Assembly: GCA_041891055.1 (NCBI GenBank)
Contig: CP169074.1
Location: forward strand, 704,001-768,000
Source of the DNA: Halorutilales archaeon Cl-col2-1
GTDB taxonomy: Archaea; Halobacteriota; Halobacteria; Halobacteriales; Afararchaeaceae
DNA length: 64,000 nucleotides
Direction: 5' to 3'
Shown: in pieces, positions 1-64,000 of the stretch
Position numbering within the stretch: position 1 is the first letter of the stretch
How the letters are laid out: the number at the start of each line of letters is the position of its first letter
Notes under the pieces: model-generated
Told to the model about the DNA's origin: nothing
What the model saw: only the letters and a program-made list of their open reading frames with translations
Database searches by the model: none
Made by a program: the position numbers and the translations under genes

Positions 1-641
1 AGATAGCGGCATTTCTCCTTCTCGGTCTCTTCGGTCCCAAGATAACGGCTATCTACCTCGTATCGGCTATAGTCGCCGCGATAGTCGGTGGAATAGTCAT
101 CGACAGCCTCGGACTCGGGCACATGGTCAAGGACGTCAAGATAACCGCGGGAGGACGTGAGATATCGACCGACGGAGGTACTGCTTCGGCTTCGTGTGCG
201 TGCTCGTCGGCGACTCAGAAGACACACAGGGAGAAGTTCGAGACTGCGGCGAGAGGCGCGGGGTCGTTCTTCAAAGACACCTTCCCGTACCTCGTCTTAG
301 GTATGGTACTCGGCGCTCTGATACACGGTGCGGTTCCGAAGTCGGTTCTTCAGGACATAGCAGGACCCGGTAACCCCCTCGCTGTACCGGTTGCCGCACT
401 CGCGGGCGCGCCGCTCTATGTCAGCATCAGCGGAATGCTCCCGATAGCCCACTCGCTGACACAGCAGGGTATTCCGATAGGAACAGTGATCGCGTTCGTG
501 ATAGGTGGAGCGGGTGTCAGTATACCCAACCTCATACTCCTCAACAAGATATTCGAGAAGAAGCTACTCGCGGTCTACGCAACGACTGTCGTGACCATCG
601 GTGTCACAGTCGGATTCGGTCTCAACTTCCTCTTCGCGTAG
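1..641 (+). CDS. Permease (DUF318/ArsP-like), 5'-truncated by window edge
   Basis: Frame is open from the window start (IAAFLLLGLFGPK...); multiple TM segments, GAPLY and GAGVSIPNL motifs. Confidence 0.8.
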   Translation, partial: IAAFLLLGLFGPKITAIYLVSAIVAAIVGGIVIDSLGLGHMVKDVKITAGGREISTDGGTASASCACSSATQKTHREKFETAARGAGSFFKDTFPYLVLGMVLGALIHGAVPKSVLQDIAGPGNPLAVPVAALAGAPLYVSISGMLPIAHSLTQQGIPIGTVIAFVIGGAGVSIPNLILLNKIFEKKLLAVYATTVVTIGVTVGFGLNFLFA

Positions 642-710
642 AGATACTTTTCGTTTCCTCTCAACGACAGCCATAAACGGTTCTGGGGAGTAGAAGACGT
701 AAGAACACAG

Positions 711-1793
711 ATGTCGGGCAACATAGACACAGGTACACACAGCCACGTCGACGGCGGAGACGAGGACGGCGTCGTCGAGGCTCTCAACGAGTCGATGCGT
801 TCGATAAGAAGCGAGAAGGAGAGGGACGCCAACCCCGACGAGCCGATACGTGTCTGGATAGACGAGGACAGAACACCCGACGGCGTCGGTAAGTCACTCA
901 CTATAGTCTTCAACACAGACGGCTGCCGGTGGGCACGTGCGGGCGGATGTACGATGTGTGGCTACGTCGGAGAGTCGAACCAGGGTGCCGTAACTGCCGA
1001 CTCTCTCCTCAACCAGCTTGAGAAGGCACTCGAACACGAGGAGAACGAGCGGGTGAGATGTGACAACGTCAAGATGTACACGAGCGGTACCTTCTTCGAC
1101 GAGCGTGAGGTGCCGCTTGAGGCACGTAACGCGATACTAGATGAGTTCTCAGACAGACATGTCGTCGTCGAGAGTCTCCCCGACTTCGTCGAGAAAGACG
1201 TCATAGAGGACGCCGCCGAGAGGGTGCGTGACCTCGATGTGGCGATAGGACTTGAGACCGCCGACGACCAGATACGCAGAGAATGTGTCAACAAGTACTT
1301 CGACTTCGACGAGTTCGTACGTGCGTCCGAGGCGGCACAAGAAGCCGGTGCTGGCGTCAAGACCTACCTACTGATGAAGCCCCCGTTCGTGACCGAGAAG
1401 GAGGCTGTCGACGACATGGTCTACTCGATACGTAAGGCGGCGGAGTACTCCCATACTGTCTCGATGAACCCGTCTAATGTACAGAGGTACACACTCGTCG
1501 ACAAGCTCCATTACAGGGACGGCTACCGCCCACCGTGGCTCTGGAGCGTAGTCGAAGCCTTAGAAAGGACGAGCGACGTCCCCGCGATAGTAGTGAGTGA
1601 CCCCGTGGGATCGGGCGGCGACAGGGGTGCCCACAACTGCGGAGACTGTGACGACAAGGTTGCCTCGGCGATCAAGGACTACTCGCTCAGAGGGGACGAG
1701 TCGGTATTCGACGAGATCTACTGCGGCTGTAAGGAACAGTGGAGAGAAGTGATGGAGAGGGAGAAGCCGTGGAACATGCCGCTGACTGACTGA
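711..1793 (+). CDS. raSEA: Archaeosine biosynthesis radical SAM protein RaSEA (TIGR01210-like)
   Basis: GCRWARAGGCTMC Cys motif, GLET, YLLMKPPF, YRPPWLWS and GAHNC motifs. Confidence 0.85.
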   Translation: MSGNIDTGTHSHVDGGDEDGVVEALNESMRSIRSEKERDANPDEPIRVWIDEDRTPDGVGKSLTIVFNTDGCRWARAGGCTMCGYVGESNQGAVTADSLLNQLEKALEHEENERVRCDNVKMYTSGTFFDEREVPLEARNAILDEFSDRHVVVESLPDFVEKDVIEDAAERVRDLDVAIGLETADDQIRRECVNKYFDFDEFVRASEAAQEAGAGVKTYLLMKPPFVTEKEAVDDMVYSIRKAAEYSHTVSMNPSNVQRYTLVDKLHYRDGYRPPWLWSVVEALERTSDVPAIVVSDPVGSGGDRGAHNCGDCDDKVASAIKDYSLRGDESVFDEIYCGCKEQWREVMEREKPWNMPLTD

Positions 1794-1814
1794 AACTCAT
1801 CCTCTTACTCGTCA

Positions 1815-2288
1815 CTACTCTATCAGAACCGCGGCAGCTACCGTCGTAGTATGTCCGTCGGGTGTCCCCGTCGCCGACGCCGTGTACTCGAACGCCTCTC
1901 TCGCCATAGTCTTGTGACTCAGAAGCTCGACAGCGAGATCCTTCGCCTTCTCACCGTTGTTCTCAGCCTTTTCACCCATGTTCGACAGCTCTATGAGGTA
2001 GCCGTGTCCCTCATTTCCCCGCGCCGCTCCGACAGACGCGGCTATCTGTTCGCCCTCGTCGTCGGTAGAGCACCTGCTGAGTACTGCGTGGACTACGCTA
2101 CCGTCGGGAATCTCGTCGACAGCCTCCTCGGCGTCGGTTATCTCGGCGTCGGGCGGGAGTATACTCGATACTGTGGCTATGTTGTACGGCTCTATGCTCG
2201 CGTCACGCAGAGCCATCTCGAAGCTTCCTATCTCAGTCGAGTGTCGACCGACACCCGTCGTGAAGAAGACCTTAGACGGTAGATACAT
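1815..2288 (-). CDS. pdaD: Pyruvoyl-dependent arginine decarboxylase
   Basis: SFEMALRDA..YNIATVSSILP self-cleavage motif; 157 aa. Confidence 0.85.
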   Translation of the reverse strand: MYLPSKVFFTTGVGRHSTEIGSFEMALRDASIEPYNIATVSSILPPDAEITDAEEAVDEIPDGSVVHAVLSRCSTDDEGEQIAASVGAARGNEGHGYLIELSNMGEKAENNGEKAKDLAVELLSHKTMAREAFEYTASATGTPDGHTTTVAAAVLIE

Positions 2289-2425
2289 TGAGGAGTATTA
2301 CTGCCTAAGTCGCCAAAAGGATGTCTTTTTAGGTACCGCATCAACCGCGTAATATGGACAAGACTGTACAGCATTCGCCGCCATGCTTTTACATCTACGG
2401 ACACGATACCTTATTTGGTGGTTCT

Positions 2426-2764
2426 ATGAAAACCATAACCGCGGATGAACTCGAAGACCTGAAGGAAAGCGGCGAGGAGTTCGTCCTCGTCGACGTGCTC
2501 GGGGAAGACCATTTCGAGGAGGAGCACATACCGGGTGCCCTAAACATACCCCTCGAACGTATAGCGAGCGAAGCACTTTCGAGGTTCGACAAGGACGAGA
2601 AGATAGTCGTCTACTGTGCCGACGACGAGTGCTCGGCGAGTCCGAAGGCGGCTGAGAAGCTCGAAGACCTCGGATTCGAGAACGTGATCGACTTCGAGGC
2701 GGGAGTCGACGGATGGAAGAAGTCAGGGCACGAGGTCGAGTCGGGGATGAAGACCGAGGTGTGA
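2426..2764 (+). CDS. Rhodanese-like domain protein
   Basis: VDV...HIPGALNIP, VVYC, GVDGW motifs; start set at MKTITADEL. Confidence 0.85.
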   Translation: MKTITADELEDLKESGEEFVLVDVLGEDHFEEEHIPGALNIPLERIASEALSRFDKDEKIVVYCADDECSASPKAAEKLEDLGFENVIDFEAGVDGWKKSGHEVESGMKTEV

Positions 2765-2794
2765 GATGTAACTGTCTCTCTTCCGTGTCCCGTA

Positions 2795-3820
2795 TCAGAC
2801 CCAGTCGACCACGCTGTTTATATTTAGGGACGTGAAGCCGTCGAGGTACGCACGAGTGTGTGAGTCCCTGTCAGGAAGTGTTCGGAAGACGACAGACGGC
2901 TTGTGACTCAGAGACGGCTTAGATTCGACCACGGATTCCCAGTCGTCGTCACCGAAGTTCGAACAGTCGACAAAGAGGACTGCGTCGTGGTCTCTTAGCT
3001 GTCCGTTCGATTTCGCGTCTACTGTCTCGTGTACAGCCTCGACGGGGCAGTTCGCCGACCGTCTGTCGGGGGGAAGTGGACGTGTGACCTCGATCAGAAG
3101 AGGGTCGTCTCGAACTCCATCCGAACTTTCGGCGTGGAAGTCGAGGCTGTGTCCCGTGTCGACGTCTATCTCGGGTGTGATTTCGTAGCCTGCTTCGGTG
3201 AGAATCCGTGCTGTGGTGAACTCCGACATCGCCGACGCCATCCTCGTGAGGTCGAGTTCGGAGCTAGTTCCAACTTTGGTCGACATCTCGTACCTGTGGT
3301 CGTCGAGAATACCCGTCGAGAGGAACTCCTCGTAGAACGAAGCCGCGTCATCGTGTGTTGCGTCGGGAAATCCCGCGGCGTTTTCCCGGAAGAAGTCGGG
3401 TACGGTCTTCCTGCCGTCCTTCGAGAGGAGAACCGGGAGGAAGAACCACGAGAGGTAGGGATACGACGAAATCCACGGCATACGTTCCTCGATTTCGCCG
3501 AGGAGTTCTCTCTGTGCTCCCCTCGAGATACCGTACGGTACAGCATCGTGCCCAAATCTGTACTTGTCGGTGTCCCAGAGTACCTCGGGAGTCTGGGTGT
3601 TTCCGAGCCAGTAACCCTCTCTCGCGTCGTTCTTCCAAGCGAAGAGGGCTATGTCGCCGTTGTCCATCTCGAACCTGCACGACGAGTAGGCTTCGGGGAC
3701 ATCGAAGCCGCCTGTTATACGTGCTCCTATCTTAGAGTCGAGAGGCTTGAGAAGCGACTCCTCGACCCGTTTTCGGCTCCAGTTTTGTCTCGAACGTCTG
3801 AAACGCAAAGGACCTGCCAC
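2795..3820 (-). CDS. Conserved haloarchaeal hypothetical protein (DUF5784-like)
   Basis: MAGPLRFRRS N-terminus, YWLGNTQTP, LIEVTRP motifs recalled from a haloarchaeal family. Confidence 0.6.
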   Translation of the reverse strand: MAGPLRFRRSRQNWSRKRVEESLLKPLDSKIGARITGGFDVPEAYSSCRFEMDNGDIALFAWKNDAREGYWLGNTQTPEVLWDTDKYRFGHDAVPYGISRGAQRELLGEIEERMPWISSYPYLSWFFLPVLLSKDGRKTVPDFFRENAAGFPDATHDDAASFYEEFLSTGILDDHRYEMSTKVGTSSELDLTRMASAMSEFTTARILTEAGYEITPEIDVDTGHSLDFHAESSDGVRDDPLLIEVTRPLPPDRRSANCPVEAVHETVDAKSNGQLRDHDAVLFVDCSNFGDDDWESVVESKPSLSHKPSVVFRTLPDRDSHTRAYLDGFTSLNINSVVDWV

Positions 3821-3860
3821 TACTTGAGTTATGTCGCCGAGGTGCTTAGGTCTTCTGCCC

Positions 3861-4388
3861 CTATTCCTGTGAGACGAGGAGACCCAGATACGACGTGGTT
3901 ATCGAGTCCCCGGGATCGAGTCCGACTTCCTCTAAGACGTCTTTGACTCCGTCACGTGCGTCGTCTAGACTCGCTTCGTCGGCTTCTCTCTCGACTTCGA
4001 CGAACTCCCCGACACCGTCTACGTCGTCGAGAAGGACGTGGTAGCCGTCGAGTTCATAGACCTCTCTTTCTTTTCTGACAGTCTCGAACTCCTCGAAGCC
4101 GAGCGAGGTGAGTACGGAGTCCATAGTGTCGTCGTCTCCGACTTCAAGCTCGAACTCCTCACGTGACTTCGTCTGGGTGTCGAGCTTAGGACCCTTGTAG
4201 GTCAGACGTGTCTCGCTGTCGAGTCTTCTTATGCGTAACGCCTCGTCAGTCTCTGCGAAGTCCCTATGGGGTGCCGAGTAGTAGGTATCGACCTGAGTCT
4301 TCGAACCGTGTCTCTCGGCTCCGATCTCTTCGAGTCTCTGTCTGACCTCGTCTATGTCGGCACGTACCTTAACTTCGACCTCAATCAT
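3861..4388 (-). CDS. cyaB: CYTH-domain protein / class IV adenylate cyclase
   Basis: EVEVK signature, QVDTYY, LRIR, LTYKGP, EFVEVE. Confidence 0.85.
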   Translation of the reverse strand: MIEVEVKVRADIDEVRQRLEEIGAERHGSKTQVDTYYSAPHRDFAETDEALRIRRLDSETRLTYKGPKLDTQTKSREEFELEVGDDDTMDSVLTSLGFEEFETVRKEREVYELDGYHVLLDDVDGVGEFVEVEREADEASLDDARDGVKDVLEEVGLDPGDSITTSYLGLLVSQE

Positions 4389-4433
4389 ACGTGAGAGTGG
4401 CGTGACTGAGGCATACAGCTTACGGTGGCTGTC

Positions 4434-4664
4434 TCACTCGAGGGCTATGGGAAGAAAGACACCGACTACGAAGACAGAGACGAACGCAAGGAGTATACCG
4501 AGACCCATCATGTCGGTGAGAAGTACGTCCTCCCAGTCGGGAAGTCCTCCGAGGACGGCGTTTCCGGCTGTCTCTCCGACGGCTCCTACCACGAACATGC
4601 CGACGCCTGTTACGAACCCGAGCTTCGCAGTACGTGCGTAGTCTATTCTCGCACCCGATGCCAT
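4434..4664 (-). CDS. Small 2-TM membrane protein
   Basis: Two hydrophobic helices; DYARTAK start typical of a haloarchaeal family. Confidence 0.6.
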   Translation of the reverse strand: MASGARIDYARTAKLGFVTGVGMFVVGAVGETAGNAVLGGLPDWEDVLLTDMMGLGILLAFVSVFVVGVFLPIALE

Positions 4665-4747
4665 GTCTAACGACGCAGAACGCCACCTATTATTAGCTTC
4701 GGTCTCACGGTCTCAGACGGAGTCCTCTGAGAAGCTGTCGTGTCGGA

Positions 4748-5593
4748 TCAGAGCAAGTCTGCGATCAGACTCGCTACAGAGACGGAGTCAAGACCCGACT
4801 TGAGTGTGTCAGTAGTTACGACCTCTTCTACGCCCGCGGAGTAGAGTCTCAGAACGGCGTTCTTCGCGAAGACAGGATGGACACACGCCGCGTAGACCTT
4901 CTCGGCACCCTGTTCTTCGAGAAGTTCGACGGCGGTACTCATAGTGCCACCCGTGGCTACCATGTCGTCGACTATCACGACTTCTCTCCCTTCGACAGAG
5001 AGCTCCTTGGGCTGTATCTCGACCTGATCGCCCGAGATACGTGTCTTCTCTAGGTAGTCGACCTCACCACCGAGAACCGACTGTGCCGACTCGGCGAGTT
5101 CTATCGCGCCGGCATCGGGCGAGAGGACGATTGGAGAGTCCGACTCGACGATGTCTTCCAGCTTTTCTCCGAGAACCGACACTGCATCAAGGTTTTGGGT
5201 CTCAGCGTCGAACCAGTCGAGTACAGAAGGCTCGTGTACGTTGACTGTGGTGACCGAGTCGACACCGTCCGAGACTGCACGTCCGAGTGCCCTCGCGGTG
5301 ACAGGCTCGCCCTCCTCGAACTTCTTGTCCTGTCTCGCGTATCCCATGTATGGCATCACTACGTCTACCCTCTCGGCGTCGGAGCACGCGTCTATGGTCT
5401 GAAGGAGCTCTATATACGTCTCGTCAGTAGGTGTACTCGCGACTACTACGGCTCTACTGTCCTCTATACCCGGGACTCTCACGAGACTCTCGCCGTCAGG
5501 GAACCTCTCGTACTCGACTTCTACGAGATCGTCTCCCGACTCGTGGGCGACACGTGCGGCGAGTGCCTGTGACTCCGAACCTGCTACTATCAT
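4748..5593 (-). CDS. prs: Ribose-phosphate pyrophosphokinase
   Basis: FPDGE, PYMGYARQDK, SPDAGA, IVDDMVATGGT PRPP motif. Confidence 0.95.
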   Translation of the reverse strand: MIVAGSESQALAARVAHESGDDLVEVEYERFPDGESLVRVPGIEDSRAVVVASTPTDETYIELLQTIDACSDAERVDVVMPYMGYARQDKKFEEGEPVTARALGRAVSDGVDSVTTVNVHEPSVLDWFDAETQNLDAVSVLGEKLEDIVESDSPIVLSPDAGAIELAESAQSVLGGEVDYLEKTRISGDQVEIQPKELSVEGREVVIVDDMVATGGTMSTAVELLEEQGAEKVYAACVHPVFAKNAVLRLYSAGVEEVVTTDTLKSGLDSVSVASLIADLL

Positions 5594-5649
5594 TAGATAC
5601 CAAATCGTGAGAGCCGGCTTTAAGCATCACGGTATCCGGTGTCGCTTTC

Positions 5650-6432
5650 TCAGACACCAATCTCCATCTCGACCCTGTCGCCCGACGACAGACCGAACTC
5701 GTCGCTCCCGCTTCCGTGGTTGACGCTGATCTCGAAGTTGCCGTGGCTTCCGACAGTACAGACGGGCTCTCCATCGCCGACTCCGGCGTATGTTCTCTCG
5801 AACGCAACACGACGTCCGTCGACCTCGATATAAGAGCCGTATCCCACCTCTTCGACCATCTCGTCGCCGTCGAGGTTAGTGACTACGTTTCCGAAGCTGT
5901 CGACGTAGACGACCTCGGCGGTAGTACTGCCGTCCTCAAGCCTCGCAGTCTCCCAGTCGAGGTCTACGTAGCCGTCTATCTCGTTCTCATCTGCGAACTC
6001 GAACTCTCCCTCAGCGACATCGGCAGCCGCAGGCGCGAAGACGTCTCTTCCGTGGAAGGTGTTTGACTCGGTTTTGGCGTCCTCGTAGACGTAGTCGTAG
6101 ACTGTCGGCTCGCCGAGACGTCTCATAGCCCTCAGAAGGACGCCGTTGTCGGGACCTACGAAGTACTGACCTCCCGACTCGCCGACGACGGCGCGTCTGT
6201 CGGTTCCGACTCCGGGATCGACTACGACACAGTGAACGGTTCCGTCGGGGAAGTAGGCTGCGACATTCGAGAGTATGAAAGACGCCGCACGTACATCCTG
6301 AGGAGGTACCGAGTGGTAGATGTCTACGAGACTTGTACGTGCGTCGGTGCGTGACGACAGAACGCCTTTCATCGCCGAGACATAGAAGTCGTCGAAGTCC
6401 GTGAGGAGCGTGACCACGTCGGTGTCTGTCAT
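5650..6432 (-). CDS. SAM hydroxide adenosyltransferase (DUF62 / chlorinase-like)
   Basis: LLTDF, VVDPGVG, GPDNG, TFHGRDVFAP, DSFGN motifs. Confidence 0.9.
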   Translation of the reverse strand: MTDTDVVTLLTDFDDFYVSAMKGVLSSRTDARTSLVDIYHSVPPQDVRAASFILSNVAAYFPDGTVHCVVVDPGVGTDRRAVVGESGGQYFVGPDNGVLLRAMRRLGEPTVYDYVYEDAKTESNTFHGRDVFAPAAADVAEGEFEFADENEIDGYVDLDWETARLEDGSTTAEVVYVDSFGNVVTNLDGDEMVEEVGYGSYIEVDGRRVAFERTYAGVGDGEPVCTVGSHGNFEISVNHGSGSDEFGLSSGDRVEMEIGV

Positions 6433-6492
6433 CGGAGTCGTTTGGTCTTCGGGAGCCAAAAGGCTTGACTTTGTGGCTGCGCGAGTCGTAGT

Positions 6493-7254
6493 ATGGCAAG
6501 TCTCACGGAGATAGGCGAGGCTCTCGAGGATCTTCTGGCGAACGACGACTGGGCAGGGATCGACGCCTCGGTCAACGGGATACAGGTCGAGAACTCGGGA
6601 GAGGTAGAGAAAGCGGCGTTTGCGGTCGACGCATGTGTGGAGACTATCGACGAAGCGGCTTCGAGGGACGCCGACCTACTCGTCGTCCACCACGGGATAG
6701 TCTGGGGAAGCATAGAGAGACTCACGGGACAGAGCTACGACAGGTTCAGAAGACTCGTCGAGAACGACATCGCCCTCTACGTCTCACATCTACCACTCGA
6801 CGCCCACGGGGAGATCGGAAACAACGCAGTCCTCATACGCGAACTCGGAGGCTCTCCCGACGAGATATTTGGGGAAATAGGAGGACGCGATGTGGGTTAC
6901 GTCGGCGAACTCGACGAAGGAGTGGGATTCGAAGAGTTCGTCGAGAGGGTCGAGTCTGTTACGGGATTCGATCCCGACGTACTCGGATTCGGAGACGACG
7001 AGGTTGAGAAGGTCGCCGTCCTCACGGGTGCAGGAGGCGGACACATAGACGAGGCGGCGGATGTCGACGCAGACGTCTTCGTCTCGGGCGAGCCCAAACA
7101 CAGAGCCTACCACGACGCCAAGGAACACGGAGTCAACGCCGTCTTCGCGGGACATTACCACACTGAGACATTCGGTGTGCGCGAGCTACAGAGAGTAGTC
7201 GAGGAAGAGTTCGGAGTCGCCACGGCGTTTATAGACGCTCCGACCTCGGTCTGA
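6493..7254 (+). CDS. Nif3-like dinuclear metal center protein
   Basis: NGIQV, VHHG, HLPLDAH, GNN, GHYHTE motifs. Confidence 0.9.
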   Translation: MASLTEIGEALEDLLANDDWAGIDASVNGIQVENSGEVEKAAFAVDACVETIDEAASRDADLLVVHHGIVWGSIERLTGQSYDRFRRLVENDIALYVSHLPLDAHGEIGNNAVLIRELGGSPDEIFGEIGGRDVGYVGELDEGVGFEEFVERVESVTGFDPDVLGFGDDEVEKVAVLTGAGGGHIDEAADVDADVFVSGEPKHRAYHDAKEHGVNAVFAGHYHTETFGVRELQRVVEEEFGVATAFIDAPTSV

Positions 7255-7265
7255 ACCACCCTTCC

Positions 7266-7272
7266 TTTATAT
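7266..7272 (+). promoter_or_regulatory. TATA box of the box C/D RNA gene
   Basis: TTTATAT about 25 nt upstream of the GAGGCC 5' stem arm. Confidence 0.55.
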
Positions 7273-7293
7273 CTTAGCGGGCATAGAAAGACC

Positions 7294-7355
7294 GAGGCCG
7301 ATGACGAGACTCAGGACTGAACAGGAGGATGATGAACCCTATGAGTGCCGAGGCC
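7294..7355 (+). ncRNA. Box C/D guide sRNA, sR-tMet-like (guides Cm34 of intron-containing elongator pre-tRNA-Met)
   Basis: C box ATGACGA 7301-7307, D' CTGA 7317-7320, C' ATGATGA 7329-7335, D-like CCGA 7348-7351, terminal GGCC stem. D guide ACCCTATGAGTG is complementary to CACUCAUAGGGU; the N+5 rule points at the C of the CAU anticodon. Confidence 0.85.
7340..7353 (+). repeat. att site copy 1 (attL, inside the sRNA)
   Basis: TATGAGTGCCGAGG, identical to 13354-13367. Confidence 0.85.
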
Positions 7356-7813
7356 GACAACTATAGGACCAGCATTCGTCCTATAACTTCCAGAATGTGA
7401 CTTATAGTCGATATAATGCCAAATCCATAATTATCCAACTCACACAGCCACTGGTTGATATTGGTTGGAGATTAGAGACCGAACGACGAACAGCATAACA
7501 TTCAAGTCACGACCGAACTATCTGAATTAATATAGAGAGTTATGGTTGGTTCTTTGCGAGAAGTGCTCAGCGAGAACGAACCAGATACTCTAATAGCTAA
7601 ATTTTTATTCTTGCTAGTTTCTATATTTTCGTTACATAGCGCAGTTACAATCACAGTCTGGTGGCAGTCACTACCATTCTTTACGTTAGTTTTGATATGT
7701 GGACTACTGATCAGTGGGGGGTACGAGGATATCAAATTCACAGTGGTGAGGTTAGTTGGTATGGAGGTCACTAATTCTCAAGAAATCCGTACTACTAAAG
7801 AAGTCCAAGACCT

Positions 7814-9216
7814 CATTCGTCTTCACTTAACGGCGTAATCGAAGGATAGCAGTCGCTTATCGTGGCTCCTTTCCGAGAGGAGTGAGGAGGCGAGTCTGTG
7901 CAAGACAATGCCTCCTCACGACGAATTGAACGTCGGCTTACTACTCTTTTTCCGTCCGAGATGCTGGACGACCACGCCGAGGAGGTCGGCGTGGTCGAAC
8001 GTGACCGGGATCTCCAGATGCCTCCGCTGGTCTGGTCGCTTGTTCTCGGCTTTACTGCTGGTGAAAGCCGGTCGCTCGCTGATTTTCGACGCAGTTACAA
8101 CGCAACCGCCGATGACCCACTCTGTCCAAGTGGCTTCTATCAACGGCTGACGCCGACACTGGCGGAGTACCTGCGCGACCTCGTCGAGCGCGGTCTCGAC
8201 GAGGTCGCTGTCCCTCACACTGTCAGCGACGAGTTCAACCGATTTCGGGACATTATGAGTGCTGACGGCACTGTGCTTCGGTTACACGAGTTCCTTGCCG
8301 ATGCGTACGAAGGCCGCAAGGAGGAGCAGGCTGGAGCACGGCTCCACCTGCTCCACAACATCACCGAGCAAACTATCGACGACTACACGATCACCGACGA
8401 GAAAGACCACGACAGCACACAGTTTGACACCGGCCCGTGGCTCGAAGATCGGTTGGTGCTGTTCGATCAGGCCTACTTCAAGTACCGCCGATTTGCGCTG
8501 ATCGATGAGAACGACGGCTACTTCGTGAGTCGGCTGAAACCCGACGCAAACCCGGAGATCGTCGAGGAATTACGGGAATGGCGTGGCGACGCCATTCCCT
8601 TGGACGGCAAGCAGATTCACGATGTGGTCGATGATCTGTACCGCCAGCACATCGACGTAACGGTCGAAGCGGAGTTCAAACGCGGGCCGTACAACGGGAC
8701 ACGGTCGCTGGATACGAAGCGGTTCCGCGTCGTCGGCGTCCGCAACGAGGACGCCGACGACTACCACCTATATATCACGAATCTGCCTCAAGAAGAGTTC
8801 ACTTCTGAGGATGTAGCAACGGTATATCGGTGTCGGTGGGAAGCTGAGTTGCTGTTTCGGGAGTTAAAGACGCAGTACGAGCTGGATGAGTTCAACACGA
8901 GCAAAGAGCACGTGGTAGAGATTCTGGTGTACGCGGCACTGTTGTCGTTGCTGGTGAGCCGTGTGTTGCTTGATCTGGTCACGGAACACGCCGATAAGGA
9001 TATCGTGTTTCCGCCAGAGCGCTGGGCGGCGACCTTCCGGTCGCACGCCCAGCTTCTCCTGCATCGACTTGGTGAGTACCTCGGCTACTCACCACCGCCG
9101 CTGCTTGATCGGCTCATCGCTGAAGGACAGAAAATCCATCAGGAACGCCAAATCCTACAGGAAAAGCTCGCTACTGTCACGCAACCGACGGTGGAGGCCT
9201 AAACTGAAGACGAATG
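7814..9216 (+). mobile_element. IS4-family ISH8-like insertion sequence (1403 bp)
   Basis: TIRs CATTCGTCTTCA.../...TGAAGACGAATG; 11-bp TSD GTCCAAGACCT at 7803-7813 and 9217-9227. Confidence 0.95.
7898..9202 (+). CDS. IS4-family (ISH8-type) DDE transposase
   Basis: ADGT, FDQAY, YRCRWEAELLFRELK (YREK-like) motifs; intact 434 aa. Confidence 0.92.
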   Translation: MQDNASSRRIERRLTTLFPSEMLDDHAEEVGVVERDRDLQMPPLVWSLVLGFTAGESRSLADFRRSYNATADDPLCPSGFYQRLTPTLAEYLRDLVERGLDEVAVPHTVSDEFNRFRDIMSADGTVLRLHEFLADAYEGRKEEQAGARLHLLHNITEQTIDDYTITDEKDHDSTQFDTGPWLEDRLVLFDQAYFKYRRFALIDENDGYFVSRLKPDANPEIVEELREWRGDAIPLDGKQIHDVVDDLYRQHIDVTVEAEFKRGPYNGTRSLDTKRFRVVGVRNEDADDYHLYITNLPQEEFTSEDVATVYRCRWEAELLFRELKTQYELDEFNTSKEHVVEILVYAALLSLLVSRVLLDLVTEHADKDIVFPPERWAATFRSHAQLLLHRLGEYLGYSPPPLLDRLIAEGQKIHQERQILQEKLATVTQPTVEA

Positions 9217-9343
9217 GTCCAAGACCTATTGAGCGATATCGACACACGTGACTTGGCAAAAATGGATGTGAATGAAGCGGAAGGGAAATTCCAATTCCAG
9301 TTTGATCGGGAGTAAAATATGATACAAGACAAAACCCAGAAAC

Positions 9344-10741
9344 ATGATTGACGAGAGAGAGTTCCGGGGCTATTGGTGGCTCCCTGAAAATCCTGATGAA
9401 AAAGTCGGTGGGATAGCATCCTTCACACCATCCGGTGGTGTTTCCTTAGAGTTGTTCTCTACTCTGAATGAGGATCCAGATTATATGGGTAGTGGCAACG
9501 TCTTTCGGCCTGATTTTATCCATGGAGTTACAACAGAAGGGGAGAGAATCACACTAAAGAACTGTATTCGAGGAAGCTATTCTATGTCTTCTTCGCAGGG
9601 GTCAGGGGTGACCAGTTCCAGCTATCAGGCGATCTCCCTCCTTTCCGGAGCACACTTCACGGAACAAATCAACTTTGACCGATTCCGTATGCAGTTCCCA
9701 CTTCTCACGAAGTGGGCAGGAGTTAGCGGTGTGAATTATTCTGGATCCGTTCTCGAAGGTGGAAAAGTTTCTGCAGGTGACACGTTCGAGATCAATTATG
9801 AATTTCCGGAATCGATCACCGCAGCATTAGACGATGTAGAACTCAAACTGATATTTAATGCTGACTTCAATATGGGGCGAGTTGGTGGTGCATCCATTGA
9901 CGAAGAAGCCTACTTTGACATTATCCCCGATTCGGGAAAGATATCATACGATGAAGCGATTGATTATACTGGAACGCTACAAGATTTTATAACCTTATCA
10001 ACTGGTAAAGAAGTTCAAGCATCCACCCTTATTGGACGATTAGAGCGGGAAAATCAACCGGGATATAATGACATAGAGATATTGTTCTCTACGGGTAGCG
10101 ATCTTAAGCTTCCGGATAGTCTACATCCCTATAAAGCGAATTTTGTCCTTGCAGATATCGTTGATGACTTCTCTGAGGTCATAGGCAATTGGTTCCAACA
10201 CTACGAGGAATTGGAACCTGTTTATAACCTCTATTTCAGCGTTCAGTATAATTCAGAGATGTATCTTCAAAACCAGCTTCTCTCTCTTACACAGGCGATA
10301 GAGACTTATCATAGAAGAGAAATCGGTGGCCAATACCTTTCTGATGATGAATTTGAGGAATTTTATGACGAACTTTGTGAGGTTATCCCTGATCAGTTTG
10401 ATGAGAGTTTCCAAGATCATTTGGAGAAGGGCACATTCAGATATGCGAATGAGTATTCGCTTAGAAAAAGATTGTCTCAATTGGTTTCAGAACAGGAAAA
10501 TATCCTTGATGAGTTGCCTATGAATATTGAGGCAAGCGTGAATAAGATCGTAAATACTCGGAATTATCTGACTCATTATGACGAGGGCATTTCTCCCCGT
10601 GCTGACACGGATGAACTCCATCCTCTAATTCTACGGTTGAGAGCTATCCTTGAAACTGTGCTTCTGTCGAATCTTGGAATACCAGAAGATCAGATTGTAG
10701 AGCGCCTCAAACAGCGCTACTCTGAACTCACAAGATCGTAG
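9344..10741 (+). CDS. ApeA-like protein (ApeA N-terminal domain + HEPN), putative antiviral RNase
   Basis: N-terminal EFRGYWWLP..IHGVTTEGERITL; C-terminal HEPN with QAIE and RNYLTH (RxxxxH). Confidence 0.75.
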   Translation: MIDEREFRGYWWLPENPDEKVGGIASFTPSGGVSLELFSTLNEDPDYMGSGNVFRPDFIHGVTTEGERITLKNCIRGSYSMSSSQGSGVTSSSYQAISLLSGAHFTEQINFDRFRMQFPLLTKWAGVSGVNYSGSVLEGGKVSAGDTFEINYEFPESITAALDDVELKLIFNADFNMGRVGGASIDEEAYFDIIPDSGKISYDEAIDYTGTLQDFITLSTGKEVQASTLIGRLERENQPGYNDIEILFSTGSDLKLPDSLHPYKANFVLADIVDDFSEVIGNWFQHYEELEPVYNLYFSVQYNSEMYLQNQLLSLTQAIETYHRREIGGQYLSDDEFEEFYDELCEVIPDQFDESFQDHLEKGTFRYANEYSLRKRLSQLVSEQENILDELPMNIEASVNKIVNTRNYLTHYDEGISPRADTDELHPLILRLRAILETVLLSNLGIPEDQIVERLKQRYSELTRS

Positions 10742-10802
10742 GGGTTAAGAGCCACAATTCCAAAATTTTGACACAAGATAAATATTCTTCTCTTGCATCT
10801 GA

Positions 10803-11500
10803 TCAATCAACACGAGTATAGATGTCCATAGTCTCACTCTCCGAATCCCCACGGATGTACTGGAGGACGTGCTGTTTCATCTCCTGATTCCGCATCAAGG
10901 TCGTGAACACCGTCCGGAAGGTATGCGGTGTGAACTTCTTGTGGAACCGATCCTCGCCGTCCTCCATAATACCCTCGCTGACTGCCGCCTGACGTACGGC
11001 ACGCTGAACCACGGTCTTCGCCAGCCAGTCATCGCGGATACTCACGAACAGATAGTCCAGCTCTGTATCTCGCCAGATCAGCCTGAACCGCTTGATTGTC
11101 CGAATCGTCTCACGGTCAATCGGCACGACCGTCTGCTTCCCACATTTCCGCTCTCGGAGGCGAACGAATCCTTTGTCGAGCATCAGGTCGTCCATCTTGA
11201 TCTCCAAGGCTTCCTCCAACCGACATTCAGTCTTCGCCAGTAACACGGCGACGGCTTTGTTCCGTGGGTTCGGAATCGCCTTCACGATTTTCTTCGCGTT
11301 CTCCCAGGTCGCACAGTCCGAGCGTTGCCGGATCTGCTTCGGAATCTCCTCCAACACCACACCAGCCGGATTCCCAGTAATGTCGTCGAACCGAGGGCGC
11401 TTCATCGCGTAGCTGAAAAACACAGACAACGATTCGAGGTACCGACGTTTCGTGTTCTGACTGACTCCGCGGTCATCCAGGATACGCAGATTCCTCTCTT
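10803..11500 (-). pseudogene. Tyrosine recombinase/integrase remnant (5'-truncated, degraded)
   Basis: KTECRLEE (R motif), TPHTFR (HxxR), YIRGD...DIYT; frame runs upstream as LRILDDRGVSQNTKRRYLES but there is no full N-terminus. Confidence 0.8.
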
Positions 11501-11559
11501 GAGTGAGGAAAAGTCAGGGTACAGTGTTTAGTCGTTTGCAGTCTAAGTCCTGTTTCACG

Positions 11560-11834
11560 GTTGAACAATGATGATGTCAATGAGGCGATCCGTGAGGAGT
11601 ACGGTCTGAGCGGTGGTGAAGAAGAGGATGAAAGTGTCGAGTGCCATTTCTGTGGGGCGGAAAACAGTGATATCTACTGAATACAGGAGCTGTGGTAGAG
11701 CACTGAGTCTTGAGAATGGGTCGGCGAAAGAGGAGAAGCAAGATGTCTTAGAGCGGCTTAAGCAGCTTGATGATGAAGGAGTCCTGGATAAGCTGGAGGA
11801 TTTAGGAGAGGTTCAGTCCTCTGATGCCCGATGA
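11560..11834 (+). pseudogene. C-terminal zinc-ribbon tail of a second integrase (frameshifted remnant)
   Basis: One frame reads LNNDDVNEAIREEYGL...ECHFCGAEN, the next reads RSCGRALSL...KQDVLERL; resembles haloarchaeal integrase tails. Confidence 0.5.
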
Positions 11835-11858
11835 ATATATAAAATTCGGTCATTAATA

Positions 11859-12539
11859 TTGACCGTGGTCATAATGACAGACCAAACATCGCCAGGTGTC
11901 ATACTTCCTATCCCACTCGGTGAAGAACGAGTGTTCCGCAACCAAGCGATGGAAGACATAACAGAACTCCTATACAGAAACCCACACGAGGAATTCGGCG
12001 TACGACAACTTCGGGATATCACAGAACACGGAGCACAGACAACGGATACAGCGATAAAACTCCTTGAACAGGTCGACCTCATCCAAACCAGGAGAGAGGG
12101 GAACCAGAAGCTTATCAGCATCAACAGAGACCGGATACACAAACCCGATGACCCCATCCTAGAAATACCACAAGAAGAATTCAGAACCCCTGTGAACACC
12201 TTCGTGGATAGATTAGAGAACGATCAAAAGGACAACTTAGTCGGTGTTCTCCTGTTCGGTAGCGTGGCACGAGGCGAGGGCGATAGAGCCAGTGACATCG
12301 ACCTACAGGTGATCGTGGAGGAAGATCTACTGGAATCACGGAGAAGCATCCATGACATCAGACAGGAAGTCGAAGAGACGAGGTTCGGAGGAAACCGTTA
12401 CGAACTACAGGTTCTGGTAGAATCGGTAGACACCGCTGAGGATTACGGAGACAAACTTCACGAGATCTTCTCAGAAGCCATAACGCTCTACCAGACAGAC
12501 AAACTGGACGAACTACGAAAGGTGATTCTGGATGGATAA
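11859..12539 (+). CDS. HTH + minimal nucleotidyltransferase (MNT) antitoxin
   Basis: N-terminal wHTH (GVRQLRDIT); LFGSVARGEGDRASDIDL NTase motif. Confidence 0.85.
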   Translation: MTVVIMTDQTSPGVILPIPLGEERVFRNQAMEDITELLYRNPHEEFGVRQLRDITEHGAQTTDTAIKLLEQVDLIQTRREGNQKLISINRDRIHKPDDPILEIPQEEFRTPVNTFVDRLENDQKDNLVGVLLFGSVARGEGDRASDIDLQVIVEEDLLESRRSIHDIRQEVEETRFGGNRYELQVLVESVDTAEDYGDKLHEIFSEAITLYQTDKLDELRKVILDG

Positions 12540-13026
12540 CAGCCATATTGAAGACAAGTTAGATGAAGTTCAGGAGCTCTTCGACAAGAGACCTGAAGAA
12601 ATAGAAACAGGGTTGGACGTCGACGGTGCTGAGATGCTCCAGTTACGGAAGGCATGTAGACTTCTGGAAGCAGCCAGACATCTGAAACAGGAGAACGGCT
12701 ACTACACCGTTGTCATAGAGGCTTCTTTCGCAGCGATAGAGAGGACGATCCAGTTCTACTTGGTAGACAACAACTTTCTGGATCCGGAGGAATACGTCGA
12801 CCACCGAGAAGTCTATGAGAGAGGTAGCAGAGCAGGACTATACAGCGACGGGTTCAAACAGAAGCTGATAGGTCTCTGGAGAGAAAACCGTTCACGCTCA
12901 TACTACCGAGAAGGCGTAGGCAGCAGAAAAAGAGCCGACAAGATGCTTGAACTCGCAGAAGGAGTACATAGCCACGTGACTCAGCTAGCCGGCAAAAGCC
13001 ACGAATGCATCTGCAACACGGCTTGA
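12532..13026 (+). CDS. HEPN-domain protein (toxin partner of MNT)
   Basis: Overlaps the MNT stop; helical, FAAIER...H...NRSRSYY HEPN-like motif. Confidence 0.7.
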   Translation: MDNSHIEDKLDEVQELFDKRPEEIETGLDVDGAEMLQLRKACRLLEAARHLKQENGYYTVVIEASFAAIERTIQFYLVDNNFLDPEEYVDHREVYERGSRAGLYSDGFKQKLIGLWRENRSRSYYREGVGSRKRADKMLELAEGVHSHVTQLAGKSHECICNTA

Positions 13027-13064
13027 CTACAAATATTTACTACGTGACTACCAAGTACTGCTGT

Positions 13065-13244
13065 ATGAACTGTTTTGCCAGAAGGATTGGAGAAGCTGAA
13101 GAACTCTTGGAAAAGGTAAAGTCCTGGAGCGAGGAAGAGATCGAGGAGTTACCTAAGCTTTACAGGGAAAAAGCAAGGGAATACAGGGGTCTTCTGCCAG
13201 ACCACTGGTCTTTTTCCACTGTTTCTTATCTTCTTCTGACATAG
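13065..13244 (+). CDS. Small hypothetical protein
   Basis: Acidic helical peptide MNCFARRIGEAEELLEKVKSWSEEEIEELP; the 3' part may be degraded. Confidence 0.35.
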   Translation: MNCFARRIGEAEELLEKVKSWSEEEIEELPKLYREKAREYRGLLPDHWSFSTVSYLLLT

Positions 13245-13353
13245 TAGCTTCGACCTCTTTTTTGGCAGGAGACGAGCGGGTCTGTGCCCTCAACCTCGCA
13301 CATCAAACAACTACGCCTTAGCCTTTTTATTACCTACGCAGGCACCGAAAAAA

Positions 13354-13378
13354 TATGAGTGCCGAGGTCTCATCTTTC
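13354..13378 (+). repeat. att site copy 2 (junction of elements A and B)
   Basis: TATGAGTGCCGAGGTCTCATCTTTC; 14 bp shared with 7340-7353 and 23 bp shared with 28937-28959. Confidence 0.9.
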
Positions 13379-13501
13379 TATCCATACATTTCGGGAAAGA
13401 AGTGAACGAACGTCATAGAATCTCGTCTGCTACTCTCTGAGAAAGGACAGTCGTAATCAAAAGGCGAATAGAGTACACTCTGAGGCGTCACATAGGCTTA
13501 G

Positions 13502-13648
13502 TCAGTTCTTTGCTACTTGGGCCGAATAACTCTCCTCCATCCACTCCTCGGTGTGCTTGCGACTGGGGTAAATCGCAACGTAGGTCGTCTCTTCGGATAA
13601 CCCGACCTCGGTCTCCCACTCGGTCTGCTGTGGCTCGTCGTTGCTCAT
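13502..13648 (-). pseudogene. Short acidic ORF remnant (possible RHH-type element gene)
   Basis: MSNDEPQQTEWETEVGLSEETTYVAIYPSRKHTEEW..., 48 aa, next to att. Confidence 0.3.
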
Positions 13649-13785
13649 TCGTGTCTCACAGCAGACACTTACAACTGGACGTTCCTAGGCATTGTGGATA
13701 GATAGGTTCCATGTGTTGACCGTGGTTCTGCTGTCGAACTGATGCTGTCGTAAGAAATAACGGACAATCGTTTGATGAGAGAGTT

Positions 13786-15897
13786 ATGCAAACTCGTACC
13801 GAGACACTTGCCTCCTTGTATCAGGATGGATTCTTCGATATACCGTCATACCAACGTAGCTACTCGTGGGAGGAACCGCAGTTAGCGGACCTCATCGACG
13901 ACCTCCGTTATCTCCCCGAGGAAACCAACCACTTCTTCGGAAACATCATTCTCGACAAGAAGGACGAGCAGTATCAGACAGATAGGGGCAGGCGCTTCGA
14001 TGTCTACGACGTTGTTGACGGTCAACAGCGATTGACGACCGCGCTTATCCTCCTGCACGTCGCCACGCAGTTCGATGACGTGGTCGACGAGACCGTGTCG
14101 GAGGACAATCTGATATTCCCCGTTGACGAGCGCCCCCGTCTGATGCCGCAGGACCAGGACGGGGAGTTCTTTCGGGACAGTCCATTCGGTAGCGCGAGTT
14201 TAGAGTGTGAAACCCCGTCGCAGGAACGTCTCGAATACGTAAAGGAGTATTTCGAGTCGGAATTTGAGGACCTGCCCGTTCGAGAGATATCCGAACGGCT
14301 GCGCTACGACTGCAAAATCAACGTCGTCGAGATAGACAGCGACTCGGAGGCGGCGTCGATTTTCGAGAGCCTGAACGACCGCGGGAAGCCCCTATCATCG
14401 CTCGACAAAACGAAGAGCTTCCTGATGTATATGGACGACCGCTCCAGCAATCAGGGTGCTCTTGAGACGAAAATCAAGCAACGGTTCGGGAGCATCTACC
14501 GCGAGCTGTTCGTCCTCTCGAACGGGCATGACAGAGTGAGCGATTTCGACGAAGACAGTGTGCAACGGTTCCACTGGGGAATCTACGACGGATACGATTC
14601 TGACGAGTACTTCAGCAGTCTCGATACGCTCAAAGACAGACTCCGAGAGCGATACCGTAACGGCGAGTACGATACCGTTCAGGACGAAATTGACGAGTAC
14701 ACGCTGAATCTTCGTGAAGCAGCGTCGGCGTTCGCTGCACTGTTCAATCCTTCACAGCGTCCCGACGAAGTCGAATCCGCACTGAAACGTCTACTCGCAC
14801 TCGGGAGGGTTGCGAACGTTCTCCCCGTCCTGATTGCGGCACAGATGGAGTACGGTGACGATGAACCGGATAAGATGGCGGATATCATTCGCGCCTGCGA
14901 GACACTCGTCTTCCGCGTCTACGCAACCGATGGCAGGCGGGCCGATACGGGACGAGGTAGGTTAGTTCGCCTCGCTCATTCGATTCATGCAGACGATTCG
15001 TATCTGTTCGAGGACGTACTCAATCGTCTCGACTCGATTACCCGCATCTACACCGACGATGACCGCTTTGAGCGCAACCTTCGTGACCCTGACTTCTACG
15101 AGTCAATGTCGAGCCAGGACATTCGCTACTTGTTCTACCACTACGGGCAGAACCTAGACATCGAGATACGCGAAGACGTACAGCGCGACCTCGAACAAAT
15201 CCTCTCTACCTCATTCGAGGTCGAACATATCCTCGCTCGAAAACTCCCAGAGGAAGACATCCCGGAGGACCTGCGCGAGGAGTTTGACGACCACGTCCAT
15301 CGTCTCGGGAACCTCACCGTTGCGAGCGAATACTGGAACAAGAACTACGGCAACCTCCCGTTCGAGCAAAAGAAGATTGCTCCCGAGGGACGCGAAGCAG
15401 AATACAAATCATCGAACCTGCGAGTGCAGCAGAGCCTTGCCGACTATGACGAGTTCGGACGGGCAGAGATTGAGGAGCGGGAACAGAAGATAGTCGACTT
15501 TGCACTCGAAGAGTGGGGGATTGCGTCTGAGCCACAACCGTCCGGGGGGTCGAGTACCGACGAGGGCTCTGATGAGGTAGAGTACGAGAGTCTTCCGGAC
15601 AGTTTCTTCCGGCGGTTGACGAACCGACAGGAGGCGTTCATTCGAATCCTGCTCGATAACGGGAACTGGATGATGAACGAGGATGTCCGTCAGCAGATGG
15701 AGGACGACTATGACCTTGCAACGGGCGGTGGTCAAGCGATATCCGGCATCCTCTCGGGGTTCACCCGGAAATACAGCGAGGACTTCACGTATCGTCTCAT
15801 CGATTACGAATGGATGGGCGACCAGATGCAGTATCGTCTGAATCCCGACTCGGGATACATTGACGAACTACGTGAGCGACTAGAAAAGAATGCCTGA
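13786..15897 (+). CDS. GmrSD-type restriction protein (DUF262 + DUF1524/HNH) with extra C-terminal domain
   Basis: IPSYQRSYSW, DGQQRLTT, FESLNDRG; EHI...HRLGNL...N HNH motif. Confidence 0.9.
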   Translation: MQTRTETLASLYQDGFFDIPSYQRSYSWEEPQLADLIDDLRYLPEETNHFFGNIILDKKDEQYQTDRGRRFDVYDVVDGQQRLTTALILLHVATQFDDVVDETVSEDNLIFPVDERPRLMPQDQDGEFFRDSPFGSASLECETPSQERLEYVKEYFESEFEDLPVREISERLRYDCKINVVEIDSDSEAASIFESLNDRGKPLSSLDKTKSFLMYMDDRSSNQGALETKIKQRFGSIYRELFVLSNGHDRVSDFDEDSVQRFHWGIYDGYDSDEYFSSLDTLKDRLRERYRNGEYDTVQDEIDEYTLNLREAASAFAALFNPSQRPDEVESALKRLLALGRVANVLPVLIAAQMEYGDDEPDKMADIIRACETLVFRVYATDGRRADTGRGRLVRLAHSIHADDSYLFEDVLNRLDSITRIYTDDDRFERNLRDPDFYESMSSQDIRYLFYHYGQNLDIEIREDVQRDLEQILSTSFEVEHILARKLPEEDIPEDLREEFDDHVHRLGNLTVASEYWNKNYGNLPFEQKKIAPEGREAEYKSSNLRVQQSLADYDEFGRAEIEEREQKIVDFALEEWGIASEPQPSGGSSTDEGSDEVEYESLPDSFFRRLTNRQEAFIRILLDNGNWMMNEDVRQQMEDDYDLATGGGQAISGILSGFTRKYSEDFTYRLIDYEWMGDQMQYRLNPDSGYIDELRERLEKNA

Positions 15898-17074
15898 CTA
15901 CGGGGACCGATATGTTGTTAACCAGACGTATCGAAGCTCTAGCGATAGCAACAAAGACCAGTTTCAGAAGTGGCTGAATGATCCGGTTGATACCGGAATC
16001 CGAAACAGCGGTGGAATACGGGCGGTTGCGAATCCCGACACAAAAGAACGTGAATTCCTGGTTTTTGTGTCTGATTCAGGATCCACTCAAACGCAGAACC
16101 CTTGGGAAGATATCATCAACATGGAGGAGGGGATTGCACGGTACTGGGGCGATGCGAAGGCACGACACAGCCCCAACCCCGAAGATGCGAGGGGAAATGG
16201 GTGGGTCAAGGAAGATTACTGCCAAACGTATGCCCGAGGCAGCCGTTCAGAAGCACCTCCCGTCCTACTATTTGAGAAGCCGAAATCTGGCTATGTCACC
16301 TTCCGTGGAATATGCATCATCACGGGAATGAGTATTGAGCGGCACAAGGATGAGGGTGAAACAGTCGTCAATTATCTCTTTGAACTTGCCATCTTAGACG
16401 CCGACTCTATCGAATTAGAATGGGTTCACCGGAAAGCCCGAACTGGTGTTGATATCGGAGGTCCCGAAGCGTGGAGGAAGTGGGTTACTGATGGTCGAAT
16501 CCGCCACTACTCCGTATATAAGGATAATATTCGGCCCAAGAATCAGCAATATCCGAAGGGCAGAGAGGCGGATTTGCTTCAGGATATCCGCAACCAGTTA
16601 CAGAATCCGAACAAGGGCGAGAAACTCGAGTACCTCGTTAGGTATCTCATGGAGGATTTGAAGAACTTCAGTGACGTCGAACTAACGCCACCGAGTGGCG
16701 ACAAAGGAGTCGACCTGACTGGGCGAATTGACTTGTTTGCGGAAACACAACTCGGGAGCGTAGACACGAAGATGGACTTCAAGGCACAGGTCAAAAACAC
16801 GGCGAGTAGTATCTCTGGAAAGGAACTGAGCCGACTGGCATCACGTGTCGATGACGGTGAAATCGGTCTCTTCTTCACTACATCACATTATACGAGAAGC
16901 GCCCAAGAGGAGAACCTGTCCACCTATCCTGTACGGTTATTCTCTGGTGGCGACCTCACCGAGTTACTCGTTCAAACAGAGCTAACCGAGGACGACAAGC
17001 TAACCGACAATATTGTTCTGCAGTTGAGACTGGCTCTCTCAATGCATAGGCCGCAGGCACGGTTTGCTCACTGA
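15890..17074 (+). CDS. MspJI/AspBHI-like modification-dependent endonuclease (SRA-like + Mrr-type domain); C-terminus replaced by transposon
   Basis: NPWED...RYWGDAK N-domain; DKGVD...AQVK catalytic motif; native end EQIHDEVE* displaced to 26318-26344. Confidence 0.8.
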   Translation: MPDYGDRYVVNQTYRSSSDSNKDQFQKWLNDPVDTGIRNSGGIRAVANPDTKEREFLVFVSDSGSTQTQNPWEDIINMEEGIARYWGDAKARHSPNPEDARGNGWVKEDYCQTYARGSRSEAPPVLLFEKPKSGYVTFRGICIITGMSIERHKDEGETVVNYLFELAILDADSIELEWVHRKARTGVDIGGPEAWRKWVTDGRIRHYSVYKDNIRPKNQQYPKGREADLLQDIRNQLQNPNKGEKLEYLVRYLMEDLKNFSDVELTPPSGDKGVDLTGRIDLFAETQLGSVDTKMDFKAQVKNTASSISGKELSRLASRVDDGEIGLFFTTSHYTRSAQEENLSTYPVRLFSGGDLTELLVQTELTEDDKLTDNIVLQLRLALSMHRPQARFAH

Positions 17075-17083
17075 CAACGGGTA

Positions 17084-20000
17084 CTATTTCGACCGCTTGA
17101 ACTCGAACCGTGCCCCGCCATTGCTTCCGTCTGTCACCGAAACCGTCCACCCGTGCGCCTTCGCGATATCGGCCACGATCGAGAGCCCAAAGCCAGTTCC
17201 TCCGTCACTGGACGTGACGCCATGGTTGAACACGTCGTCCTGCTTCTCTTGGGGAATCCCGCTACCGGTATCCTCAACGAAAAATCCGTTGGCCTCGTCT
17301 AGTCCACCCACGGTCACCGTGACATCAGCACCCCCGTGCTCGACTGCGTTCCGGAAGAGATTCTCGAAGAGCTGGGTCAACCGCCCTGCGTCGCCGGTAA
17401 CTTCCGGAACTCCATCTGCAACTGTAAGCGTTGCCTCCCCAGTGTCGACGTATCCCCACGCCTCCGTCGTGATGTCCTCAAGATCGATCTCTTCTGCATC
17501 CTCGATCGTCGTCTCCCCACGTGCCAGCGTCAGGAGGTCCTCAATGAGTCGTTCAATTCGGTCGTGTGCGGATTCTACTTTTTCGAAGTGCTCGGCGTTC
17601 CCGGTTTCCTCTGCGATTTCGAGGAATCCTATCGCGACGGAGAGCGGGTTCCGAAGGTCGTGGGCAACGACGCTCGCGAACTGGTCGAGTCGCTCGTTCT
17701 GTCGGTGTAGTTCCTCTTCCCTGCTCGCTCGTGCGAGTGCTGCCTCGACAGTCGCAGCAAGAATCCGGAACAGGTCGACGTCCGTCTCAGAAAAGACCTG
17801 CGTGGAAACTGACCCCGTCGACATGAGCCCATACTCACCCAGTGGGACGAGAATCTCGCTCCGTATCTCTGTGTTCGGATTGTGGGGTTGCCCCTCGGCC
17901 TGGACATCATTATATACCTGGGTTTCTCCGGACTCAAACGCGTCCCAAGCAAGGCTGTCTCCAGGAGTGAATCGGGGAGACTCGCCAAACAGGTCTCGTG
18001 CTGCGGACGTTTCCGTGATCGGGACGAGCGCGTTCTCTCGCTCGTTGTATTCCCAGATTCCGGTGACATCGAGGTCCAGTATCTCGGCCGCGGCATCGAC
18101 GGCGATCGCTCCGATCTCGTCGCTTGATTCAGCGCCGCTGAGCGATTGTGCGGTGTCCTGAAGCGAGCGGAGGCGAACTTCCAACCGTTTCTGTTCGGTT
18201 ATGTCCTCCAAGACGGCGAGGATGCTCGTAGTCTCTCCGTCGGGGCCTGTAACCGGCGCGACCGACAAGAGCAGGTCCAGTTCGTCTCCGTCTTTCGTCT
18301 CTCGCCGTATTTCCTTTGCTCGGATTCGCTCGCCGTTCAGGACGCGCTGCCGGTGTGAGGCAAACTCTTCCTGCTGCTCGTCCGGAACCATCGGATTGAA
18401 CTCGCCAAGCACTTCGTCCTGGGACCAGCCGAACATGGTTTCAGCCTCGTCGTTCCAGCGGATGACGGTCCCATCCGTGTCGATTTCCATAACTGTGAGT
18501 GGCGTGGCCTCGATGAGTGATTCCAGTCGCTGGTTCGTCGCCTCAAGTTCACGCTCCCGTTCGACCTGCTCGGTAACGTTTCGAGCGATACCCACGACTC
18601 GAACGGTCTCGCCATCGACGACGACCGGTGCGAGGCTGGTCTCCCAGAACCGAGCATCCTCTCCGATGTCGAGCTCTTCACGATACGAAATCGGTGCACG
18701 CTGCTCGACACAGCGAGTGTAGTTAGCCTCGAGTTCAGCACCCTGCTCGTCGCCGAACACCTCTCGGGGTGTCTTGCCGCGGACCTCCTCAGTTGTAAGT
18801 CCGGTCTGCGTCTCGTATCCGGGACTGAGTCTGGCGAACTTGAATGAAGGGTCCTCACCAGCGGTATCGACATCGAGCAAGAATATCGCGTCTCCGGATG
18901 TCTCAAGCAACGCCTCGTATTCCTCCGCGAGTTCTCGGTACTGGTGACGTTCCGCTTCTCGCTCCGTGATGTCCTGAAAAACACCCCGAAGTACTGCGTC
19001 GCCCCGGGGTGTGTCCTCAACGTACTCTCCCCACGCCCGAACGTGACGCACCTCGCCGTCGGTTCGCACGATTCGGAGGTCGAGGTCGTACGGTTCCCCG
19101 TCTTCGATTGCTCGGTCGACTGCTGCGGTAATCGTCTCTCTGTCGTCGGGGTGGTAGAACTCGATCGCGTCGTCGAGGGAGGGCTCGTAGTCCTCGTCGA
19201 CACCGTGAATCTGACGGACCCCGTCAGACCAAATGAGTTCGCCGCTCGATGGGATGAATTCCCAGATACCGACATCCGCGATGTCCTGAACGCGGTCGAA
19301 CAGGAACCCCTGGCGCTCGAGTTCGGTATGGTCACGACGACGCGAGAGTTCGGCACTCACCAGTTCCGCGACTAGCTCGACAAACGTTCGTTCGAGCGCT
19401 CCGAACGGCGCGACTCGCGTCGTCGGACTCGAGAAATTGACTGTTCCGTAACGCGTGCCATCGACGACGAGTGGCACGCCGATGTACGACTCTAACTCGA
19501 AGTCACGGTAGGCAGGATGCGTCTCTTTCCCGTCGCTAACGGCGTCGACGAACGAACAGACCGAATCCGTGCCGACGACTTCCGCACAGTACGTCGATTC
19601 GAGATTGAACTGATCGCCAGCTTCGATATCGGCTTCCGGTGCGTGAGCTGCTTCGACCGTGTAGTCGCTGTCCTGAATCCGCGAGACGATACCGATTTCG
19701 AGTCCGAGCGTCTGGCAACCGACTTCAAGGAGATTCTGGAGGCGCGACTCGGCCGAGACATCGCTTTCTGCCATGACCGCCTGGAGGTCCTGGAGTGCGT
19801 CCCGCTCTCGTTCCAATTGACGCTTTACCTCGCTTTGTTCGGTCACGTCTCGAGCGACAACGAGAACCTGCTTACTTTTGCGACTCTGGAACGGGGTTAC
19901 CCGGACGTCGAATGTCCGCTCGCTGGTCCCGGCCACGACGTCGAGTTGGAGGTCTGCATCGTACAACCCGGTGGACCCACCATCGCTCTCGATCTCGTCG

Positions 20001-20989
20001 AGCGTCGATTCGACTGCCTGGGAGAATCGCGTTATATCGGAATCGCTAACGCGGTCACCGACGACCGTTTCGAGCTGTTGTCCTGAGAGCTGGGCCGACT
20101 GATCTCCGGCGAGCAACCGCTTTGCAGCCGTATTCGCGAACTCGATATCACCTTGCTCGTCGAGGACGAACACGACGTCGTGGATGTTCTCCAGAATCGC
20201 GTCACTGCGCTCTAGCTTCAGTTCCCGTTCTCGCTCGGCAGTAATTTCGCGTGAAAAGACGGTCAGCCCGTCCTCGTCCGGGAACGCTCGCACTTCGACC
20301 CAGTAGCCGAACGGCTCTCCCAGCCGCTGTTCGAACGATACCGGTTCACCAGTCTCCATCGCCGTTCGATACTTGTCTTCGAGTTCCGTCCCGACGATCG
20401 ACGGGAACTCTTCCCAGATGGTTTCTCCGACAACCGCGTCCGGGTCACGTTCGACTCGCTCGGCCATCTTCTCGTTTATATACTCGATGCGCCAGTCGCT
20501 ATCGACGGCGTAAATCGCGTCAGTCGCGCGTTCGAGCGTTCGTCTGAAGCGCCGTTTCGTCTGCTCGGCCTCCGTGCGCTTGCGAGCAGCCCTCGTGAGT
20601 GTCCGGATGCGGGCCGCGAGCAGTGTGAAGTTATCACGCTCCGACCGGACTGGGATGTATTCCGAGACGCCGGCACGAGTCGCTTCGCTCGCGATCTCCT
20701 CACTCCCTTGTCCAGTAAAGAGGATTATCGGGATATCATCGTTCTGCTGGCGAATCGACTCCGTAAGCCCGATGCCGTTCGAATCGTCGAGCGAGTACGC
20801 CGTTACGATACAATCGATCCGGTCCGCAGCAAGATTGCGCAGTGCTTCGTCGATACCGTCGGCAGGTATATAGTCGATCTCGGTACTCGTTTGTTGGAGC
20901 TTGGTTTGAACCAACTCCGCGAACGCGGGATCGGAGTTCACGTAGAGGACGCGGATAGGATCGTCGAGTTCGTCAGTAGTACCGAGCAC
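17084..20989 (-). CDS. Hybrid sensor histidine kinase (pseudo-REC, ~5 PAS, 2 GAF, HisKA, HATPase)
   Basis: HDLRNPL H-box, FENLFRNA N-box, DTGSG and GTGFGL G-boxes; repeated PAS ends (DIT/DVT). Confidence 0.92.
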   Translation of the reverse strand: MLGTTDELDDPIRVLYVNSDPAFAELVQTKLQQTSTEIDYIPADGIDEALRNLAADRIDCIVTAYSLDDSNGIGLTESIRQQNDDIPIILFTGQGSEEIASEATRAGVSEYIPVRSERDNFTLLAARIRTLTRAARKRTEAEQTKRRFRRTLERATDAIYAVDSDWRIEYINEKMAERVERDPDAVVGETIWEEFPSIVGTELEDKYRTAMETGEPVSFEQRLGEPFGYWVEVRAFPDEDGLTVFSREITAERERELKLERSDAILENIHDVVFVLDEQGDIEFANTAAKRLLAGDQSAQLSGQQLETVVGDRVSDSDITRFSQAVESTLDEIESDGGSTGLYDADLQLDVVAGTSERTFDVRVTPFQSRKSKQVLVVARDVTEQSEVKRQLERERDALQDLQAVMAESDVSAESRLQNLLEVGCQTLGLEIGIVSRIQDSDYTVEAAHAPEADIEAGDQFNLESTYCAEVVGTDSVCSFVDAVSDGKETHPAYRDFELESYIGVPLVVDGTRYGTVNFSSPTTRVAPFGALERTFVELVAELVSAELSRRRDHTELERQGFLFDRVQDIADVGIWEFIPSSGELIWSDGVRQIHGVDEDYEPSLDDAIEFYHPDDRETITAAVDRAIEDGEPYDLDLRIVRTDGEVRHVRAWGEYVEDTPRGDAVLRGVFQDITEREAERHQYRELAEEYEALLETSGDAIFLLDVDTAGEDPSFKFARLSPGYETQTGLTTEEVRGKTPREVFGDEQGAELEANYTRCVEQRAPISYREELDIGEDARFWETSLAPVVVDGETVRVVGIARNVTEQVERERELEATNQRLESLIEATPLTVMEIDTDGTVIRWNDEAETMFGWSQDEVLGEFNPMVPDEQQEEFASHRQRVLNGERIRAKEIRRETKDGDELDLLLSVAPVTGPDGETTSILAVLEDITEQKRLEVRLRSLQDTAQSLSGAESSDEIGAIAVDAAAEILDLDVTGIWEYNERENALVPITETSAARDLFGESPRFTPGDSLAWDAFESGETQVYNDVQAEGQPHNPNTEIRSEILVPLGEYGLMSTGSVSTQVFSETDVDLFRILAATVEAALARASREEELHRQNERLDQFASVVAHDLRNPLSVAIGFLEIAEETGNAEHFEKVESAHDRIERLIEDLLTLARGETTIEDAEEIDLEDITTEAWGYVDTGEATLTVADGVPEVTGDAGRLTQLFENLFRNAVEHGGADVTVTVGGLDEANGFFVEDTGSGIPQEKQDDVFNHGVTSSDGGTGFGLSIVADIAKAHGWTVSVTDGSNGGARFEFKRSK

Positions 20990-21138
20990 AGTTACAGAGA
21001 TTTAACTCCCTAACTGGTTAAACATTTCCTGCGAGACACTCCGGGGAGCTATCAAGCTCTCTAATGACCAGACAAGTGCAATTCTCGGGGGTCGGTATGT
21101 CGGTCAATTTAAGGAAAAGGGACGGATATTCCACTAGT

Positions 21139-21510
21139 ATGCCTGCGGAAATTCTGGCTGCTGACGACGACGAAGATATCAGAGAAATGATCGATGTTAG
21201 TCTCAGTGGGGATTTTGACGTCGAGACTGTAAAAGATGGCCGAGAGGCATGGGAGTACTTAGAACAGTCCCCGGGTTCACTACCGAAAGCGGTCATTCTC
21301 GACGTCATGATGCCAGAGATGGACGGGTTTTCGGTTCTGGATCGCATCCGGGAGAACGACGAGATGCAGGATATTCAGGTTATTATACTGACATCTCGGA
21401 GTCGGGAGGAGGACATCGTTCGAGCGCTCGAGGCAGGCGCGGACGATTTCCTGGCGAAGCCCTTCAATAAATCCGAACTGTACGGACGTGTACAGCAAAC
21501 TCTCGAGTAA
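21139..21510 (+). CDS. Single-domain response regulator (REC)
   Basis: ADDD, LDVMMP, LTS, AKPF motifs. Confidence 0.92.
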   Translation: MPAEILAADDDEDIREMIDVSLSGDFDVETVKDGREAWEYLEQSPGSLPKAVILDVMMPEMDGFSVLDRIRENDEMQDIQVIILTSRSREEDIVRALEAGADDFLAKPFNKSELYGRVQQTLE

Positions 21511-21563
21511 GCGACCGTACAGAATTGAAACAGTAAAGGTGCATTAGCTGGTAGATAGTCACA

Positions 21564-22730
21564 ATGTGGGTGGCCACACTAGTCGCCGTGATCGGTCTCT
21601 TGAGCGTCGGGGCCATCACTCAGTTCACCGGGTATCGTATGGGAGGGTCAATCACCATTCCCGTTCTTGCCGTGTACTCTTTGAAGAACTTCGTCATGCT
21701 CCCCGTTTTTGTGTTGAGCGCGGCAGCCGCGTACGTCGGCCTGTGGATCCTCCGTCGTCGAACATTGATATTTGGTCGTGACGAGCTCATCGCAGCGATG
21801 GTCATCGGCACAACCGTTCCAGTAGTCACGCTCTTTTTCATCCTGCAATTAGGACTTGAGGTGGGAGTGGTTGCGTTTCTGGGAAGTATTCTCCCTGGAC
21901 TCGCAGCGTACAATTACCATCGAATCAAGCCGGAGTATCGCCGAAACGACCTCTTGGCGAGTATCGGGTTGTTCGTTACCCTCACTGCGCTCGGTTGGGT
22001 ACTGGTTTCCAATGGATATGCGCGTGAATTTGGTGCGCTGACGCCCCCAGTCCTCTTCTCTTCGACTGCAGACGTCGCTAGTTTCAAAGGTGTTGCAGTG
22101 TCACTCGATCCCGAATCTGTCATACTCCCTCGAGAAATCGTGGCCGGACTGTTCGCTGGTGGGCTCGTTCTCTCTGAACGGCTCCGGGATCGGTTCGGTG
22201 TTCGTGTCGGGATCGTCGGTGCGGTCCTCCTCGCGATTTATGCGCTAGCGAGCTATTGGCTCGTGATTCTGTACGTCATTTTGCTTGCGCTATCGTTCGG
22301 CTTCATCCAGTTGTCGAACTACCTCACACTCCGGTACGGACGAGTCCTTCTCGGAGTGACTGTCGCAGTCGCGATCTTCGCTACAGTATCGCTGACGTTT
22401 GTCTTACCGATTGAGCGAGGACTGTCGGCGTTCTTTACTGCGATTTTGGCAGGTGTCGGGGCGTACAACGCGCATGCGTCAGCACCATTCGAGCGCCGCC
22501 TCGTCGTCCCGCTTCAGATCGTGGTCTTTGTCCCCGCTTTGATCGTCGCTCGACTGTTCAGTGCTCTCCAACCTCGTGGGTTTCCACAAGAGCTGACGTT
22601 GCCTGTCCTGGGGATTGCAGCGGTTCTCTGGGTGGCTGCCCTGGGTGTCGCGTACTGGTATACTGTGTCACCCCCGGGTGAAGATGAGGTTCTCTCTGCG
22701 TCGGTTCTCTCTGAAGGGGGTGAAACATGA
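21564..22730 (+). CDS. capC: Poly-gamma-glutamate synthesis protein CapC/PgsC-like (duplicated domain)
   Basis: Multi-TM; GYRMGG..IPVLAVY, IFGR, GSILPGLAAY motifs repeated in the second half (YGR). Confidence 0.75.
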   Translation: MWVATLVAVIGLLSVGAITQFTGYRMGGSITIPVLAVYSLKNFVMLPVFVLSAAAAYVGLWILRRRTLIFGRDELIAAMVIGTTVPVVTLFFILQLGLEVGVVAFLGSILPGLAAYNYHRIKPEYRRNDLLASIGLFVTLTALGWVLVSNGYAREFGALTPPVLFSSTADVASFKGVAVSLDPESVILPREIVAGLFAGGLVLSERLRDRFGVRVGIVGAVLLAIYALASYWLVILYVILLALSFGFIQLSNYLTLRYGRVLLGVTVAVAIFATVSLTFVLPIERGLSAFFTAILAGVGAYNAHASAPFERRLVVPLQIVVFVPALIVARLFSALQPRGFPQELTLPVLGIAAVLWVAALGVAYWYTVSPPGEDEVLSASVLSEGGET

Positions 22731-24367
22731 GTCGGACTGCCTTCGAGATCTACGGCCGTGGGTTCGGCTGGTCGTGGCGTCTTAGGGGCCCAGCGGAGGT
22801 ACTAGCAACCGGCAGCCGCCACTACGACACATCCCGAGCAGCACGCGAAGCAATTGATCTCGTTCGCGCCGCTGTTACAGAACTATCGGGGAACGAAGAG
22901 TCCTTCCCAGACACCGACGTCGACGCCCCCGACATCATCGTCGAACGAGAGGCCACACCGTCGGGAGAACTCCCGGAAGAACGAAACAACTGGGTCTGGC
23001 GGCTCCAAACTGCAAACGGGGTACTGGGACATAGTGCCGATCGCTTCCCGACGGAAGTGGCAGCACAGTCCGCGGCGGACCAGTTCCTCGACTATGCGGC
23101 GGGGGCGCTGCCGATGTTCTTGGTTGGGGCGGAGTACGAGTGGAAGACCGGCCCGAAGCCAATCGAAGTCGGCTCGTCGAGTTTGACAGGACTGGTCAGT
23201 GAAATAACGAGAGGTATTCGACATCGTAAGGTCCTCGATCAGATCGATACCCAGATTGTCGTCTCGGGGACTCGCGGTAAATCCTCAACCACCCAACGGC
23301 TCGACGACGTCTTCAACCGCCGAGGGTACGACACGCTCACGAAGATCACCGGCAACCATCCACTACTGATCCACAACGGCGAGGTCCATCCTATCGAACG
23401 ACGGGGGCCTCGAACGACGCTCTACGAGAATATCAGTCTCATCGCTGAGTTCGTCCCCGAACTCGATGCGTACGAGCCGGACGACGTCGCTATCTTCGAG
23501 AATCAGGGTATCACAGAATACACGACCCGGCTGTTCAACCAGCGTCTGACCGATCCGGACATCATCGTGTTAACAAACGTCCGTCAGGACCACACAGATA
23601 CCCTTGGAAAGACCAGGACAGACCTTGCACGTTCGTTTGCGCGGTCGGTCCCAGCGGGAACACACGTTGTGAGCGGCGAGCAACACCCGGTGTTGCACGA
23701 ATATATGCAAAAAGAGATCGAACGCCGCGGAGGGACTATCGAGCAGGTTGATATTCCCGACGAACACGAAGGGCTAATCGGTTCTGAAACGATCCACGCA
23801 GTCAATGTGGTGTTAGATGTTGTTGGCGAACCGCCACTTCCAGCCGAGGAGATCGAATCGTTCCTCAGTGCGATCCAACCAACGTGGATAGAACTTGAAG
23901 ACGGACTCATCTTCAACGCTGCCGAGGTGAACGACGTCGAAAGTACTGAGATGGTTCGACGGGTGCTCGTCGATGACGAATGTATCACCCCGTTCGTGTA
24001 CCTCCGAAGAGACCGGCGGGGGCGTACAGCGTCATTTGCTCAATATATCGAGTTGCTATTCGAGCGAGAGTTAATCGATGAAGCTCACATCGGTGGGGCT
24101 AACACACGCGCATTCGCCGAAAACGTCGATGTTCCAACCAAGTGCCACAGTCAAAATGCGGACCCAGAGCAGGTTCTAACTGAACTGTTCACCGATGGCC
24201 GACCGGTCATCCTCATGGGTAACACGGTGGACGAGTTTATGCGTGAGATGCAGGCGTCGATTGAACAACGAGTGAAAGAGAAAAGACAGGCTGCCTCGGC
24301 AAGCGAAGCTGTTGACATTTCTGAACAGGGGAGCGCGGAAGCGACTAAACCAAAAGATCACGAATAA
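22727..24367 (+). CDS. capB: CapB/PgsB-like Mur ligase with tandem N-terminal DUF1508/YegP-like domains
   Basis: SGTRGKSST, KITG, TNVRQDH, NAAEVNDVES, RRDR, LMGN; two W-x-WRL repeats at the N-terminus. Confidence 0.8.
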   Translation: MSRTAFEIYGRGFGWSWRLRGPAEVLATGSRHYDTSRAAREAIDLVRAAVTELSGNEESFPDTDVDAPDIIVEREATPSGELPEERNNWVWRLQTANGVLGHSADRFPTEVAAQSAADQFLDYAAGALPMFLVGAEYEWKTGPKPIEVGSSSLTGLVSEITRGIRHRKVLDQIDTQIVVSGTRGKSSTTQRLDDVFNRRGYDTLTKITGNHPLLIHNGEVHPIERRGPRTTLYENISLIAEFVPELDAYEPDDVAIFENQGITEYTTRLFNQRLTDPDIIVLTNVRQDHTDTLGKTRTDLARSFARSVPAGTHVVSGEQHPVLHEYMQKEIERRGGTIEQVDIPDEHEGLIGSETIHAVNVVLDVVGEPPLPAEEIESFLSAIQPTWIELEDGLIFNAAEVNDVESTEMVRRVLVDDECITPFVYLRRDRRGRTASFAQYIELLFERELIDEAHIGGANTRAFAENVDVPTKCHSQNADPEQVLTELFTDGRPVILMGNTVDEFMREMQASIEQRVKEKRQAASASEAVDISEQGSAEATKPKDHE

Positions 24368-24446
24368 AACGTCAGCTTCTGTAAGAAGCGGGCCTTTTCG
24401 TTAGATGTAGACGTGTTCTTGAGGGGGCCAGAACGATTGTCCGGTA

Positions 24447-26120
24447 GTGGCCATTACTACTGAATCTCGGAGAACCGTCTTTCGACAAATTGCACGACTG
24501 TCGTACGTTGAGTGGCCAGCGTACGATTCGACACCGTTGTACGACCGCACCTCACTTACCGGATTAGAGTCGGATGTCCGGATCGTCTCAGGAGCTTGGT
24601 TCACGCACCATGAGCACATCTCTGTTGAGCAGTTCGTCTCCGAACTTCCGCTGGCCTACTTCCAATTCGAGGCCCACGACTGCTACGAGGATCCGACACA
24701 CTACGAGATGGACACCCTGTTTCGCGTGTTCGTTCTGAAAGAACTTCACGGATGGGAGCACGAAACAGCACTCTACGAGTACCTCGAAAGTCATCCGGAA
24801 CTTTGCGAGCGGCTTGGGCTGGAGACAGTGCCTGACCAATCGACACTCTGGCGCAGTTGGCACACACGCTTCACTGATGAGTTTCGCGAGACGATCCAGA
24901 AAGCGGCTCGAACGATCCTCATCAAAGCGCAGAACGCCGACGTCACCGTCCCCCGCGAACCGGAGCAGATTCTCCCAGCTCGTGATGACGTGGACGAATC
25001 GGTTCCAGACGATCGAGCCATTCTGGACAACGCCGATAGAGTCACCAAGCACGTCAGCCGTGTCGTCTTTCCCGCGTTCTCTCTGGATCGTGGCGACAGC
25101 TGTGAGATCCACGAGAACGCCTACTGGGACTTACAAACGTACCTCGGACTTCGCGAGCGGCTGGCTGCAAACGAAGGTGCTCGTAGTTTCCTCTACGAGT
25201 CGACTCGGGATCGGACACCGCTGGGGCACGCCCATCGCGAGCAGATTCGGGACCTCTCGATTGAACAGATTCGAGCGATGTACCGGCAGGCCATCACTCG
25301 GCTCCTGAACGAAGTTGCGGAGACAGAGCAGTTCTTTCGAGCCGGAGTTGTCGCAATCGATATTACCGAAGCTGACCCGTTCACCGGCGATAGAACGGGC
25401 TACGAAGACGAGATCATCGGGACGAAAGAGAAGACTGACGAGTACGCCTATCAGTGGGCGACGGTCCAGTTAGTCGGCAATGCCGTTCCGCTCGTGCTTG
25501 ACGCACGACCGGTTCGACGAGGAGAGTCACGCAAGGAAATCGTCGAGGACTTGCTGGATTCGGCTGAGGACCTCGTTCACGTCGATAACGTGCTGATGGA
25601 CCGGGAGTTCGATAGCCAGCACGTTCTGGAGATGATCAGCCAGTGCGGGCTCTCATACGTCGTCCCGAAACGGATGCAGACCAGCGAGAAAGCCCAGGCC
25701 AAGCGATTGCTCCAGCGCGATCAAGACCGGTATGAAACCGACCGGAAGCTCCACCTTGGCAAGAACGAGTGGCACGAGAAGACGCTAATCTACCGCCGGA
25801 AAGAGGAATCCGAGCACGACGATCACCGGCAGTATTCGGTGTTCATGACGAATCGGGGGAGCGGACACCTTACGGAGTACGGCTACCGGTGGGAAATCGA
25901 GAGCGGCTACAGATCGATCAAACGGTTCATGGCTGCCACCACGTCGAAGGATTTCGGGCTGCGATTCTTCTACTTCGCGTTCGCGTGTCTGCTGTACTCG
26001 ATCTGGCGGGCTGTCGATCTGCTCGTGCAGGTTGAGTTGACTGGTGAGTACGAGCACTCGCCGATGGTGACGGCAGATAACACACTGACACTGCTGAAGA
26101 AGGAGACTGGAATCGGATAG
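24447..26120 (+). CDS. Long IS4-superfamily/ISH3-like DDE transposase
   Basis: AIDIT, MDREF, YRWEIESGYRSIK triad; N-terminal VPDQSTLWR domain. Confidence 0.85.
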   Translation: MAITTESRRTVFRQIARLSYVEWPAYDSTPLYDRTSLTGLESDVRIVSGAWFTHHEHISVEQFVSELPLAYFQFEAHDCYEDPTHYEMDTLFRVFVLKELHGWEHETALYEYLESHPELCERLGLETVPDQSTLWRSWHTRFTDEFRETIQKAARTILIKAQNADVTVPREPEQILPARDDVDESVPDDRAILDNADRVTKHVSRVVFPAFSLDRGDSCEIHENAYWDLQTYLGLRERLAANEGARSFLYESTRDRTPLGHAHREQIRDLSIEQIRAMYRQAITRLLNEVAETEQFFRAGVVAIDITEADPFTGDRTGYEDEIIGTKEKTDEYAYQWATVQLVGNAVPLVLDARPVRRGESRKEIVEDLLDSAEDLVHVDNVLMDREFDSQHVLEMISQCGLSYVVPKRMQTSEKAQAKRLLQRDQDRYETDRKLHLGKNEWHEKTLIYRRKEESEHDDHRQYSVFMTNRGSGHLTEYGYRWEIESGYRSIKRFMAATTSKDFGLRFFYFAFACLLYSIWRAVDLLVQVELTGEYEHSPMVTADNTLTLLKKETGIG

Positions 26121-26364
26121 AGAGACACTCAGTCTGGGTTAGCGCGCTGTCTGAGTGGCTACACTGTTGGATGTCTCGAAAATTCGCCCTTACGGTTGTA
26201 AATGTGACAAGAATGCCGCTTGGAGAGAGAATTGAGGTAGTTTCTGCTGACTAACTCGGCAAAATCCACGCATTACAACCCTGCTATACCTGTTGTAGTC
26301 TCAACTTCCCTATTGTTGAACAAATCCATGATGAGGTCGAATAACGACGATACTGACAGTGATG

Positions 26365-27093
26365 CTAAACCGACTTCGTGTTATTGACAGCGTCTTCTAG
26401 CAGACTCAGAAAATCATTATCGTATCGCTCGTCGACGTGATTCACATTCCAAAGACCGGATTCCCGAATCTCTCGACTACAACTGTATCGACCGAGCCAT
26501 CCATCGGCTCGCGAGTCAATTGTTTGCCCATCGAAATTGCTGAGGAGGGCAATAACATTCCGTTCGAGGTACGCTCGGTCGCTGTCAGCACTCGGTTCGT
26601 CGTCGAGATTCACCCAGAGAAACGGCTGTTCGCGGATGTACGCACTCACTCGTCGTTCGAGGATATACTCCTCCTCACGGACTTCTGACCGCTCACGCTC
26701 AATGCTTGACCAGCGTTTGTCCCAGTCGGGGTAGTCGTCGTGCAGGTCGTGCTTCTCGATAATCGCCTCTCCGACGCGCTTACGATATACAGAACCGCGA
26801 TGAGCGCCCCCATGAGGATGGTTGGAACTCCCGCTGCCTGTTCCGTAGTGTTGTTTCAGCCTATCCCAGAGCTATGTGCTGCTCCCCGCAGACACCGCGT
26901 GTGTCCCCACGCGAGTAACGCGCAACTGGTCAGTCGAGGCGCGTGTTTCGCCCGGTTCGAGGAAGAAGTAGACGCCGCGGTCAGGCCAGTCCATGTACCC
27001 GGTGCAATTTTTGAGTTTCCGTGTACCGTCGACTCGTTTCTCGAGGTCGTCGAGTAACCCATAGAAGCGGTCGAGGTCATCCTGACGGGCCAT
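26365..27093 (-). pseudogene. GIY-YIG-like nuclease gene with one in-frame TAG
   Basis: GVYFF...RVG...LWDRLKQH; the two track ORFs share one frame, broken only by TAG at 26872-26874. Confidence 0.75.
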
Positions 27094-27146
27094 ATGGTAG
27101 AACGTGCGAACCTTGATACTTCGAGGTTTGGAACAATCGTAGCAAT

Positions 27147-28157
27147 ATGGTTGAGCAAGCGTTCATGGTTCGCGCCGGGAACGATAACGAATTAGTCGAG
27201 GAATTCGAGTCGCGTTCTCTGGTCGCGGTTGGATGGGAGGACCTGGGGGACGTATCCGATGTCCGTTCATACGAGGAGATGAAAGCCCGATTCAATTCGA
27301 CCGACGAGTATTCCGAGCACAATAGCCGGCGTATCGCCCAGAGCGCGGGGCAGGTGAATCGATTTGCGTTTGAGATGGAAGAGGGGCATCTGGTTCTGAG
27401 CTACGACAAGACGGAACGCGAGTATCTCATCGGTGAGGTCATGAGTGACTACGAGTGGAAACCGAGCGACCACCCGCCAGGATATCCACACGTCAGGCGT
27501 GTCGACTGGAAGGATACTGTCTCTCGTGACGAGTTCACGACCTCGACGAAGAACACACTCGGGAGTACGCTAACGGTGTTCTCGCTCGACGACTGTATTG
27601 ATGAAATCACGGGCGTTCTAAGCGGGGAGACGCCCGATGAGAGCGAGGAGGAAGAGGACACCGTCCCATTCGTCGACGAGGTAGAGAACCAAGCAGACGA
27701 ACTCATCTCTGACATTCTGGCGAACATGAACCCGTTCGTCTTCGAGGAGTTGGTCGCCGCAGTCCTACGAGCGATGGGATACCACGCGAAGAAGACACGG
27801 GACAGCCAAGACCGAGGCATTGACGTGGTCGCTCATCCAGACTCGTTAGAGTTCGAATCGCCATACATCAAAGCGCAGGTCAAGAGGCAGCAATCGAAAG
27901 TGGGTTCTCCCGAGATGCAACAGTTCAGCGGAGCACTCGGGAATGGGGAACGAGGTTTGTTCGTGTCTACTGGAGGATACACCAGCGGAGCAAGGAGCGA
28001 GGCACAGAACGCCGAACAGCGGGTTACACTCATCGACCGGGACGAATTCATTGACCTCCTGATTCAGGACTACGACGACCTCGAATCCGAGTATCAGGCG
28101 ACGGTGCCGTTGAAACAGGTCTACATTCACTCGCAGGATCCTCCTCTTGAGGAATAA
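27147..28157 (+). CDS. mrr: Mrr-family restriction endonuclease with N-terminal PUA/EVE-like domain
   Basis: MVRAG...VGW N-domain; FEELVA, DRGID, AQVK, GLFVSTGGY. Confidence 0.85.
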   Translation: MVEQAFMVRAGNDNELVEEFESRSLVAVGWEDLGDVSDVRSYEEMKARFNSTDEYSEHNSRRIAQSAGQVNRFAFEMEEGHLVLSYDKTEREYLIGEVMSDYEWKPSDHPPGYPHVRRVDWKDTVSRDEFTTSTKNTLGSTLTVFSLDDCIDEITGVLSGETPDESEEEEDTVPFVDEVENQADELISDILANMNPFVFEELVAAVLRAMGYHAKKTRDSQDRGIDVVAHPDSLEFESPYIKAQVKRQQSKVGSPEMQQFSGALGNGERGLFVSTGGYTSGARSEAQNAEQRVTLIDRDEFIDLLIQDYDDLESEYQATVPLKQVYIHSQDPPLEE

Positions 28158-28186
28158 GATAATTCGACTATGATCGACGATAGCAG

Positions 28187-28834
28187 CTAAAAGAACTCGT
28201 TCATGATTCGGGTTCGCTCAGGAGAATCGATATTGTTGAAATGTTCTGTGTCAAGATGTTGTCCTGCATTCCATAAGTTCCCTAGGTTTGACGAGACTTC
28301 GTACTGGTCAACTGTATCTACATCTACGACGAATACTGATATCTGACTATTCGGAGTCACAATTAGTATGCCCTCCTCAATGCCTGTATCGTCTGGAAAT
28401 CCAGATATGTGATATGCCCCTTGTCGAAAGTCCTCGCCGGTCATCCCGAACTCGAATGCGATAAGAGAGTCGCCCTGTAGTTCCCCGAAAGGATTGAGAT
28501 ACTTAAACAGAGTATGAAGACGTCCTTGGTTTTCTTTGATTCTTACTCGGTCAGGGGTCAAGCGTGCTGAATAGCCCGTACCCGTGAAGTCGTCTAACTC
28601 ATATGCTCGAGACCCACCAATTACCTCGTCTATTTTCTGCTCTCGTTCAAATCGTGAATCAAGAACAGAATTCCGATGAGAAATATACTGAAGAACCAAA
28701 GACACCGTCGCAACAAAAATTGGTGCTGCTAGAAGTGCGGTTTCTGCACTAATACTTGTGAGACCTGAAAACAGCCCTGAGACGAATTGAAATATCTGCT
28801 CACAGACCATACATATGAAGAAAGCACAACCCAA
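28187..28834 (-). CDS. Hypothetical membrane-anchored protein
   Basis: Long ORF in AT-rich sequence with an N-terminal hydrophobic helix; start uncertain. Confidence 0.55.
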   Translation of the reverse strand: MGCAFFICMVCEQIFQFVSGLFSGLTSISAETALLAAPIFVATVSLVLQYISHRNSVLDSRFEREQKIDEVIGGSRAYELDDFTGTGYSARLTPDRVRIKENQGRLHTLFKYLNPFGELQGDSLIAFEFGMTGEDFRQGAYHISGFPDDTGIEEGILIVTPNSQISVFVVDVDTVDQYEVSSNLGNLWNAGQHLDTEHFNNIDSPERTRIMNEFF

Positions 28835-28936
28835 CTCTACTTACCATTGTCTCTCTCGATGGGACAAACAGAATTACGGACTGAGCGTACTCTATAGCCG
28901 CGCTAAACACATTCACTATGGATAGATTGTGAGTCG

Positions 28937-28959
28937 TGAGTGCCGAGGTCTCATCTTTC
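28937..28959 (+). repeat. att site copy 3 (attR; original sRNA 3' end)
   Basis: TGAGTGCCGAGGTCTCATCTTTC, identical to 13356-13378; core genome resumes at 28966. Confidence 0.9.
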
Positions 28960-28965
28960 CATGTC

Positions 28966-30153
28966 TCACTGATTAGTAGACACTATCTCTATCACGTCGC
29001 GGTGATCTAATACTGTGTCGGCTCCTACCTGTCGGTCGTTGCGGCAGTCGATTCCGTGTAGGAATCCCTCTCCTATGTCCGAATGTAGATGGTAGGCGAA
29101 CTCCTCGGCTGTGGCATCCCCGGGTAGGAGGAAGCAGTCTCGGAAGGGCCCTTTCGTCCAGTCTCCCGAGGCAGAGCCGGGGAAGACCGCCTTGAGTTCG
29201 AGGACATCGAAGACTGCGGTTTCGAGTGATGTCTGTACACCCGTGCCGCCGTACTCGTCGACGAACTCACGTATCTGTTCGAGACCTTGCCTCTTCTTCT
29301 CGGGGAGCTCAGCCGTGATCTCGAAGGAGTCGTCGCCGGGTATGTACTCGACTGCTTTTTGTTCCTTCGCGTTCTTGAGTGCCTTCTCGGCGTGTGCGGA
29401 GACGGGGACGAAGTCGAGATGTTCGTACTCGGGATCGTCGGTGATCTCGTCCCAGTTATCCTGTGCCTCGGGTGTGTCCATCTTGTTCGCAGCTATGACG
29501 GTCGGCTTTGTCCTCTCACGTATCTCACGTGCGACTGTCTTCTTGTCGTCTTCGTCCCACGACAGCGGATCGACTTCGAGACCCACTGATAGTACCGCCC
29601 GTTTCACTCCTGCCGCTGAGATTCCAAACGCCGAGAGCTGTTCGGCGAGTACCTCCTCGGGATCGGGGTTCGACATCTTCTGGCTCTCGTACCTCTCGAT
29701 GCCCTTCTCGAGTATGTCGAGGTACCACGCGTCGAGCTCTTCTTCGAGGAAGTCGATGTCTTGCCTCGGGTCGTGACCCTCTGTGGCTTCGCCCTCGGGA
29801 TCTGTCTTACCCGAGAAGTCGACGACGTGTATCAGAACGTCAGTCTCGTTGAGGTCGGTGAGGAACTGGTTTCCGAGACCCTTTCCCTCGTGTGCCCCGG
29901 GGACGAGACCCGCTATGTCGACGAGTTTCACGGGGACAAAACGCGTGCCATTCTCGCACTTACCGACGGAGGGCTGACACTCCTCGTCGAACTCGGGGGC
30001 GGCACAGTCGGTGCGGACGTAAGCCTCGCCTATACTCGGGTCTATCGTCGTGAAGGGATACGCTCCCTCGGGGACGTCGTTCATCGTCGCGGCGTTGAAG
30101 AAGGTCGACTTGCCGACTGAGGGCTTGCCGACTAATCCGATTCGGTAGCTCAT
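28966..30153 (-). CDS. ychF: Obg-like ATPase YchF
   Basis: GKPSVGKST, YPFTTI, DIAGL, NKMD, TGS domain. Confidence 0.9.
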   Translation of the reverse strand: MSYRIGLVGKPSVGKSTFFNAATMNDVPEGAYPFTTIDPSIGEAYVRTDCAAPEFDEECQPSVGKCENGTRFVPVKLVDIAGLVPGAHEGKGLGNQFLTDLNETDVLIHVVDFSGKTDPEGEATEGHDPRQDIDFLEEELDAWYLDILEKGIERYESQKMSNPDPEEVLAEQLSAFGISAAGVKRAVLSVGLEVDPLSWDEDDKKTVAREIRERTKPTVIAANKMDTPEAQDNWDEITDDPEYEHLDFVPVSAHAEKALKNAKEQKAVEYIPGDDSFEITAELPEKKRQGLEQIREFVDEYGGTGVQTSLETAVFDVLELKAVFPGSASGDWTKGPFRDCFLLPGDATAEEFAYHLHSDIGEGFLHGIDCRNDRQVGADTVLDHRDVIEIVSTNQ

Positions 30154-30260
30154 TAGGTACTCAGAGGTTCCGCGCGCCTAAACAGATTACTACACGGACG
30201 GCGTGTGGGACGCGTTTTCACAGTCCGTAACGGAGTCAGAAAAAGAACGACGACCTCGTC

Positions 30261-30632
30261 TTAGCTCTCCTGTGCGAAGAGGTAGAGCGCGACTACGATG
30301 AAAATGACCTGTGCTATCTTATCAGGAGCCGCGAAGGTCATATTGTTCATGCCAGTCTGAACCCAGCGTACTATCTGGATGAGTGTGAGAAGAGCGGCGA
30401 CGGGGTAGAGGTAACGGTTCCAGTACTTCGTCAGGAACCATCCTATCCCGATGTAGTAACCGACTCCAGCCGCTAAGAAGAGCCTACCCATCATCGCACT
30501 GAACTCCATGGCACCCGGGGCTAGAACCAGATGGATAGTACCCGATATAAAGGCGGTTATCACGGCAACCCATTCGAGGATATTTATCTCGTCGATACGT
30601 AACGCCGGCTGCGACTGGTTGGCCTGTGCCAT
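30261..30632 (-). CDS. 4-TM membrane protein
   Basis: GTIHLVL...DKIAQV pattern; four hydrophobic helices. Confidence 0.7.
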   Translation of the reverse strand: MAQANQSQPALRIDEINILEWVAVITAFISGTIHLVLAPGAMEFSAMMGRLFLAAGVGYYIGIGWFLTKYWNRYLYPVAALLTLIQIVRWVQTGMNNMTFAAPDKIAQVIFIVVALYLFAQES

Positions 30633-30732
30633 ATAACTGAATACATTAGACTCCCTACATATAAAATTAGTCGAGGTTCTAGAGACTTACCACAGTTTAA
30701 CTACACGGTTCTGGGTATCAGACGTATCCCGG

Positions 30733-30885
30733 AAGAAAAATGGCACGTGCTTAGCACTGTGTGGCACAGACGGAGTCCGAACCTTGGCTGGCGGTGCAAG
30801 CAGGTGAATCCGATGGGATCTGGCTGAGACTGGGGGCGTGAATACGAAGGCGACGGTATTCACAACTGTCTCAGCAGTTAGGCTT
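30733..30885. ncRNA. Candidate structured non-coding RNA
   Basis: Intergenic; long stem 30823-30875 plus short hairpins; T-run on the minus strand at 30733-30740. Confidence 0.3.
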
Positions 30886-30943
30886 ATACGTGGTTCTAAC
30901 TTTAGTCTTCGGCAAAATAAATTACAAAATACACCAAACTAAG

Positions 30944-31570
30944 TCACAGACGCGACATAATCTCAGATCGGCAGTCGTCGGCGACTTCGTTGACGGGTCG
31001 TGAGGCATCGACTACGACGAACCGCTCATCGCTAGATGCGATACTCATATAGTTGTCTCTGACCCTCTCTAGGAACTCGGTTCTCTCGTACTTCGCCGTC
31101 GCATGGGTTCTTTCGACCGCTGTCTCGGGATCTACGTCCAGAAGGAGGGTGAGATCGGGATAGACTGTCCAGCCATCGTGTACCGACCGTATCCATTCGA
31201 GGGGAGACTCAACTTTCCCCTGAAGCGAGACAGCCTGGTAGGCGAGACGTGAGTCTACGTATCTGTCGGAGACGACGAGTCTTCCGTCTTCTAGAGCAGG
31301 TTCGACGACAGAGTCGACGTGGTCGGCGTGGTCGGCGACGAATAAGAAGAACTCCGCCATCGGAGAAAGCTTTCTTTCGCCCTCGACAGAAGAGGTAACC
31401 TTCTCTCCTATCCAAGAGTCGGTGGGCTCCCGTGTGAAGACGGCGTCACAAACCTTCGGTTTGTGGGGTGCAGACGTCTCGCGTTTGCAACGTTCTTCGA
31501 AATACTCCGAGAGACGTCCTACGACAGTAGACTTCCCCGAACCGTCTATGCCTTCGATGCTCACGAGCAT
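30944..31570 (-). CDS. tmk: Thymidylate kinase
   Basis: EGIDGSGKST, TREP, DRYVDS..AYQ, PDLT. Confidence 0.93.
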   Translation of the reverse strand: MLVSIEGIDGSGKSTVVGRLSEYFEERCKRETSAPHKPKVCDAVFTREPTDSWIGEKVTSSVEGERKLSPMAEFFLFVADHADHVDSVVEPALEDGRLVVSDRYVDSRLAYQAVSLQGKVESPLEWIRSVHDGWTVYPDLTLLLDVDPETAVERTHATAKYERTEFLERVRDNYMSIASSDERFVVVDASRPVNEVADDCRSEIMSRL

Positions 31571-31607
31571 AGGTAAGAGTCGGCAAGACGTCTAATCGCG
31601 TTTACGG

Positions 31608-32567
31608 TTAAGTCTCGACGTCAGTTTCGGTGTCCGTGTCGGTACGAGTTACGTCCTCGGTCGACGCTTCCTTCCACTCGCCGATCCCTGCGGGGTCGAG
31701 ATGTATATGTACGTCACCGACAGAGTCGAGACTCTTGAGACTCCTGTATATCTCCGACTCTATGTCGTGTGCCTCCCTCAGACTATGGTCGGCGTCTATC
31801 TCGACGTGTGTCTCGACCTCTATCTTCGATCCGACGTAATGTGCGGTGAAGTCGTGTATTCCCCTGACCTCGGGATGGCTCCTAGCCACCTCGGCTATCC
31901 TTTCCTGTTCGTCATCGGGCGGCGCTCTCCCCGCGAGGTAGTCTATGTTCTCGCGCGATATCTCGATCCCCTGACGTACGACGAAGAGGCTGACCAACCC
32001 GCCGACTATGGGGTCGAGTACGGGAAACCCTGCCCATATCCCGGCGACTCCGACGAGAACGACGCCCGAGGTATATATGTCGTTGAGACAGTCCTTCGCG
32101 AGGGCATCGAGACTCGGCGATCCGATCCTCTCGGCAATACGTCTCGTGTACCAGAAGACGAATCCCATGTTGATTAGGGAGAAGATGAGACCCGCGATGA
32201 GAAAGGGGCTGAAGGAAGCATCGACGCCGCCGAGTATCTTGTGGACGTTGTCGTAGAGGAGCAAGCCGCCGAGTGCGACTATCACACCGCCGACGAAGAG
32301 TGCGGTGAGAGGCTCTACACGTTCGTGACCGTGGGGATGGCTCTCGTCTGGCTCCACGAATGAGAGACGTCCCCAGACTAAGACGACGAGGCTTGCGACG
32401 AGGTCGGCGACCGAGTGGGCGGCGTCGGCTACGAGTGCCATACTCCCGAAGAGGAGTCCGACGCTACCTTCGACGAGTATCTTGACGAGGTTACCTCCCA
32501 CGTTGAGATACGACGCCCTCATGAAATCCGACTCGTCGCTCCGGGCGTCGCCGTCGGTCTGGCTCAT
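31608..32567 (-). CDS. Cation diffusion facilitator (FieF-like)
   Basis: ADAAHSVAD, HPHGHERVE, C-terminal HLDP. Confidence 0.9.
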   Translation of the reverse strand: MSQTDGDARSDESDFMRASYLNVGGNLVKILVEGSVGLLFGSMALVADAAHSVADLVASLVVLVWGRLSFVEPDESHPHGHERVEPLTALFVGGVIVALGGLLLYDNVHKILGGVDASFSPFLIAGLIFSLINMGFVFWYTRRIAERIGSPSLDALAKDCLNDIYTSGVVLVGVAGIWAGFPVLDPIVGGLVSLFVVRQGIEISRENIDYLAGRAPPDDEQERIAEVARSHPEVRGIHDFTAHYVGSKIEVETHVEIDADHSLREAHDIESEIYRSLKSLDSVGDVHIHLDPAGIGEWKEASTEDVTRTDTDTETDVET

Positions 32568-32610
32568 AATGAGAAAGTAGAGTCTCTTGTGTAATCCGTC
32601 TTGCGTTAGG

Positions 32611-32958
32611 CTACTCGACCCTGCGCCCCGATCTCTTCCATCCCTTTATGCCACCTTTGAGACTCACGGCGTCGTATCCCTTCTTCGACAGACTCCTCGC
32701 CGTGCCCGCGCTTCTCATTCCCGACCTGCAGTATAATATGACACCCTCTTTCCCTTCGTCTCTCAAGCCGTCGGCTACCTCGTCGACTTCTCGCATCGAG
32801 ACCGTCTCATCGGTTCCTGGTATCTGTTCGTCGGCGTTTCCGCGGACGTCTACGACGTAGTAGTCGCCCGACTCGATCATCTCCTCCGCGTCGTTGGGAT
32901 CTGCGGTCTCGTACCCCTGGAGACCGAGTACCTCCAAGAGCTTAGCTACTAAGACCAT
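32611..32958 (-). CDS. Rhodanese-like domain protein
   Basis: VDVR, YCRSGMRS, LKGGIKGW. Confidence 0.85.
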   Translation of the reverse strand: MVLVAKLLEVLGLQGYETADPNDAEEMIESGDYYVVDVRGNADEQIPGTDETVSMREVDEVADGLRDEGKEGVILYCRSGMRSAGTARSLSKKGYDAVSLKGGIKGWKRSGRRVE

Positions 32959-32964
32959 CCCTCA

Positions 32965-33567
32965 CTACCCCGACGCCTGTCTGACCTGTTCACGGCAGCC
33001 TTCGAGCTTGTCGTGGCGCGGAGGCGAGTAGAGATTTCCCTTATCTTCGTAGACGTAGTCGGCGAAGTCGCCGACGTCCTCAACGCTGAACCAGTAGTTC
33101 CCCGACGACGCCCTCTCGATATGTCCCGTCTCGAACTCGGGCTCTATAATGTCCTGTATAGTCGTCGTGAGACGGTGGGAAGGCGTCGAGAACGAGACAC
33201 CGAGGCTCTTCGTCGACTTCTTGTAACAGATAGTACCGCACGACTCTAGGAGACCCCTGAGCGACTCCCTCTCGTAACCCTTCTTGACGAAGCTCTTGAG
33301 CCTCTGAATGTCGTCGTGGAACTCGTTGTCTGCCTCCGCCGAGACTTCGTAGACACGTTCCTCACCCTCGACGTCCCTGTGGGCGTTCTCGCGCTCCCTC
33401 GTGACCGGAGCAGTCTCGCCTCCGAGTATCCCGGATAGCTTCTCGGCGGTCTCCTTGTGTTTGACCTCGAACTCAATCCCTCCGTCTTCGACACCGCGGC
33501 TTCCGACGGTGTACGCCCAAGCCCACGCGTACTCCCTCTCGGATACCTCTTCTTTCTGAGTGCTCAT
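32965..33567 (-). CDS. Hypothetical protein with degenerate LAGLIDADG-like helix
   Basis: SLRGLLESCGTI motif followed by VSF strand. Confidence 0.55.
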   Translation of the reverse strand: MSTQKEEVSEREYAWAWAYTVGSRGVEDGGIEFEVKHKETAEKLSGILGGETAPVTRERENAHRDVEGEERVYEVSAEADNEFHDDIQRLKSFVKKGYERESLRGLLESCGTICYKKSTKSLGVSFSTPSHRLTTTIQDIIEPEFETGHIERASSGNYWFSVEDVGDFADYVYEDKGNLYSPPRHDKLEGCREQVRQASG

Positions 33568-33591
33568 ACCTCAGACTGATCCCGAGACGAC

Positions 33592-34509
33592 TTAATATTT
33601 AGTAAGTTCGTCTGCCTCTACGTAGATCCTGTTCGCCTCGGGGACTGTCTCCCGTATTAGTGACTCTATCTCGTCGACTGCGGTCTCTATCTCCGAGGTA
33701 TCCATCGAGTCGCGGAACTCTACCTCGACGGTGACTAGAACGTCGTCAACCCCCATGTACATCGTCCTGAAATCGACGACCCCAACGATGTCATCGTGTG
33801 TCTCTAACTCTCCGAGTATCTCATCCCTCTCGGAAGACGTGATACCTTCGCCAACTATCAGACCTCTGTTCTCCCACGCGAGTACCGCCGCGAATCCCAT
33901 GAGGAGGAGTCCTATCACGATGCTCGAAGCCGCGTCGTAGAAGACGTTCCGTGTCACTTCGGTGAGGTAGACTCCGGCGAGAGCCACGATTAGTCCGAGT
34001 ATTGCGACGGTATCCTCGGTGAGTGCCGTGATGAGTGTCGCGTCCTTAGTCTGTGTATAAGCCTGGAGAGCGGAGTCGTATCCCTTCTCCTTCATCTCCC
34101 GTCTAAATCCCTTGTAGGCGTTCTGGAGTGCGTAAGCCTCGAAGACGAGTGCGAGTCCGAGAACGACGTAGTTGATCAGGACGTCCGCCTCGTGGTAAGA
34201 CTCGCCGAGTCGGTGAATTCCCTCCATTAGTGACGAGTAGCCCGCGACCCCGAAGAGGACAACCGAGACGACGAAGGCATAGAAGTACTGTTCCTTTCCC
34301 CTGCCGAAAGGGTACTCGGGCGACGTCCCCCTCTCACTCATACGTATTCCGAGGAGTAAGAGAACCTGGTTACCCGTGTCGCTCACCGAGTGGTACGCCT
34401 CCGAGAGCATGCTCGAACTTCCCGTAACCGTCCACGCGCCGAACTTCGCAACGGCTATCAGGAAGTTGGCTACGAGAGCGGCGTATACTACTTTCTTTGT
34501 GGATGCCAC
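33592..34509 (-). CDS. Cation diffusion facilitator (ZnT9-like)
   Basis: SEAYHSVSDTGNQ, YPFGRGKE, TED motifs. Confidence 0.9.
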   Translation of the reverse strand: MASTKKVVYAALVANFLIAVAKFGAWTVTGSSSMLSEAYHSVSDTGNQVLLLLGIRMSERGTSPEYPFGRGKEQYFYAFVVSVVLFGVAGYSSLMEGIHRLGESYHEADVLINYVVLGLALVFEAYALQNAYKGFRREMKEKGYDSALQAYTQTKDATLITALTEDTVAILGLIVALAGVYLTEVTRNVFYDAASSIVIGLLLMGFAAVLAWENRGLIVGEGITSSERDEILGELETHDDIVGVVDFRTMYMGVDDVLVTVEVEFRDSMDTSEIETAVDEIESLIRETVPEANRIYVEADELTKY

Positions 34510-34581
34510 GTCCCTGTGTCAACGACCAAACCCAAAACGTTTTCGAGTCCCCGCGTACGCATTAAGGAAACACAGACTACT

Positions 34582-35124
34582 ATGTTCGAGTCGATCCTCC
34601 CGACAGTCGTAACGGCCATCTGGCTGATGCTTCCCGCCTACATACCTAACAACGCTGCCGTAGTCTTCGGGGGAGGACGCCGTATAGACGCAGGGAGAGA
34701 GTGGAAGGGAAGACGCGTACTCGGAGACGGAAAGACGTGGAGAGGGAGTTTGGGCGGCTTTGTCTCGGGCTTCGTTTTGGCTCTCGTTCTTAACTTCGTC
34801 ACTCTCTCACTCCCGGGACTGAGTCTCCCGGGTTTCAGTCACGGAGCGGCTATCTCACTTCCCCTCGGCGCGGTTCTTGGGGATATTGGAGCTAGCTTCG
34901 TCAAGAGACGTCTCGGACGTGAGAGGGGTGAGTCATTTCCCCTCCTCGACCAGCTAGACTTCGTCGTAGGAGCGTGGGGACTAACAGCCGTCATCGACAC
35001 TGACTGGTTCCTGAGGCTCTTCACATCCGAGATCATCATAGCAGTTCTTATAATTACTCCTCTTCTCCATCTTACGGTAAACGTAGTCGGCTACAAAATG
35101 GGTGTCAAGAACGAACCATGGTAA
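34582..35124 (+). CDS. carS: CDP-archaeol synthase
   Basis: [36 protein letters not shown]. Confidence 0.93.
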
Positions 35125-35699
35125 GTAATAACACGGAAGACACAGAACCGAAGAAAAGTCTAGTAGACGCACTCCGCGAGTCAGAGGCGGTTCTCTACGG
35201 AGAGTTCGAGCTTTCGAGCGGGAGGACGAGCGACTACTACATAGACAAGTACGTCTTCGAGACAGATCCCGAGGTACTCGACCTCGTCGGCGAGGAGATC
35301 GCACGTAAACTCGGAGAGATGGGGGCGAGCAAGATCGCTGGCGTCGCACTTGGAGCGGTTCCTCTCGCTGCGGTAGCTAGCGTCAAGTCGGGTCTCCCGT
35401 ACGTCATAGCGAGGAAGGAGGCTAAGGAGTACGGCACATCGAACCAGATAGAGGGAGATCTCGAAGACGGCGAGGAAGTCGTCGTAGTCGAGGACATAGT
35501 CACGACTGGTGGGAGTGCTATAGACGCAGTCGAGACTCTCAGAGAGGCGGGTGCCGAGGTCAACGATGTCGTCGTAGTCGTCGACAGACAGGAGGGAGGA
35601 AAGGAAGAGATTGAGTCACACGGTCTGAGACTTCATTCGCTCCTCACCGCCGACGACATACTCGAAGCCGAATCAGAAGGAGACAGAGATGACGAGTAA
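35118..35699 (+). CDS. pyrE: Orotate phosphoribosyltransferase
   Basis: [30 protein letters not shown]. Confidence 0.95.
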
Positions 35700-36459
35700 G
35701 TTCGAGACTGTACGCAAATTAGTCGAGGACGACGACGAGATAGAGGGCTACCTCGAGGCGCAGAACACGACAGCGGTCAAGCGCCTCGGCTACAACGATC
35801 ACGGCAAGAAACACATAGGAATAGTCCAGGAGAGGACTCTTGATCTAATCCGACTACTCGCGGGGGAAGAGTCAGAGGACGAAGTCGACCTCGGCGTCGA
35901 GGAACACGGGAAGGGTCTGGGGTATGAGGACGCGAAGATCGTTGTATACCTCGCCGCGACACTCCACGACGTTGGACACGTCGTCCACCGTGACAGACAT
36001 CCCTACTACTCCGTGGATCTCGCCGACGGGATAATCGACAGCGTACTCGACGAAGCTGACGTCTACTCGGAGAAGCAGAAGATAGCGGTCAAGGGCGACG
36101 TCCTCCACGCGATACTCTGCCACCACACAGAGGAGTCACCCCTCACAGCTGAGGCGGGTATAGTCAGGGTCGCTGACGCCCTCGACATGGAGATGGGGAG
36201 GTCTCGTCTGCCTTACGAGAAGGGAAGACGAGGTATCGACACCGTGTCGTCACAGGCTGTGAAGGAGGTACGTCTTCTCGACGGAAGAGACGAACACGGC
36301 GTTCCCGTGTTGATAGAGATCGACCTTCGAAACTCTGCGGGGATATACCAGGTCGACTCACTCCTGAGGGCGAAGGTCGAGGACAGCGGGATCAAGAGCC
36401 AGATACGTATAGTAGCCGTGAACGAGGGCGACGACATAGTCGGAAAGATAGAGTTCTAA
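35689..36459 (+). CDS. HD-domain phosphohydrolase
   Basis: YNDHG..H, LHDVGH, ADALD. Confidence 0.85.
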
Positions 36460-36488
36460 GAGAACGACTAACAACAGAGACAAGACAG

Positions 36489-38558
36489 ATGATACTCTCA
36501 GACCGCGACATACGTAAGAGACTCGAAGAAGGCGATCTATCCATAGAGCCGCTCGAAGACCCCGACCTTCAGATACAGCCAGCGAGCGTCGACATGCGCC
36601 TCGGGAACGAGTTCCTCGAGTTCCAGCGCTCGAACATACCGTGTATACATCCCCAGAGCGAGGAGGAGACCGACGCCTATACTCGGAGGAAGGTCGTCGA
36701 AGACGGCGATTCGTACATACTCCATCCGGGTGACTTTGTCCTCGGGACGACCTACGAGAGGGTCGAGATACCCGACGACCTCGTCGCACGTGTCGAGGGT
36801 CGTTCGAGTCTGGGGAGGCTTGCAGTCGTAGTACACGCCTCGCTACCTTACGACGAGGAGGTGTTGATCTGGACACCCGACGACGGGTTCGGATTCCACG
36901 AGATAGGCGAAGTCGTCGAAGACGAGAAAGAAGCACGCGCGGTCTCGTTCGACCCCGAGAATCTGAGGGTCAGTACCCACGAGATCACCGACTACATAAC
37001 CAACCCCAGAAAGGATATATACCGCGTGAGACTTGAATCCGGACGTGAGGTCAGGGTAACAGAGGATCACAACCTCTTCACGCTCGACTCAGAGGGTAAG
37101 GTCGACAGGATAGAAACCGAAGACGCCGAGGGTGAACTCGTGGCAGTCCCTCATAAGCTTCCCGAGCCCGTAGTCGATGAGACCGAAGTCGACCTCGTGG
37201 AGCTTCTCGACGGCTCTGAGGACATAATCGCGTACGCATCCGACGGCAAAGGCAGAGGCAAAGGCAAGAATCAAGGATTTACGGATGTCGACTGGGAGGG
37301 CATCGGACGGTCTACGAGACGCCATTACGAGGGACGTAACAGCGCGCCCCTGAGAAGGGTTAGCCCTGCCGAAGCGCGTGACTCCGACGTAGATCTGTGC
37401 TTCAAACAGAGTGACTTCAAGCTACCCGACACAGTACCCGTGACAGCCGAGTTCGGCTGGGTTCTCGGCTTCTACATAGCTGAGGGGTACGCGAGGAGAA
37501 AACACGTCGTCTTCACCAACAAGAACGAGGAATACCTCGACAGGGTCGAGTCATGGTTCGAGGAGTACGGCACGACTATCTCACGGAACTGTGACGACAG
37601 GGGTGTACGACAGCTTACGGTATCCTCGGCTCTCTGGTCAGAGATCTTCCGACGTCTCGCCGACGAAGGCAGCGACAAGAACATACCAGACGAAGCCTGG
37701 AACTGGTCCGACGATGTACTCGAATCCCTTCTCGAAGGTCTGATTGACGGAGACGGACACAGACGTGAATCGCGGGAGACCTTCTACACCTTTAACGAGG
37801 ATCTCGCGTACAACGTCGTCCACCTCGCGTCACGTCTCGGAAAACTGTCTTCTGTCTACTCAAGAGAGCGCGAGACGGGAACAGAATGGAACGTCGACGT
37901 CTCCGAAGACGCTCACAAGAAGGGGCAGTACGTTCCAAACGTCGACGGACTTCTGAGAGAGTACAGACATGAAGCCGGTATGGGTATGAAAGAGGTAGCC
38001 GAGAAGGTAGGCTGGTCGTCGAAGTCGAGCGTGTCGAACCTCGAAAACTGTGAGTACAGCTCCGTGAAACGTGGGACTCTCCGGAAGCTACGCGAGGTAT
38101 ACGCCGACGAGGATGTCGAGACACGACGTTTAGACAGTATACTCGACGGCGGAGTCAGGTTCGAACGCGTCGAGTCGGTCGAGAAAACCGGCGATCGCGA
38201 GGTTACTTACGACCTCGAAGTACAGCCCAACGGAAGGTGTATCGAGAACTTCATCGGCGGACGCGGAGGTGTCTTCCTGTCGAACACAGCCGGCTTCATA
38301 GATCCGGGTTACGAGGGACAGATCACCCTAGAGCTCTCGAACCTCGGAACCGCGCCTGTCGCTCTACGTCCGAAGGAGATGCGTATCTCACAGGTCGTAT
38401 TCACCGAACTCTCGTCACGTGCGGAGCTTCCGTACGGAGAGGAGAGAGGCTCGAAGTACCAGAACCAGGAGGGTCCGACCGCGAGCCGTATACAGAGCGA
38501 CGCCGAGTGGGAGACGGAGTCGGACGAAGGTACCGAGGTCGACGACGACGAACGATAG
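36489..38558 (+). CDS. dcd: dCTP deaminase containing an intein
   Basis: [17 protein letters not shown]|[16 protein letters not shown] motifs flanking a 482-aa insert. Confidence 0.93.
36840..38285 (+). mobile_element. Intein in dcd (Ser start, Asn end, LAGLIDADG HEN + HTH)
   Basis: SLPYDE start, VTEDH block B, GFYIAEG and GLIDGDG motifs, TYDLEV block F, FLSN|T end. Confidence 0.9.
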
Positions 38559-38589
38559 TATAATTTGGCTCCGCGTCCTACCCATACAT

Positions 38590-38886
38590 ATGACTGAAGT
38601 TAGGTGGGAAGACGTTCTTGAGCTTCCTGACGAGGTCGACGACGAGACAGCCGAGGAGCTATACGAGGAGGCTGACACGAAGCAGGATATGATGGGGGAG
38701 ACGTGTCCGTATCCTCAGCTTGAGGCGAAGAAGGCTGTCGACGAGATGGAGGAAGGAGAGCTTCTCGTCCAGGAGACCGACCATGTCCCGAGCGCCGAGA
38801 ACGTCCCGAACGCAGTTGAGGACGACGCCGAGGCAAAAGTCTGGAGCGACGGCGGAACCTACAGGATATTCCTCTGGAAGAAGTAA
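38590..38886 (+). CDS. TusA-family sulfur carrier
   Basis: DMMGETCPYP and DH.PS..NVP motifs. Confidence 0.85.
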   Translation: MTEVRWEDVLELPDEVDDETAEELYEEADTKQDMMGETCPYPQLEAKKAVDEMEEGELLVQETDHVPSAENVPNAVEDDAEAKVWSDGGTYRIFLWKK

Positions 38887-38888
38887 GT

Positions 38889-39209
38889 ATGGTAGAACAG
38901 ATCACCACCGACGAGCTTCACGACAGGATAGAGTCGGGAGAGAAGCCACAGATAATAGACATACGTTCGGAGGAAGAGTACGAAAAGGGACATATCCCCG
39001 ACGCGGAGAACATACCTCTTGACGACCTTCCTCTCAAGATAGGCGAACAGGACTGGGACGACGACGTCGTAGTCGTCTGTAAGATAGGCGAAAGCTCCGT
39101 ACAGGGAGCGCGTCTCATAAAGGCGTACGAAGGGGTTAGTGACGACGCCGAAGTCGCGAGTATGGAGGGCGGAATGGAGGACTGGGAGTACGAGACTGAG
39201 TCTGAGTAG
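38889..39209 (+). CDS. Rhodanese-like domain protein
   Basis: IDIR, GHIP, CKIGESS, MEGGMEDW. Confidence 0.85.
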   Translation: MVEQITTDELHDRIESGEKPQIIDIRSEEEYEKGHIPDAENIPLDDLPLKIGEQDWDDDVVVVCKIGESSVQGARLIKAYEGVSDDAEVASMEGGMEDWEYETESE

Positions 39210-39277
39210 CCTGTCTTGTCTTGATTTCTGACCCGAAGAACTCAAGTGGAGGACGGCGGTAGAGTATCCAGGAACCA

Positions 39278-39955
39278 ATGGCGCGAAAGGATTACCAAGA
39301 GAGGCTAGACAGTCTTCAGCAGGACGTCCTCTACATGGGGGAAGTTGTCAAGAACCGTCTCGACAAGGGGCTCGACGCTCTTGAGACGAAGGACGACGAC
39401 CTCGCGTGGGAGGTCATAGAGGGTGACAGCGAGGTCAACGATCTCTATCTGGAGATAGAACAGGAGTGTATAGACCTCTTAGCTCTACAACAGCCCGTCG
39501 CGGGTGACCTGCGTTTCATAGTGGCTTCGTTCAAGATAATCACGGATCTCGAACGTATAGGAGACCTCGCCACTAACCTCGGCGACTACGCCCTCGACGC
39601 CGAGAGGTACGTATTCCCCGAGGTCGACATACGTAAGATAGGCGACGACGCCTCGGGGATGGTGAGTCAGGCGATGGAGGCGTACGAGAACGAGGAAACC
39701 GATCTCACCTACGAAATCTCAGAGTACGACGACGGTCTCGACCAGAGGTGTGAAGAAATAAGCAGCGAGATAATACGTAACCTGATCGAGATGGAGACGG
39801 GTGAAGAAGACGAGGAAGACATAGAGAAGACGCTCAACGAGGTCTCACGTCTTCTTCTGACTGTGAGAGACCTCGAACGTGTCGGAGACCACGCCGTCAA
39901 CATAGCCGCGAGGACTCTCTACCTGGTCGAGAACGACGACGAACTCATCTGGTAG
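39278..39955 (+). CDS. phoU: Phosphate signalling protein PhoU
   Basis: QQPVAGDLR, DLERIGD, LERVGDHA. Confidence 0.95.
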   Translation: MARKDYQERLDSLQQDVLYMGEVVKNRLDKGLDALETKDDDLAWEVIEGDSEVNDLYLEIEQECIDLLALQQPVAGDLRFIVASFKIITDLERIGDLATNLGDYALDAERYVFPEVDIRKIGDDASGMVSQAMEAYENEETDLTYEISEYDDGLDQRCEEISSEIIRNLIEMETGEEDEEDIEKTLNEVSRLLLTVRDLERVGDHAVNIAARTLYLVENDDELIW

Positions 39956-39969
39956 ACATATACATAGAT

Positions 39970-40962
39970 ATGGAGTACGTCGTCCGTGTGCCGAAGGAGG
40001 AGACAGAAAAAGTCATGCGGAAGGCGGAGAAGAAGGGTATCTACGACGACGCGAGAAGCATCAAGAAAGCAGAGACGGAGACGGACGAGGAGGGGAAGAC
40101 CGAGATACCGGTCACCGAGGACGTGAGCGTCGACGGCTACGACGTCGTCGGACAGGACAACCCCGAGTACAGGAAGAAGGATCTCGAAGACCTGACAGAC
40201 GTAGAAGACCCGCCCTCAAGCTGGAAGACCGTAGGCGAGGTGGTTCTCGTGAATCTGGGAGGCTACACGTCAGAGGAAAAGACCGAGATAGGCGAGTCCC
40301 TCCTCGAACTTATGAGCGCGAGGACTGTCCTCGACTACAGGGGTGTGTCGGGTGAGATGAGGGAGCCAGATGTGGGTCTCGTAGCTGGAGACGAAGAGAC
40401 TGAGACTCTCCACCGTGAGAACGGATTCGAGTTCAGGCTCGACCCCTCCGAGGTGATGTTCTCGGTCGGAAACGCCAAGGAGAGGCTGCGTGTACGTGAC
40501 GTAGTCGACGAGGGCGAGACGGTATTCGACATGTTCGCGGGGATCGGCTACTTCTCTGTACCCGCAGCGGTCGGAGGCGCGGAGGTCGTCGCCGCCGAGA
40601 TAAACCCGGTCTCGTGTTCCTACCTCGAAGAAAATGCGCGTCTCAACGGTGTCGAAAGCCGTATCGAGGCTTACAACGAGAACTGTCTCGACGTGACCCC
40701 CGACAGTGACGTCGATAGAGTGCTGATGGGTCATTTCGATGCCGTCTCAGAGGAGTTTATGAGACACGCCCTGTCGTCAGTAGACGGCGAAGGCGTGCTA
40801 CACGTACACGACGCAGTCTACGATCCCGCCGAGACAGAGGAGGAGATACGCAGACTCGTCGAGGCGGAGAGCTACGGTGTCGTCGAGTTCGAGACCACGA
40901 GTATAAAGGGATACTCAGAGGGTGTGTCGCATTACGTCTTCGACGTAGAGGTCGGGATATAG
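39970..40962 (+). CDS. Trm5/Taw2 (TYW2)-family SAM-dependent tRNA modification enzyme
   Basis: HRENG, MFSVGN..ER, DMFAGIGYF, EINP, VLMG. Confidence 0.75.
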   Translation: MEYVVRVPKEETEKVMRKAEKKGIYDDARSIKKAETETDEEGKTEIPVTEDVSVDGYDVVGQDNPEYRKKDLEDLTDVEDPPSSWKTVGEVVLVNLGGYTSEEKTEIGESLLELMSARTVLDYRGVSGEMREPDVGLVAGDEETETLHRENGFEFRLDPSEVMFSVGNAKERLRVRDVVDEGETVFDMFAGIGYFSVPAAVGGAEVVAAEINPVSCSYLEENARLNGVESRIEAYNENCLDVTPDSDVDRVLMGHFDAVSEEFMRHALSSVDGEGVLHVHDAVYDPAETEEEIRRLVEAESYGVVEFETTSIKGYSEGVSHYVFDVEVGI

Positions 40963-41026
40963 GAGCCATCCCACACGGTACCAGCGCCAGTTATAAGGTG
41001 CCGCTCCGTGAATCTCAGTCAGTCCC

Positions 41027-41674
41027 ATGGCTGCTTGGATAGAGGTCATAACGACGGCGTTCTTTCTCCAGTTAATGTCCCTCCCTGGAGAGAAAGGACA
41101 GATAGTCATAGCAGGTCTAGCGACGAAGTACAGCCCGTGGATGGTCGTCGCAGGTGCAAGTACGGCGTTTGGGGGGTGGACAGTTCTCGAAATACTCCTC
41201 GGTAACGCGCTCAAAGGGGCTCTTCCGGAGGTCTACCTCGACGGAGCGACCGCCGCACTCTTCTTCATATTCGCGTTCTGGATACTCTACACGTCGCCGG
41301 GGAGCGGAAAGAGAGAAGTCACCGACGGAGGATCGGATACCAAGGAAGAAAGACAACCGGAACTTCCCGAGGAGGAGAGGTTCTACGGCTTTATCCCATC
41401 ATTCTCGATGATGGCAGTCGGAGAGTTCGGCGATAAGACACAGATAATCACGATAGGTCTCGCGGCTACCTACGGCGCACATCCCGGAATCTGGGTAGGC
41501 GAGATGCTCGCCATAATTCCCGTGAGTGCTGCGAACGCCTACTTCTTCAACAGGGCGTCACACCGTATAAACCAGAGATGGTTCCATCTCATCTCTGCGG
41601 GAATCTTCCTCCTCTTCGCATTCGACACCACAGCGAAGTACGCGATAGGCAGGTCTTTCCTCCCAATCGGCTGA
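41027..41674 (+). CDS. TMEM165/GDT1 (UPF0016) cation transporter
   Basis: EFGDKTQ motif; first repeat degenerate (LPGEKGQ). Confidence 0.85.
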   Translation: MAAWIEVITTAFFLQLMSLPGEKGQIVIAGLATKYSPWMVVAGASTAFGGWTVLEILLGNALKGALPEVYLDGATAALFFIFAFWILYTSPGSGKREVTDGGSDTKEERQPELPEEERFYGFIPSFSMMAVGEFGDKTQIITIGLAATYGAHPGIWVGEMLAIIPVSAANAYFFNRASHRINQRWFHLISAGIFLLFAFDTTAKYAIGRSFLPIG

Positions 41675-41727
41675 CGCCACGGTACGGTACAGTACATTTA
41701 TCTTGATCTCGATCCCATAATCAGAGT

Positions 41728-42456
41728 ATGACTAGTCTCGAAGGACAGACGGTTCTCGTGACGGGTGCGAGCAAGGGAATGGGTAGAGAGATGGCTCTGC
41801 GTTTTGCCGACGAGGGGGCGAAGGTAGTCCTCGTAGCGAGGGATGGAGACGAACTCGACGACGTCGCGCAGGAGGCGAATGGCGAGACCCTCGTGGCTAC
41901 CGCAGACGTCCGAAACCCGCAGGAGGTCGAGGCGACAGTAGACGTAGCACTCGATGAGTTCGGAAGTATAGACACACTCGTCAACAACGCGGGTGTGGGA
42001 CTCCTCAGCCTCTACGACGAGAGAAAAGACCTCGTCGATGTCTCCGAGGAGGACTGGGACACAGTGATAGAGACCAACCTCAAGGGCGTCTTCCTCTTCA
42101 CCAAGTACGTCCTTCCGAGTATGGAAAGCGGCGGCAACATCATAAACATCTCGTCGGGTCTCGGGAGAAAAGCCGCTGAGGGCTGGTCGCCCTACGTAAC
42201 CTCGAAATGGGGTCTCGAAGGACTCACGAGGACGGTCGCACTCGAAGTCGAGGACGACGGTGTCAACGTAAACGGACTATACCCCGGAGGCAGAGTCGAG
42301 ACGGGATTCTGGAAACATCTCCCCGGGGAAGAACGTGACGAGATACTTCCGCCTGACGTCATGAACGACGCCGCTGTCCTGCTAGCTCAGCAGGACGAAA
42401 ACGGGGTCACAGGAGAGTCTATCTCCGCAGACGACTGGGAGGAGAGGCTCGGATGA
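41728..42456 (+). CDS. Short-chain dehydrogenase/reductase
   Basis: TGASKGMG, NNAG, YVTSK. Confidence 0.92.
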   Translation: MTSLEGQTVLVTGASKGMGREMALRFADEGAKVVLVARDGDELDDVAQEANGETLVATADVRNPQEVEATVDVALDEFGSIDTLVNNAGVGLLSLYDERKDLVDVSEEDWDTVIETNLKGVFLFTKYVLPSMESGGNIINISSGLGRKAAEGWSPYVTSKWGLEGLTRTVALEVEDDGVNVNGLYPGGRVETGFWKHLPGEERDEILPPDVMNDAAVLLAQQDENGVTGESISADDWEERLG

Positions 42457-43628
42457 TCACGGTGGGTCTCGCGGGAAAGCCCAACGCGGGTAAGTCGACC
42501 TTCTTCAAGGCGGCGACGAGTGCGGACGTAGAGGTCGGCAACTACCCTTTCACGACGATAGAGGCGAACAGAGGGGTCACCCACGTCCGTACCGACTGTC
42601 CGTGTCTCGAACTCGACGAGAGATGTGGCAACTGCAGAGACGGAAGACGGTACGTCCCGGTCGAGATAATAGACGTCGCGGGGCTCGTTCCCGAGGCACA
42701 CAAGGGACGCGGTCTCGGAAACCAGTTCCTCGACGAGCTGAGACAGGCTGACGTCATAGTGCACGTCGTCGACGCCGCAGGTGCGACCGACTCGGAGGGC
42801 GAACCCGTGGCTGTCGGTGAACACAGCCCTGTCGAGGACGTCGACTTCCTCGAAGAAGAACTCGACATGTGGACATACGGTATTCTGAGGGACAACTGGG
42901 AAAAGATAGAGAGACGTTCGAGGACGCCTGACTTCGACTTCGAGTCGGAGCTAACCGACGTACTCACGGGTGTCGGAGCGACCGAGAACGAGATACGTCT
43001 CGCTCTGCGGAGGATAGACCAGCCCGAGAGCTTCGGCGACTGGGACGACTCCGACATAAGACTGCTTGCGAGGGAGATAAGACGTATCACGAAGCCGATA
43101 GCCGTCGCCGCGAACAAGGTCGACATAGCCCCAGACGACCTCATCGAGAACATCCTCAGTACTGAGGGCGTCGTCGTCCCGACGAGCGGTGAGTCAGAGC
43201 TAGCTCTCCGAAACGGAGACGAGTCGGGGGTGCTCAGCTACGCACCCGGCGACTCGGAGTTCGGGATTACAGGCGACGGCGTATCCGACTCACAGCTAAA
43301 GGCACTCGGGAAGATCGAGGACTTGATCGACGAGTACGGCGGTACTGGGATACAGAAGGTTCTCAACGACTCAGTCTACGGTCTCCTCGAACGCGTCACT
43401 GTCTACCCCGTCGAGAACGAGTCGGACTGGACCGACGGCTCGGGTAACGTGCTTCCCGACGCCTTCCTCCTCGAACGCGGATCGACTCCTGTCGACCTCG
43501 CCTACTCAGTCCACTCCGATGTCGGCGAGGGATATCTCCACGCCGTAGACGCGAGGACACGCCAGAGGATAGCCAATGACTACGAGGTTGAGGAAGGTGA
43601 CGTCATAAAGATCGTTAGTACTGCTTAA
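42453..43628 (+). CDS. Second Obg-like ATPase (YchF paralog)
   Basis: GKPNAGKST, NYPFTTI, DVAGL, NKVD, TGS domain. Confidence 0.9.
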   Translation: MITVGLAGKPNAGKSTFFKAATSADVEVGNYPFTTIEANRGVTHVRTDCPCLELDERCGNCRDGRRYVPVEIIDVAGLVPEAHKGRGLGNQFLDELRQADVIVHVVDAAGATDSEGEPVAVGEHSPVEDVDFLEEELDMWTYGILRDNWEKIERRSRTPDFDFESELTDVLTGVGATENEIRLALRRIDQPESFGDWDDSDIRLLAREIRRITKPIAVAANKVDIAPDDLIENILSTEGVVVPTSGESELALRNGDESGVLSYAPGDSEFGITGDGVSDSQLKALGKIEDLIDEYGGTGIQKVLNDSVYGLLERVTVYPVENESDWTDGSGNVLPDAFLLERGSTPVDLAYSVHSDVGEGYLHAVDARTRQRIANDYEVEEGDVIKIVSTA

Positions 43629-43706
43629 CTGTATTGGGCTGTGGTCTCAAGACTGCCCAAGAAGACCATATCTTTATAATTTGTGAACAAGTATCACAGT
43701 ATACGT

Positions 43707-44042
43707 ATGGATCGAACACTTTGGTACCTCGTAGCAGGTACAAGGGGGGGAGAGAACAGGGGAAGGATACTCTGGAAGTTAGTCGACAACCCGATGAACA
43801 CCAACCAGCTCGCAGAGGAGCTCGATCTCAACTACCGGACGGTGTCACATCACCTCGAAGTCCTAGAGGACAACAGCCTCATAGAGAAACACGGTGAGGG
43901 ATACGGCTGTCTCTACTTCCTCACGGAGAACATGGAGTCTAACGTCGACGAACTTGAGAAGATACTCATGAAGTCGGAGTACGACTTCTTCGAGACGTCC
44001 GAGACAGAAGCAGGATCAGAGGCAACGACAACCTCGACGTAG
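43707..44042 (+). CDS. ArsR-like winged-helix transcription regulator
   Basis: GTRGG.NR..I, NQLAEEL..NYRTVSHHL. Confidence 0.85.
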   Translation: MDRTLWYLVAGTRGGENRGRILWKLVDNPMNTNQLAEELDLNYRTVSHHLEVLEDNSLIEKHGEGYGCLYFLTENMESNVDELEKILMKSEYDFFETSETEAGSEATTTST

Positions 44043-44079
44043 ATCCGAGTCCAAGTCGAAACCGTGGGTAGCCGGGGGA

Positions 44080-44532
44080 CTACTCCACTGACTCGAACTC
44101 TTCGTCGACCCTGTCGAGAACCGTCTCGAAGACCTCGCTTATCTCGTCGGCGAGATGCTGAAGCTCCGAGTTGCCTGTCACGGGTAGAACCTTCTGTGTG
44201 TCGACGCCTCGGACAACTATCTCGTCGGTGTCCTCGTCCTCGTAGACTACCATGTTACACGGCATCATAGCACCCATTCTCTTGTCAGTCGAGAGTGCCT
44301 CGTAAGCGTATTCGAGAGCGCAAGCCCCGAGAATACGGTAGTTGGGGAACTCCTCGTCTATGTTCTGCTGTATACCGTTTCCGGGGTCGAGGTCAGCCTG
44401 TATCCCCATGCCCTCTTCCTCAAGAGCCTCTATCACGAACTCGACGACTTCGTCGAAATCTCCTCTCACACGTGTCTCGACAGTGAACTCCATTCCACCG
44501 ACGGCATACATAGCCTTGTTCATCATCGACAT
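44080..44532 (-). CDS. DUF302 domain protein
   Basis: YRILGAC and MPCNMVVYE motifs. Confidence 0.8.
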   Translation of the reverse strand: MSMMNKAMYAVGGMEFTVETRVRGDFDEVVEFVIEALEEEGMGIQADLDPGNGIQQNIDEEFPNYRILGACALEYAYEALSTDKRMGAMMPCNMVVYEDEDTDEIVVRGVDTQKVLPVTGNSELQHLADEISEVFETVLDRVDEEFESVE

Positions 44533-44664
44533 CTTATCTGATACTCGTCTTAAGGGAGCATAAATACACCGCGGTCTCCCAGACGGCTGAAAAACCGCAG
44601 AAATACGTCAGAATCAGACGACTTCGGCGTCTGTGTCTGTTAATCTCTGATTAACAGGCTAAGG

Positions 44665-45141
44665 CTAATTAATCGGAGATTGATGAACGTCTTCGACTTC
44701 AAGGAGACGTCTCTTTATACTCGTCTCTCCGGTGTAGTCTCCTATCCCAGACTCCTCGACTACCCTGTGGCACGGCAGGAGTACCGGAACCGGGTTGGAG
44801 ACGAGAGCCTCACGGACATCCTCGTAGTCGTCCTCGTCGGCACCTATCGACTCGGCGAGTTCTTCGTACGTGATAGTCGTTCCGCGGGGTATGTCACGCG
44901 TCCTGAGCAGAGCCGACCTCTCTATACCTCCGACTGTCAGCCCCACGTCGTACTCCGAGAGGTCGACTTCTTCTCCGTCGATGTACTCGAAGATCGAGTC
45001 GAGAACTTCGAGGTCGTCCTGTATGCTGTCTTCGTCGGGCGTCTCGGGAAACGAGACGCTAACGACCTTGTCTCCCGCCGTCCCGACCTGAACATATCTG
45101 TCGAGGTACTCCGAGTATCTATGGAAGATACCCGTCTTCAT
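44665..45141 (-). CDS. MGMT/Ogt-family protein
   Basis: NPVPVLLPCHRV active-site motif. Confidence 0.85.
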   Translation of the reverse strand: MKTGIFHRYSEYLDRYVQVGTAGDKVVSVSFPETPDEDSIQDDLEVLDSIFEYIDGEEVDLSEYDVGLTVGGIERSALLRTRDIPRGTTITYEELAESIGADEDDYEDVREALVSNPVPVLLPCHRVVEESGIGDYTGETSIKRRLLEVEDVHQSPIN

Positions 45142-45698
45142 CCTAAGAGATCGAGGTTCTCCAGTTCGTTGAGTATCCTGTCTACCGCTCTGTCGGCGTC
45201 CTCGGGCTTCTCTCCTCCTGTGACGACTAGCTTTCCGCTTCCGAAGAGGAGTACGACAACCTCGGGGTCGTCGAGACGGTAGACGAGACCCGGGAACTGC
45301 TCGGGCTCGTACTCTATGTTCTCGAGTCCGAGACCTATGGCTATTGCGTTGAGGTTGAGGTCGTGTCCGAGATCAGCGCTCGCGACTATGTTCTGTACTG
45401 TGATCTCGGGACTCTCCTCGACGTCTATGCCGAGTCCACGGAGCTTCTCGAAGACTATCTTGAGACCCTCGTCGACGTCGTCTATGCTCTTCGCTCCCGT
45501 ACAGACGATCTTACCCGACCTGAATATGAGTGCCGCAGTCTTGGGCTCCGCCGTACGGTAGACGAGACCCGGGAACTGGTCGGGATCATAATCCGCTCCT
45601 TCCATGTCCATAGTGACCTGCTGGAGATCGAGCTCCTGTCCGATTGAGGTTGATGCAACTACGTTCTCTATCTCGATTGTGTCCTTTGGATCAACCAT
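45138..45698 (-). CDS. tbp: TATA-box binding protein
   Basis: Two repeats ENVVAS...QFPGLVYR...FRSGK / QNIVAS...FGSGK. Confidence 0.97.
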   Translation of the reverse strand: MVDPKDTIEIENVVASTSIGQELDLQQVTMDMEGADYDPDQFPGLVYRTAEPKTAALIFRSGKIVCTGAKSIDDVDEGLKIVFEKLRGLGIDVEESPEITVQNIVASADLGHDLNLNAIAIGLGLENIEYEPEQFPGLVYRLDDPEVVVLLFGSGKLVVTGGEKPEDADRAVDRILNELENLDLLG

Positions 45699-45833
45699 TT
45701 CGTTTAAACCTCTATTTAAAGTCTTATAAAGGTTGGTGAAAAACATAACGTGATCGGAGAGAGACATAGACGATAATGGGATTCCGATACCCGACCGAGG
45801 GAGTTATTACAGACGCCCTCACGTCTTTAGCCT

Positions 45834-46817
45834 GTGTACCTCCTCGAACTCAAGAGCTCGAACCACGAACTCGCTCTCGCGGAGGCACGCTCCGTCGGAG
45901 ATGTCTACGAGACAGCTAGAGGAGTCGCCGTCTGTAAGGCACTCGACCTCGAACGCGCGAAGACACTCGGTATGTCACACCGTGTCCTGAGGTACATGGC
46001 TAAGTCGGACGTCTCACTCGAAGGCGTCCTGAGTGCGGTCGAGACGTGTGAGTACGTCTTCTCGGGGAGCTTCAGCGTACGTGCTCGCGCTGTCGAGGAC
46101 ACAGAGACCCCTGTCGATACTGAGACCCTCGAACGGAAGGTTGGGAGTGTGATACACGAGAGGGGGCACGAAGTCGATCTCGAAGACCCCGACCACGAGT
46201 TCCGTCTCATCTTCACCGACGACAGCTGTTACTTCGGCGAGGTAGTCGTCGACGTCTCGAAGGAGTTCTCAGAACGTCCGACTGACAAGCCCTTCTTCAA
46301 GCCCGGTAGCATGTCGCCCATGCTCGCACGGACACTCGCCAACATCGCGGGTGCGGGAGAGTCGAGACTCGTCCTCGACCCGATGTGTGGCACGGGCGGT
46401 GTACTCGTCGAGGGCGGTCTCGTGGGATCAGAAGTCGTAGGGTTCGACTCCGACAGACAGGTTCTGAGAGGGGCGGAGACCAACCTGCGTGAGTATCTCG
46501 AAAGCGACGGATGGCACCTCGGAGCCGCAGACGCGTCACGTCTTCCACTCAGGGAGTCGTCGGTCGACTGTGCTGTGACGGACTTCCCGTACGGCAGAGC
46601 CTCGTCGGTCGACGCCGAGTCGGTGAGGTCACTCGCCGAAAACGTCTTAGACGAGCTTTCGAGAGTAGTAAGAGAAGAAGGGAGATGCGTCGTAGTCTGT
46701 GACAGATGGCTCGTAGACGAGGCGGAGGCGGCGGGCTTCGAGGTCGTCGAGAGGGTCGAGGACAGGGTACACAAGTCACTGACAAGACGGATTCTGGCTC
46801 TTGAGTCGAAGAAATGA
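45834..46817 (+). CDS. THUMP-domain tRNA m2G10 methyltransferase (Trm11/TIGR01177-like)
   Basis: PFFKPGSM, DPMCGTGG, TDFPYG. Confidence 0.85.
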   Translation: MYLLELKSSNHELALAEARSVGDVYETARGVAVCKALDLERAKTLGMSHRVLRYMAKSDVSLEGVLSAVETCEYVFSGSFSVRARAVEDTETPVDTETLERKVGSVIHERGHEVDLEDPDHEFRLIFTDDSCYFGEVVVDVSKEFSERPTDKPFFKPGSMSPMLARTLANIAGAGESRLVLDPMCGTGGVLVEGGLVGSEVVGFDSDRQVLRGAETNLREYLESDGWHLGAADASRLPLRESSVDCAVTDFPYGRASSVDAESVRSLAENVLDELSRVVREEGRCVVVCDRWLVDEAEAAGFEVVERVEDRVHKSLTRRILALESKK

Positions 46818-46945
46818 GTCAAGTCTGACTCCATGTTCTAAGTCGTCTACAGAGAAAGCAGGCAGAGTGCCTTGGGGTCTTCAAAAAGCAGAGCTTTTTG
46901 GGATACGGAAAATCCTTTATTTTCCTTGACTTGACCCCGAGCGAT

Positions 46946-47017
46946 TCACAATTGACGAGACCACACGAAGTAATAGTTGATGTTGTACACCGTGTTATTT
47001 GACCGTGTTTCGCCCAT
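46946..47017 (-). pseudogene. tnpA: tnpA (Y1 transposase) N-terminal remnant
   Basis: MGETRSNNTVYNINYYFVWS matches the IS200 TnpA N-terminus (VYNINYHFVW); remainder deleted. Confidence 0.8.
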
Positions 47018-47076
47018 ATCGGCTAGAGCCATGCTAAAAACTTAAGTATAATCGTGTCTAAGTATATACTGTAGAG

Positions 47077-47211
47077 ATGACTAAACGCCTCACCGTAGAC
47101 TTCGAGGACGATTTGTACAAGGAGTTCTCGAAGAAATGCATCGACGCTGAACGTCCAAAGTCAGAAGTCGTGCGTGAACTTGTCCAAGACTGGGTAAACG
47201 ACCAAGAATGA
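47077..47211 (+). CDS. Ribbon-helix-helix (CopG-like) protein, 44 aa
   Basis: MTKRLTVDFEDDLYKEF...KSEVVRELVQDW; ATGA overlap with tnpB; below the ORF-track cutoff. Confidence 0.8.
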   Translation: MTKRLTVDFEDDLYKEFSKKCIDAERPKSEVVRELVQDWVNDQE

Positions 47212-48524
47212 CGCAGACACAGGCTCTCACCAAGACACTCGTGTTTCCGTTGGACGTACAGAGTGGCAACGAGAGCCTGCTTCACGACGCCCGCTTGGAG
47301 TGTCGCCGCGTATTCAACGAGGTGCTACGCCTCAACTACGACGGGTGGGACTGGGACAAGATTGAGGATGTTGTCGAACAGAACGCAGACCTCGTACAAA
47401 ACACCGCACAGCGTATCATCGACAAAGCCTTCGACGCACTCGACAACTACTACGACAACGACGACTGGGGACGCCCGTGGTACAAACACGAGACGTTCCC
47501 GCTGCGGATGAACTACGGCGAAGGCTACAACCTCTTTCTCGAAGACGAAACGGTACGGTTCCGCATCAGTGCGAAGCCGTACAACCACGTCAAAGGCGAG
47601 CTTCGGGGCTCAAAAGACCAGTTCGACCTGCTTACGCAGGCGATGGAAGCTGATGACTGGCACGTTGGCACTGCCGAAGCACTCTGCCGAAACGGGCGTG
47701 AAGAACTGCACGTCACCGTCACGAACGAAACTGCCGAAGTCGAAACGAAAACAGCCGCAGAAACCGTCGTCGGCGTCGATATTAACGAAGACTGTGTTGC
47801 ACTGGCAGCACTAACCGAACGCGGTATCGAGGATTCAATCGTTATCGACTATCCGGAAATCAAGGAAGAACGACACCGCTATTTCACGATACGGAAACGG
47901 ATGCAAGAAGCTGGACAGACCGCGTTCAACGACGTGTTCCGCGACAAGGAGCAGCGGTTCGTTCACGACCAGCTACACACGGTGTCACGGCGCGTGGTCG
48001 AGTGGATTCAACGGTTCGACAGTCCCGTAATTGTCTTTGAAGACCTCAAAGACATGCGAGACGACATTGAGTACGGGACTCGCATGAACCGGCGACTCCA
48101 TTCACTACCGTTCGCCAAACTCCGGGACTTCATCACGTACAAAGCCGCGTGGCACGGGATTCCGTCAGATGATGTTGACCCGGAGTACACCAGCCAACAG
48201 TGTCCGGTCTGTGGACACACAGAGCGGACGAACCGTAACGGAAAGCGGTTCAAGTGCTGTGACTGCGAACATCAAGACCACGCTGACCGTGGCGCTGGTA
48301 TCAGTGTCGCACAGAAATGGCTGAGAACACAAGAGGACAGAAATGTGCCTGCTCTCAACACACTCCCGCAAGTGCGGAAATGGGAGTTGCGACGGCAGGC
48401 ATCGGGGCCTGTGGACGGCCCGACCGTGACCCACCACACCGTTGAAGGCTACCATGCCGATGGTGTGTCGGGTGTGTCCGACCAATCCACGGGAAGAAGC
48501 TCCGGGGTCGTACGGAGGACGTAG
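47208..48524 (+). CDS. tnpB: TnpB RNA-guided endonuclease
   Basis: RuvC GVD / FEDL / HAD residues; YTSQQCPVC...CCDC zinc finger. Confidence 0.92.
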   Translation: MTQTQALTKTLVFPLDVQSGNESLLHDARLECRRVFNEVLRLNYDGWDWDKIEDVVEQNADLVQNTAQRIIDKAFDALDNYYDNDDWGRPWYKHETFPLRMNYGEGYNLFLEDETVRFRISAKPYNHVKGELRGSKDQFDLLTQAMEADDWHVGTAEALCRNGREELHVTVTNETAEVETKTAAETVVGVDINEDCVALAALTERGIEDSIVIDYPEIKEERHRYFTIRKRMQEAGQTAFNDVFRDKEQRFVHDQLHTVSRRVVEWIQRFDSPVIVFEDLKDMRDDIEYGTRMNRRLHSLPFAKLRDFITYKAAWHGIPSDDVDPEYTSQQCPVCGHTERTNRNGKRFKCCDCEHQDHADRGAGISVAQKWLRTQEDRNVPALNTLPQVRKWELRRQASGPVDGPTVTHHTVEGYHADGVSGVSDQSTGRSSGVVRRT

Positions 48525-48600
48525 TCTTCCGTGATGACGAGAGACTTCGTCTCTCGAACCACTTGACCTCGGAGCAGTTCACCAAACGGTTTAATGTGTG
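48400..48600 (+). ncRNA. Predicted omega/reRNA (sense-overlapping transcript) of TnpB
   Basis: Inferred from TnpB biology: structured right end plus flank CAAACGGTTTAATGTGTG as guide; 5' limit approximate. Confidence 0.45.
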
Positions 48601-48618
48601 TATTACGTACGTAGTAGT

Positions 48619-48876
48619 ATGCAGAAGGACGAAGTTATACATATCCATGCTCTCCTCCATGAGACCATGGAGTTCCTGGAGAAGAACGACCTCGCTTCCT
48701 TCGACGACTCTTCTCTCGACGTACGACCTACCGACGTACACAAGCCAAAGGAAGAACACGAGAAGGCTGTCTTCGCACTCGGAAACCAGCTCGCAGACGC
48801 TATGGCAGAAGACGAGTTCTCGGACATCGGGAGGGTGAGACAGAGAATGAAGGAACTCATAGAGGAGCGTAACTGA
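48619..48876 (+). CDS. UPF0058 family protein
   Basis: MQKDEVIHIH...VRPTDVHKPKEEHEKAVF. Confidence 0.85.
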   Translation: MQKDEVIHIHALLHETMEFLEKNDLASFDDSSLDVRPTDVHKPKEEHEKAVFALGNQLADAMAEDEFSDIGRVRQRMKELIEERN

Positions 48877-48885
48877 TCTTCTACA

Positions 48886-49131
48886 TTGTCCTCGCACTAC
48901 GTCTACGTCGTCGAGTGTTCCGACGGAAGCCTCTATACAGGCTACACCACAGACGTTGAGAGACGCCTTGAGGAGCACAACTCGGGCGACGGTGCTAAGT
49001 ACACACGTGGGAGGACACCGGTCAAGTTGGTACACGAGGAGGAGTACGGATCACGTTCTGAGGCTATGCGACGTGAACACGAGATAAAACAGATGTCACG
49101 TGACGAGAAACTCGACTTAGTCACTGGTTAG
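48886..49131 (+). CDS. GIY-YIG nuclease (UPF0213)
   Basis: [23 protein letters not shown]. Confidence 0.88.
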
Positions 49132-49564
49132 CTATCTGCCACGTCCATCTCGCGTCTAAGACGTACCTGTATACCCCGGATATTAGTATGCCTACGCCGT
49201 TCGCAACTATGTATCCGAGGTCACCCCATGATCCGAGACCTCCCCACGTCACGAGTGCGTAGAGTATACCTACCTGTATTGGAATCGCCGACCCCCTCAC
49301 CGCGTTCGTCCTCACGAGACCACGTATGTACTCGCCCCTGTCGGTGTGACGCACGACCTTGAATGTCCACGCGTTGTTGATTACGTACTGGAGTACGATG
49401 GTGATCTCTATAGCGACGACCGCGGCGGCGACATAGTACAGCCCGAGTGCCTCGACGAAGCCCCAGAGTAAGAGAGTCTGGACTCCCGCTGCGAAGACTC
49501 CTACCACGAAGAACTTGAGAACGCGTCCCCGCGGCGGTGCGAGGATATCCGTGACTCTCGACAC
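49121..49564 (-). CDS. GtrA-family protein
   Basis: KFFVVG, NNAWTF, four TM helices. Confidence 0.8.
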
Positions 49565-49567
49565 CTC

Positions 49568-51004
49568 TTATCTATATCCGAGTGCTTCGAGACGTTTGGA
49601 AACCTCGTCAGACATCTCTTCCTCTTCGTGACTCTCGTTCGAGAGAACTTCCTCGGCACGTTCATGAACCCTACGCCGGAAGGACTCTATAATCTCGGTG
49701 TCTTCGAACTCGGTATTCGACTCGGAGTATAGGTCGTTCTTCTCGAACTCGTCCTCGGCCGTGTTGTAAAGCTCCTTCTCACCGGTTTCGGCGTTCTGTA
49801 TGTAGGTCCAGTCGGAGGTACGTGCGCTCACGAGGAGGTCGCCCTCATCGGGAGTCTTCGGAATCGGCTGCTGTGTCACGGAGTCGCCCCTGACCGTCAC
49901 CGAGACTACGGGCTCGTCGTCTGGGCCGTCTCGGAGGAGGCTTTCTCCCTCCCAGCCCTCGGGAGGAGTCACACCCATGACGTCACATACCGTCGGTGGC
50001 ACCGAGTTGAGTCCGACGGGCTCCGAGACCGAGTCGGCTTCTAAGCCGTCTTTGGGGAGGTCTACCATCAGAGGCACGTTTATTAGCTCGTTGTAGAGCT
50101 TTGGGTAATGTGCGAGATGTCCGTGTTCCTGGAACTCCTCGCCGTGGTCACCCGCTACGACTACACACGTCTCGTCCCTGATACCCTCATCGGAGAGTAG
50201 ACTCAGGAGACGTCCTATGCTCTCGTCGACCTGTCGGACGGTCGCGTCGTAGAGAGTCCGGAGACGTGAGAGCATCTTTTCGTCGACGTCCCAGCCGAGT
50301 CCCGTGTAGAGATGTGCTCTTAGCATCCCGACGGTTCCCATGTGGCTCGAAGAGACCTCACGGACGTGGCGGGGCGCGGGGACATACGGCGTGTGAGTGT
50401 CCATGTAATGTATCCAGACGAAGAAGGACTCGTCCGACCTCTCACGTATGAACTCCTCCGCACGGTTCTCCAACTCGATCATACGTGATGTGTCGGCGAA
50501 ATGTGTGTCGTCGCCCTCGCGTTTGACAGCACTTGCGAGACGCTTAAAAGGCGACGTGCCTAGCTGTATCCAGCCCTGGACGGTGGGATGTGCCATGAGG
50601 TACTTCGAGTAGACAGTGTCGTTCGCCTCTATGAAGTCCTCGAACTCGTCGAATCCTCTGTCGTACTCCCAGTGGTGAGTCAGGAAACCGTTGGAGGCGT
50701 TGAAGCCGCCCGTTGAGATCCCCTCACGTGACAGAGCCTCGGCAAGTGTCGGCGTCTCAGGTGCTCCTATGTTACGGCTGTCGGAGAAGACGGATCTCGA
50801 AGCTAGGATGCTCGGAAACGAGAAGGGAGTCCAGTTGCCGTGCGCAAAGGCGTTCTCGAAGACTGTCGACGTAGATCGGCTCGAAAGTTCGCCTAAGACT
50901 GGTGTCACCTCGCTCTCGGGATCGTGTTCGACGGCGTCAGCCCGGAGCGAGTCGACGGTCACGAGTACCGTCTTCGTGGCTTCTGTAACCGGCTCGGCGC
51001 TCAT
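49568..51004 (-). CDS. Sulfatase/alkaline-phosphatase superfamily protein
   Basis: VDSLRAD, HYMDTHTPY, GDHGE motifs. Confidence 0.85.
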   Translation of the reverse strand: MSAEPVTEATKTVLVTVDSLRADAVEHDPESEVTPVLGELSSRSTSTVFENAFAHGNWTPFSFPSILASRSVFSDSRNIGAPETPTLAEALSREGISTGGFNASNGFLTHHWEYDRGFDEFEDFIEANDTVYSKYLMAHPTVQGWIQLGTSPFKRLASAVKREGDDTHFADTSRMIELENRAEEFIRERSDESFFVWIHYMDTHTPYVPAPRHVREVSSSHMGTVGMLRAHLYTGLGWDVDEKMLSRLRTLYDATVRQVDESIGRLLSLLSDEGIRDETCVVVAGDHGEEFQEHGHLAHYPKLYNELINVPLMVDLPKDGLEADSVSEPVGLNSVPPTVCDVMGVTPPEGWEGESLLRDGPDDEPVVSVTVRGDSVTQQPIPKTPDEGDLLVSARTSDWTYIQNAETGEKELYNTAEDEFEKNDLYSESNTEFEDTEIIESFRRRVHERAEEVLSNESHEEEEMSDEVSKRLEALGYR

Positions 51005-51104
51005 ACTTTGTCTTACAAGACATATGACTTTATACTGTCGGAGCGAGGCGACGGAGACCGAAACCGGGAAAAGTGCTTTAAATTAGAGATACGTGGCACG
51101 GTGT

Positions 51105-52109
51105 ATGAGAAGGGAGACGGCGCTCGGACTCGGGGTCGCGGGAGTTCTTGTTTTCGTCCTGGGCTTAGCGGTCGTAGTTCCGGGTGCCGTCGAGAAGCCC
51201 GACGACCAGGTCAGACGTAGCTTCATAACAGTCGAAGAGGTGAGTATAAAGCCCGTCTCAGTCACGGGTTCGAACGTCAGTCTGAGGATCGAGACACGTT
51301 TCGATCACTCCGGGGGCGTCTCCGAGAACACGACTGTCGCTGTCAGAGCCACGAGTACCGAGACGGGTCTCCTCGAAACTACACGGACGAAAGATGTCGG
51401 AGACGTGACCGACGAAAGAGAGGTAAGTGTGACACATAACGTCACCGTTGAGAGGTCGGGCGGTTACAGGGTAGACTCTGTCGTCTACACCGACGGTAGA
51501 CGTGTCTCGTCGGCGTCGAAGTCTGTCAGGAGGGTTGGGAGCCTGAAGCCCGAGTACGCACGTAGTCCACTCGGCTTCGAGAGCTTCGGTTCACAGCCGA
51601 GCATAGAGTACTCGGTAGACGAGGTAGACAGATCGACTGTGGCTCTCAACGTGACTGCGTACGTAACCAACACCGGAGGGAGACAGACTGAGGACACCTA
51701 CGTCGTTCTCAAGGCTCGCCAGTCGGAGTCTGGTATAGTAACCGACGAGAGACGCGTCGGTGTCGGCGAGATAGACGAGGGCGAGACACGTGAGGTGAAC
51801 ACACGCCTCGAAGTCCCTGACGGATACAACTACTACCTCGACGCTGTCCTGTGGAAGGACGACGTGGTCTTGGGTACCACGAGAAGCGGAGCGAGTCTCA
51901 ACCCTAGTAAGAGTATACCGACGAATGTGACCCAGGAGGAGGTGGGGATAAGAGTCGAGGACTTCGAGAGAGACGACGAGCCACAGTCCCGGAGCGACGA
52001 GTTGGAGTCGGAAGTTCCGGAGGACGGACAGGGACAGCCGGGTCTCGGAGTCGTCGCGGCTGTCTTGGCAGTCTCCGCCGTCGGAGTTAGAAGGTGGTAC
52101 TATGACTGA
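51105..52109 (+). CDS. Surface protein with PGF-CTERM-like sorting tail
   Basis: N-terminal TM, two beta-rich repeats, C-terminal QPGLG + TM + RR. Confidence 0.7.
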   Translation: MRRETALGLGVAGVLVFVLGLAVVVPGAVEKPDDQVRRSFITVEEVSIKPVSVTGSNVSLRIETRFDHSGGVSENTTVAVRATSTETGLLETTRTKDVGDVTDEREVSVTHNVTVERSGGYRVDSVVYTDGRRVSSASKSVRRVGSLKPEYARSPLGFESFGSQPSIEYSVDEVDRSTVALNVTAYVTNTGGRQTEDTYVVLKARQSESGIVTDERRVGVGEIDEGETREVNTRLEVPDGYNYYLDAVLWKDDVVLGTTRSGASLNPSKSIPTNVTQEEVGIRVEDFERDDEPQSRSDELESEVPEDGQGQPGLGVVAAVLAVSAVGVRRWYYD

Positions 52110-52422
52110 GACTGAAACTGAAACTGAGACTGAGACCCAGACCCGGACTGAGGCTGAGACCGAGAAAACAGACGACGGGACAGGTAACGAGACAGACACG
52201 GGAGACGGGAGAGACGCGAGGTACTACGTCGAGAGGGGAGTCCTCGGTATACTCCTCGTGATAGGCTTCGTCGCGTCTCTGAGGTTCTACCTGAGCGCGA
52301 CCGCTGCGATAGACTACTGGGTCACTGACGCCTACGTAGACGTCTTCCAGGCGGCGTTCAACCTGATAGTCCTACTCCTTGTCGGAATCGGGATCACGAG
52401 ACAGATAAGAAAGATCTCGTGA
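52102..52422 (+). CDS. Small 2-TM membrane protein with TE-repeat N-terminus
   Basis: Overlaps upstream gene; two hydrophobic helices. Confidence 0.7.
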   Translation: MTETETETETETQTRTEAETEKTDDGTGNETDTGDGRDARYYVERGVLGILLVIGFVASLRFYLSATAAIDYWVTDAYVDVFQAAFNLIVLLLVGIGITRQIRKIS

Positions 52423-52466
52423 TCCGAAAAGCTTGAAGGCGACCATGTTCATCTATCACATACAAC

Positions 52467-53330
52467 ATGGTCTCCCAGAAGGAGATAGAGACGTTAAGGC
52501 AGGAAGCTCAGACGATATTCACACGTATAGACGAGGTTAACGGCGCGCTCGAAGACGCGAGGAAGAAAGAGGGAGATCACTGGGACGACGGAAGCCTCGA
52601 TCTCAGTCTCAAAACGCCGTCGGGAGACGAGATAGAAGTAGAACTCGACCTCGATAAGGACGCCGCCGAAAACGCACAGGAGAGGTACGAGGAGGCGAAG
52701 GAGATGGAGGAAGTCTTAGAGGAAAAGAAAGAGGTAGAGGGCGAGCTCGCGGGCGCGCCGTCAGACCCCCTCGCGTACCTCATACTCTACCATCTCAAGA
52801 AGGTCAAGGGCGATTATCCGCGTTCTATGGCGATGAACCTCGACGCCGAGAGGAAAGACGTAGTTGACCTGTGTGATCAGCTAGAGAGCGCGGGTCTGAT
52901 AGAACGCATAGAGTCGGGGATGCTCAAGAGACGTAAGGTCAAGCTCAAACGGTCTCTCGAGACACACCAGCACCACACCTACTACCGTCTGTCGCGCGAG
53001 GGAGACCATCTACTACGTTTCTTGGAGGAAGACGACGGCAAGGAGAGCTTTCTACGTAAGGTCGACAACGCCCTCACGGTGGCTCGGCGTATATCGGAGG
53101 GTGGACCCGACTACCCACGTATGACCTCGGAGGATCTCGACCTCGACCTCGGCCACGTCCGGAAGCTCTACAAGGCGATGGTTCTCGCGGGAGTCGCCGA
53201 GACCTACGACGGAAGCATAATAAAAGGGAAGGAGAGGAAGCTCAAGCCCAAGGACGAGACCCACAGGAAACACACCTACTACGTCACGACGCGCGACGTA
53301 GACCTCATACTCAGAGACTGGGAAGACTGA
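52467..53330 (+). CDS. Tandem DUF2250-like wHTH protein with N-terminal coiled coil
   Basis: Two repeats (G/P)DYPR...HHTYY / KHTYY. Confidence 0.7.
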   Translation: MVSQKEIETLRQEAQTIFTRIDEVNGALEDARKKEGDHWDDGSLDLSLKTPSGDEIEVELDLDKDAAENAQERYEEAKEMEEVLEEKKEVEGELAGAPSDPLAYLILYHLKKVKGDYPRSMAMNLDAERKDVVDLCDQLESAGLIERIESGMLKRRKVKLKRSLETHQHHTYYRLSREGDHLLRFLEEDDGKESFLRKVDNALTVARRISEGGPDYPRMTSEDLDLDLGHVRKLYKAMVLAGVAETYDGSIIKGKERKLKPKDETHRKHTYYVTTRDVDLILRDWED

Positions 53331-53370
53331 GACGGGATACTGTCTTATGCCGTGAAGACCCATATAGGAT

Positions 53371-53817
53371 ATGCTCGAAGTCGGAGACACAGCCCCCGAG
53401 TTGAGTGCAGAGACGACACAGGGGAGATTCGACCTGTCGGAAGCGGACGAGGAGGGTGCCGTAGTACTGTTCTTCTTCCCGAAGGCGGGAAGCCGAGTAT
53501 GTACGAAGGAGGCTTGTTCGTTCCGTGACTCGACAGCCGAGTTCAACGATGTCGATGCGACCGTCGTAGGGGTCTCGTCGAACGACTCACTCGAACGTCT
53601 CGAAGAGTTCGCGGAGAAAAACAGTCTCGACTTCCCTCTCGTGAGCGACACCGACGGAGAGATATCCAAGAAGTACGGCGCGAAGGGTGTACTCGGACTT
53701 TACTCGAAACGTGTGACCTACGTGATCGAGGACGGCGAGGTCGTCGGACGCGTCAAGGGAATGCTGAGTGCCGACAGACATGTCGAGGGTTCTATTGAAG
53801 CTCTGCGCCAGATCTGA
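53371..53817 (+). CDS. bcp: Peroxiredoxin (Bcp/PrxQ)
   Basis: FFPKAGSRVCTKEAC motif. Confidence 0.88.
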   Translation: MLEVGDTAPELSAETTQGRFDLSEADEEGAVVLFFFPKAGSRVCTKEACSFRDSTAEFNDVDATVVGVSSNDSLERLEEFAEKNSLDFPLVSDTDGEISKKYGAKGVLGLYSKRVTYVIEDGEVVGRVKGMLSADRHVEGSIEALRQI

Positions 53818-53872
53818 CCTGCTGAACGACGGCGTTATTAGGCAAGCGACAGAAGACACACACGGTACATAG

Positions 53873-56800
53873 ATGTCGGACGAGATGGATCGACCGAGTC
53901 AGAGCCAGAGCCAGAACCAGAGACGTGACGACTACCTACAAGAGCTCGAAGACCGTCTCTGGAACGCGATGGAGATAGCGAACGAGGCACGTTCGAGAGG
54001 CGGAGACCCGAGTCCGGAGGTCGAGATACCCGTCGCGAAGGATCTCGCCGAGAGGGTCGAGAACCTCATAGGAATCGAAGGTATCTCCGAGAGGATACGT
54101 GAGTTAGAGGACGAGATGAGCCGTGAGAACGTCGCTCTCAAGCTCGCCGAGGAGTTCGCAGTCGGTGAGATAGGAGACTCTGACTCGAAGGCAGGGAAGG
54201 CGGAGGACGCCATAAGAACCGCCGTAGCACTCCTCACCGAGGGAGTAGTCGCCGCGCCCCTCGAAGGCATCGACGCCGTAGAGGTCAGACAGAACGACGA
54301 CGGCACCGAGTACCTCTCGGTCGAGTACGCGGGTCCGATACGGAGCGCGGGGGGTACGGCACAGGCTCTGAGCGTCTTAGTCGCTGACTACGTCCGTACA
54401 GAGGTCGGGATAGACGAGTACAAGCCGAGGGACGACGAGGTCGAGAGATACGTCGAGGAAATCGACCTCTACGCCTCGGAGACGGGTCTCCAGTACACTC
54501 CGAAGGACAAGGAGGTACGTAAGATAGTCGAGAACTGTCCAATCTTCTTAGACGGTGAGCCCACGAGCGAGCGCGAGGTCTCGGGTTACAGGGATCTCGA
54601 ACGGATAGAGACCAACAGGGCGCGCGGAGGCATGTGTCTCGTCGCCGCCGAGGGAATCGCCCTCAAGGCTCCGAAGATAAAGAAACACGTCACTAGCCTA
54701 GGACTCGACGGCTGGGGCTGGCTCGACTTCTTCATACACGACTCGTCCGACGACGACGCGGAGTCAGAGGAAGGCGAAGACGAAACAGAGGAAGACGGGG
54801 ACGACACCGACGGTAGTCAGCGTCCCCGTGTCGACCCCAACGACAAGTTCCTACAGGATCTCATAGCCGGAAGACCCGTCTTCTCACATCCCTCGGCGAA
54901 GGGCGGCTTCCGTCTACGTTACGCGAGGGCACGGAACACGGGATACGCCGCCTCGGGGATCAGTCCCGCGACGATGGTTCTCGTCGACAACTTCCTCGCG
55001 CCCGGGACACAGCTGAAGACCGAGAGACCGGGTAAGGCGGCGGGGGTCGCTCCAGTCGACTCGTTGGAAGGACCTACGGTGAGGCTCCACAACGGCGAGG
55101 TGAGACGTATAGACGACGCCGACGAGGCGAAGAGGATCAGAAACGGAGTCGAGAAGATCATCGACATGGGCGAGATCGGGGTCAACTACGGCGACTTCCT
55201 CGAAAACAATCACCCTCTTGCTCCGGCGTCTTACGTCTACGACTGGTGGATACAGGATCTCGGAGAGACCGAGGCTGACGTCGAAGAGCTATCGGAGGCG
55301 TTCGACCTCGAAGAGATTGCCCCGAGACAGGCTCTCAGGCTGAGCGACAAGTACGGGGTTCCTCTCCATCCCAACTTTACGTATCTTTGGCACGACATAA
55401 GCCTCGACGAGTACTCACGTCTTCTCGATGCTGTGATGGAGAAGAAAGAAGGCAAGCTTCTCCTCGACGGCGACGTCTCCGATCTACTCGAAAAGCTCCT
55501 CGTCCCACATATACAGAACGACGACACCGTACGGGTCGGAGACGGAGACTCCGTGGTACTCGAAAGGTACCTCGACGCCGACTCTCCGCCGGACGACGCC
55601 GAGACTGTCTTAGACGCCGTAGAGGAGGTCTCGGGAATAGAGACGAGAGAGCGCGCGCCGACGAGGGTGGGCGCACGTATGGGACGTCCCGAGAAGTCGA
55701 AGAGACGTGACATGAACCCTCGTGTCCACTGTCTCTTCCCGATAGGCGAAGCGGGAGGCTCACAGAGGGACATAGACGAGGCGACTTCGTACTCTGAAAC
55801 TATGCGTGAGAGCACGGGACGTATAGACGTCGAGGTCGGCGTGAGACGGTGTCCCGACTGCGGAGAGACGACCTACGAGACTGTCTGTGACTGCGGCGAG
55901 AGGACAGAGCCCGTCGAGAAATGCCCGAGATGTGGTGTCGAGGTCGACGACAGAGACGAATGTCCGAGATGTGGCGGCGAGACTTCGTCGGTCGAGGAGA
56001 CGACTATCGACATAAAGTCGGAGTACAGGGAAGCACTCGACGAACTCGGCGAACGCGACAGCTACGACATACTCAAATGTGTCAAAGGTCTCTCGTCGGA
56101 GGACAAGACACCCGAGCCCCTCGAAAAGGGTGTGCTGAGGGCGAAACACGACGTCTCGGCTTTCAAGGACGGAACCTCGCGGTACGACCTCACCGACCTG
56201 CCTCTAACGGCGTTCAAACCCGCTGAGTTAGACGTCTCAGTAGAGAAGGTGCGCGAACTCGGATACGAGACCGACATAGACGGCGAGCCTCTCAGAGACC
56301 CCGAACAGGTCGTCGAACTCAAGCCACAGGACGTGGTTCTGAGCGACGACGCCGCCGAGTACATGGTATCAGTCGCCGACTACGTTGACGATCTCCTCGA
56401 AGAGTACTACGGTACCGAGCCCTACTACGGGATAGACGACAGGGACGACCTCGTCGGAGAGCTCGTGATGGGACTCGCGCCACACACGAGCGCGGGAGTC
56501 CTCGGAAGGGTCGTCGGATTCACGTCGGCTTCTGTGGGATACGCACATCCATTCTTCCACGCAGCTAAGAGACGGAACTGCTTCCATCCTGAGACTAAAG
56601 TATGGGTGAAAGACGAGGATGGCTGGAGATACGAACGTATAGAGGAGTTGGTCGAGGGGAATCTCGAAGACCCGAGACGTGACGACTTCGGTAATCTGAT
56701 ACAGGAAATAGAAGACGACAGAGACCTCTATGTTCCCTCAGTCGACTCTGACGGCGAGACAGTCGTTAAGAGGATAGACGCACTTTCGAAACATCCTTCA

Positions 56801-58852
56801 CCCGAACATTTAATCGAGATAGAGACACGCAGCGGACGAAGCCTGTCCTTGACACCTGACCACGAGTTACAGGCCTATGACAGGTCTTCGGGAGAGATCC
56901 ATACTAAAAAGGCAGTTGAGATGTCCGAGGACGACCACCTCATAACACCACGTGACCTCCCGGTCGACTCTGACTCCACAGACCTCCGCTTCGACCTGCT
57001 TGAGGAGTTCCTACGAATCCCGGAAATCGAAAACGACCGTCTGATGGTTAAGGGCTGGGAGAAAGACGAGATATACGAGCTTTTCGAGGAGAGTCTCGAA
57101 ACTGAGTGGGTCGGGGAGTTCTACCCATTAAAAAGCACGGCGGAGTATCTCGGCATGACTAAGAAGTCTCTCAGCAACTACATCTACCGTGGGAGTCTTC
57201 CGGCGAGTATACTACTCGAACTACTTGGGTCAGCCGAGAACGTCGTCAGCTCAACACCTGACGACCTAAAGCTCGGAATTAAACGCGACTCGGTGGAGAT
57301 AGACCGGTTCATCGATGTCAACGAGAACGTCGCAACCCTTCTCGGCTACTACGCCGCTGAGGGATTTGTACGCGAACAGGAGACTTCGAAGGGAAGTATA
57401 CACCAGACAACCTTCTGTGGAGCCGAGGAAGATGTTCGTGACTTCTACCTCCGTACACTCGAGGAAGAGTTCGGCGTGAGTCCATACGTCGAAAATGAGT
57501 TCAAGATTACTGTTTCAGGACGTTTACTACGAGTCTTGTTAGATTCAGTTCTACAAGCCGGAGTCTATTCACACACGAAACGTGTTCCCGACTTTGTCTT
57601 CGATGCTCCCCCGAGTATAGCCGCGGCATACCTCAAGGGATACTTCAGCGGTGACGGACACGTCTCCTCCGACGTGCTTGAGGTACACGCGACGACCGTA
57701 AGCGACGAGCTGAAAGAGGATCTCCTCGCAGTACTCACACGTCTGGGTATAAAAGCGAAGGTGAGAGAGAAAGAGCCAGTTCGCCTCCACGAGAAGTTCC
57801 CTGACTACTACGACGCCGGCACCGAGAAGACTTCTCTTCCGACTTACAGGCTGTCTATTTCCTCGAAAGACGCAGCCACGTTCGGTCAGAAAGTCGGATT
57901 CCATCTCCCGAGGAAACAGTCAGTGCTCTCCCAACATCTCAGTCAGAAAACAACTGCTAAGAGAATAGTCTTCGACGGTAGCTCAGACGAAGAGGAGATA
58001 CTCATCGAGTCGGTGGAAGAAGTTGAGTACACCAAGAGTGACACCGACTTCGTGTACTGTCTTACGGTAAATGACACACATTCGTTAGTAGCCAACGACT
58101 TAGGTGCTAAGCAGTGCGACGGTGATGAAGACTGTGTGATGCTTCTGATGGACGGTCTTCTCAACTTCTCGAAGTCGTATCTCCCCGACAAGAGAGGCGG
58201 ACAGATGGACGCGCCTCTCGTGATGACGACACGTATCGACCCCGAGGAGATAGACGACGAGTCCCACAACGTCGACACCGTAGACCGTTACCCCCTCGAC
58301 TTCTACGAGGCTACTCGTGAGATCGCCGACTCGAAGTCCGTAGACGTACCGATAGCTGAGGACGGTCTCAACGATCCCGACCTGAGATTCGACCACACAG
58401 TCGAGACCTCCGAGATAGCCGGAGGACCCGACAACTCGTCATACAAGACACTCGGGTCGATGCTCGACAAGACAGAGAACCAGCTGGAGCTCGCACGGAA
58501 GATACGCGCGGTGAAGGAGGACGACGTCGCCGAGAGGATAATTGAGTCACATTTCCTCCCCGATCTGATAGGCAACCTGCGTGCCTTCGGTCAGCAGGAG
58601 GTTCGGTGTACCAACTGTAACTCGAAGTACAGACGTCCGCCTCTCTCGGGTAGATGTGAATGTGGAAGCGAACTCACTCTCACGGTTCACGAGGGGAGCG
58701 TGAGGAAGTACCTCGACGTCTCGCTACGTGTCGGAGAGGAGTACGGTGCGTCGAACTACACCCTCCAGCGTCTCGAACAGCTTGAGAGGTCGATAGACAG
58801 CATATTCGAGGACGACAAGTCGAGACAGTCGGGAATAGCCGACTTCATGTGA
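53873..58852 (+). CDS. polC: DNA polymerase D large subunit DP2 with intein
   Basis: GPIRSAGGT, RMGRPEKS, HAAKRRN|CDGDED, zinc fingers. Confidence 0.97.
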   Translation: MSDEMDRPSQSQSQNQRRDDYLQELEDRLWNAMEIANEARSRGGDPSPEVEIPVAKDLAERVENLIGIEGISERIRELEDEMSRENVALKLAEEFAVGEIGDSDSKAGKAEDAIRTAVALLTEGVVAAPLEGIDAVEVRQNDDGTEYLSVEYAGPIRSAGGTAQALSVLVADYVRTEVGIDEYKPRDDEVERYVEEIDLYASETGLQYTPKDKEVRKIVENCPIFLDGEPTSEREVSGYRDLERIETNRARGGMCLVAAEGIALKAPKIKKHVTSLGLDGWGWLDFFIHDSSDDDAESEEGEDETEEDGDDTDGSQRPRVDPNDKFLQDLIAGRPVFSHPSAKGGFRLRYARARNTGYAASGISPATMVLVDNFLAPGTQLKTERPGKAAGVAPVDSLEGPTVRLHNGEVRRIDDADEAKRIRNGVEKIIDMGEIGVNYGDFLENNHPLAPASYVYDWWIQDLGETEADVEELSEAFDLEEIAPRQALRLSDKYGVPLHPNFTYLWHDISLDEYSRLLDAVMEKKEGKLLLDGDVSDLLEKLLVPHIQNDDTVRVGDGDSVVLERYLDADSPPDDAETVLDAVEEVSGIETRERAPTRVGARMGRPEKSKRRDMNPRVHCLFPIGEAGGSQRDIDEATSYSETMRESTGRIDVEVGVRRCPDCGETTYETVCDCGERTEPVEKCPRCGVEVDDRDECPRCGGETSSVEETTIDIKSEYREALDELGERDSYDILKCVKGLSSEDKTPEPLEKGVLRAKHDVSAFKDGTSRYDLTDLPLTAFKPAELDVSVEKVRELGYETDIDGEPLRDPEQVVELKPQDVVLSDDAAEYMVSVADYVDDLLEEYYGTEPYYGIDDRDDLVGELVMGLAPHTSAGVLGRVVGFTSASVGYAHPFFHAAKRRNCFHPETKVWVKDEDGWRYERIEELVEGNLEDPRRDDFGNLIQEIEDDRDLYVPSVDSDGETVVKRIDALSKHPSPEHLIEIETRSGRSLSLTPDHELQAYDRSSGEIHTKKAVEMSEDDHLITPRDLPVDSDSTDLRFDLLEEFLRIPEIENDRLMVKGWEKDEIYELFEESLETEWVGEFYPLKSTAEYLGMTKKSLSNYIYRGSLPASILLELLGSAENVVSSTPDDLKLGIKRDSVEIDRFIDVNENVATLLGYYAAEGFVREQETSKGSIHQTTFCGAEEDVRDFYLRTLEEEFGVSPYVENEFKITVSGRLLRVLLDSVLQAGVYSHTKRVPDFVFDAPPSIAAAYLKGYFSGDGHVSSDVLEVHATTVSDELKEDLLAVLTRLGIKAKVREKEPVRLHEKFPDYYDAGTEKTSLPTYRLSISSKDAATFGQKVGFHLPRKQSVLSQHLSQKTTAKRIVFDGSSDEEEILIESVEEVEYTKSDTDFVYCLTVNDTHSLVANDLGAKQCDGDEDCVMLLMDGLLNFSKSYLPDKRGGQMDAPLVMTTRIDPEEIDDESHNVDTVDRYPLDFYEATREIADSKSVDVPIAEDGLNDPDLRFDHTVETSEIAGGPDNSSYKTLGSMLDKTENQLELARKIRAVKEDDVAERIIESHFLPDLIGNLRAFGQQEVRCTNCNSKYRRPPLSGRCECGSELTLTVHEGSVRKYLDVSLRVGEEYGASNYTLQRLEQLERSIDSIFEDDKSRQSGIADFM
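56579..58114 (+). mobile_element. Intein in polC (Cys start, Gln end, LAGLIDADG HEN), 512 aa
   Basis: CFHPET start, TPDH block B, GYYAAEG and GYFSGDG motifs, AKQ|C end. Confidence 0.92.
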
Positions 58853-58934
58853 CGTGACTTCGACTGTGACTATCTAACCCCGAGTGCCGCCGAGGACTCG
58901 GAACTGTTTAAACCCTAGCATACAATCTTCGAAC

Positions 58935-61553
58935 ATGGAAGTTCCGAAGTCGTACGACTCCTCCGAGGTCGAGGAGAGATGGCGCGACGAATGGGATGAC
59001 TCTCTCTACGCGCACGATCCCGACAGCGACGCTCCCGACTACAGGATAGACACACCTCCGCCGTATCCGACGGGCAACCTCCACATAGGAAACGCCCTAG
59101 GCTGGTGTTACATGGACTTCGTGGCGCGGTACAAGAGACTCCAGGGCTACAACGTCCTCTTCCCACAGGGATGGGACTGCCACGGACTCCCGACTGAGGT
59201 CAAGGTCGAGGAGGAACAGAGCGTCCACAGATCGGAGGTTCCGAGGGACGAGTTCCGCCAGATGTGTATCGACCACACCTACGGACAGATCGACGAGATG
59301 CGTGACACGATGGACGTACTCGGCTTCTCACAGGACTGGTCACACGAGTACATCACGATGGAGCCCGAGTACTGGGGGAAGACACAGAGGTCTTTCCTCG
59401 AAATGGCAGACGACGGCTACGCTTACCAGGGAAAGCATCCCGTCAACTGGTGTCCGAGATGTGAGACCGCAATAGCCGACGCCGAGGTCGAGAGAGAAGA
59501 GGAAGAGGGCGTCCTCGTCTATCTCGAGTTCCCCGTCGTAGGAGACGACGACGTGATCGAGATCGCGACGACACGTCCCGAGCTTTTGCCTGCGTGTGGT
59601 GCTGTCGCTGTCGACCCCGACGACGAACGTTTCGAGGAGTACGTCGGAGAGGAGGTCGAGGTTCCTATATTCGGACACACCGCCGAGGTCATACAGGACG
59701 AGGAGGTCGACCCCGAGTTCGGTACGGGAGCCGTCATGATCTGTACATTCGGTGACAAACAGGACGTCGAGTGGTGGCAGGAGTACGACATAGATCTCAG
59801 AGAGGCGTTCACTAAGACGGGAGAGCTCACAGAGATAGCGGGAGAGTACGAGGGGATGGAGATAGACGAGGCGAAGGAAGCGATCATAGAAGACCTCGAG
59901 GACGAGGGATACCTCTACGACAAGGAGCCTCTCGAACAGAACGTCGGAAAGTGCTGGAGATGTGACACTCCGATAGAGATACTCTCGAAGGAACAGTGGT
60001 TCATAGAGGTCAGACAGGACGAGATACTCGAAAAGGCGGAGGAGGTCGACTGGATACCCGACCACATGCACAGCCGCCTTGTCGACTGGACCGAGGGAAT
60101 GGAGTGGGACTGGGTCATATCGCGCCAGCGCGTATTCGCTACGCCGTTCCCCGTCTGGTACTGTGACGACTGTGGCAGTGTCAAGTTCGCCTCGGTCGAT
60201 GAGGTTCCGGTCGATCCCACTGAGGAAGACCCCGAGACGCCTTGTGAGGACTGCGGTGGAACCTCGTTCACCCCCGAGGAAGACGTCATGGACACGTGGA
60301 TGGACTCCTCGATCAGCGCGATGCACGTCGCTGGCTGGCCCGAAGAGGGATTCGAGCCCACACAGCTCAGGGAACAGGGTCACGACATAATACGGACGTG
60401 GGCGTTCTACACGATTCTCCGTACTGCCGCACTCGAAGACGAGATACCGTGGGAGGAGGCTCTCATAAACGGAATGGTCTTCGGAGACGACGGACACAAG
60501 ATGTCGAAGTCACGCGGCAACTTCGTCCAGCCTGAGGAGGCTGTCGACGAGTACTCCGCCGACGCATTCAGACAGTCTCTCGCATCGGGTGGACGTCCCG
60601 GAAGCGACATACAGTTCCGGTGGAAGGAGGTCAAACGCGCCTCGAAGTTCATGACTAAGCTCTGGAACATCTACCGTTTCTCGGCGTCGCATATCACGAA
60701 GGACGTCTACGACTACGAAGACGAGGCTCCCGATCTGCGCCTCGCCGACAGATGGATACTCTCGAAGCTCTCCGAGACAGCCGACGAGGTCGAGGAAGCG
60801 ATGGACGAACACCGTTTCGACCTCGCACTCAAGGAGCTAAGGGAGTTCGTCTGGGACGACGTCGCCGACGACTACGTCGAGATGGTCAAGGGGCGTCTCT
60901 ACGAGGAGGACGGCGACGGCTACGAGGCTGTGAGATGGACTCTACGTACGCTCATAGAGTCAGTCGTCGTGATGTTCTCGCCCGTAGCACCCTTCTTCTC
61001 AGAGGAGGTCTACTCGGGTCTCAGAGACGAGAGCGTCAACAACGCCGACTGGCCCCGGGTCGAGGTCTACGACGCCGACGCCCTCGACGCCGGAGAGCTC
61101 CAGGCTGAGATCGCTTCGTCTGTGAGGAGATGGAAGAGCGAGGAGGGGATCGCCCTCAACGCAGAGCTCGACAGGGTCGAGGTCTATGCAGAGTCGGAGT
61201 CTGTCGGCGAGAGACTCGACGTCGATGACCTCTCGGACACCCTGTCGTCGGACGTGAACGTCGAGACCGGAGAGCCCGACCTCGAAGAGGTGCCCGTCGG
61301 TGTCGACCCCGACATGAGCGTGATAGGACCCGAGTACAGGGACACCGCGGGAGAGATAGTCTCGGCTCTCGAGTCGTCCGATCCTTCGGAGGTCAGAGAA
61401 GAGAAGGAGACCGGAGCCGTCGAGGTCGAGGTCGGCGACGGGGTTATAGAGCTCGACTCCGACGCCGTCGGTATAGAAAACGAGCTACGTAGCGGCGGAA
61501 GAGAGGTCGAGGTCATAGAGACTGACGGCGCGACGGTCTTAGTCTTCGAGTAA
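58935..61553 (+). CDS. valS: Valine--tRNA ligase
   Basis: DTPPPYPTGNLHIGN, DWVISRQR, KMSKS. Confidence 0.96.
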   Translation: MEVPKSYDSSEVEERWRDEWDDSLYAHDPDSDAPDYRIDTPPPYPTGNLHIGNALGWCYMDFVARYKRLQGYNVLFPQGWDCHGLPTEVKVEEEQSVHRSEVPRDEFRQMCIDHTYGQIDEMRDTMDVLGFSQDWSHEYITMEPEYWGKTQRSFLEMADDGYAYQGKHPVNWCPRCETAIADAEVEREEEEGVLVYLEFPVVGDDDVIEIATTRPELLPACGAVAVDPDDERFEEYVGEEVEVPIFGHTAEVIQDEEVDPEFGTGAVMICTFGDKQDVEWWQEYDIDLREAFTKTGELTEIAGEYEGMEIDEAKEAIIEDLEDEGYLYDKEPLEQNVGKCWRCDTPIEILSKEQWFIEVRQDEILEKAEEVDWIPDHMHSRLVDWTEGMEWDWVISRQRVFATPFPVWYCDDCGSVKFASVDEVPVDPTEEDPETPCEDCGGTSFTPEEDVMDTWMDSSISAMHVAGWPEEGFEPTQLREQGHDIIRTWAFYTILRTAALEDEIPWEEALINGMVFGDDGHKMSKSRGNFVQPEEAVDEYSADAFRQSLASGGRPGSDIQFRWKEVKRASKFMTKLWNIYRFSASHITKDVYDYEDEAPDLRLADRWILSKLSETADEVEEAMDEHRFDLALKELREFVWDDVADDYVEMVKGRLYEEDGDGYEAVRWTLRTLIESVVVMFSPVAPFFSEEVYSGLRDESVNNADWPRVEVYDADALDAGELQAEIASSVRRWKSEEGIALNAELDRVEVYAESESVGERLDVDDLSDTLSSDVNVETGEPDLEEVPVGVDPDMSVIGPEYRDTAGEIVSALESSDPSEVREEKETGAVEVEVGDGVIELDSDAVGIENELRSGGREVEVIETDGATVLVFE

Positions 61554-61611
61554 GGCGGCGACGCGACAGTATAAGCAACACCTTTCAAAGGATCGAGTTC
61601 GTACTCCTTCT

Positions 61612-62265
61612 ATGGAGATACGTGGCGACAGGAGATGTCTCGAATGCGGATACGAGTGGAGCTACTTCGAGACCAACCGGATAAGATGTCCCGACTGCGG
61701 CAGCATGAGAAGCGAGAGCACCTCATCGGGACAGTTCGACACACAGGGAAGCGCGAACTCGGGGATAGGGTTCAACGAGCTTGTCTCAAAGACTGCGAGC
61801 TTCGAGGAGACTCTGTCGGAGGCTGAGGAGTCATGCCGTAAGTTCGTCTCGAACTACGGATTTATAGACGCGGGAGAGCTTCAGCCACCCTCTCCCGAGT
61901 ACGTCATGGCTGCGGAGGTCACCGAGATCGCAAACGGTCTTCTGACCTCCCGGGGAGACGTCGACGACGAAGAGAGGGAGTACGTCATAGACCTCCTCAG
62001 AGGCATAGAGTCGGGCGAGCCTCCCGCACCCGAGGAGCGTCCGTCGTCACTCGACAGCTACCACGCCCTCGCAGTCGCGCGTCTCGTCGACGAGTACTCG
62101 AAGGAGATACGGCGGTATGCGCGGATGAACGAGACTGACGTCCCGTCGGAGATAGAGACAGCGCGCGACAAGGCGAAGAGGACACAGGCAACCAGCGGCG
62201 AGAGACACGACGCAGTCGACGGTCTCAGAGATCTCAGGGAAGCATACGAAGAAGTTACTTCTTGA
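61612..62265 (+). CDS. Zinc-ribbon haloarchaeal hypothetical protein
   Basis: CLECG...WSY...CPDCGS N-terminus. Confidence 0.7.
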   Translation: MEIRGDRRCLECGYEWSYFETNRIRCPDCGSMRSESTSSGQFDTQGSANSGIGFNELVSKTASFEETLSEAEESCRKFVSNYGFIDAGELQPPSPEYVMAAEVTEIANGLLTSRGDVDDEEREYVIDLLRGIESGEPPAPEERPSSLDSYHALAVARLVDEYSKEIRRYARMNETDVPSEIETARDKAKRTQATSGERHDAVDGLRDLREAYEEVTS

Positions 62266-62275
62266 TCGTTTATCT

Positions 62276-63118
62276 CTACTCAGAAAGCTTAGCCGCCTCG
62301 ACCGTGTTACGGAGGAGCATCGCACGTGTCATGGGACCCACGCCGCCGGGAACGGGTGTCATCGCAGCCGCCTTCTCGCTGACCCCCTCGTAGTCGACGT
62401 CTCCGACGAGTTCACCGTCGACCTCGTTTATTCCAACGTCTATAACGACTGTTTCCTCCGAGACCATCTCGGGAGTCACGAACTCGGGTACTCCGACAGC
62501 GGCTACGATTATGTCGGCGCGTCGGGTGTGTTCCTCGACGTTCTGAGTCCCCGAGTGGCAGACTGTCACAGTCGCGTTCGCACCGTCTGACTTCTGGACT
62601 AAGAGGTTGGCAAGAGGCTTCCCGACTATGTCGGACCTACCGAGTATAACGACGTCTTTCCCATCGGGCGAGTTGCCGGTCGCCGTCAGGAGCTTCTGGA
62701 CACCCATCGGAGTTGCGGGGACGAACCTCGGACGTCCCTCCATCAGAAGACCCTTGTTCTCGGGATGGAAGCCGTCGACGTCCTTCTCGGGTGAGACCGC
62801 TTCGAGTGCCTTCGTCTCGTCTACGTGGTCGGGAAGAGGAAGCTGGACTATGAAGCCGTCGACCGAGTCGTCGTGGTTGAGGTCGTCTATCACCGACATC
62901 AGCTTCTCCTCGGGCTCCGAGGGATCTATACGTACGACCTCCGACTCTATGCCGACCTCGCCGCAGTCCTTCTCCTTCATCGAGACGTATGTCTCGCTCG
63001 CGGGGTCGTCGCTCATGAGAACTGCAACCAGCTTAGGAGGTGTCTCCATCTCCTCGACCTCCTCGCTTACAGAGTCCCTTACTTCCTCAGCCACGGATTC
63101 GCCGTCGATTACTTCCAT
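62276..63118 (-). CDS. folD: Methylenetetrahydrofolate dehydrogenase/cyclohydrolase
   Basis: VQLPLP, KDVDG, GRSDIVGKP, TPVPGGVGPMT. Confidence 0.96.
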   Translation of the reverse strand: MEVIDGESVAEEVRDSVSEEVEEMETPPKLVAVLMSDDPASETYVSMKEKDCGEVGIESEVVRIDPSEPEEKLMSVIDDLNHDDSVDGFIVQLPLPDHVDETKALEAVSPEKDVDGFHPENKGLLMEGRPRFVPATPMGVQKLLTATGNSPDGKDVVILGRSDIVGKPLANLLVQKSDGANATVTVCHSGTQNVEEHTRRADIIVAAVGVPEFVTPEMVSEETVVIDVGINEVDGELVGDVDYEGVSEKAAAMTPVPGGVGPMTRAMLLRNTVEAAKLSE

Positions 63119-63203
63119 GTCTCGAAATCGACCCGGAGGCGATTCAAGTTAACGGAACCGCGCCACCGCTAGTTTTTTACTCCCGTTTCCATAAGTAACT
63201 ACC

Positions 63204-63794
63204 ATGAGTGTCGAATCCAACAACATTATTAACGTCACATCAGAAGCCGCAACAAAGGCAAACGAACTCATGGAAGACAGGGGTCTCGACGGCTACGGCA
63301 TACGTATCTCCGTCGACTACAAGGGAGGAGACGCCGACTACTCTCTGGAGTTCTCACAGAAGCCGATGGACTCCGACAGGATCGTCGAGACTGACGGTCT
63401 GACACTCTTTATCGACTCCGAGTCGGAAGCCGCGGTTGAGGGGAGCACACTCGACTACGTAGTCGAGAACGGAAGGGGAGGCTTCACGGTGAAGTCAGCT
63501 GGGGGGAAAGAAGAGGCGGAGTTCGACGAGTCGACACCTGAGGGTCAGGTACGTTCGTTCCTCGTGCGTAACTTCCCACAGATACAGGGACACGGCGGTG
63601 AGGCAATCATAGAGGAACTCGACGAAGAAGAGGGATACGTCAAGCTCAGCTTAGAGGGGGCGTGTTCGGGCTGTGGCATATCCGACGCGACCGCCGAGGC
63701 GATAATGAGGAAACTGCCCAAGACGGTCGAGGGGATATCTAGGGTCGAGGTCGACGCGGGATCGGGCGGTGCAGGTGCCGACGTACCGTTCTAG
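63204..63794 (+). CDS. NfuA-like Fe-S carrier (degenerate IscA/HesB domain + NifU domain)
   Basis: HesB-like N-domain without Cys; C-terminal HGG...GACSGC. Confidence 0.8.
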   Translation: MSVESNNIINVTSEAATKANELMEDRGLDGYGIRISVDYKGGDADYSLEFSQKPMDSDRIVETDGLTLFIDSESEAAVEGSTLDYVVENGRGGFTVKSAGGKEEAEFDESTPEGQVRSFLVRNFPQIQGHGGEAIIEELDEEEGYVKLSLEGACSGCGISDATAEAIMRKLPKTVEGISRVEVDAGSGGAGADVPF

Positions 63795-63848
63795 AGAACT
63801 GAGCCAAAAAGACTTACTTGGTTCCCCTCGTTGCTACTCTCATTCTAT

Positions 63849-64000
63849 ATGAACCCGGGAGAGTATGAGAAAAGACGTCGGGAGATCTCGGGGTCTGAGC
63901 TAGCTGAGGCGATAGGTCTCGACAACGACGAGATTCACGAGAGGAAGGAGTACGTCGGCTTCGACGGCGACGACATACAGACTCTTGAGGAGATGATGTC
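63849..64000 (+). CDS. Probable globin-coupled sensor (HemAT-like), truncated by window end
   Basis: IGLDNDEIHERKEYVGF resembles the protoglobin N-terminus of haloarchaeal transducers. Confidence 0.55.
   Translation, partial: MNPGEYEKRRREISGSELAEAIGLDNDEIHERKEYVGFDGDDIQTLEEMM

What the first reader, a model, noticed from the sequence alone, without database searches (positions are those of the whole stretch)
7294..28959. Tandem genomic islands integrated into a box C/D guide RNA gene rather than a tRNA
Seen: the core TGAGTGCCGAGG occurs three times. Copy 1 overlaps the D guide and D box of the sRNA (7340-7353), copy 2 is at 13354-13378 and copy 3 at 28937-28959; copies 1 and 2 share 14 bp, copies 2 and 3 share 23 bp. 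All accessory genes lie between these copies, housekeeping genes resume right outside, and tyrosine-recombinase remnants lie inside. Known: tyrosine integrases usually target tRNA genes. Inference: two independent elements used this C/D sRNA as attB. The att core is the reverse complement of the tRNA-Met anticodon arm (CACTCATA), so an anticodon-targeting integrase may have switched to the guide RNA that mirrors it.
Basis: partly seen in the sequence, partly recalled or inferred. Interest (0 to 1): 0.88.

Follow-up and report, generated by a model that had tools for sequence, protein, structure and literature searches.

The report
Gene islands inserted at a guide-RNA gene
The end of a small methylation-guide RNA gene (sR-tMet) serves here, and in many other salt-loving archaea, as the docking site for mobile DNA elements that carry anti-virus genes, a role normally played by tRNA genes.

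Summary
TGAGTGCCGAGG occurs three times in the window (7342, 13356, 28937, + strand). These are its only occurrences in the 2.06-Mb genome. Copy 1 lies within the last 14 nt of a box C/D sRNA (7296-7355) that matches Rfam sR-tMet. Its D guide pairs perfectly with the intron-containing elongator pre-tRNA-Met and places C34 at the methylated position.

The main interpretation is supported and extended.
- A same-genus genome lacks 13382-28940 (15.6 kb) exactly at the repeat, and also lacks 7356-11491.
- The integrase pseudogene at 10755-11498 belongs to a discrete XerA-like clade of 310-aa proteins with an upstream 163-177-aa partner.
- In 34 of 37 loci encoding this clade, from about 20 named haloarchaeal genera, the same core lies within 10 kb. 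In 21 of them it lies 580-640 bp upstream of the integrase.
- Element arms are conserved across genera. The shared attL/attR block is most often TGAGTGCCGAGGCC, the 3' end of the sRNA.

The window therefore holds a decayed tandem array of three element remnants loaded with defence genes.

I found no report of a C/D sRNA gene as an integration target. I rate this a new variant of a known kind.

The parts
6493..7254 (+). NIF3/DUF34 gene, conserved left flank
   Evidence: Pfam PF01784, E 1e-59. 96% identical in the same position in the congener G001.
7296..7355 (+). Box C/D sRNA sR-tMet, intact. C box GAUGACGA, D' CUGA, C' GAUGAUGA, D guide CCCUAUGAGUG, variant D box CCGA, terminal stem GGCC/GGCC.
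   Evidence: Rfam RF02163 49.3 bits (gathering score 50), E 9e-9, full-length match 1-72. Single copy in the genome. The D guide is a perfect 11-nt complement of pre-tRNA-Met at C1:941768, with C34 at the fifth pair from the D box.
7342..7355 (+). Core copy 1 (attL): TGAGTGCCGAGGCC, the last 14 nt of the sRNA gene
   Evidence: The 14-bp block is the most frequent segment shared by the sRNA end and downstream repeats, in 16 of 34 comparisons.
7356..7400 (+). Element arm (P') of the B-type element
   Evidence: About 85% identical to the arm that follows sR-tMet in the Halorussus halobius element L037/L056. Unique in the genome.
7898..9202 (+). IS4-family transposase (secondary insertion)
   Evidence: NCBIfam NF033592, 287 bits. 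Pfam DDE_Tnp_1.
9344..10741 (+). ApeA-type HEPN defence protein
   Evidence: Pfam ApeA_NTD1 and HEPN_Apea. PADLOC PDC-S58 and Cas13-ApeA.
10755..11498 (-). Tyrosine integrase pseudogene. It lacks residues 1-62 and holds one in-frame TGA.
   Evidence: 86-87% identical to residues 63-310 of the intact 310-aa integrase L037:8630-9562. Pfam Phage_integrase on the 208-aa ORF at 10803-11429.
11492..13355 (+). Older remnant (module A): nucleotidyltransferase (11859-12539), HEPN-like protein (12532-13026) and a 79-aa ORF (13005-13244)
   Evidence: 96-98% identical to G001 L031:6098-7822, where it is all that lies between the sRNA and ychF. Pfam Polbeta/NTP_transf_2. The HEPN match is weak, E 0.049. 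PADLOC PDC-M05A/S09.
13356..13378 (+). Core copy 2 plus extension (attR of module A and attL of island 2): TGAGTGCCGAGGTCTCATCTTTC
   Evidence: The same left flank occurs in G001, joined there directly to the ychF flank.
13368..13420 (+). C-type element arm (P'), containing CTATCCAT
   Evidence: Near-identical arms follow sR-tMet in G019, G010, G020, G031 and several named species.
13529..13648 (-). Stub (N-terminal 40 residues) of the integrase partner gene
   Evidence: 85% identical to residues 1-40 of the 177-aa partner L036:5349-5882. It is divergent from GmrSD, as in G019.
13786..15897 (+). GmrSD-type modification-dependent nuclease
   Evidence: Pfam GmrSD_N and GmrSD_C. 85.5% identical to the GmrSD in the G019 element. 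PADLOC HEC-06/Orf5/SspE-like.
15890..17074 (+). AspBHI-like / Mrr-cat restriction enzyme
   Evidence: Pfam RE_AspBHI_N and Mrr_cat. PADLOC mREase_II.
17084..24367 (.). Non-defence cargo: PAS/GAF hybrid histidine kinase (17084-20989, -), response regulator (21064-21510, +), CapC-like (21564-22730, +) and PgsB/Mur-ligase-like (22727-24367, +)
   Evidence: Pfam. NCBIfam TIGR04012 scores 86 bits, below its cut-off. All absent from G001 together with the rest of island 2.
24447..26120 (+). ISH3-like DDE transposase
   Evidence: Pfam DDE_Tnp_1/DUF772. NCBIfam ISH3 scores 102.6 bits, below its cut-off of 225.
27147..28157 (+). Mrr-type restriction endonuclease
   Evidence: Pfam Mrr_cat, E 7e-28. PADLOC PDC-S02, E 3e-111. 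An 87.6% identical homologue sits alone between sR-tMet and a repeat of its end in G028.
28187..28834 (-). 215-aa ORF of unknown family
   Evidence: No match in Pfam, NCBIfam or PADLOC.
28870..28936 (+). C-type element arm (P), containing ATGGATAG, the inverted partner of CTATCCAT in the P' arm
   Evidence: The 40 nt preceding the core are identical in the Haloarcula argentinensis (G019/L082) and Salarchaeum (L061) elements, and close variants occur in other genera.
28937..28959 (+). Core copy 3 plus extension (attR of island 2)
   Evidence: Its right flank continues into ychF exactly as in G001.
28966..30153 (-). YchF/Obg-like GTPase, conserved right flank
   Evidence: Pfam YGR210-like_G4, MMR_HSR1 and TGS. 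97% identical in G001.

Best explanation
The last 14 nt of the sR-tMet gene (TGAGTGCCGAGGCC) serve as the chromosomal attachment site (attB). They comprise the end of the D guide, the D box and the 3' strand of the terminal stem. The integrases that use this site form a dedicated clade of XerA-like tyrosine recombinases of about 310 aa. Each is co-transcribed with a 163-177-aa partner that is probably DNA-binding. These genes are carried by haloarchaeal integrative elements.

The element carries the same 14 nt in its attP. Recombination therefore rebuilds an intact sRNA at attL and leaves a 14-nt partial copy at attR, as happens with tRNA-targeting elements. Repeated integration into one or other copy builds tandem arrays.

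In this window three such modules remain.
(A) An old MNT/HEPN remnant (11492-13355), shared with the congener.
(B) A B-type element (7356-11491). It is now crippled by an IS4 insertion and by a deletion that removed the integrase N-terminus, the partner gene, its attR, and the left arm of A.
(C) A 15.6-kb C-type island (13368-28936). Its replication and integration module has been deleted down to a 40-residue partner stub.

What remains is a fixed defence island (ApeA, MNT/HEPN, GmrSD, AspBHI-like, Mrr) plus a kinase/regulator pair and poly-gamma-glutamate-like genes.

Shown: the repeats, their uniqueness in the genome, the identity and target of the sRNA, the presence/absence polymorphism at the repeat, the conserved element arms, and the link between the integrase clade and the core across genera.

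Inferred: that this integrase catalyses the exchange within the 14 bp, the role of the partner, and the order of events.
For: 1. The repeat is real and locus-specific.
2. The sRNA is sR-tMet, and the core is its 3' end.
3. The congener G001 has nif3-sRNA-[1.9 kb]-repeat-ychF. blastn shows that window 13382-28940 and 7356-11491 are absent there, with the breakpoints at the repeat. Two metagenome runs of one study each hold a 1537-nt contig joining 13351 to 28941. These contigs may not be independent of G001.
4. The integrase fragment is 86-89% identical to an intact integrase in a 7.85-kb element flanked by sR-tMet and a 14-bp repeat of its end.
5. In 41 related genomes the clade (E <= 1e-30) occurs in 5. 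In all 5 it lies between sR-tMet and a same-strand core repeat.
6. A scan of 185,579 species genomes gave 37 loci. Of these, 34 hold the core (<= 1 mismatch) within +-10 kb, where about 0.09 per locus is expected by chance (my own arithmetic). In 21 the core lies 580-640 bp upstream of the integrase start.
7. The sRNA end was compared with the downstream repeats in 34 comparisons. The shared block is exactly TGAGTGCCGAGGCC in 16, and all blocks are 12-22 bp. In 31 of the 34 the block begins at the T of TGAGTG.
8. Element arms are conserved between families and genera.
9. The partner ORF is present upstream of the integrase in 32 of the 33 loci the script processed.
10. sR-tMet still scores 53-80 bits in occupied genomes, so integration preserves it.
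11. The exact 12-mer is present in 349 of 401 genomes of the order, so it is a highly conserved single-copy target.
Against: - No recombination was observed. All evidence is comparative.
- No free circular attP form was found. The B-type P-O-P' pattern gave 0 hits in metagenome contigs, and the B-type P arm plus core gave 0 hits in viral contigs. The 5 metagenome contigs with a C-type P-O-P' junction include at least 3 that are tandem chromosomal arrays.
- No fully empty nif3-sRNA-ychF site exists among the genomes examined.
- Neither integrase-operon remnant in the window is functional, so the islands here cannot be shown to have moved by this enzyme.
- Copies 2 and 3 read GAGGTC rather than GAGGCC. 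The G001 repeat differs by two bases inside the core (TGGTTGCC). The direction of the island 2 polymorphism (gain or loss) is therefore open.
- 3 of the 37 integrase loci show no core. One is cut at a contig end, one has only 2.3 kb upstream, and one is a partial match.
- The one plasmid-borne homologue (71% identity) has no perfect core nearby.
Confidence: 0.87

Rival explanations
1. First reader's evolutionary idea. The integrase originally targeted the anticodon arm of tRNA-Met. It moved to sR-tMet because the guide is the mirror image of that arm.
For: The 5' part of the core (TGAGTG, and TATGAGTG in copies 1 and 2) is by necessity complementary to CACTCA(TA) of the elongator tRNA-Met gene. 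A tRNA-Met-targeting haloarchaeal integrase exists: SNJ2 (PMC5861418, abstract and passages read).
Against: - Only 6 of the 14 core positions belong to the guide. Aligned over all 14, the tRNA-Met gene matches 9 of 14 (read).
- The sharply conserved left boundary of the shared block is the T of TGAGTG, so most of the core is D box plus stem.
- The next-nearest recombinases in 41 genomes are 31-39% identical, and the family's best NCBIfam model is archaeal XerA. No tRNA-Met-specific sister group is visible.
- None of the 37 loci has a tRNA within about 0.9 kb upstream of the integrase. The nearest is a tRNA-Arg at the weakest, partial locus L092.
- SNJ2 uses the 3'-distal part of tRNA-Met, not the anticodon.
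Confidence: 0.04
2. The repeats are not att sites. They are leftovers of partial duplications of the sRNA gene, or the locus is a generic hotspot where DNA enters by IS activity or homologous recombination, and the integrase is a bystander.
For: Two IS transposases lie inside the islands. Island interiors have near-genomic GC content. The flanks differ in divergence from G001, 96% on the left against 88% on the right, which hints at recombination in the region.
Against: - The downstream copies never include the 5' three-quarters of the sRNA. Their left boundary is the same base in 31 of 34 comparisons.
- They are flanked by arm sequences conserved across genera.
- The integrase clade is found with the core in 34 of 37 loci, and at a fixed 580-640-bp distance in 21.
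- The island 2 polymorphism has its breakpoints exactly at the repeat.
Confidence: 0.04
3. The site and enzyme are the same, but the history differs. Island 2 was present in the common ancestor of G000 and G001 and was lost from the G001 lineage. The loss came by excision or by recombination between the 23-bp repeats. It was not gained in the G000 lineage.
For: Island 2 has no integrase of its own, so a recent autonomous insertion is hard to picture. The 23-bp perfect repeats would allow deletion. The G001 site carries two substitutions in the core, as an unselected scar might.
Against: If the G001 sequence (TATGGTTGCC...) is the older form, it fits a pre-insertion site equally well. Integrase-less att-flanked modules can be moved in trans by a related integrase, and the B-type integrase next door was once intact. 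With only two genomes of the genus, no outgroup decides.
Confidence: 0.35

Closest known systems
tRNA-gene-targeting integrative elements of haloarchaea with XerC/D-like integrases, for example the three elements of Haloferax gibbonsii LR2-5 (PMC7921747, passage read)
   Same: A tyrosine integrase is used. The terminal direct repeats duplicate the 3' part of a small, highly conserved RNA gene, which is rebuilt intact at one end. Proviral or plasmid-like cargo is carried.
   Different: The target is a box C/D methylation-guide sRNA gene, not a tRNA gene. In most loci here the integrase operon lies at the end away from the intact RNA gene and is transcribed towards it. Four loci have the opposite arrangement.
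SNJ2-type integration system of the pleolipovirus SNJ2 (PMC5861418, abstract and passages read)
   Same: The host is a haloarchaeon. The core is 14 bp and identical to the 3' region of a small RNA gene. The integrase is co-transcribed with small accessory protein(s), which in SNJ2 are needed for integration. Flanking arms are conserved among related elements.
   Different: SNJ2 targets tRNA-Met and has two accessory proteins, Orf2 and Orf3. Here there is one 163-177-aa partner of no known family. The 25 listed rows of the phage-collection search were all bacterial phage records at 23.5-29.0% identity. The other 54 of the 79 records were not listed. Family relationship to IntSNJ2 was not tested directly.
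Archaeal XerA / dif chromosome-resolution recombinase (NCBIfam NF040815)
   Same: It is the best-scoring curated family for the integrase, at 204.8 bits. Length and two-domain layout are similar: SAM-like N-terminal domain plus catalytic domain.
   Different: The score is below the family cut-off of 220. A separate copy only 25-31% identical lies elsewhere in the genome at C1:1836657 and may be XerA. That assignment is my inference and was not scanned against a family library. The clade is patchy (5 of 41 genomes) and sits in att-flanked variable DNA, which is the behaviour of an integrase, not a resolvase.
Integration into other non-tRNA RNA genes in bacteria (tmRNA gene ssrA; the ryeA/ryeB small-RNA locus of Salmonella), and tandem accretion of integrase-less att-flanked elements (CIMEs) next to ICEs in streptococci. 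All recalled from memory; none was checked in a call.
   Same: A conserved small non-coding RNA gene acts as attB. Tandem arrays form in which decayed, integrase-less modules remain flanked by att copies.
   Different: The domain of life, the RNA class and the integrase lineage all differ. No archaeal case involving a C/D box sRNA was found in the review of archaeal tyrosine recombinases. Its section 19 names only intergenic and protein-coding sites besides tRNA genes (PMC8371274, section read, and a term search of the text).

Membership tests
sR-tMet box C/D sRNA (Rfam RF02163) | Covariance-model score at or above the gathering score | tested here: inconclusive
   49.3 bits against a gathering score of 50, E 9e-9, full-length alignment 1-72. 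The shortfall comes from a 7-nt rather than 19-nt internal segment. The congener scores the same.
sR-tMet box C/D sRNA (Rfam RF02163) | The D guide is complementary to elongator pre-tRNA-Met, with C34 paired to the fifth nucleotide upstream of the D box | tested here: met
   CCCTATGAGTG pairs perfectly with CACTCATAGGG in the intron-containing tRNA-Met(CAU) at C1:941738-941844. Counting from CCGA puts C34 at position 5. The N+5 rule itself is recalled knowledge.
sR-tMet box C/D sRNA (Rfam RF02163) | Single conserved copy per haloarchaeal genome | tested here: met
   One match per genome in 37 of 41 genomes of the order. 27 of 27 high-quality genomes have it.
Tyrosine recombinase / phage integrase (Pfam PF00589) | Catalytic domain present | tested here: met
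   Window ORF 10803-11429: E 1e-20. Intact relative L037:8630-9562: PF00589 E 1e-24 plus SAM-like N-terminal domains.
Tyrosine recombinase / phage integrase (Pfam PF00589) | Intact reading frame with catalytic Arg/Lys/His/Arg/Tyr residues | tested here: not met
   The window copy lacks residues 1-62 and has an in-frame TGA. In the three intact relatives R155, K180, H254, R257 and Y289 are invariant. Assigning these as the catalytic residues is my inference.
Archaeal XerA (NCBIfam NF040815) | Score at or above the curated cut-off | tested here: not met
   204.8 bits against a cut-off of 220.
Site-specifically integrated genomic island | Direct repeats at both ends, one of them inside a conserved gene | tested here: met
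Site-specifically integrated genomic island | A site lacking the island in a close relative, with breakpoints at the repeat | tested here: met
   Met for island 2 (13382-28940) and for 7356-11491 in G001. A contig in runs X3 and X4 joins 13351 to 28941. Not met for the whole array: 1.9 kb remains in G001.
Site-specifically integrated genomic island | A cognate integrase associated with the same att sequence in independent genomes | tested here: met
   34 of 37 loci. 5 of 5 genomes that hold the clade among 41 searched.
Site-specifically integrated genomic island | Excision or integration observed (circular form, restored attB) | not testable with these tools
   No run holds the organism: the best share of sampled words is 0.21, and runs are kept as contigs only. 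No unambiguous free attP was found.
SNJ2-type integrase family | Sequence relationship to IntSNJ2 and dependence on Orf2/Orf3-like accessory proteins | not tested
   No SNJ2 sequence was compared directly. The 25 listed rows of the phage search were all bacterial phage records at 23.5-29.0% identity, and 54 further records were not listed.

The most novel reading that the evidence does not exclude
The sR-tMet locus may act across Halobacteriales as an integron-like platform that collects defence genes. Short att-flanked modules without an integrase sit between the sRNA and a repeat of its end in several genera. They are 0.9-1.6 kb and hold a single gene or gene pair: an Mrr nuclease, an LD-carboxypeptidase, or a PIN/RHH-like pair. 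These modules could be captured, stacked and exchanged in trans by the XerA-like integrase and its partner, which are carried on larger plasmid-like elements encoding Prim-Pol. The locus would then be both a general predictor of new archaeal defence genes and a near-universal docking site for genetic tools in haloarchaea.
Probability: 0.3. Interest if true: 0.75.

Novelty: new variant of a known kind. Interest (0 to 1): 0.64.

Why it matters
Tyrosine integrases of archaeal viruses and plasmids are known to dock in tRNA genes and, rarely, in protein-coding genes or intergenic DNA. The results here point to a whole clade of haloarchaeal integrases, found in about 20 named genera, that uses the gene of a box C/D methylation-guide RNA instead.

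This has four consequences.
1. It adds a new class of RNA gene to the known attachment sites. It also shows that the logic of targeting a short, invariant, single-copy RNA gene and rebuilding it extends beyond tRNA and tmRNA.
2. It flags a locus, present with an identical 12-mer in 349 of 401 sampled genomes, where defence islands accumulate and can be mined.
3. It offers a candidate site-specific integration system with a very broad potential host range for haloarchaeal genetics.
4. It explains intergenic-looking integration sites that tRNA-based island finders would miss.

Tried and rejected
- Rfam at gathering threshold over the whole window listed nothing. The sRNA appeared only in the E-value scan of 7200-7450.
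- The phage collection gave only distant matches. The 25 listed rows were bacterial phage records at 23.5-29.0% identity, and all 79 records were under 60%.
- IMG/VR viral contigs gave no relative of the integrase and no B-type P arm plus core.
- PLSDB held one Natrinema salinisoli plasmid with a 71% identical integrase. No perfect core lies within 9 kb of it. A two-mismatch sRNA-like 3' half lies at L093:17714(-). I left this uninterpreted.
- Metagenome contigs gave 0 hits for the B-type attP pattern. The C-type P-O-P' pattern hit 5 contigs. L095, L097 and L098 carry further att copies or the sRNA, so they are tandem arrays. L094 and L096 have the junction at a contig end. None proves a free attP.
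- For the partner protein, Pfam, NCBIfam and a PDB profile search found nothing significant. The AlphaFold2 model has mean pLDDT 75 and pTM 0.30. Foldseek against the PDB gave no match at E <= 0.001. The best weak rows are Arc-repressor-like for the N-terminus and winged-helix-like for the C-terminus. "DNA-binding" is therefore only a suggestion.
- No sequencing run holds the stretch: the best share is 0.21 and all runs are contigs. Parts of island 2 without cover are not evidence of anything.
- No additional degenerate att copies or arm copies were found in the window or the genome.
- The outgroup test of the tRNA-Met-switch idea found no recombinase between 39% and 50% identity in 41 genomes, so no informative sister group.
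- Literature searches:
  - "sR-tMet" gave 1 paper, a tRNA-methylation review.
  - The core string and its reverse complement gave 9 papers, none on archaea.
  - integrase + fibrillarin + haloarchaea gave 1 genome paper.
  - In the six-term search, none of the 15 listed papers held integrase or attB.
  - The term "box C D" does not tokenise "C/D" (0 papers together with integrase), so searches 36, 46 and 51 say little.
Supplementary tables of PMC5861418 and PMC8371274 could list integration targets that I could not see.
  - Subscription-only papers, including the original sR-tMet paper (Joardar et al. 2011, known to me only from the citation in PMC4033218 and from recall), were not read.

Full report
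OBSERVATION

The 12-mer TGAGTGCCGAGG occurs at 7342, 13356 and 28937, all on the + strand. With one mismatch allowed, 0.42 matches are expected, and none of 100 shuffles reached three. In the organism's whole assembly (four contigs, 2,064,627 bases) these are the only three copies. Reading the sites directly shows what they share. Copies 1 and 2 share TATGAGTGCCGAGG. Copies 2 and 3 share the 23-mer TGAGTGCCGAGGTCTCATCTTTC. The window contains no tRNA gene.

THE RNA GENE

A gathering-threshold Rfam scan listed nothing. An E-value scan of 7200-7450 aligned 7296-7355 end to end with sR-tMet (RF02163) at 49.3 bits, against a gathering score of 50, with E 9e-9. The gene has these parts:
- a C box (GAUGACGA), D' (CUGA) and C' (GAUGAUGA);
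- the D guide CCCUAUGAGUG;
- the family's variant D box CCGA;
- a GGCC/GGCC terminal stem.

The genome's intron-containing elongator tRNA-Met(CAU) gene (C1:941738-941844) contains CACTCATAGGG, the perfect complement of the guide. Counting five pairs from the D box lands on C34. The N+5 rule and the assignment of sR-tMet to Cm34 come from recall and from the table entry in PMC4033218.

sR-tMet is a single-copy gene in 37 of 41 genomes of the order, and in 27 of 27 high-quality ones. The exact 12-mer is present in 349 of 401 sampled genomes. Copy 1 of the repeat, extended to TGAGTGCCGAGGCC, is simply the last 14 nt of this gene.

GENE CONTENT

To the left lie PRPP synthase, a SAM hydroxide adenosyltransferase and NIF3. 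To the right lies a YchF/Obg-like GTPase.

Between copies 1 and 2 lie:
- an IS4 transposase;
- an ApeA HEPN protein;
- a 208-aa ORF with only the catalytic domain of a tyrosine recombinase;
- a nucleotidyltransferase with a weakly HEPN-like neighbour;
- a 79-aa ORF.

Between copies 2 and 3 lie:
- GmrSD;
- an AspBHI-like/Mrr-cat enzyme;
- a 1301-aa PAS/GAF hybrid kinase and a response regulator;
- CapC-like and PgsB-like genes;
- an ISH3-like transposase;
- a fragment matching PADLOC PDC-M57B;
- an Mrr-type nuclease;
- a 215-aa ORF with no family.

GC content drops to 0.43-0.51 between about 9 and 14 kb and to 0.46 at 28-29 kb, against about 0.55-0.58 outside.

COMPARISON WITH THE CONGENER

The one same-genus genome held (G001) has PRPP synthase, SAM_HAT, NIF3, the sRNA and YchF in the same order. 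Only 1.9 kb separates the sRNA from ychF. blastn aligns the two genomes as follows:
- G001 872-5892 with window 2353-7355, at 96%;
- G001 6098-6171 and 6168-7822 with window 11492-11565 and 11725-13381, at 96-98%;
- G001 7801-20000 with window 28941-41108, at 88%.

Window 13382-28940 (island 2, 15.6 kb) is therefore absent from G001. The left flank of copy 2 is joined there directly to the right flank of copy 3, through one repeat-like site (TATGGTTGCCGAGGTCTCATCTTTC). Window 7356-11491 (IS4, ApeA, integrase fragment) is also absent and is replaced by 205 unrelated bases.

Contigs from two metagenome runs of one study show the same junction, 13351 joined to 28941 with TATGGT between. They carry the G001-type allele and may not be independent of G001.

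No fully empty site was found. In more distant families NIF3 is sometimes near the sRNA, but ychF is not.

THE INTEGRASE AND ITS TARGET

The window fragment (10755-11498, - strand) matches residues 63-310 of an intact 310-aa integrase at 86-87% identity, with one in-frame TGA. That intact gene sits in a 7.85-kb element of G227 (L037). titles the same contig range as Halorussus halobius (L056). The element is bounded by sR-tMet and a 14-bp repeat of its end.

Intact integrases are preceded by an overlapping 163-177-aa ORF. It was present in 32 of the 33 loci the script processed.

Among 41 related genomes the clade (E <= 1e-30, 50-87% identity) occurs in 5: G000, G010, G012, G019 and G027. In all 5 it lies between sR-tMet and a same-strand copy of the core. 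The intervals are 3.8 kb, 10.8 kb, 86.8 kb and 94.8 kb in the four other genomes. The next-best recombinases in those genomes are only 31-39% identical. The family's best curated model is archaeal XerA, at 204.8 bits, below its cut-off of 220.

A scan of one genome for each of 185,579 species returned 37 loci from about 20 named haloarchaeal genera. They include Halorussus, Halorubrum, Halapricum, Halovenus, Salarchaeum, Halobellus, Halorientalis, Haloarcula, Haloferax, Halarchaeum, Natronorubrum, Natrinema, Halosimplex, Halopiger and Halomicrococcus.
- 34 of the 37 hold the core with at most one mismatch within +-10 kb. By my arithmetic about 0.09 per locus is expected by chance.
- In 21 it lies 580-640 bp upstream of the integrase start, just beyond the partner gene.
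- In 4 of these 21 (L074, L076, L081, L085) that copy is the sRNA itself, on the integrase strand. Both orientations of the site relative to the operon therefore exist.
- The three loci without a core are a contig-end case, a locus with only 2.3 kb upstream, and a partial match.

None of the 37 has a tRNA gene at the att position.

THE CORE AND THE ARMS

The sRNA end was compared with the downstream repeats in 34 comparisons. The shared block is 12-22 bp, and it is exactly TGAGTGCCGAGGCC in 16 of them. In 31 of the 34 the block begins at the T of TGAGTG.

Outside the core, the element-side arms fall into types shared between families and genera.
- The arm after copy 1 (7356-7400) matches the arm after the sRNA in the Halorussus-type (B-type) elements.
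- The arm after copy 2 (13368-13420) and the arm before copy 3 (28870-28936) match the two arms of a second (C-type) group. This group is seen in Haloarcula, Salarchaeum, Halorubrum, Halopiger and others.
- The 40 nt before copy 3 are identical in Haloarcula argentinensis and a Salarchaeum genome.
- In the rebuilt C-type attP, ATGGATAG and CTATCCAT form an inverted pair around the core. They are possible recombinase-binding sites, which is my inference.

At least 10 of the 36 sR-tMet loci examined have a recognisable element arm directly after the sRNA. Part of that count is mine, read by eye from the printed flanks.

WHAT THE WINDOW HOLDS

Island 2 has C-type arms at both ends. At 13529-13648(-) it keeps only the first 40 residues of the partner gene, 85% identical to the Haloarcula argentinensis partner. 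This stub is divergent from a GmrSD gene that is 85.5% identical to the one in that element. The Haloarcula element also carries the integrase and a Prim-Pol replicase. Island 2 therefore looks like a C-type element whose integration and replication module was deleted.

The segment 7356-11491 is a B-type element cut off within the integrase. The segment 11492-13355 is an older remnant shared with G001.

I infer serial integration at the sRNA end or at its partial copies, followed by an IS insertion and deletions that froze the array. Whether island 2 was gained in this lineage or lost in G001 cannot be decided from two genomes.

THE PARTNER PROTEIN

The partner matches no family. An AlphaFold2 model built from 12 homologues has mean pLDDT 75. 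It shows two N-terminal helices, a long central helix, and a C-terminal helical unit with a hairpin. Foldseek gives only weak rows: Arc-repressor-like and winged-helix-like, best E 0.88. A DNA-binding accessory role, like Orf2/Orf3 of SNJ2 or an excisionase, is a reasonable guess and no more.

The core overlaps the guide by six bases. The remaining eight are D box and stem. Aligned over 14 positions, the tRNA-Met gene matches 9 (read). No sister clade is visible at intermediate identity. [quoted passage not shown] I give the hypothesis about 4%.

FREE FORMS

I found none. Viral contigs gave nothing. A B-type attP pattern gave nothing in metagenome contigs. Five metagenome contigs hold a C-type P-O-P' junction, but at least three are chromosomal tandem arrays. 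One plasmid carries a 71% identical integrase without a perfect core nearby.

LITERATURE

The 2021 review of archaeal tyrosine recombinases was read in section 19 and term-searched. It names only intergenic and protein-coding sites as targets besides tRNA genes, and contains no occurrence of sRNA or snoRNA. Full-text searches gave the following:
- "sR-tMet": 1 paper, a tRNA-methylation review.
- The core string and its reverse complement: 9 papers, none archaeal.
- integrase + fibrillarin + haloarchaea: 1 genome paper.
- The six-term search: no relevant paper among the 15 listed.

None of these reports this target. Three caveats apply. The search tool cannot match "C/D". Supplements are closed. 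Subscription journals are not covered.

VERDICT

The core interpretation, tandem islands at a box C/D sRNA gene used as attB, is well supported by comparative evidence and generalises to a whole integrase clade. The evolutionary speculation is not supported.

In kind, this is ordinary site-specific integration into a conserved small RNA gene. What appears new is the target class and the breadth of the dedicated integrase clade. I rate it a new variant of a known kind, interest 0.64.

Noticed in passing
L045:2713-3634, L048:2704-3607, L042:17082-18085, L046:2614-4242, L047:2606-4111, L054:1716-2998: Several genomes have very short modules (0.9-1.6 kb) between sR-tMet and a repeat of its end. 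Each holds a single gene or gene pair. One type is an 83-aa RHH-like plus 156-aa PIN-like pair, both below the Pfam cut-offs. Another is an S66 LD-carboxypeptidase, which is a solid match. A third is an Mrr nuclease 87.6% identical to window 27147-28157. They resemble cassettes.
   Followed up: partly
window 2353-7355 versus 28941-41108: Identity to the congener G001 is 96% left of the array but only 88% right of it. Protein identities on the right range from 72% to 97%. This may reflect recombination or transfer of the flank along with the island.
   Followed up: no
G012:C1:496983-591855 and G027:C6:105869-192746: In two genomes the integrase-proximal repeat lies 94.8 kb and 86.8 kb from the sRNA. 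These are either very large integrated elements or long arrays. The G027 integrase has two TGA stops.
   Followed up: no
L093:17714 (Natrinema salinisoli plasmid NZ_CP084471.1): A 113.8-kb plasmid encodes a 71% identical integrase. 7.8 kb downstream, on the opposite strand, it has a sequence resembling the C' box, D guide and D box of sR-tMet, with two mismatches in the core. This may be a captured chromosomal junction.
   Followed up: partly
L074, L076, L081, L085: In four integrase loci the partner-integrase operon lies directly downstream of the intact sRNA on the same strand. This is the reverse of the majority arrangement, so the core is inverted relative to the operon in this subgroup.
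   Followed up: no
window 13159-13242 (- strand): There is a very weak tblastn match (33% over 30 residues, E 0.31) to the N-terminus of the integrase partner. It lies just left of copy 2, where a partner gene of the old module A would be expected. It may be a decayed stub or chance.
   Followed up: no
whole genome, 11-mer GAGTGCCGAGG: The 11-mer lacking the first T occurs 10 times in the genome, 7 of them outside this locus with unrelated flanks. About 1 would be expected for a random 11-mer. The cause is probably codon or composition bias. None has the element arms.
   Followed up: partly
window 19209-20997 and 24446-25106: A 2608-nt contig of run X2 lies on 19209-20997 and then on 24446-25106. 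It skips the response regulator and the CapC/PgsB-like genes. This stretch may be a further insertion, or may be arranged differently in another organism (table 8).
   Followed up: no
window 11566-11724: About 160 bp present here is missing from the otherwise 96-98% identical G001 segment.
   Followed up: no
window 7262-7275: A TTTATAT box lies about 25 bp upstream of the sRNA 5' end. This fits an archaeal promoter for sR-tMet (read; my inference).
   Followed up: no

Follow-up and report, generated by a model that had tools for sequence, protein, structure and literature searches.

In the window (the whole stretch of DNA analysed, 64 kb), a type IV restriction gene is split just before its final codons by an element of 9,293 bp at positions 17018-26310, flanked on both sides by a perfect 7-bp TATTGTT. 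The gene belongs to a defence cluster (GmrSD, AspBHI-like, Mrr-like). Features of the locus, with the basis of each assignment, were as follows.

15890-17017, plus strand: target gene, codons 1-376, encoding an AspBHI/MspJI-like type IV restriction endonuclease (Pfam; homologs of 383-387 aa)
17011-17017, strandless: left copy of the target-site duplication TATTGTT (contigs joining 17010 to 26311 with letters fitting both sides)
17018-17048, plus strand: left end, CTGC followed by AGTTGAGAC-TGGCTC-TCTCAATGCATA (sole match in window and genome; the same motif is the left boundary of related elements)
17084-20989, minus strand: cargo, 1301-aa hybrid sensor kinase with receiver, PAS and GAF repeats, HisKA and HATPase_c (Pfam, NCBIfam)
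21064-21510, plus strand: cargo, single-domain response regulator (Pfam)
21564-22730, plus strand: cargo, PgsC/CapC-like membrane protein of the poly-gamma-glutamate synthesis type (Pfam Caps_synth_CapC)
22727-24367, plus strand: cargo, Mur-ligase-family protein resembling PgsB/CapB (Pfam, NCBIfam)
24447-26120, plus strand: 557-aa DDE transposase (DUF772 N-terminal part and DDE_Tnp_1) with the motif YGYRWEIESGYRSIK (Pfam, NCBIfam, alignments)
26271-26310, plus strand: right end, ...CTGCTATACCTGTTGTAGTCTCAACTTCCC (subterminal sequence conserved in the family; alignment of ends)
26311-26317, strandless: right copy of the target-site duplication TATTGTT (family duplications and bridging contigs)
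26318-26344, plus strand: displaced last 8 codons (EQIHDEVE) and stop of the restriction gene (identical to the tail of homolog P0001)

The four passenger genes sit between the left end and the transposase gene, which adjoins the right end. ORF 24447-26120 was the sole transposase ORF in the element, in agreement with the original prediction of one transposase at the right end, and a Pfam scan returned no integrase ORF inside the element. The cargo had been described as a signalling plus capsule module. Its signalling part was borne out by the hybrid kinase and the response regulator; 'capsule' in the strict sense was not, and the other two genes are rather a PgsB/PgsC poly-gamma-glutamate-type pair. 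Haloferax counterparts of the gene at 21564-22730 carry the annotation PgsC/CapC, and the PgsB/CapB-like protein scored 86 bits, under the curated cut-off of 222.7. GC content was 0.58-0.61 inside the element versus 0.48-0.52 in the flanks, and in the host genome both the transposase and the left end were single copy; by this GC contrast and these single copies the element is foreign to the host genome.

The predicted TATTGTT copies were recovered at both positions. The heptamer occurs 5 times in the window versus 1.87 expected, and is therefore weak evidence by itself. The 10-bp inverted repeat AGTTGAGACT lies at 17022-17031 (plus strand) with its complement at 26297-26306, each starting 4 nt inward of its TATTGTT copy, again as proposed, and no further exact copy occurred in the 64 kb. 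When 1 mismatch was tolerated, the same stretch gave 9 matches versus 7.4 expected, which leaves the exact pair, with its geometry, as the only informative signal. The left end contains an internal palindrome, TTGAGA/TCTCAA. At the right end 1 nt separates TTCC from the duplication, versus 2 nt in 6 of 7 perfect family cases. A second left-end or right-end motif was found neither in the window nor in the whole 2.06-Mb genome, and a repeat finder (minimum 12 nt) gave no longer inverted repeat joining the transposase upstream region to the right end. Since the two ends otherwise differ, and each is conserved separately, the shared inverted repeat is limited to about 10-11 bp.

The target gene product matched RE_AspBHI_N (PF18062, 2.9e-45) and Mrr_cat (PF04471, 2.5e-11), the AspBHI-type N-terminal and Mrr-type catalytic domains. 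Its interrupted ORF (15890-17074) extends into the element and terminates in ...DNIVLQLRLALSMHRPQARFAH and a stop, and positions 26312-26344 encode IVEQIHDEVE and a stop in frame with it. The insertion thus replaces the final 8 residues of the nuclease by 18 element-encoded ones. Removal of the element and one repeat copy in silico produced a 384-aa nuclease with the tail ...TDNIVEQIHDEVE. A natural homolog (P0001, 98% identical, 384 aa) ends in ...DKLTDNIVEQIHDEVE, exactly the rebuilt tail, and all 30 of the nuclease homologs listed were 383-387 aa. The expectations that excision would restore the EQIHDEVE tail and that homologous nucleases would end in the same way were both upheld.

Uninterrupted sites were also found in metagenomes. 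The nuclease gene was contiguous with the downstream flank in 3 of 3 metagenome loci, and at locus L040 the left flank stops at 2486 and the right flank begins at 2487. Contigs from three public runs span the insertion site. In those of runs X1 and X2, from two studies, 17010 was joined to 26311 with 9300 bases skipped, and 7 and 6 letters, respectively, fitted both sides of the junction; in that of run X3, 17007 was joined to 26315 with 7 variant letters between. A contig of run X1 joining 26309 to 17022 is compatible with a circle or a tandem arrangement. The share of left-junction words did not exceed 0.43 in any run, which fits runs with either the gene or the element but is no evidence by itself. 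The repeat arrangement is beyond chance, because the rebuilt tail is that of the natural homolog and contigs join 17010 to 26311. The one same-genus genome (G001) was without the nuclease locus and gave a weak GmrSD match only, and so bears on the empty site in neither direction.

The same unit was found in other genomes. Plasmids of Haloferax lucentense and H. alexandrinus contained 17022-26309 as a single match (93.7% and 93.5%) within different flanks, the boundaries 17018/17022 and 26309/26310 being common to the Haloferax copies. Around these two copies no direct repeat was found, and at locus L024 the flanks were mutually inverted. Matches to the kinase part began at 17022 in 8 of the 12 plasmid records listed. 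H. volcanii pHV3 and Salarchaeum carry versions that lack an intact transposase. The left end in pHV3 borders on the transposase gene of ISHvo14, a distant relative at 25% identity, as might be expected if the 9.3 kb had arrived by homologous recombination, or were the remnant of a composite transposon with its second IS lost, and the 7-bp repeat were coincidental. The ends of ISHvo14 are unrelated to those of this family, however, and the left end in the window carries neither a second IS nor a remnant of one. Precise excision, moreover, restores the natural gene to the residue, in a form that occurs in nature. This explanation is hardly credible. An intact composite transposon was rejected as a class: two bracketing IS copies are required, and one transposase gene is present in the element and in the genome.

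The left end consists of a 27-nt motif, AGTTGAGAC-N6-TCTCAATGCATA, that is conserved: 126 of 251 Halobacteriales genomes contained it, and the reversed control of the motif gave 0 matches in the same genomes. Each delimited relative carried it as its left boundary. The family right end is likewise conserved (...GTAGTCTCAACTTCC, with the transposase adjoining), and similarity to related loci ended at 26308-26312 in 9 of 10. Elements bounded by the left motif measured 0.8-16 kb, with the sole transposase next to the right end, and the smallest transposase-bearing element was 2,767 bp. In the window a left repeat directly upstream of the transposase had been reported missing, and the same holds for the family: in none of 7 relatives did one lie within 400 bp of the transposase gene on its upstream side. 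The conserved left motif of the family stands 0.9-10.5 kb upstream.

These distances bear on the alternative that the insertion goes back to an ordinary IS, about 1.9 kb long and located at 24.4-26.3 kb, which lost its left end and on one occasion used a chance surrogate 7.4 kb upstream, in the manner of ISEcp1-type or one-ended mobilisation. Such an event would agree with ends that share only the 10-bp repeat, and with the lack of anything left-end-like upstream of the transposase gene. A chance surrogate would not, however, be a family-conserved motif of 27 nt in half of the genomes, a proximal left end was found in none of the 7 relatives, and the 9.3-kb unit has the same two boundaries in Haloferax plasmids. 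We regard such an origin as most improbable. The original prediction had offered either a unit transposon or an IS with a distant surrogate end; the first description was retained, and the second was rejected on the family-conserved left motif.

Target-site duplications were compared across the family. Left-right pairs showed a perfect 7-bp duplication at fixed geometry in 7 of 25 cases and 6 of 7 matching positions in 2 more, versus 0 perfect and 4 with 6 or more matching among 592 mismatched pairings. A clear duplication was absent in 16 of the 25 pairs, some of which may be wrongly paired or rearranged. Cargo elsewhere comprised a CDF transporter, ZnuABC with DtxR, ThiC, ArsA/ArsR/ArsC with MazF, kinases with SpoIIE and STAS, acyl-CoA dehydrogenase, P-type ATPases, toxin-antitoxin genes and Fic, with metal efflux and uptake, arsenic resistance, thiamine genes and kinases as themes. 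Homologs of the transposase with the same ends, 7-bp duplications and variable cargo, as anticipated, were thus seen across relatives.

Many right ends adjoin tyrosine-integrase modules, so other machinery may also act on the ends. At 13 of 28 right ends the immediate neighbour is a conserved AT-rich site that heads a wHTH or nucleotidyltransferase gene, a small ORF and an integrase module. Left ends form same-orientation arrays, right-left junctions stand at fixed spacing in 14 of 42 cases, and five genomes held 67 left ends versus 20 right ends. No Rfam family was found in three loci with a conserved stretch downstream of right ends. If the ends were sites of a tyrosine integrase encoded near the right ends, the units would be integron-like cassettes and the DDE protein incidental, and both the abutting AT-rich sites and the arrays would follow. 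The 7-bp duplications, by contrast, are of unrelated sequences in unrelated targets, which is the mark of DDE transposition; the target gene in the window is unlike the AT-rich 'home site', no such site was found in the host genome, and the element itself has no integrase ORF. Integrase-driven capture is accordingly very unlikely.

The preferred reading, to which we assign a probability of roughly 0.88, is that 17018-26310 is one transposition unit, a unit transposon ('transporter IS') with two distinct family-specific ends, four passengers and one DDE transposase. Defined ends bound the transposase and the cargo, a flanking duplication and an empty site are present, and the passengers of the family vary between members and have no relation to transposition. 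Weighing against this reading are the shortness of the shared inverted repeat, the 16 of 25 pairs with no clear duplication, the 1-nt spacing at the right end, the Haloferax copies lacking a direct repeat, the excess of left over right ends and the integrase modules at many right ends. The 557-aa transposase is probably the mover of the element. It would bind the AGTTGAGAC core shared by both ends, move the entire 9.3 kb and insert it via staggered cuts 7 bp apart, which would give rise to the TATTGTT duplication. From the IS4/ISH3-type DDE domain and YREK signature its chemistry may be predicted, and movement could be by cut-and-paste or through a circle. Cargo could be acquired when elements insert beside each other's ends to form head-to-tail arrays, which would later lose the inner right end and transposase.

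For haloarchaea in general, we lean slightly towards the view that a large, so far undescribed DDE transposon family exists, with two different conserved ends and a 7-bp duplication, carrying sets of metal-resistance, signalling, metabolism and toxin-antitoxin genes of 1 to >10 kb between genera and replicons. It would apparently choose targets beside resident ends and at the conserved site before integrase modules, building head-to-tail arrays that yield new cargo combinations.

The transposase was compared with known families. Against the ISH3 NCBIfam model (NF033541) it scored 102.6 bits, far under the cut-off of 225. This was nonetheless the best NCBIfam model for the catalytic half (residues 255-522), the motif Y-(2)-R-(3)-E-(3)-R is present within YGYRWEIESGYRSIK, and the left tip CAGT of most relatives fits the ISH3 terminal CRGT listed in Table 1 of PMC2266710. 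ISH3 elements differ in their length of 1225-1500 bp and duplication of 4-5 bp, as given in the ISH3 entries of that source (PMC2266710), versus 2.8-16 kb for transposase-bearing elements and 7 bp here, and the present protein, at 557 aa, has an extra N-terminal half. The transposase is related to the ISH3 family, though under that family's cut-off. IS4 models gave 15.6-26.6 bits versus cut-offs of 115-250, which places it outside IS4; Y-(2)-R-(3)-E-(6)-K is present, yet the duplication is 7 bp versus the about 10-bp repeats of IS4.

The IS231 subgroup of IS4 (Bacillus cereus group, elements of 1450-5400 bp in the entries of PMC2266710) is similar in having a single YREK-type DDE transposase and passenger DNA between the left repeat and the transposase gene. 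IS231 elements are bacterial, with 10-12 bp duplications, symmetric CAT... ends and a size of at most ~5.4 kb according to the same entries (PMC2266710), whereas the present family is archaeal, has a 7-bp duplication and asymmetric ends sharing ~10 bp, reaches 12-16 kb and lies outside IS4 by NCBIfam (26.6 bits versus a cut-off of 115). ISH7A (Halobacterium pNRC100) and ISHvo14 (Haloferax pHV3), ISNCY-like in NCBI annotation, share the fold and motif layout of the present transposase and, like it, are long DDE enzymes of haloarchaea. The transposase is 35% identical to ISH7A over most of its length and 25% to ISHvo14. ISH7 is termed 'noncanonical', with termini hard to pinpoint, in a passage of PMC7002104, and the ISH7A region is without either end motif of this family. 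NCBI names ISH7A and ISHvo14, whereas members of the present family are labelled only 'transposase'; annotators have been unable to locate the termini of these genes because of the end arrangement found here. In open-access literature no report of variable cargo for ISH7A or ISHvo14 was found, and in open-access full text no mention of ISHvo14 and no description of this transposon group.

Bacterial passenger-carrying transposons drive the spread of resistance and adaptive genes. The present family, if the reading is true, would correspond in archaea to the cargo transposons of bacteria; its cargo includes genes for resistance to arsenic and heavy metals, for transport and signalling, and for toxin-antitoxin functions. 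The window is a clean, datable example (perfect duplication, natural empty site, intact genes) and a key to a family in about half of the haloarchaeal genomes sampled, in which two short motifs permit automatic delimiting of elements. Haloferax and Halobacterium are genetically tractable, and the family would provide, for both, a testable means of moving large DNA with one protein. Passenger-carrying transposons were not detected in archaea according to the relevant passage of a 2019 survey of archaeal mobile elements (PMC6563490).

In its apparent choice of targets the family resembles the target-seeking bacterial transposons IS30 and Tn7: insertions keep one orientation and a set distance relative to a conserved sequence, or directly adjoin resident ends and so produce head-to-tail junctions. 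IS30 inserts beside its own ends; Tn7 inserts at attTn7 and requires several proteins. Their transposases are unrelated to the present one, whose behaviour is suggested by genome comparison. Candidate target sites in the family lay 6-7 nt upstream of a GTATAGCGATATAC-like sequence or abutted resident ends.

A 9.3-kb single-transposase cargo transposon, inserted in a restriction gene and bounded by a 7-bp direct repeat and a 10-bp inverted repeat, had been predicted from the sequence; the element spans window positions 17018-26310 (9,293 bp). All of these features were found: TATTGTT at 17011-17017 and 26311-26317, and AGTTGAGACT at 17022-17031 with its reverse complement at 26297-26306. The cargo-transposon reading was supported, with a probability of close to nine in ten, and applies beyond this one element to a widespread family. 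The element is classed as a unit transposon or transporter IS, and its family, whose ends are asymmetric, as a new one in archaea. In open-access full text, no account of these elements was found. According to a 2019 survey of archaeal mobile elements (PMC6563490), passenger-carrying transposons had so far gone undetected in archaea; by term search, a 2026 survey of archaeal IS (PMC13343696) lacks the word 'passenger' and has 'cargo' twice, one of them in a reference title.

Exact copies of AGTTGAGACT in the 64-kb window were limited to the pair at the two ends. With one mismatch allowed, nine matches were obtained against 7.4 expected, which is chance level, and TATTGTT occurred five times against 1.87 expected, so that the 7-mer by itself is not rare. 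It is therefore geometry and further tests that carry the case. Genes in and around the insert were as follows.

Genes in and around the insert (window coordinates, strand, product)
13786-15897, +, GmrSD-type nuclease
15890-17074, +, AspBHI/MspJI-like nuclease, reading on into the insert
17084-20989, -, hybrid PAS/GAF histidine kinase, 1301 aa
21064-21510, +, response regulator
21564-22730, +, PgsC/CapC-like protein
22727-24367, +, PgsB-like Mur-ligase protein
24447-26120, +, DDE transposase, 557 aa
27147-28157, +, Mrr-type nuclease

GC content was 0.58-0.61 in the insert versus 0.48-0.52 in the flanks. The interrupted nuclease keeps both domains, its last 8 residues being swapped for 18 element-encoded residues. 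The insertion falls within a nuclease cluster whose three members are modification-dependent or of Mrr type (GmrSD, AspBHI-like and Mrr_cat; 13786-17074 and 27147-28157).

The insert is a true insertion, as established by four independent results (homolog lengths, exact tail, metagenome loci and public runs). The best 30 of 144 nuclease homologs were all 383-387 aa long, compared with 394 aa for the interrupted ORF and an expected 384 aa for the rebuilt one. The rebuilt tail was borne out exactly by homolog P0001 (98% identical), which ends ...DKLTDNIVEQIHDEVE, equal to window residue 376 joined to the eight codons at 26318-26341. Metagenome loci encoding a relative had the nuclease gene followed directly by the window's downstream flank in three of three cases; at one of them (L040) the left flank aligned to position 2486 and the right flank from 2487. 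Contigs of four public sequencing runs were compared with window 15000-27500. Two runs from different studies, X1 and X2, each yielded one contig joining 17010 to 26311 with 9300 bases skipped, seven (X1) and six (X2) letters fitting either side of the junction. The X2 contig was 2050 bp long, with 9 differences across the 1054 nuclease bases covered. In a contig of a third run, X3, seven variant letters separated 17007 from 26315, a DRVV-type allele as in homologs P0002 and P0003. The empty site, seen in homologs, metagenome loci and run contigs, therefore occurs naturally in near-identical genomes. The event that placed 17018-26310 here and duplicated 7 bp is recent, given a perfect repeat, open reading frames throughout the element and a single copy in the host genome.

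Plasmids were searched with the element by megablast. Two records matched positions 17022-26309 without a break: Haloferax lucentense pSVX82-1 (93.7%) and H. alexandrinus pBNX82-1 (93.5%), each with the same four passenger genes as the window and different flanks. H. volcanii pHV3 matched 17022-25024, its transposase gene being cut by an ISH3 element, and Salarchaeum pJOR178 matched 17022-24413 without the transposase. Among the matches listed for the kinase part, 8 of 12 records started exactly at 17022. In the H. lucentense locus L024 (flanks at 4000 and 13297) the outer 7 nt were inverted, not direct, repeats (TTGTGAT / ATCACAG); locus L023 had the left flank in common with L024 and a different right flank. 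A later rearrangement or inversion at these copies is suggested.

Transposase relatives at 77-83% identity were present in many haloarchaeal genomes. Matches at E ≤ 0.001, distant ones counted, were obtained in 34 of 61 genomes, and 220 plasmid records matched (126 over at least 80% of the protein), the genera among the plasmid matches listed being all haloarchaeal. DNA similarity of relatives to the window ended at 26308-26312 in 9 of 10 loci, and the right end, beside the transposase gene, was ...AAACCCGCTGTAGTCTCAACTTCC in all relatives compared. An inverted copy of this end within 400 bp upstream of the transposase gene was found in none of seven relatives (best match 11/20). Instead, a left-end motif, CAG[T/A]-AGTTGAGAC-N6-TCTCAATGCATA, sits on the same strand 0.9-10.5 kb upstream of the relatives' transposase gene. 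The two ends have a common core of only about 10 nt, each end being separately conserved, and the left end contains the palindrome TTGAGAC...GTCTCAA. With up to 2 mismatches, the left motif was found in 126 of 251 sampled Halobacteriales genomes (118 of the 238 that were at least 90% complete), and a reversed-pattern control gave no match in the 251.

Target duplications were scored in 25 left-right pairs from loci picked around transposase genes or right ends, a sample that is not random. In 7 pairs the 7-bp direct repeat was perfect and lay at fixed distances from the ends (4-5 nt outside AGTT, 1-2 nt after TTCC); 2 further pairs matched at 6 of 7 positions, and in 16 the repeat was absent. 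When the left flank of one element was compared with the right flank of another, 0 of 592 combinations were perfect and 4 matched at 6 or more positions. The window element deviates slightly, with 1 nt, not 2 nt, between TTCC and the repeat and a left tip of CTGC instead of CAGT.

Passenger genes varied among elements.

Family elements in other loci (locus, size, cargo, 7-bp repeat)
L027, 3.0 kb, CDF transporter, none
L028, 5.9 kb, ZnuABC-type transporter and DtxR-type repressor, perfect
L030, 8.5 kb, ThiC and radical-SAM enzyme, none
L031, 8.1 kb, ArsA, ArsR, ArsC-type phosphatase, MarR and MazF-like toxin, perfect
L034, 12.4 kb, PAS kinases, SpoIIE phosphatase, STAS protein and Bat-type regulator, perfect
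L045, 4.1 kb, acyl-CoA dehydrogenase and HTH_10 regulator, none
L064 (Halarchaeum plasmid), 12.2 kb, two heavy-metal P-type ATPases and CDF transporter, none

The smallest element with a transposase (L032; 2,767 bp) had a 0.9-kb leader with small ORFs only and a perfect repeat. Some units carried both family ends without a transposase: a 1.5-kb unit with a Fic-domain gene and a perfect 7-bp duplication (L057, 1010-2519), one with a methyltransferase gene (L044, 1003-3282), and units of 0.8 and 1.5 kb (L054, 12436-14746). Such units, for example L057, suggest mobilisation in trans.

Two regularities in the sequences, right-left abutments and a preferred 'home' site, suggest that family elements choose their targets. 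A right end lay 12-14 nt upstream of a left end on the same strand for 14 of the 42 left ends in the loci examined (L031, L032, L033, L036, L043, L045, L047, L051, L054 and L059; e.g. L045 14892-14946). This spacing equals 2 nt + 7 bp + 4 nt, so that two elements have one 7-bp target in common; the 7-bp duplications of L031 and L032 were precisely this spacer between right and left end. Abutments could be head-to-tail arrays, insertions beside resident ends, or circle junctions. In an X1 contig, window 26309 was followed, after 12 letters, by 17022; this may reflect either elements in tandem or the junction of a circle, contigs not discriminating between the two.

The second regularity was a GTATAGCGATATAC-like AT-rich sequence about 15 nt after 13 of 28 right ends (L022, L027-L030, L034, L036, L037, L046, L058, L061, L062 and L064), followed in about half of these 13 cases by a conserved stretch of about 250 bp. 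Of the remaining right ends, 7 had a left end next and 8, the window included, unrelated DNA. In annotated plasmids the sequence was followed by a module in which a winged-helix (wHTH) or nucleotidyltransferase protein is combined with a small ORF and a tyrosine integrase; no Rfam family matched in three loci with the conserved stretch. Duplications in L028, L034 and L037 lay 6-7 nt upstream of the AT-rich sequence, which looks like a preferred, orientation-specific insertion site. No GTATAGCGATATAC-like sequence was found in the window's genome, an absence that could explain the insertion into a gene.

Left ends outnumbered right ends by 67 to 20 in five genomes (G267, G228, G241, G283 and G122). 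Left ends also formed same-orientation arrays (e.g. G242:C10 63417-69308), and all 13 in G122 were on one strand, with a 90-bp tandem pair among them. Taken together, these observations suggest a hypothetical route to new cargo: elements would line up in head-to-tail order, the inner right end would be lost along with the transposase, and the outer left end would then pair with the remaining right end.

Pfam domains of the transposase were DUF772 (residues 86-149) and DDE_Tnp_1 (residues 350-499). ISH3 was the top-scoring NCBIfam model (102.6 bits; cut-off 225), and all IS4, IS5, IS701 and IS1182 models scored far lower. The segment YGYRWEIESGYRSIK contains Y-(2)-R-(3)-E-(3)-R as well as E-(6)-K, given as signatures of ISH3 and IS4 in PMC2266710. 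The protein is probably a DDE enzyme of the IS4/ISH3 superfamily that would recognise the core common to both ends and make 7-bp staggered target cuts. Its identity is 35% with the ISH7A transposase of pNRC100 and 25% with ISHvo14 of pHV3; these two are labelled ISNCY-like at NCBI, whereas members of the present family are merely labelled 'transposase'. In H. volcanii pHV3 (L025, 3067-5000) the ISHvo14 transposase gene stops some 200 bp short of the element copy's left end. Over the transposase part of the window (24591-26258) summed contig depth, which does not equal copy number, was far above that of the flanks in all four metagenome runs (hypersaline, tidal-flat or unnamed), and fits many family copies in those communities.
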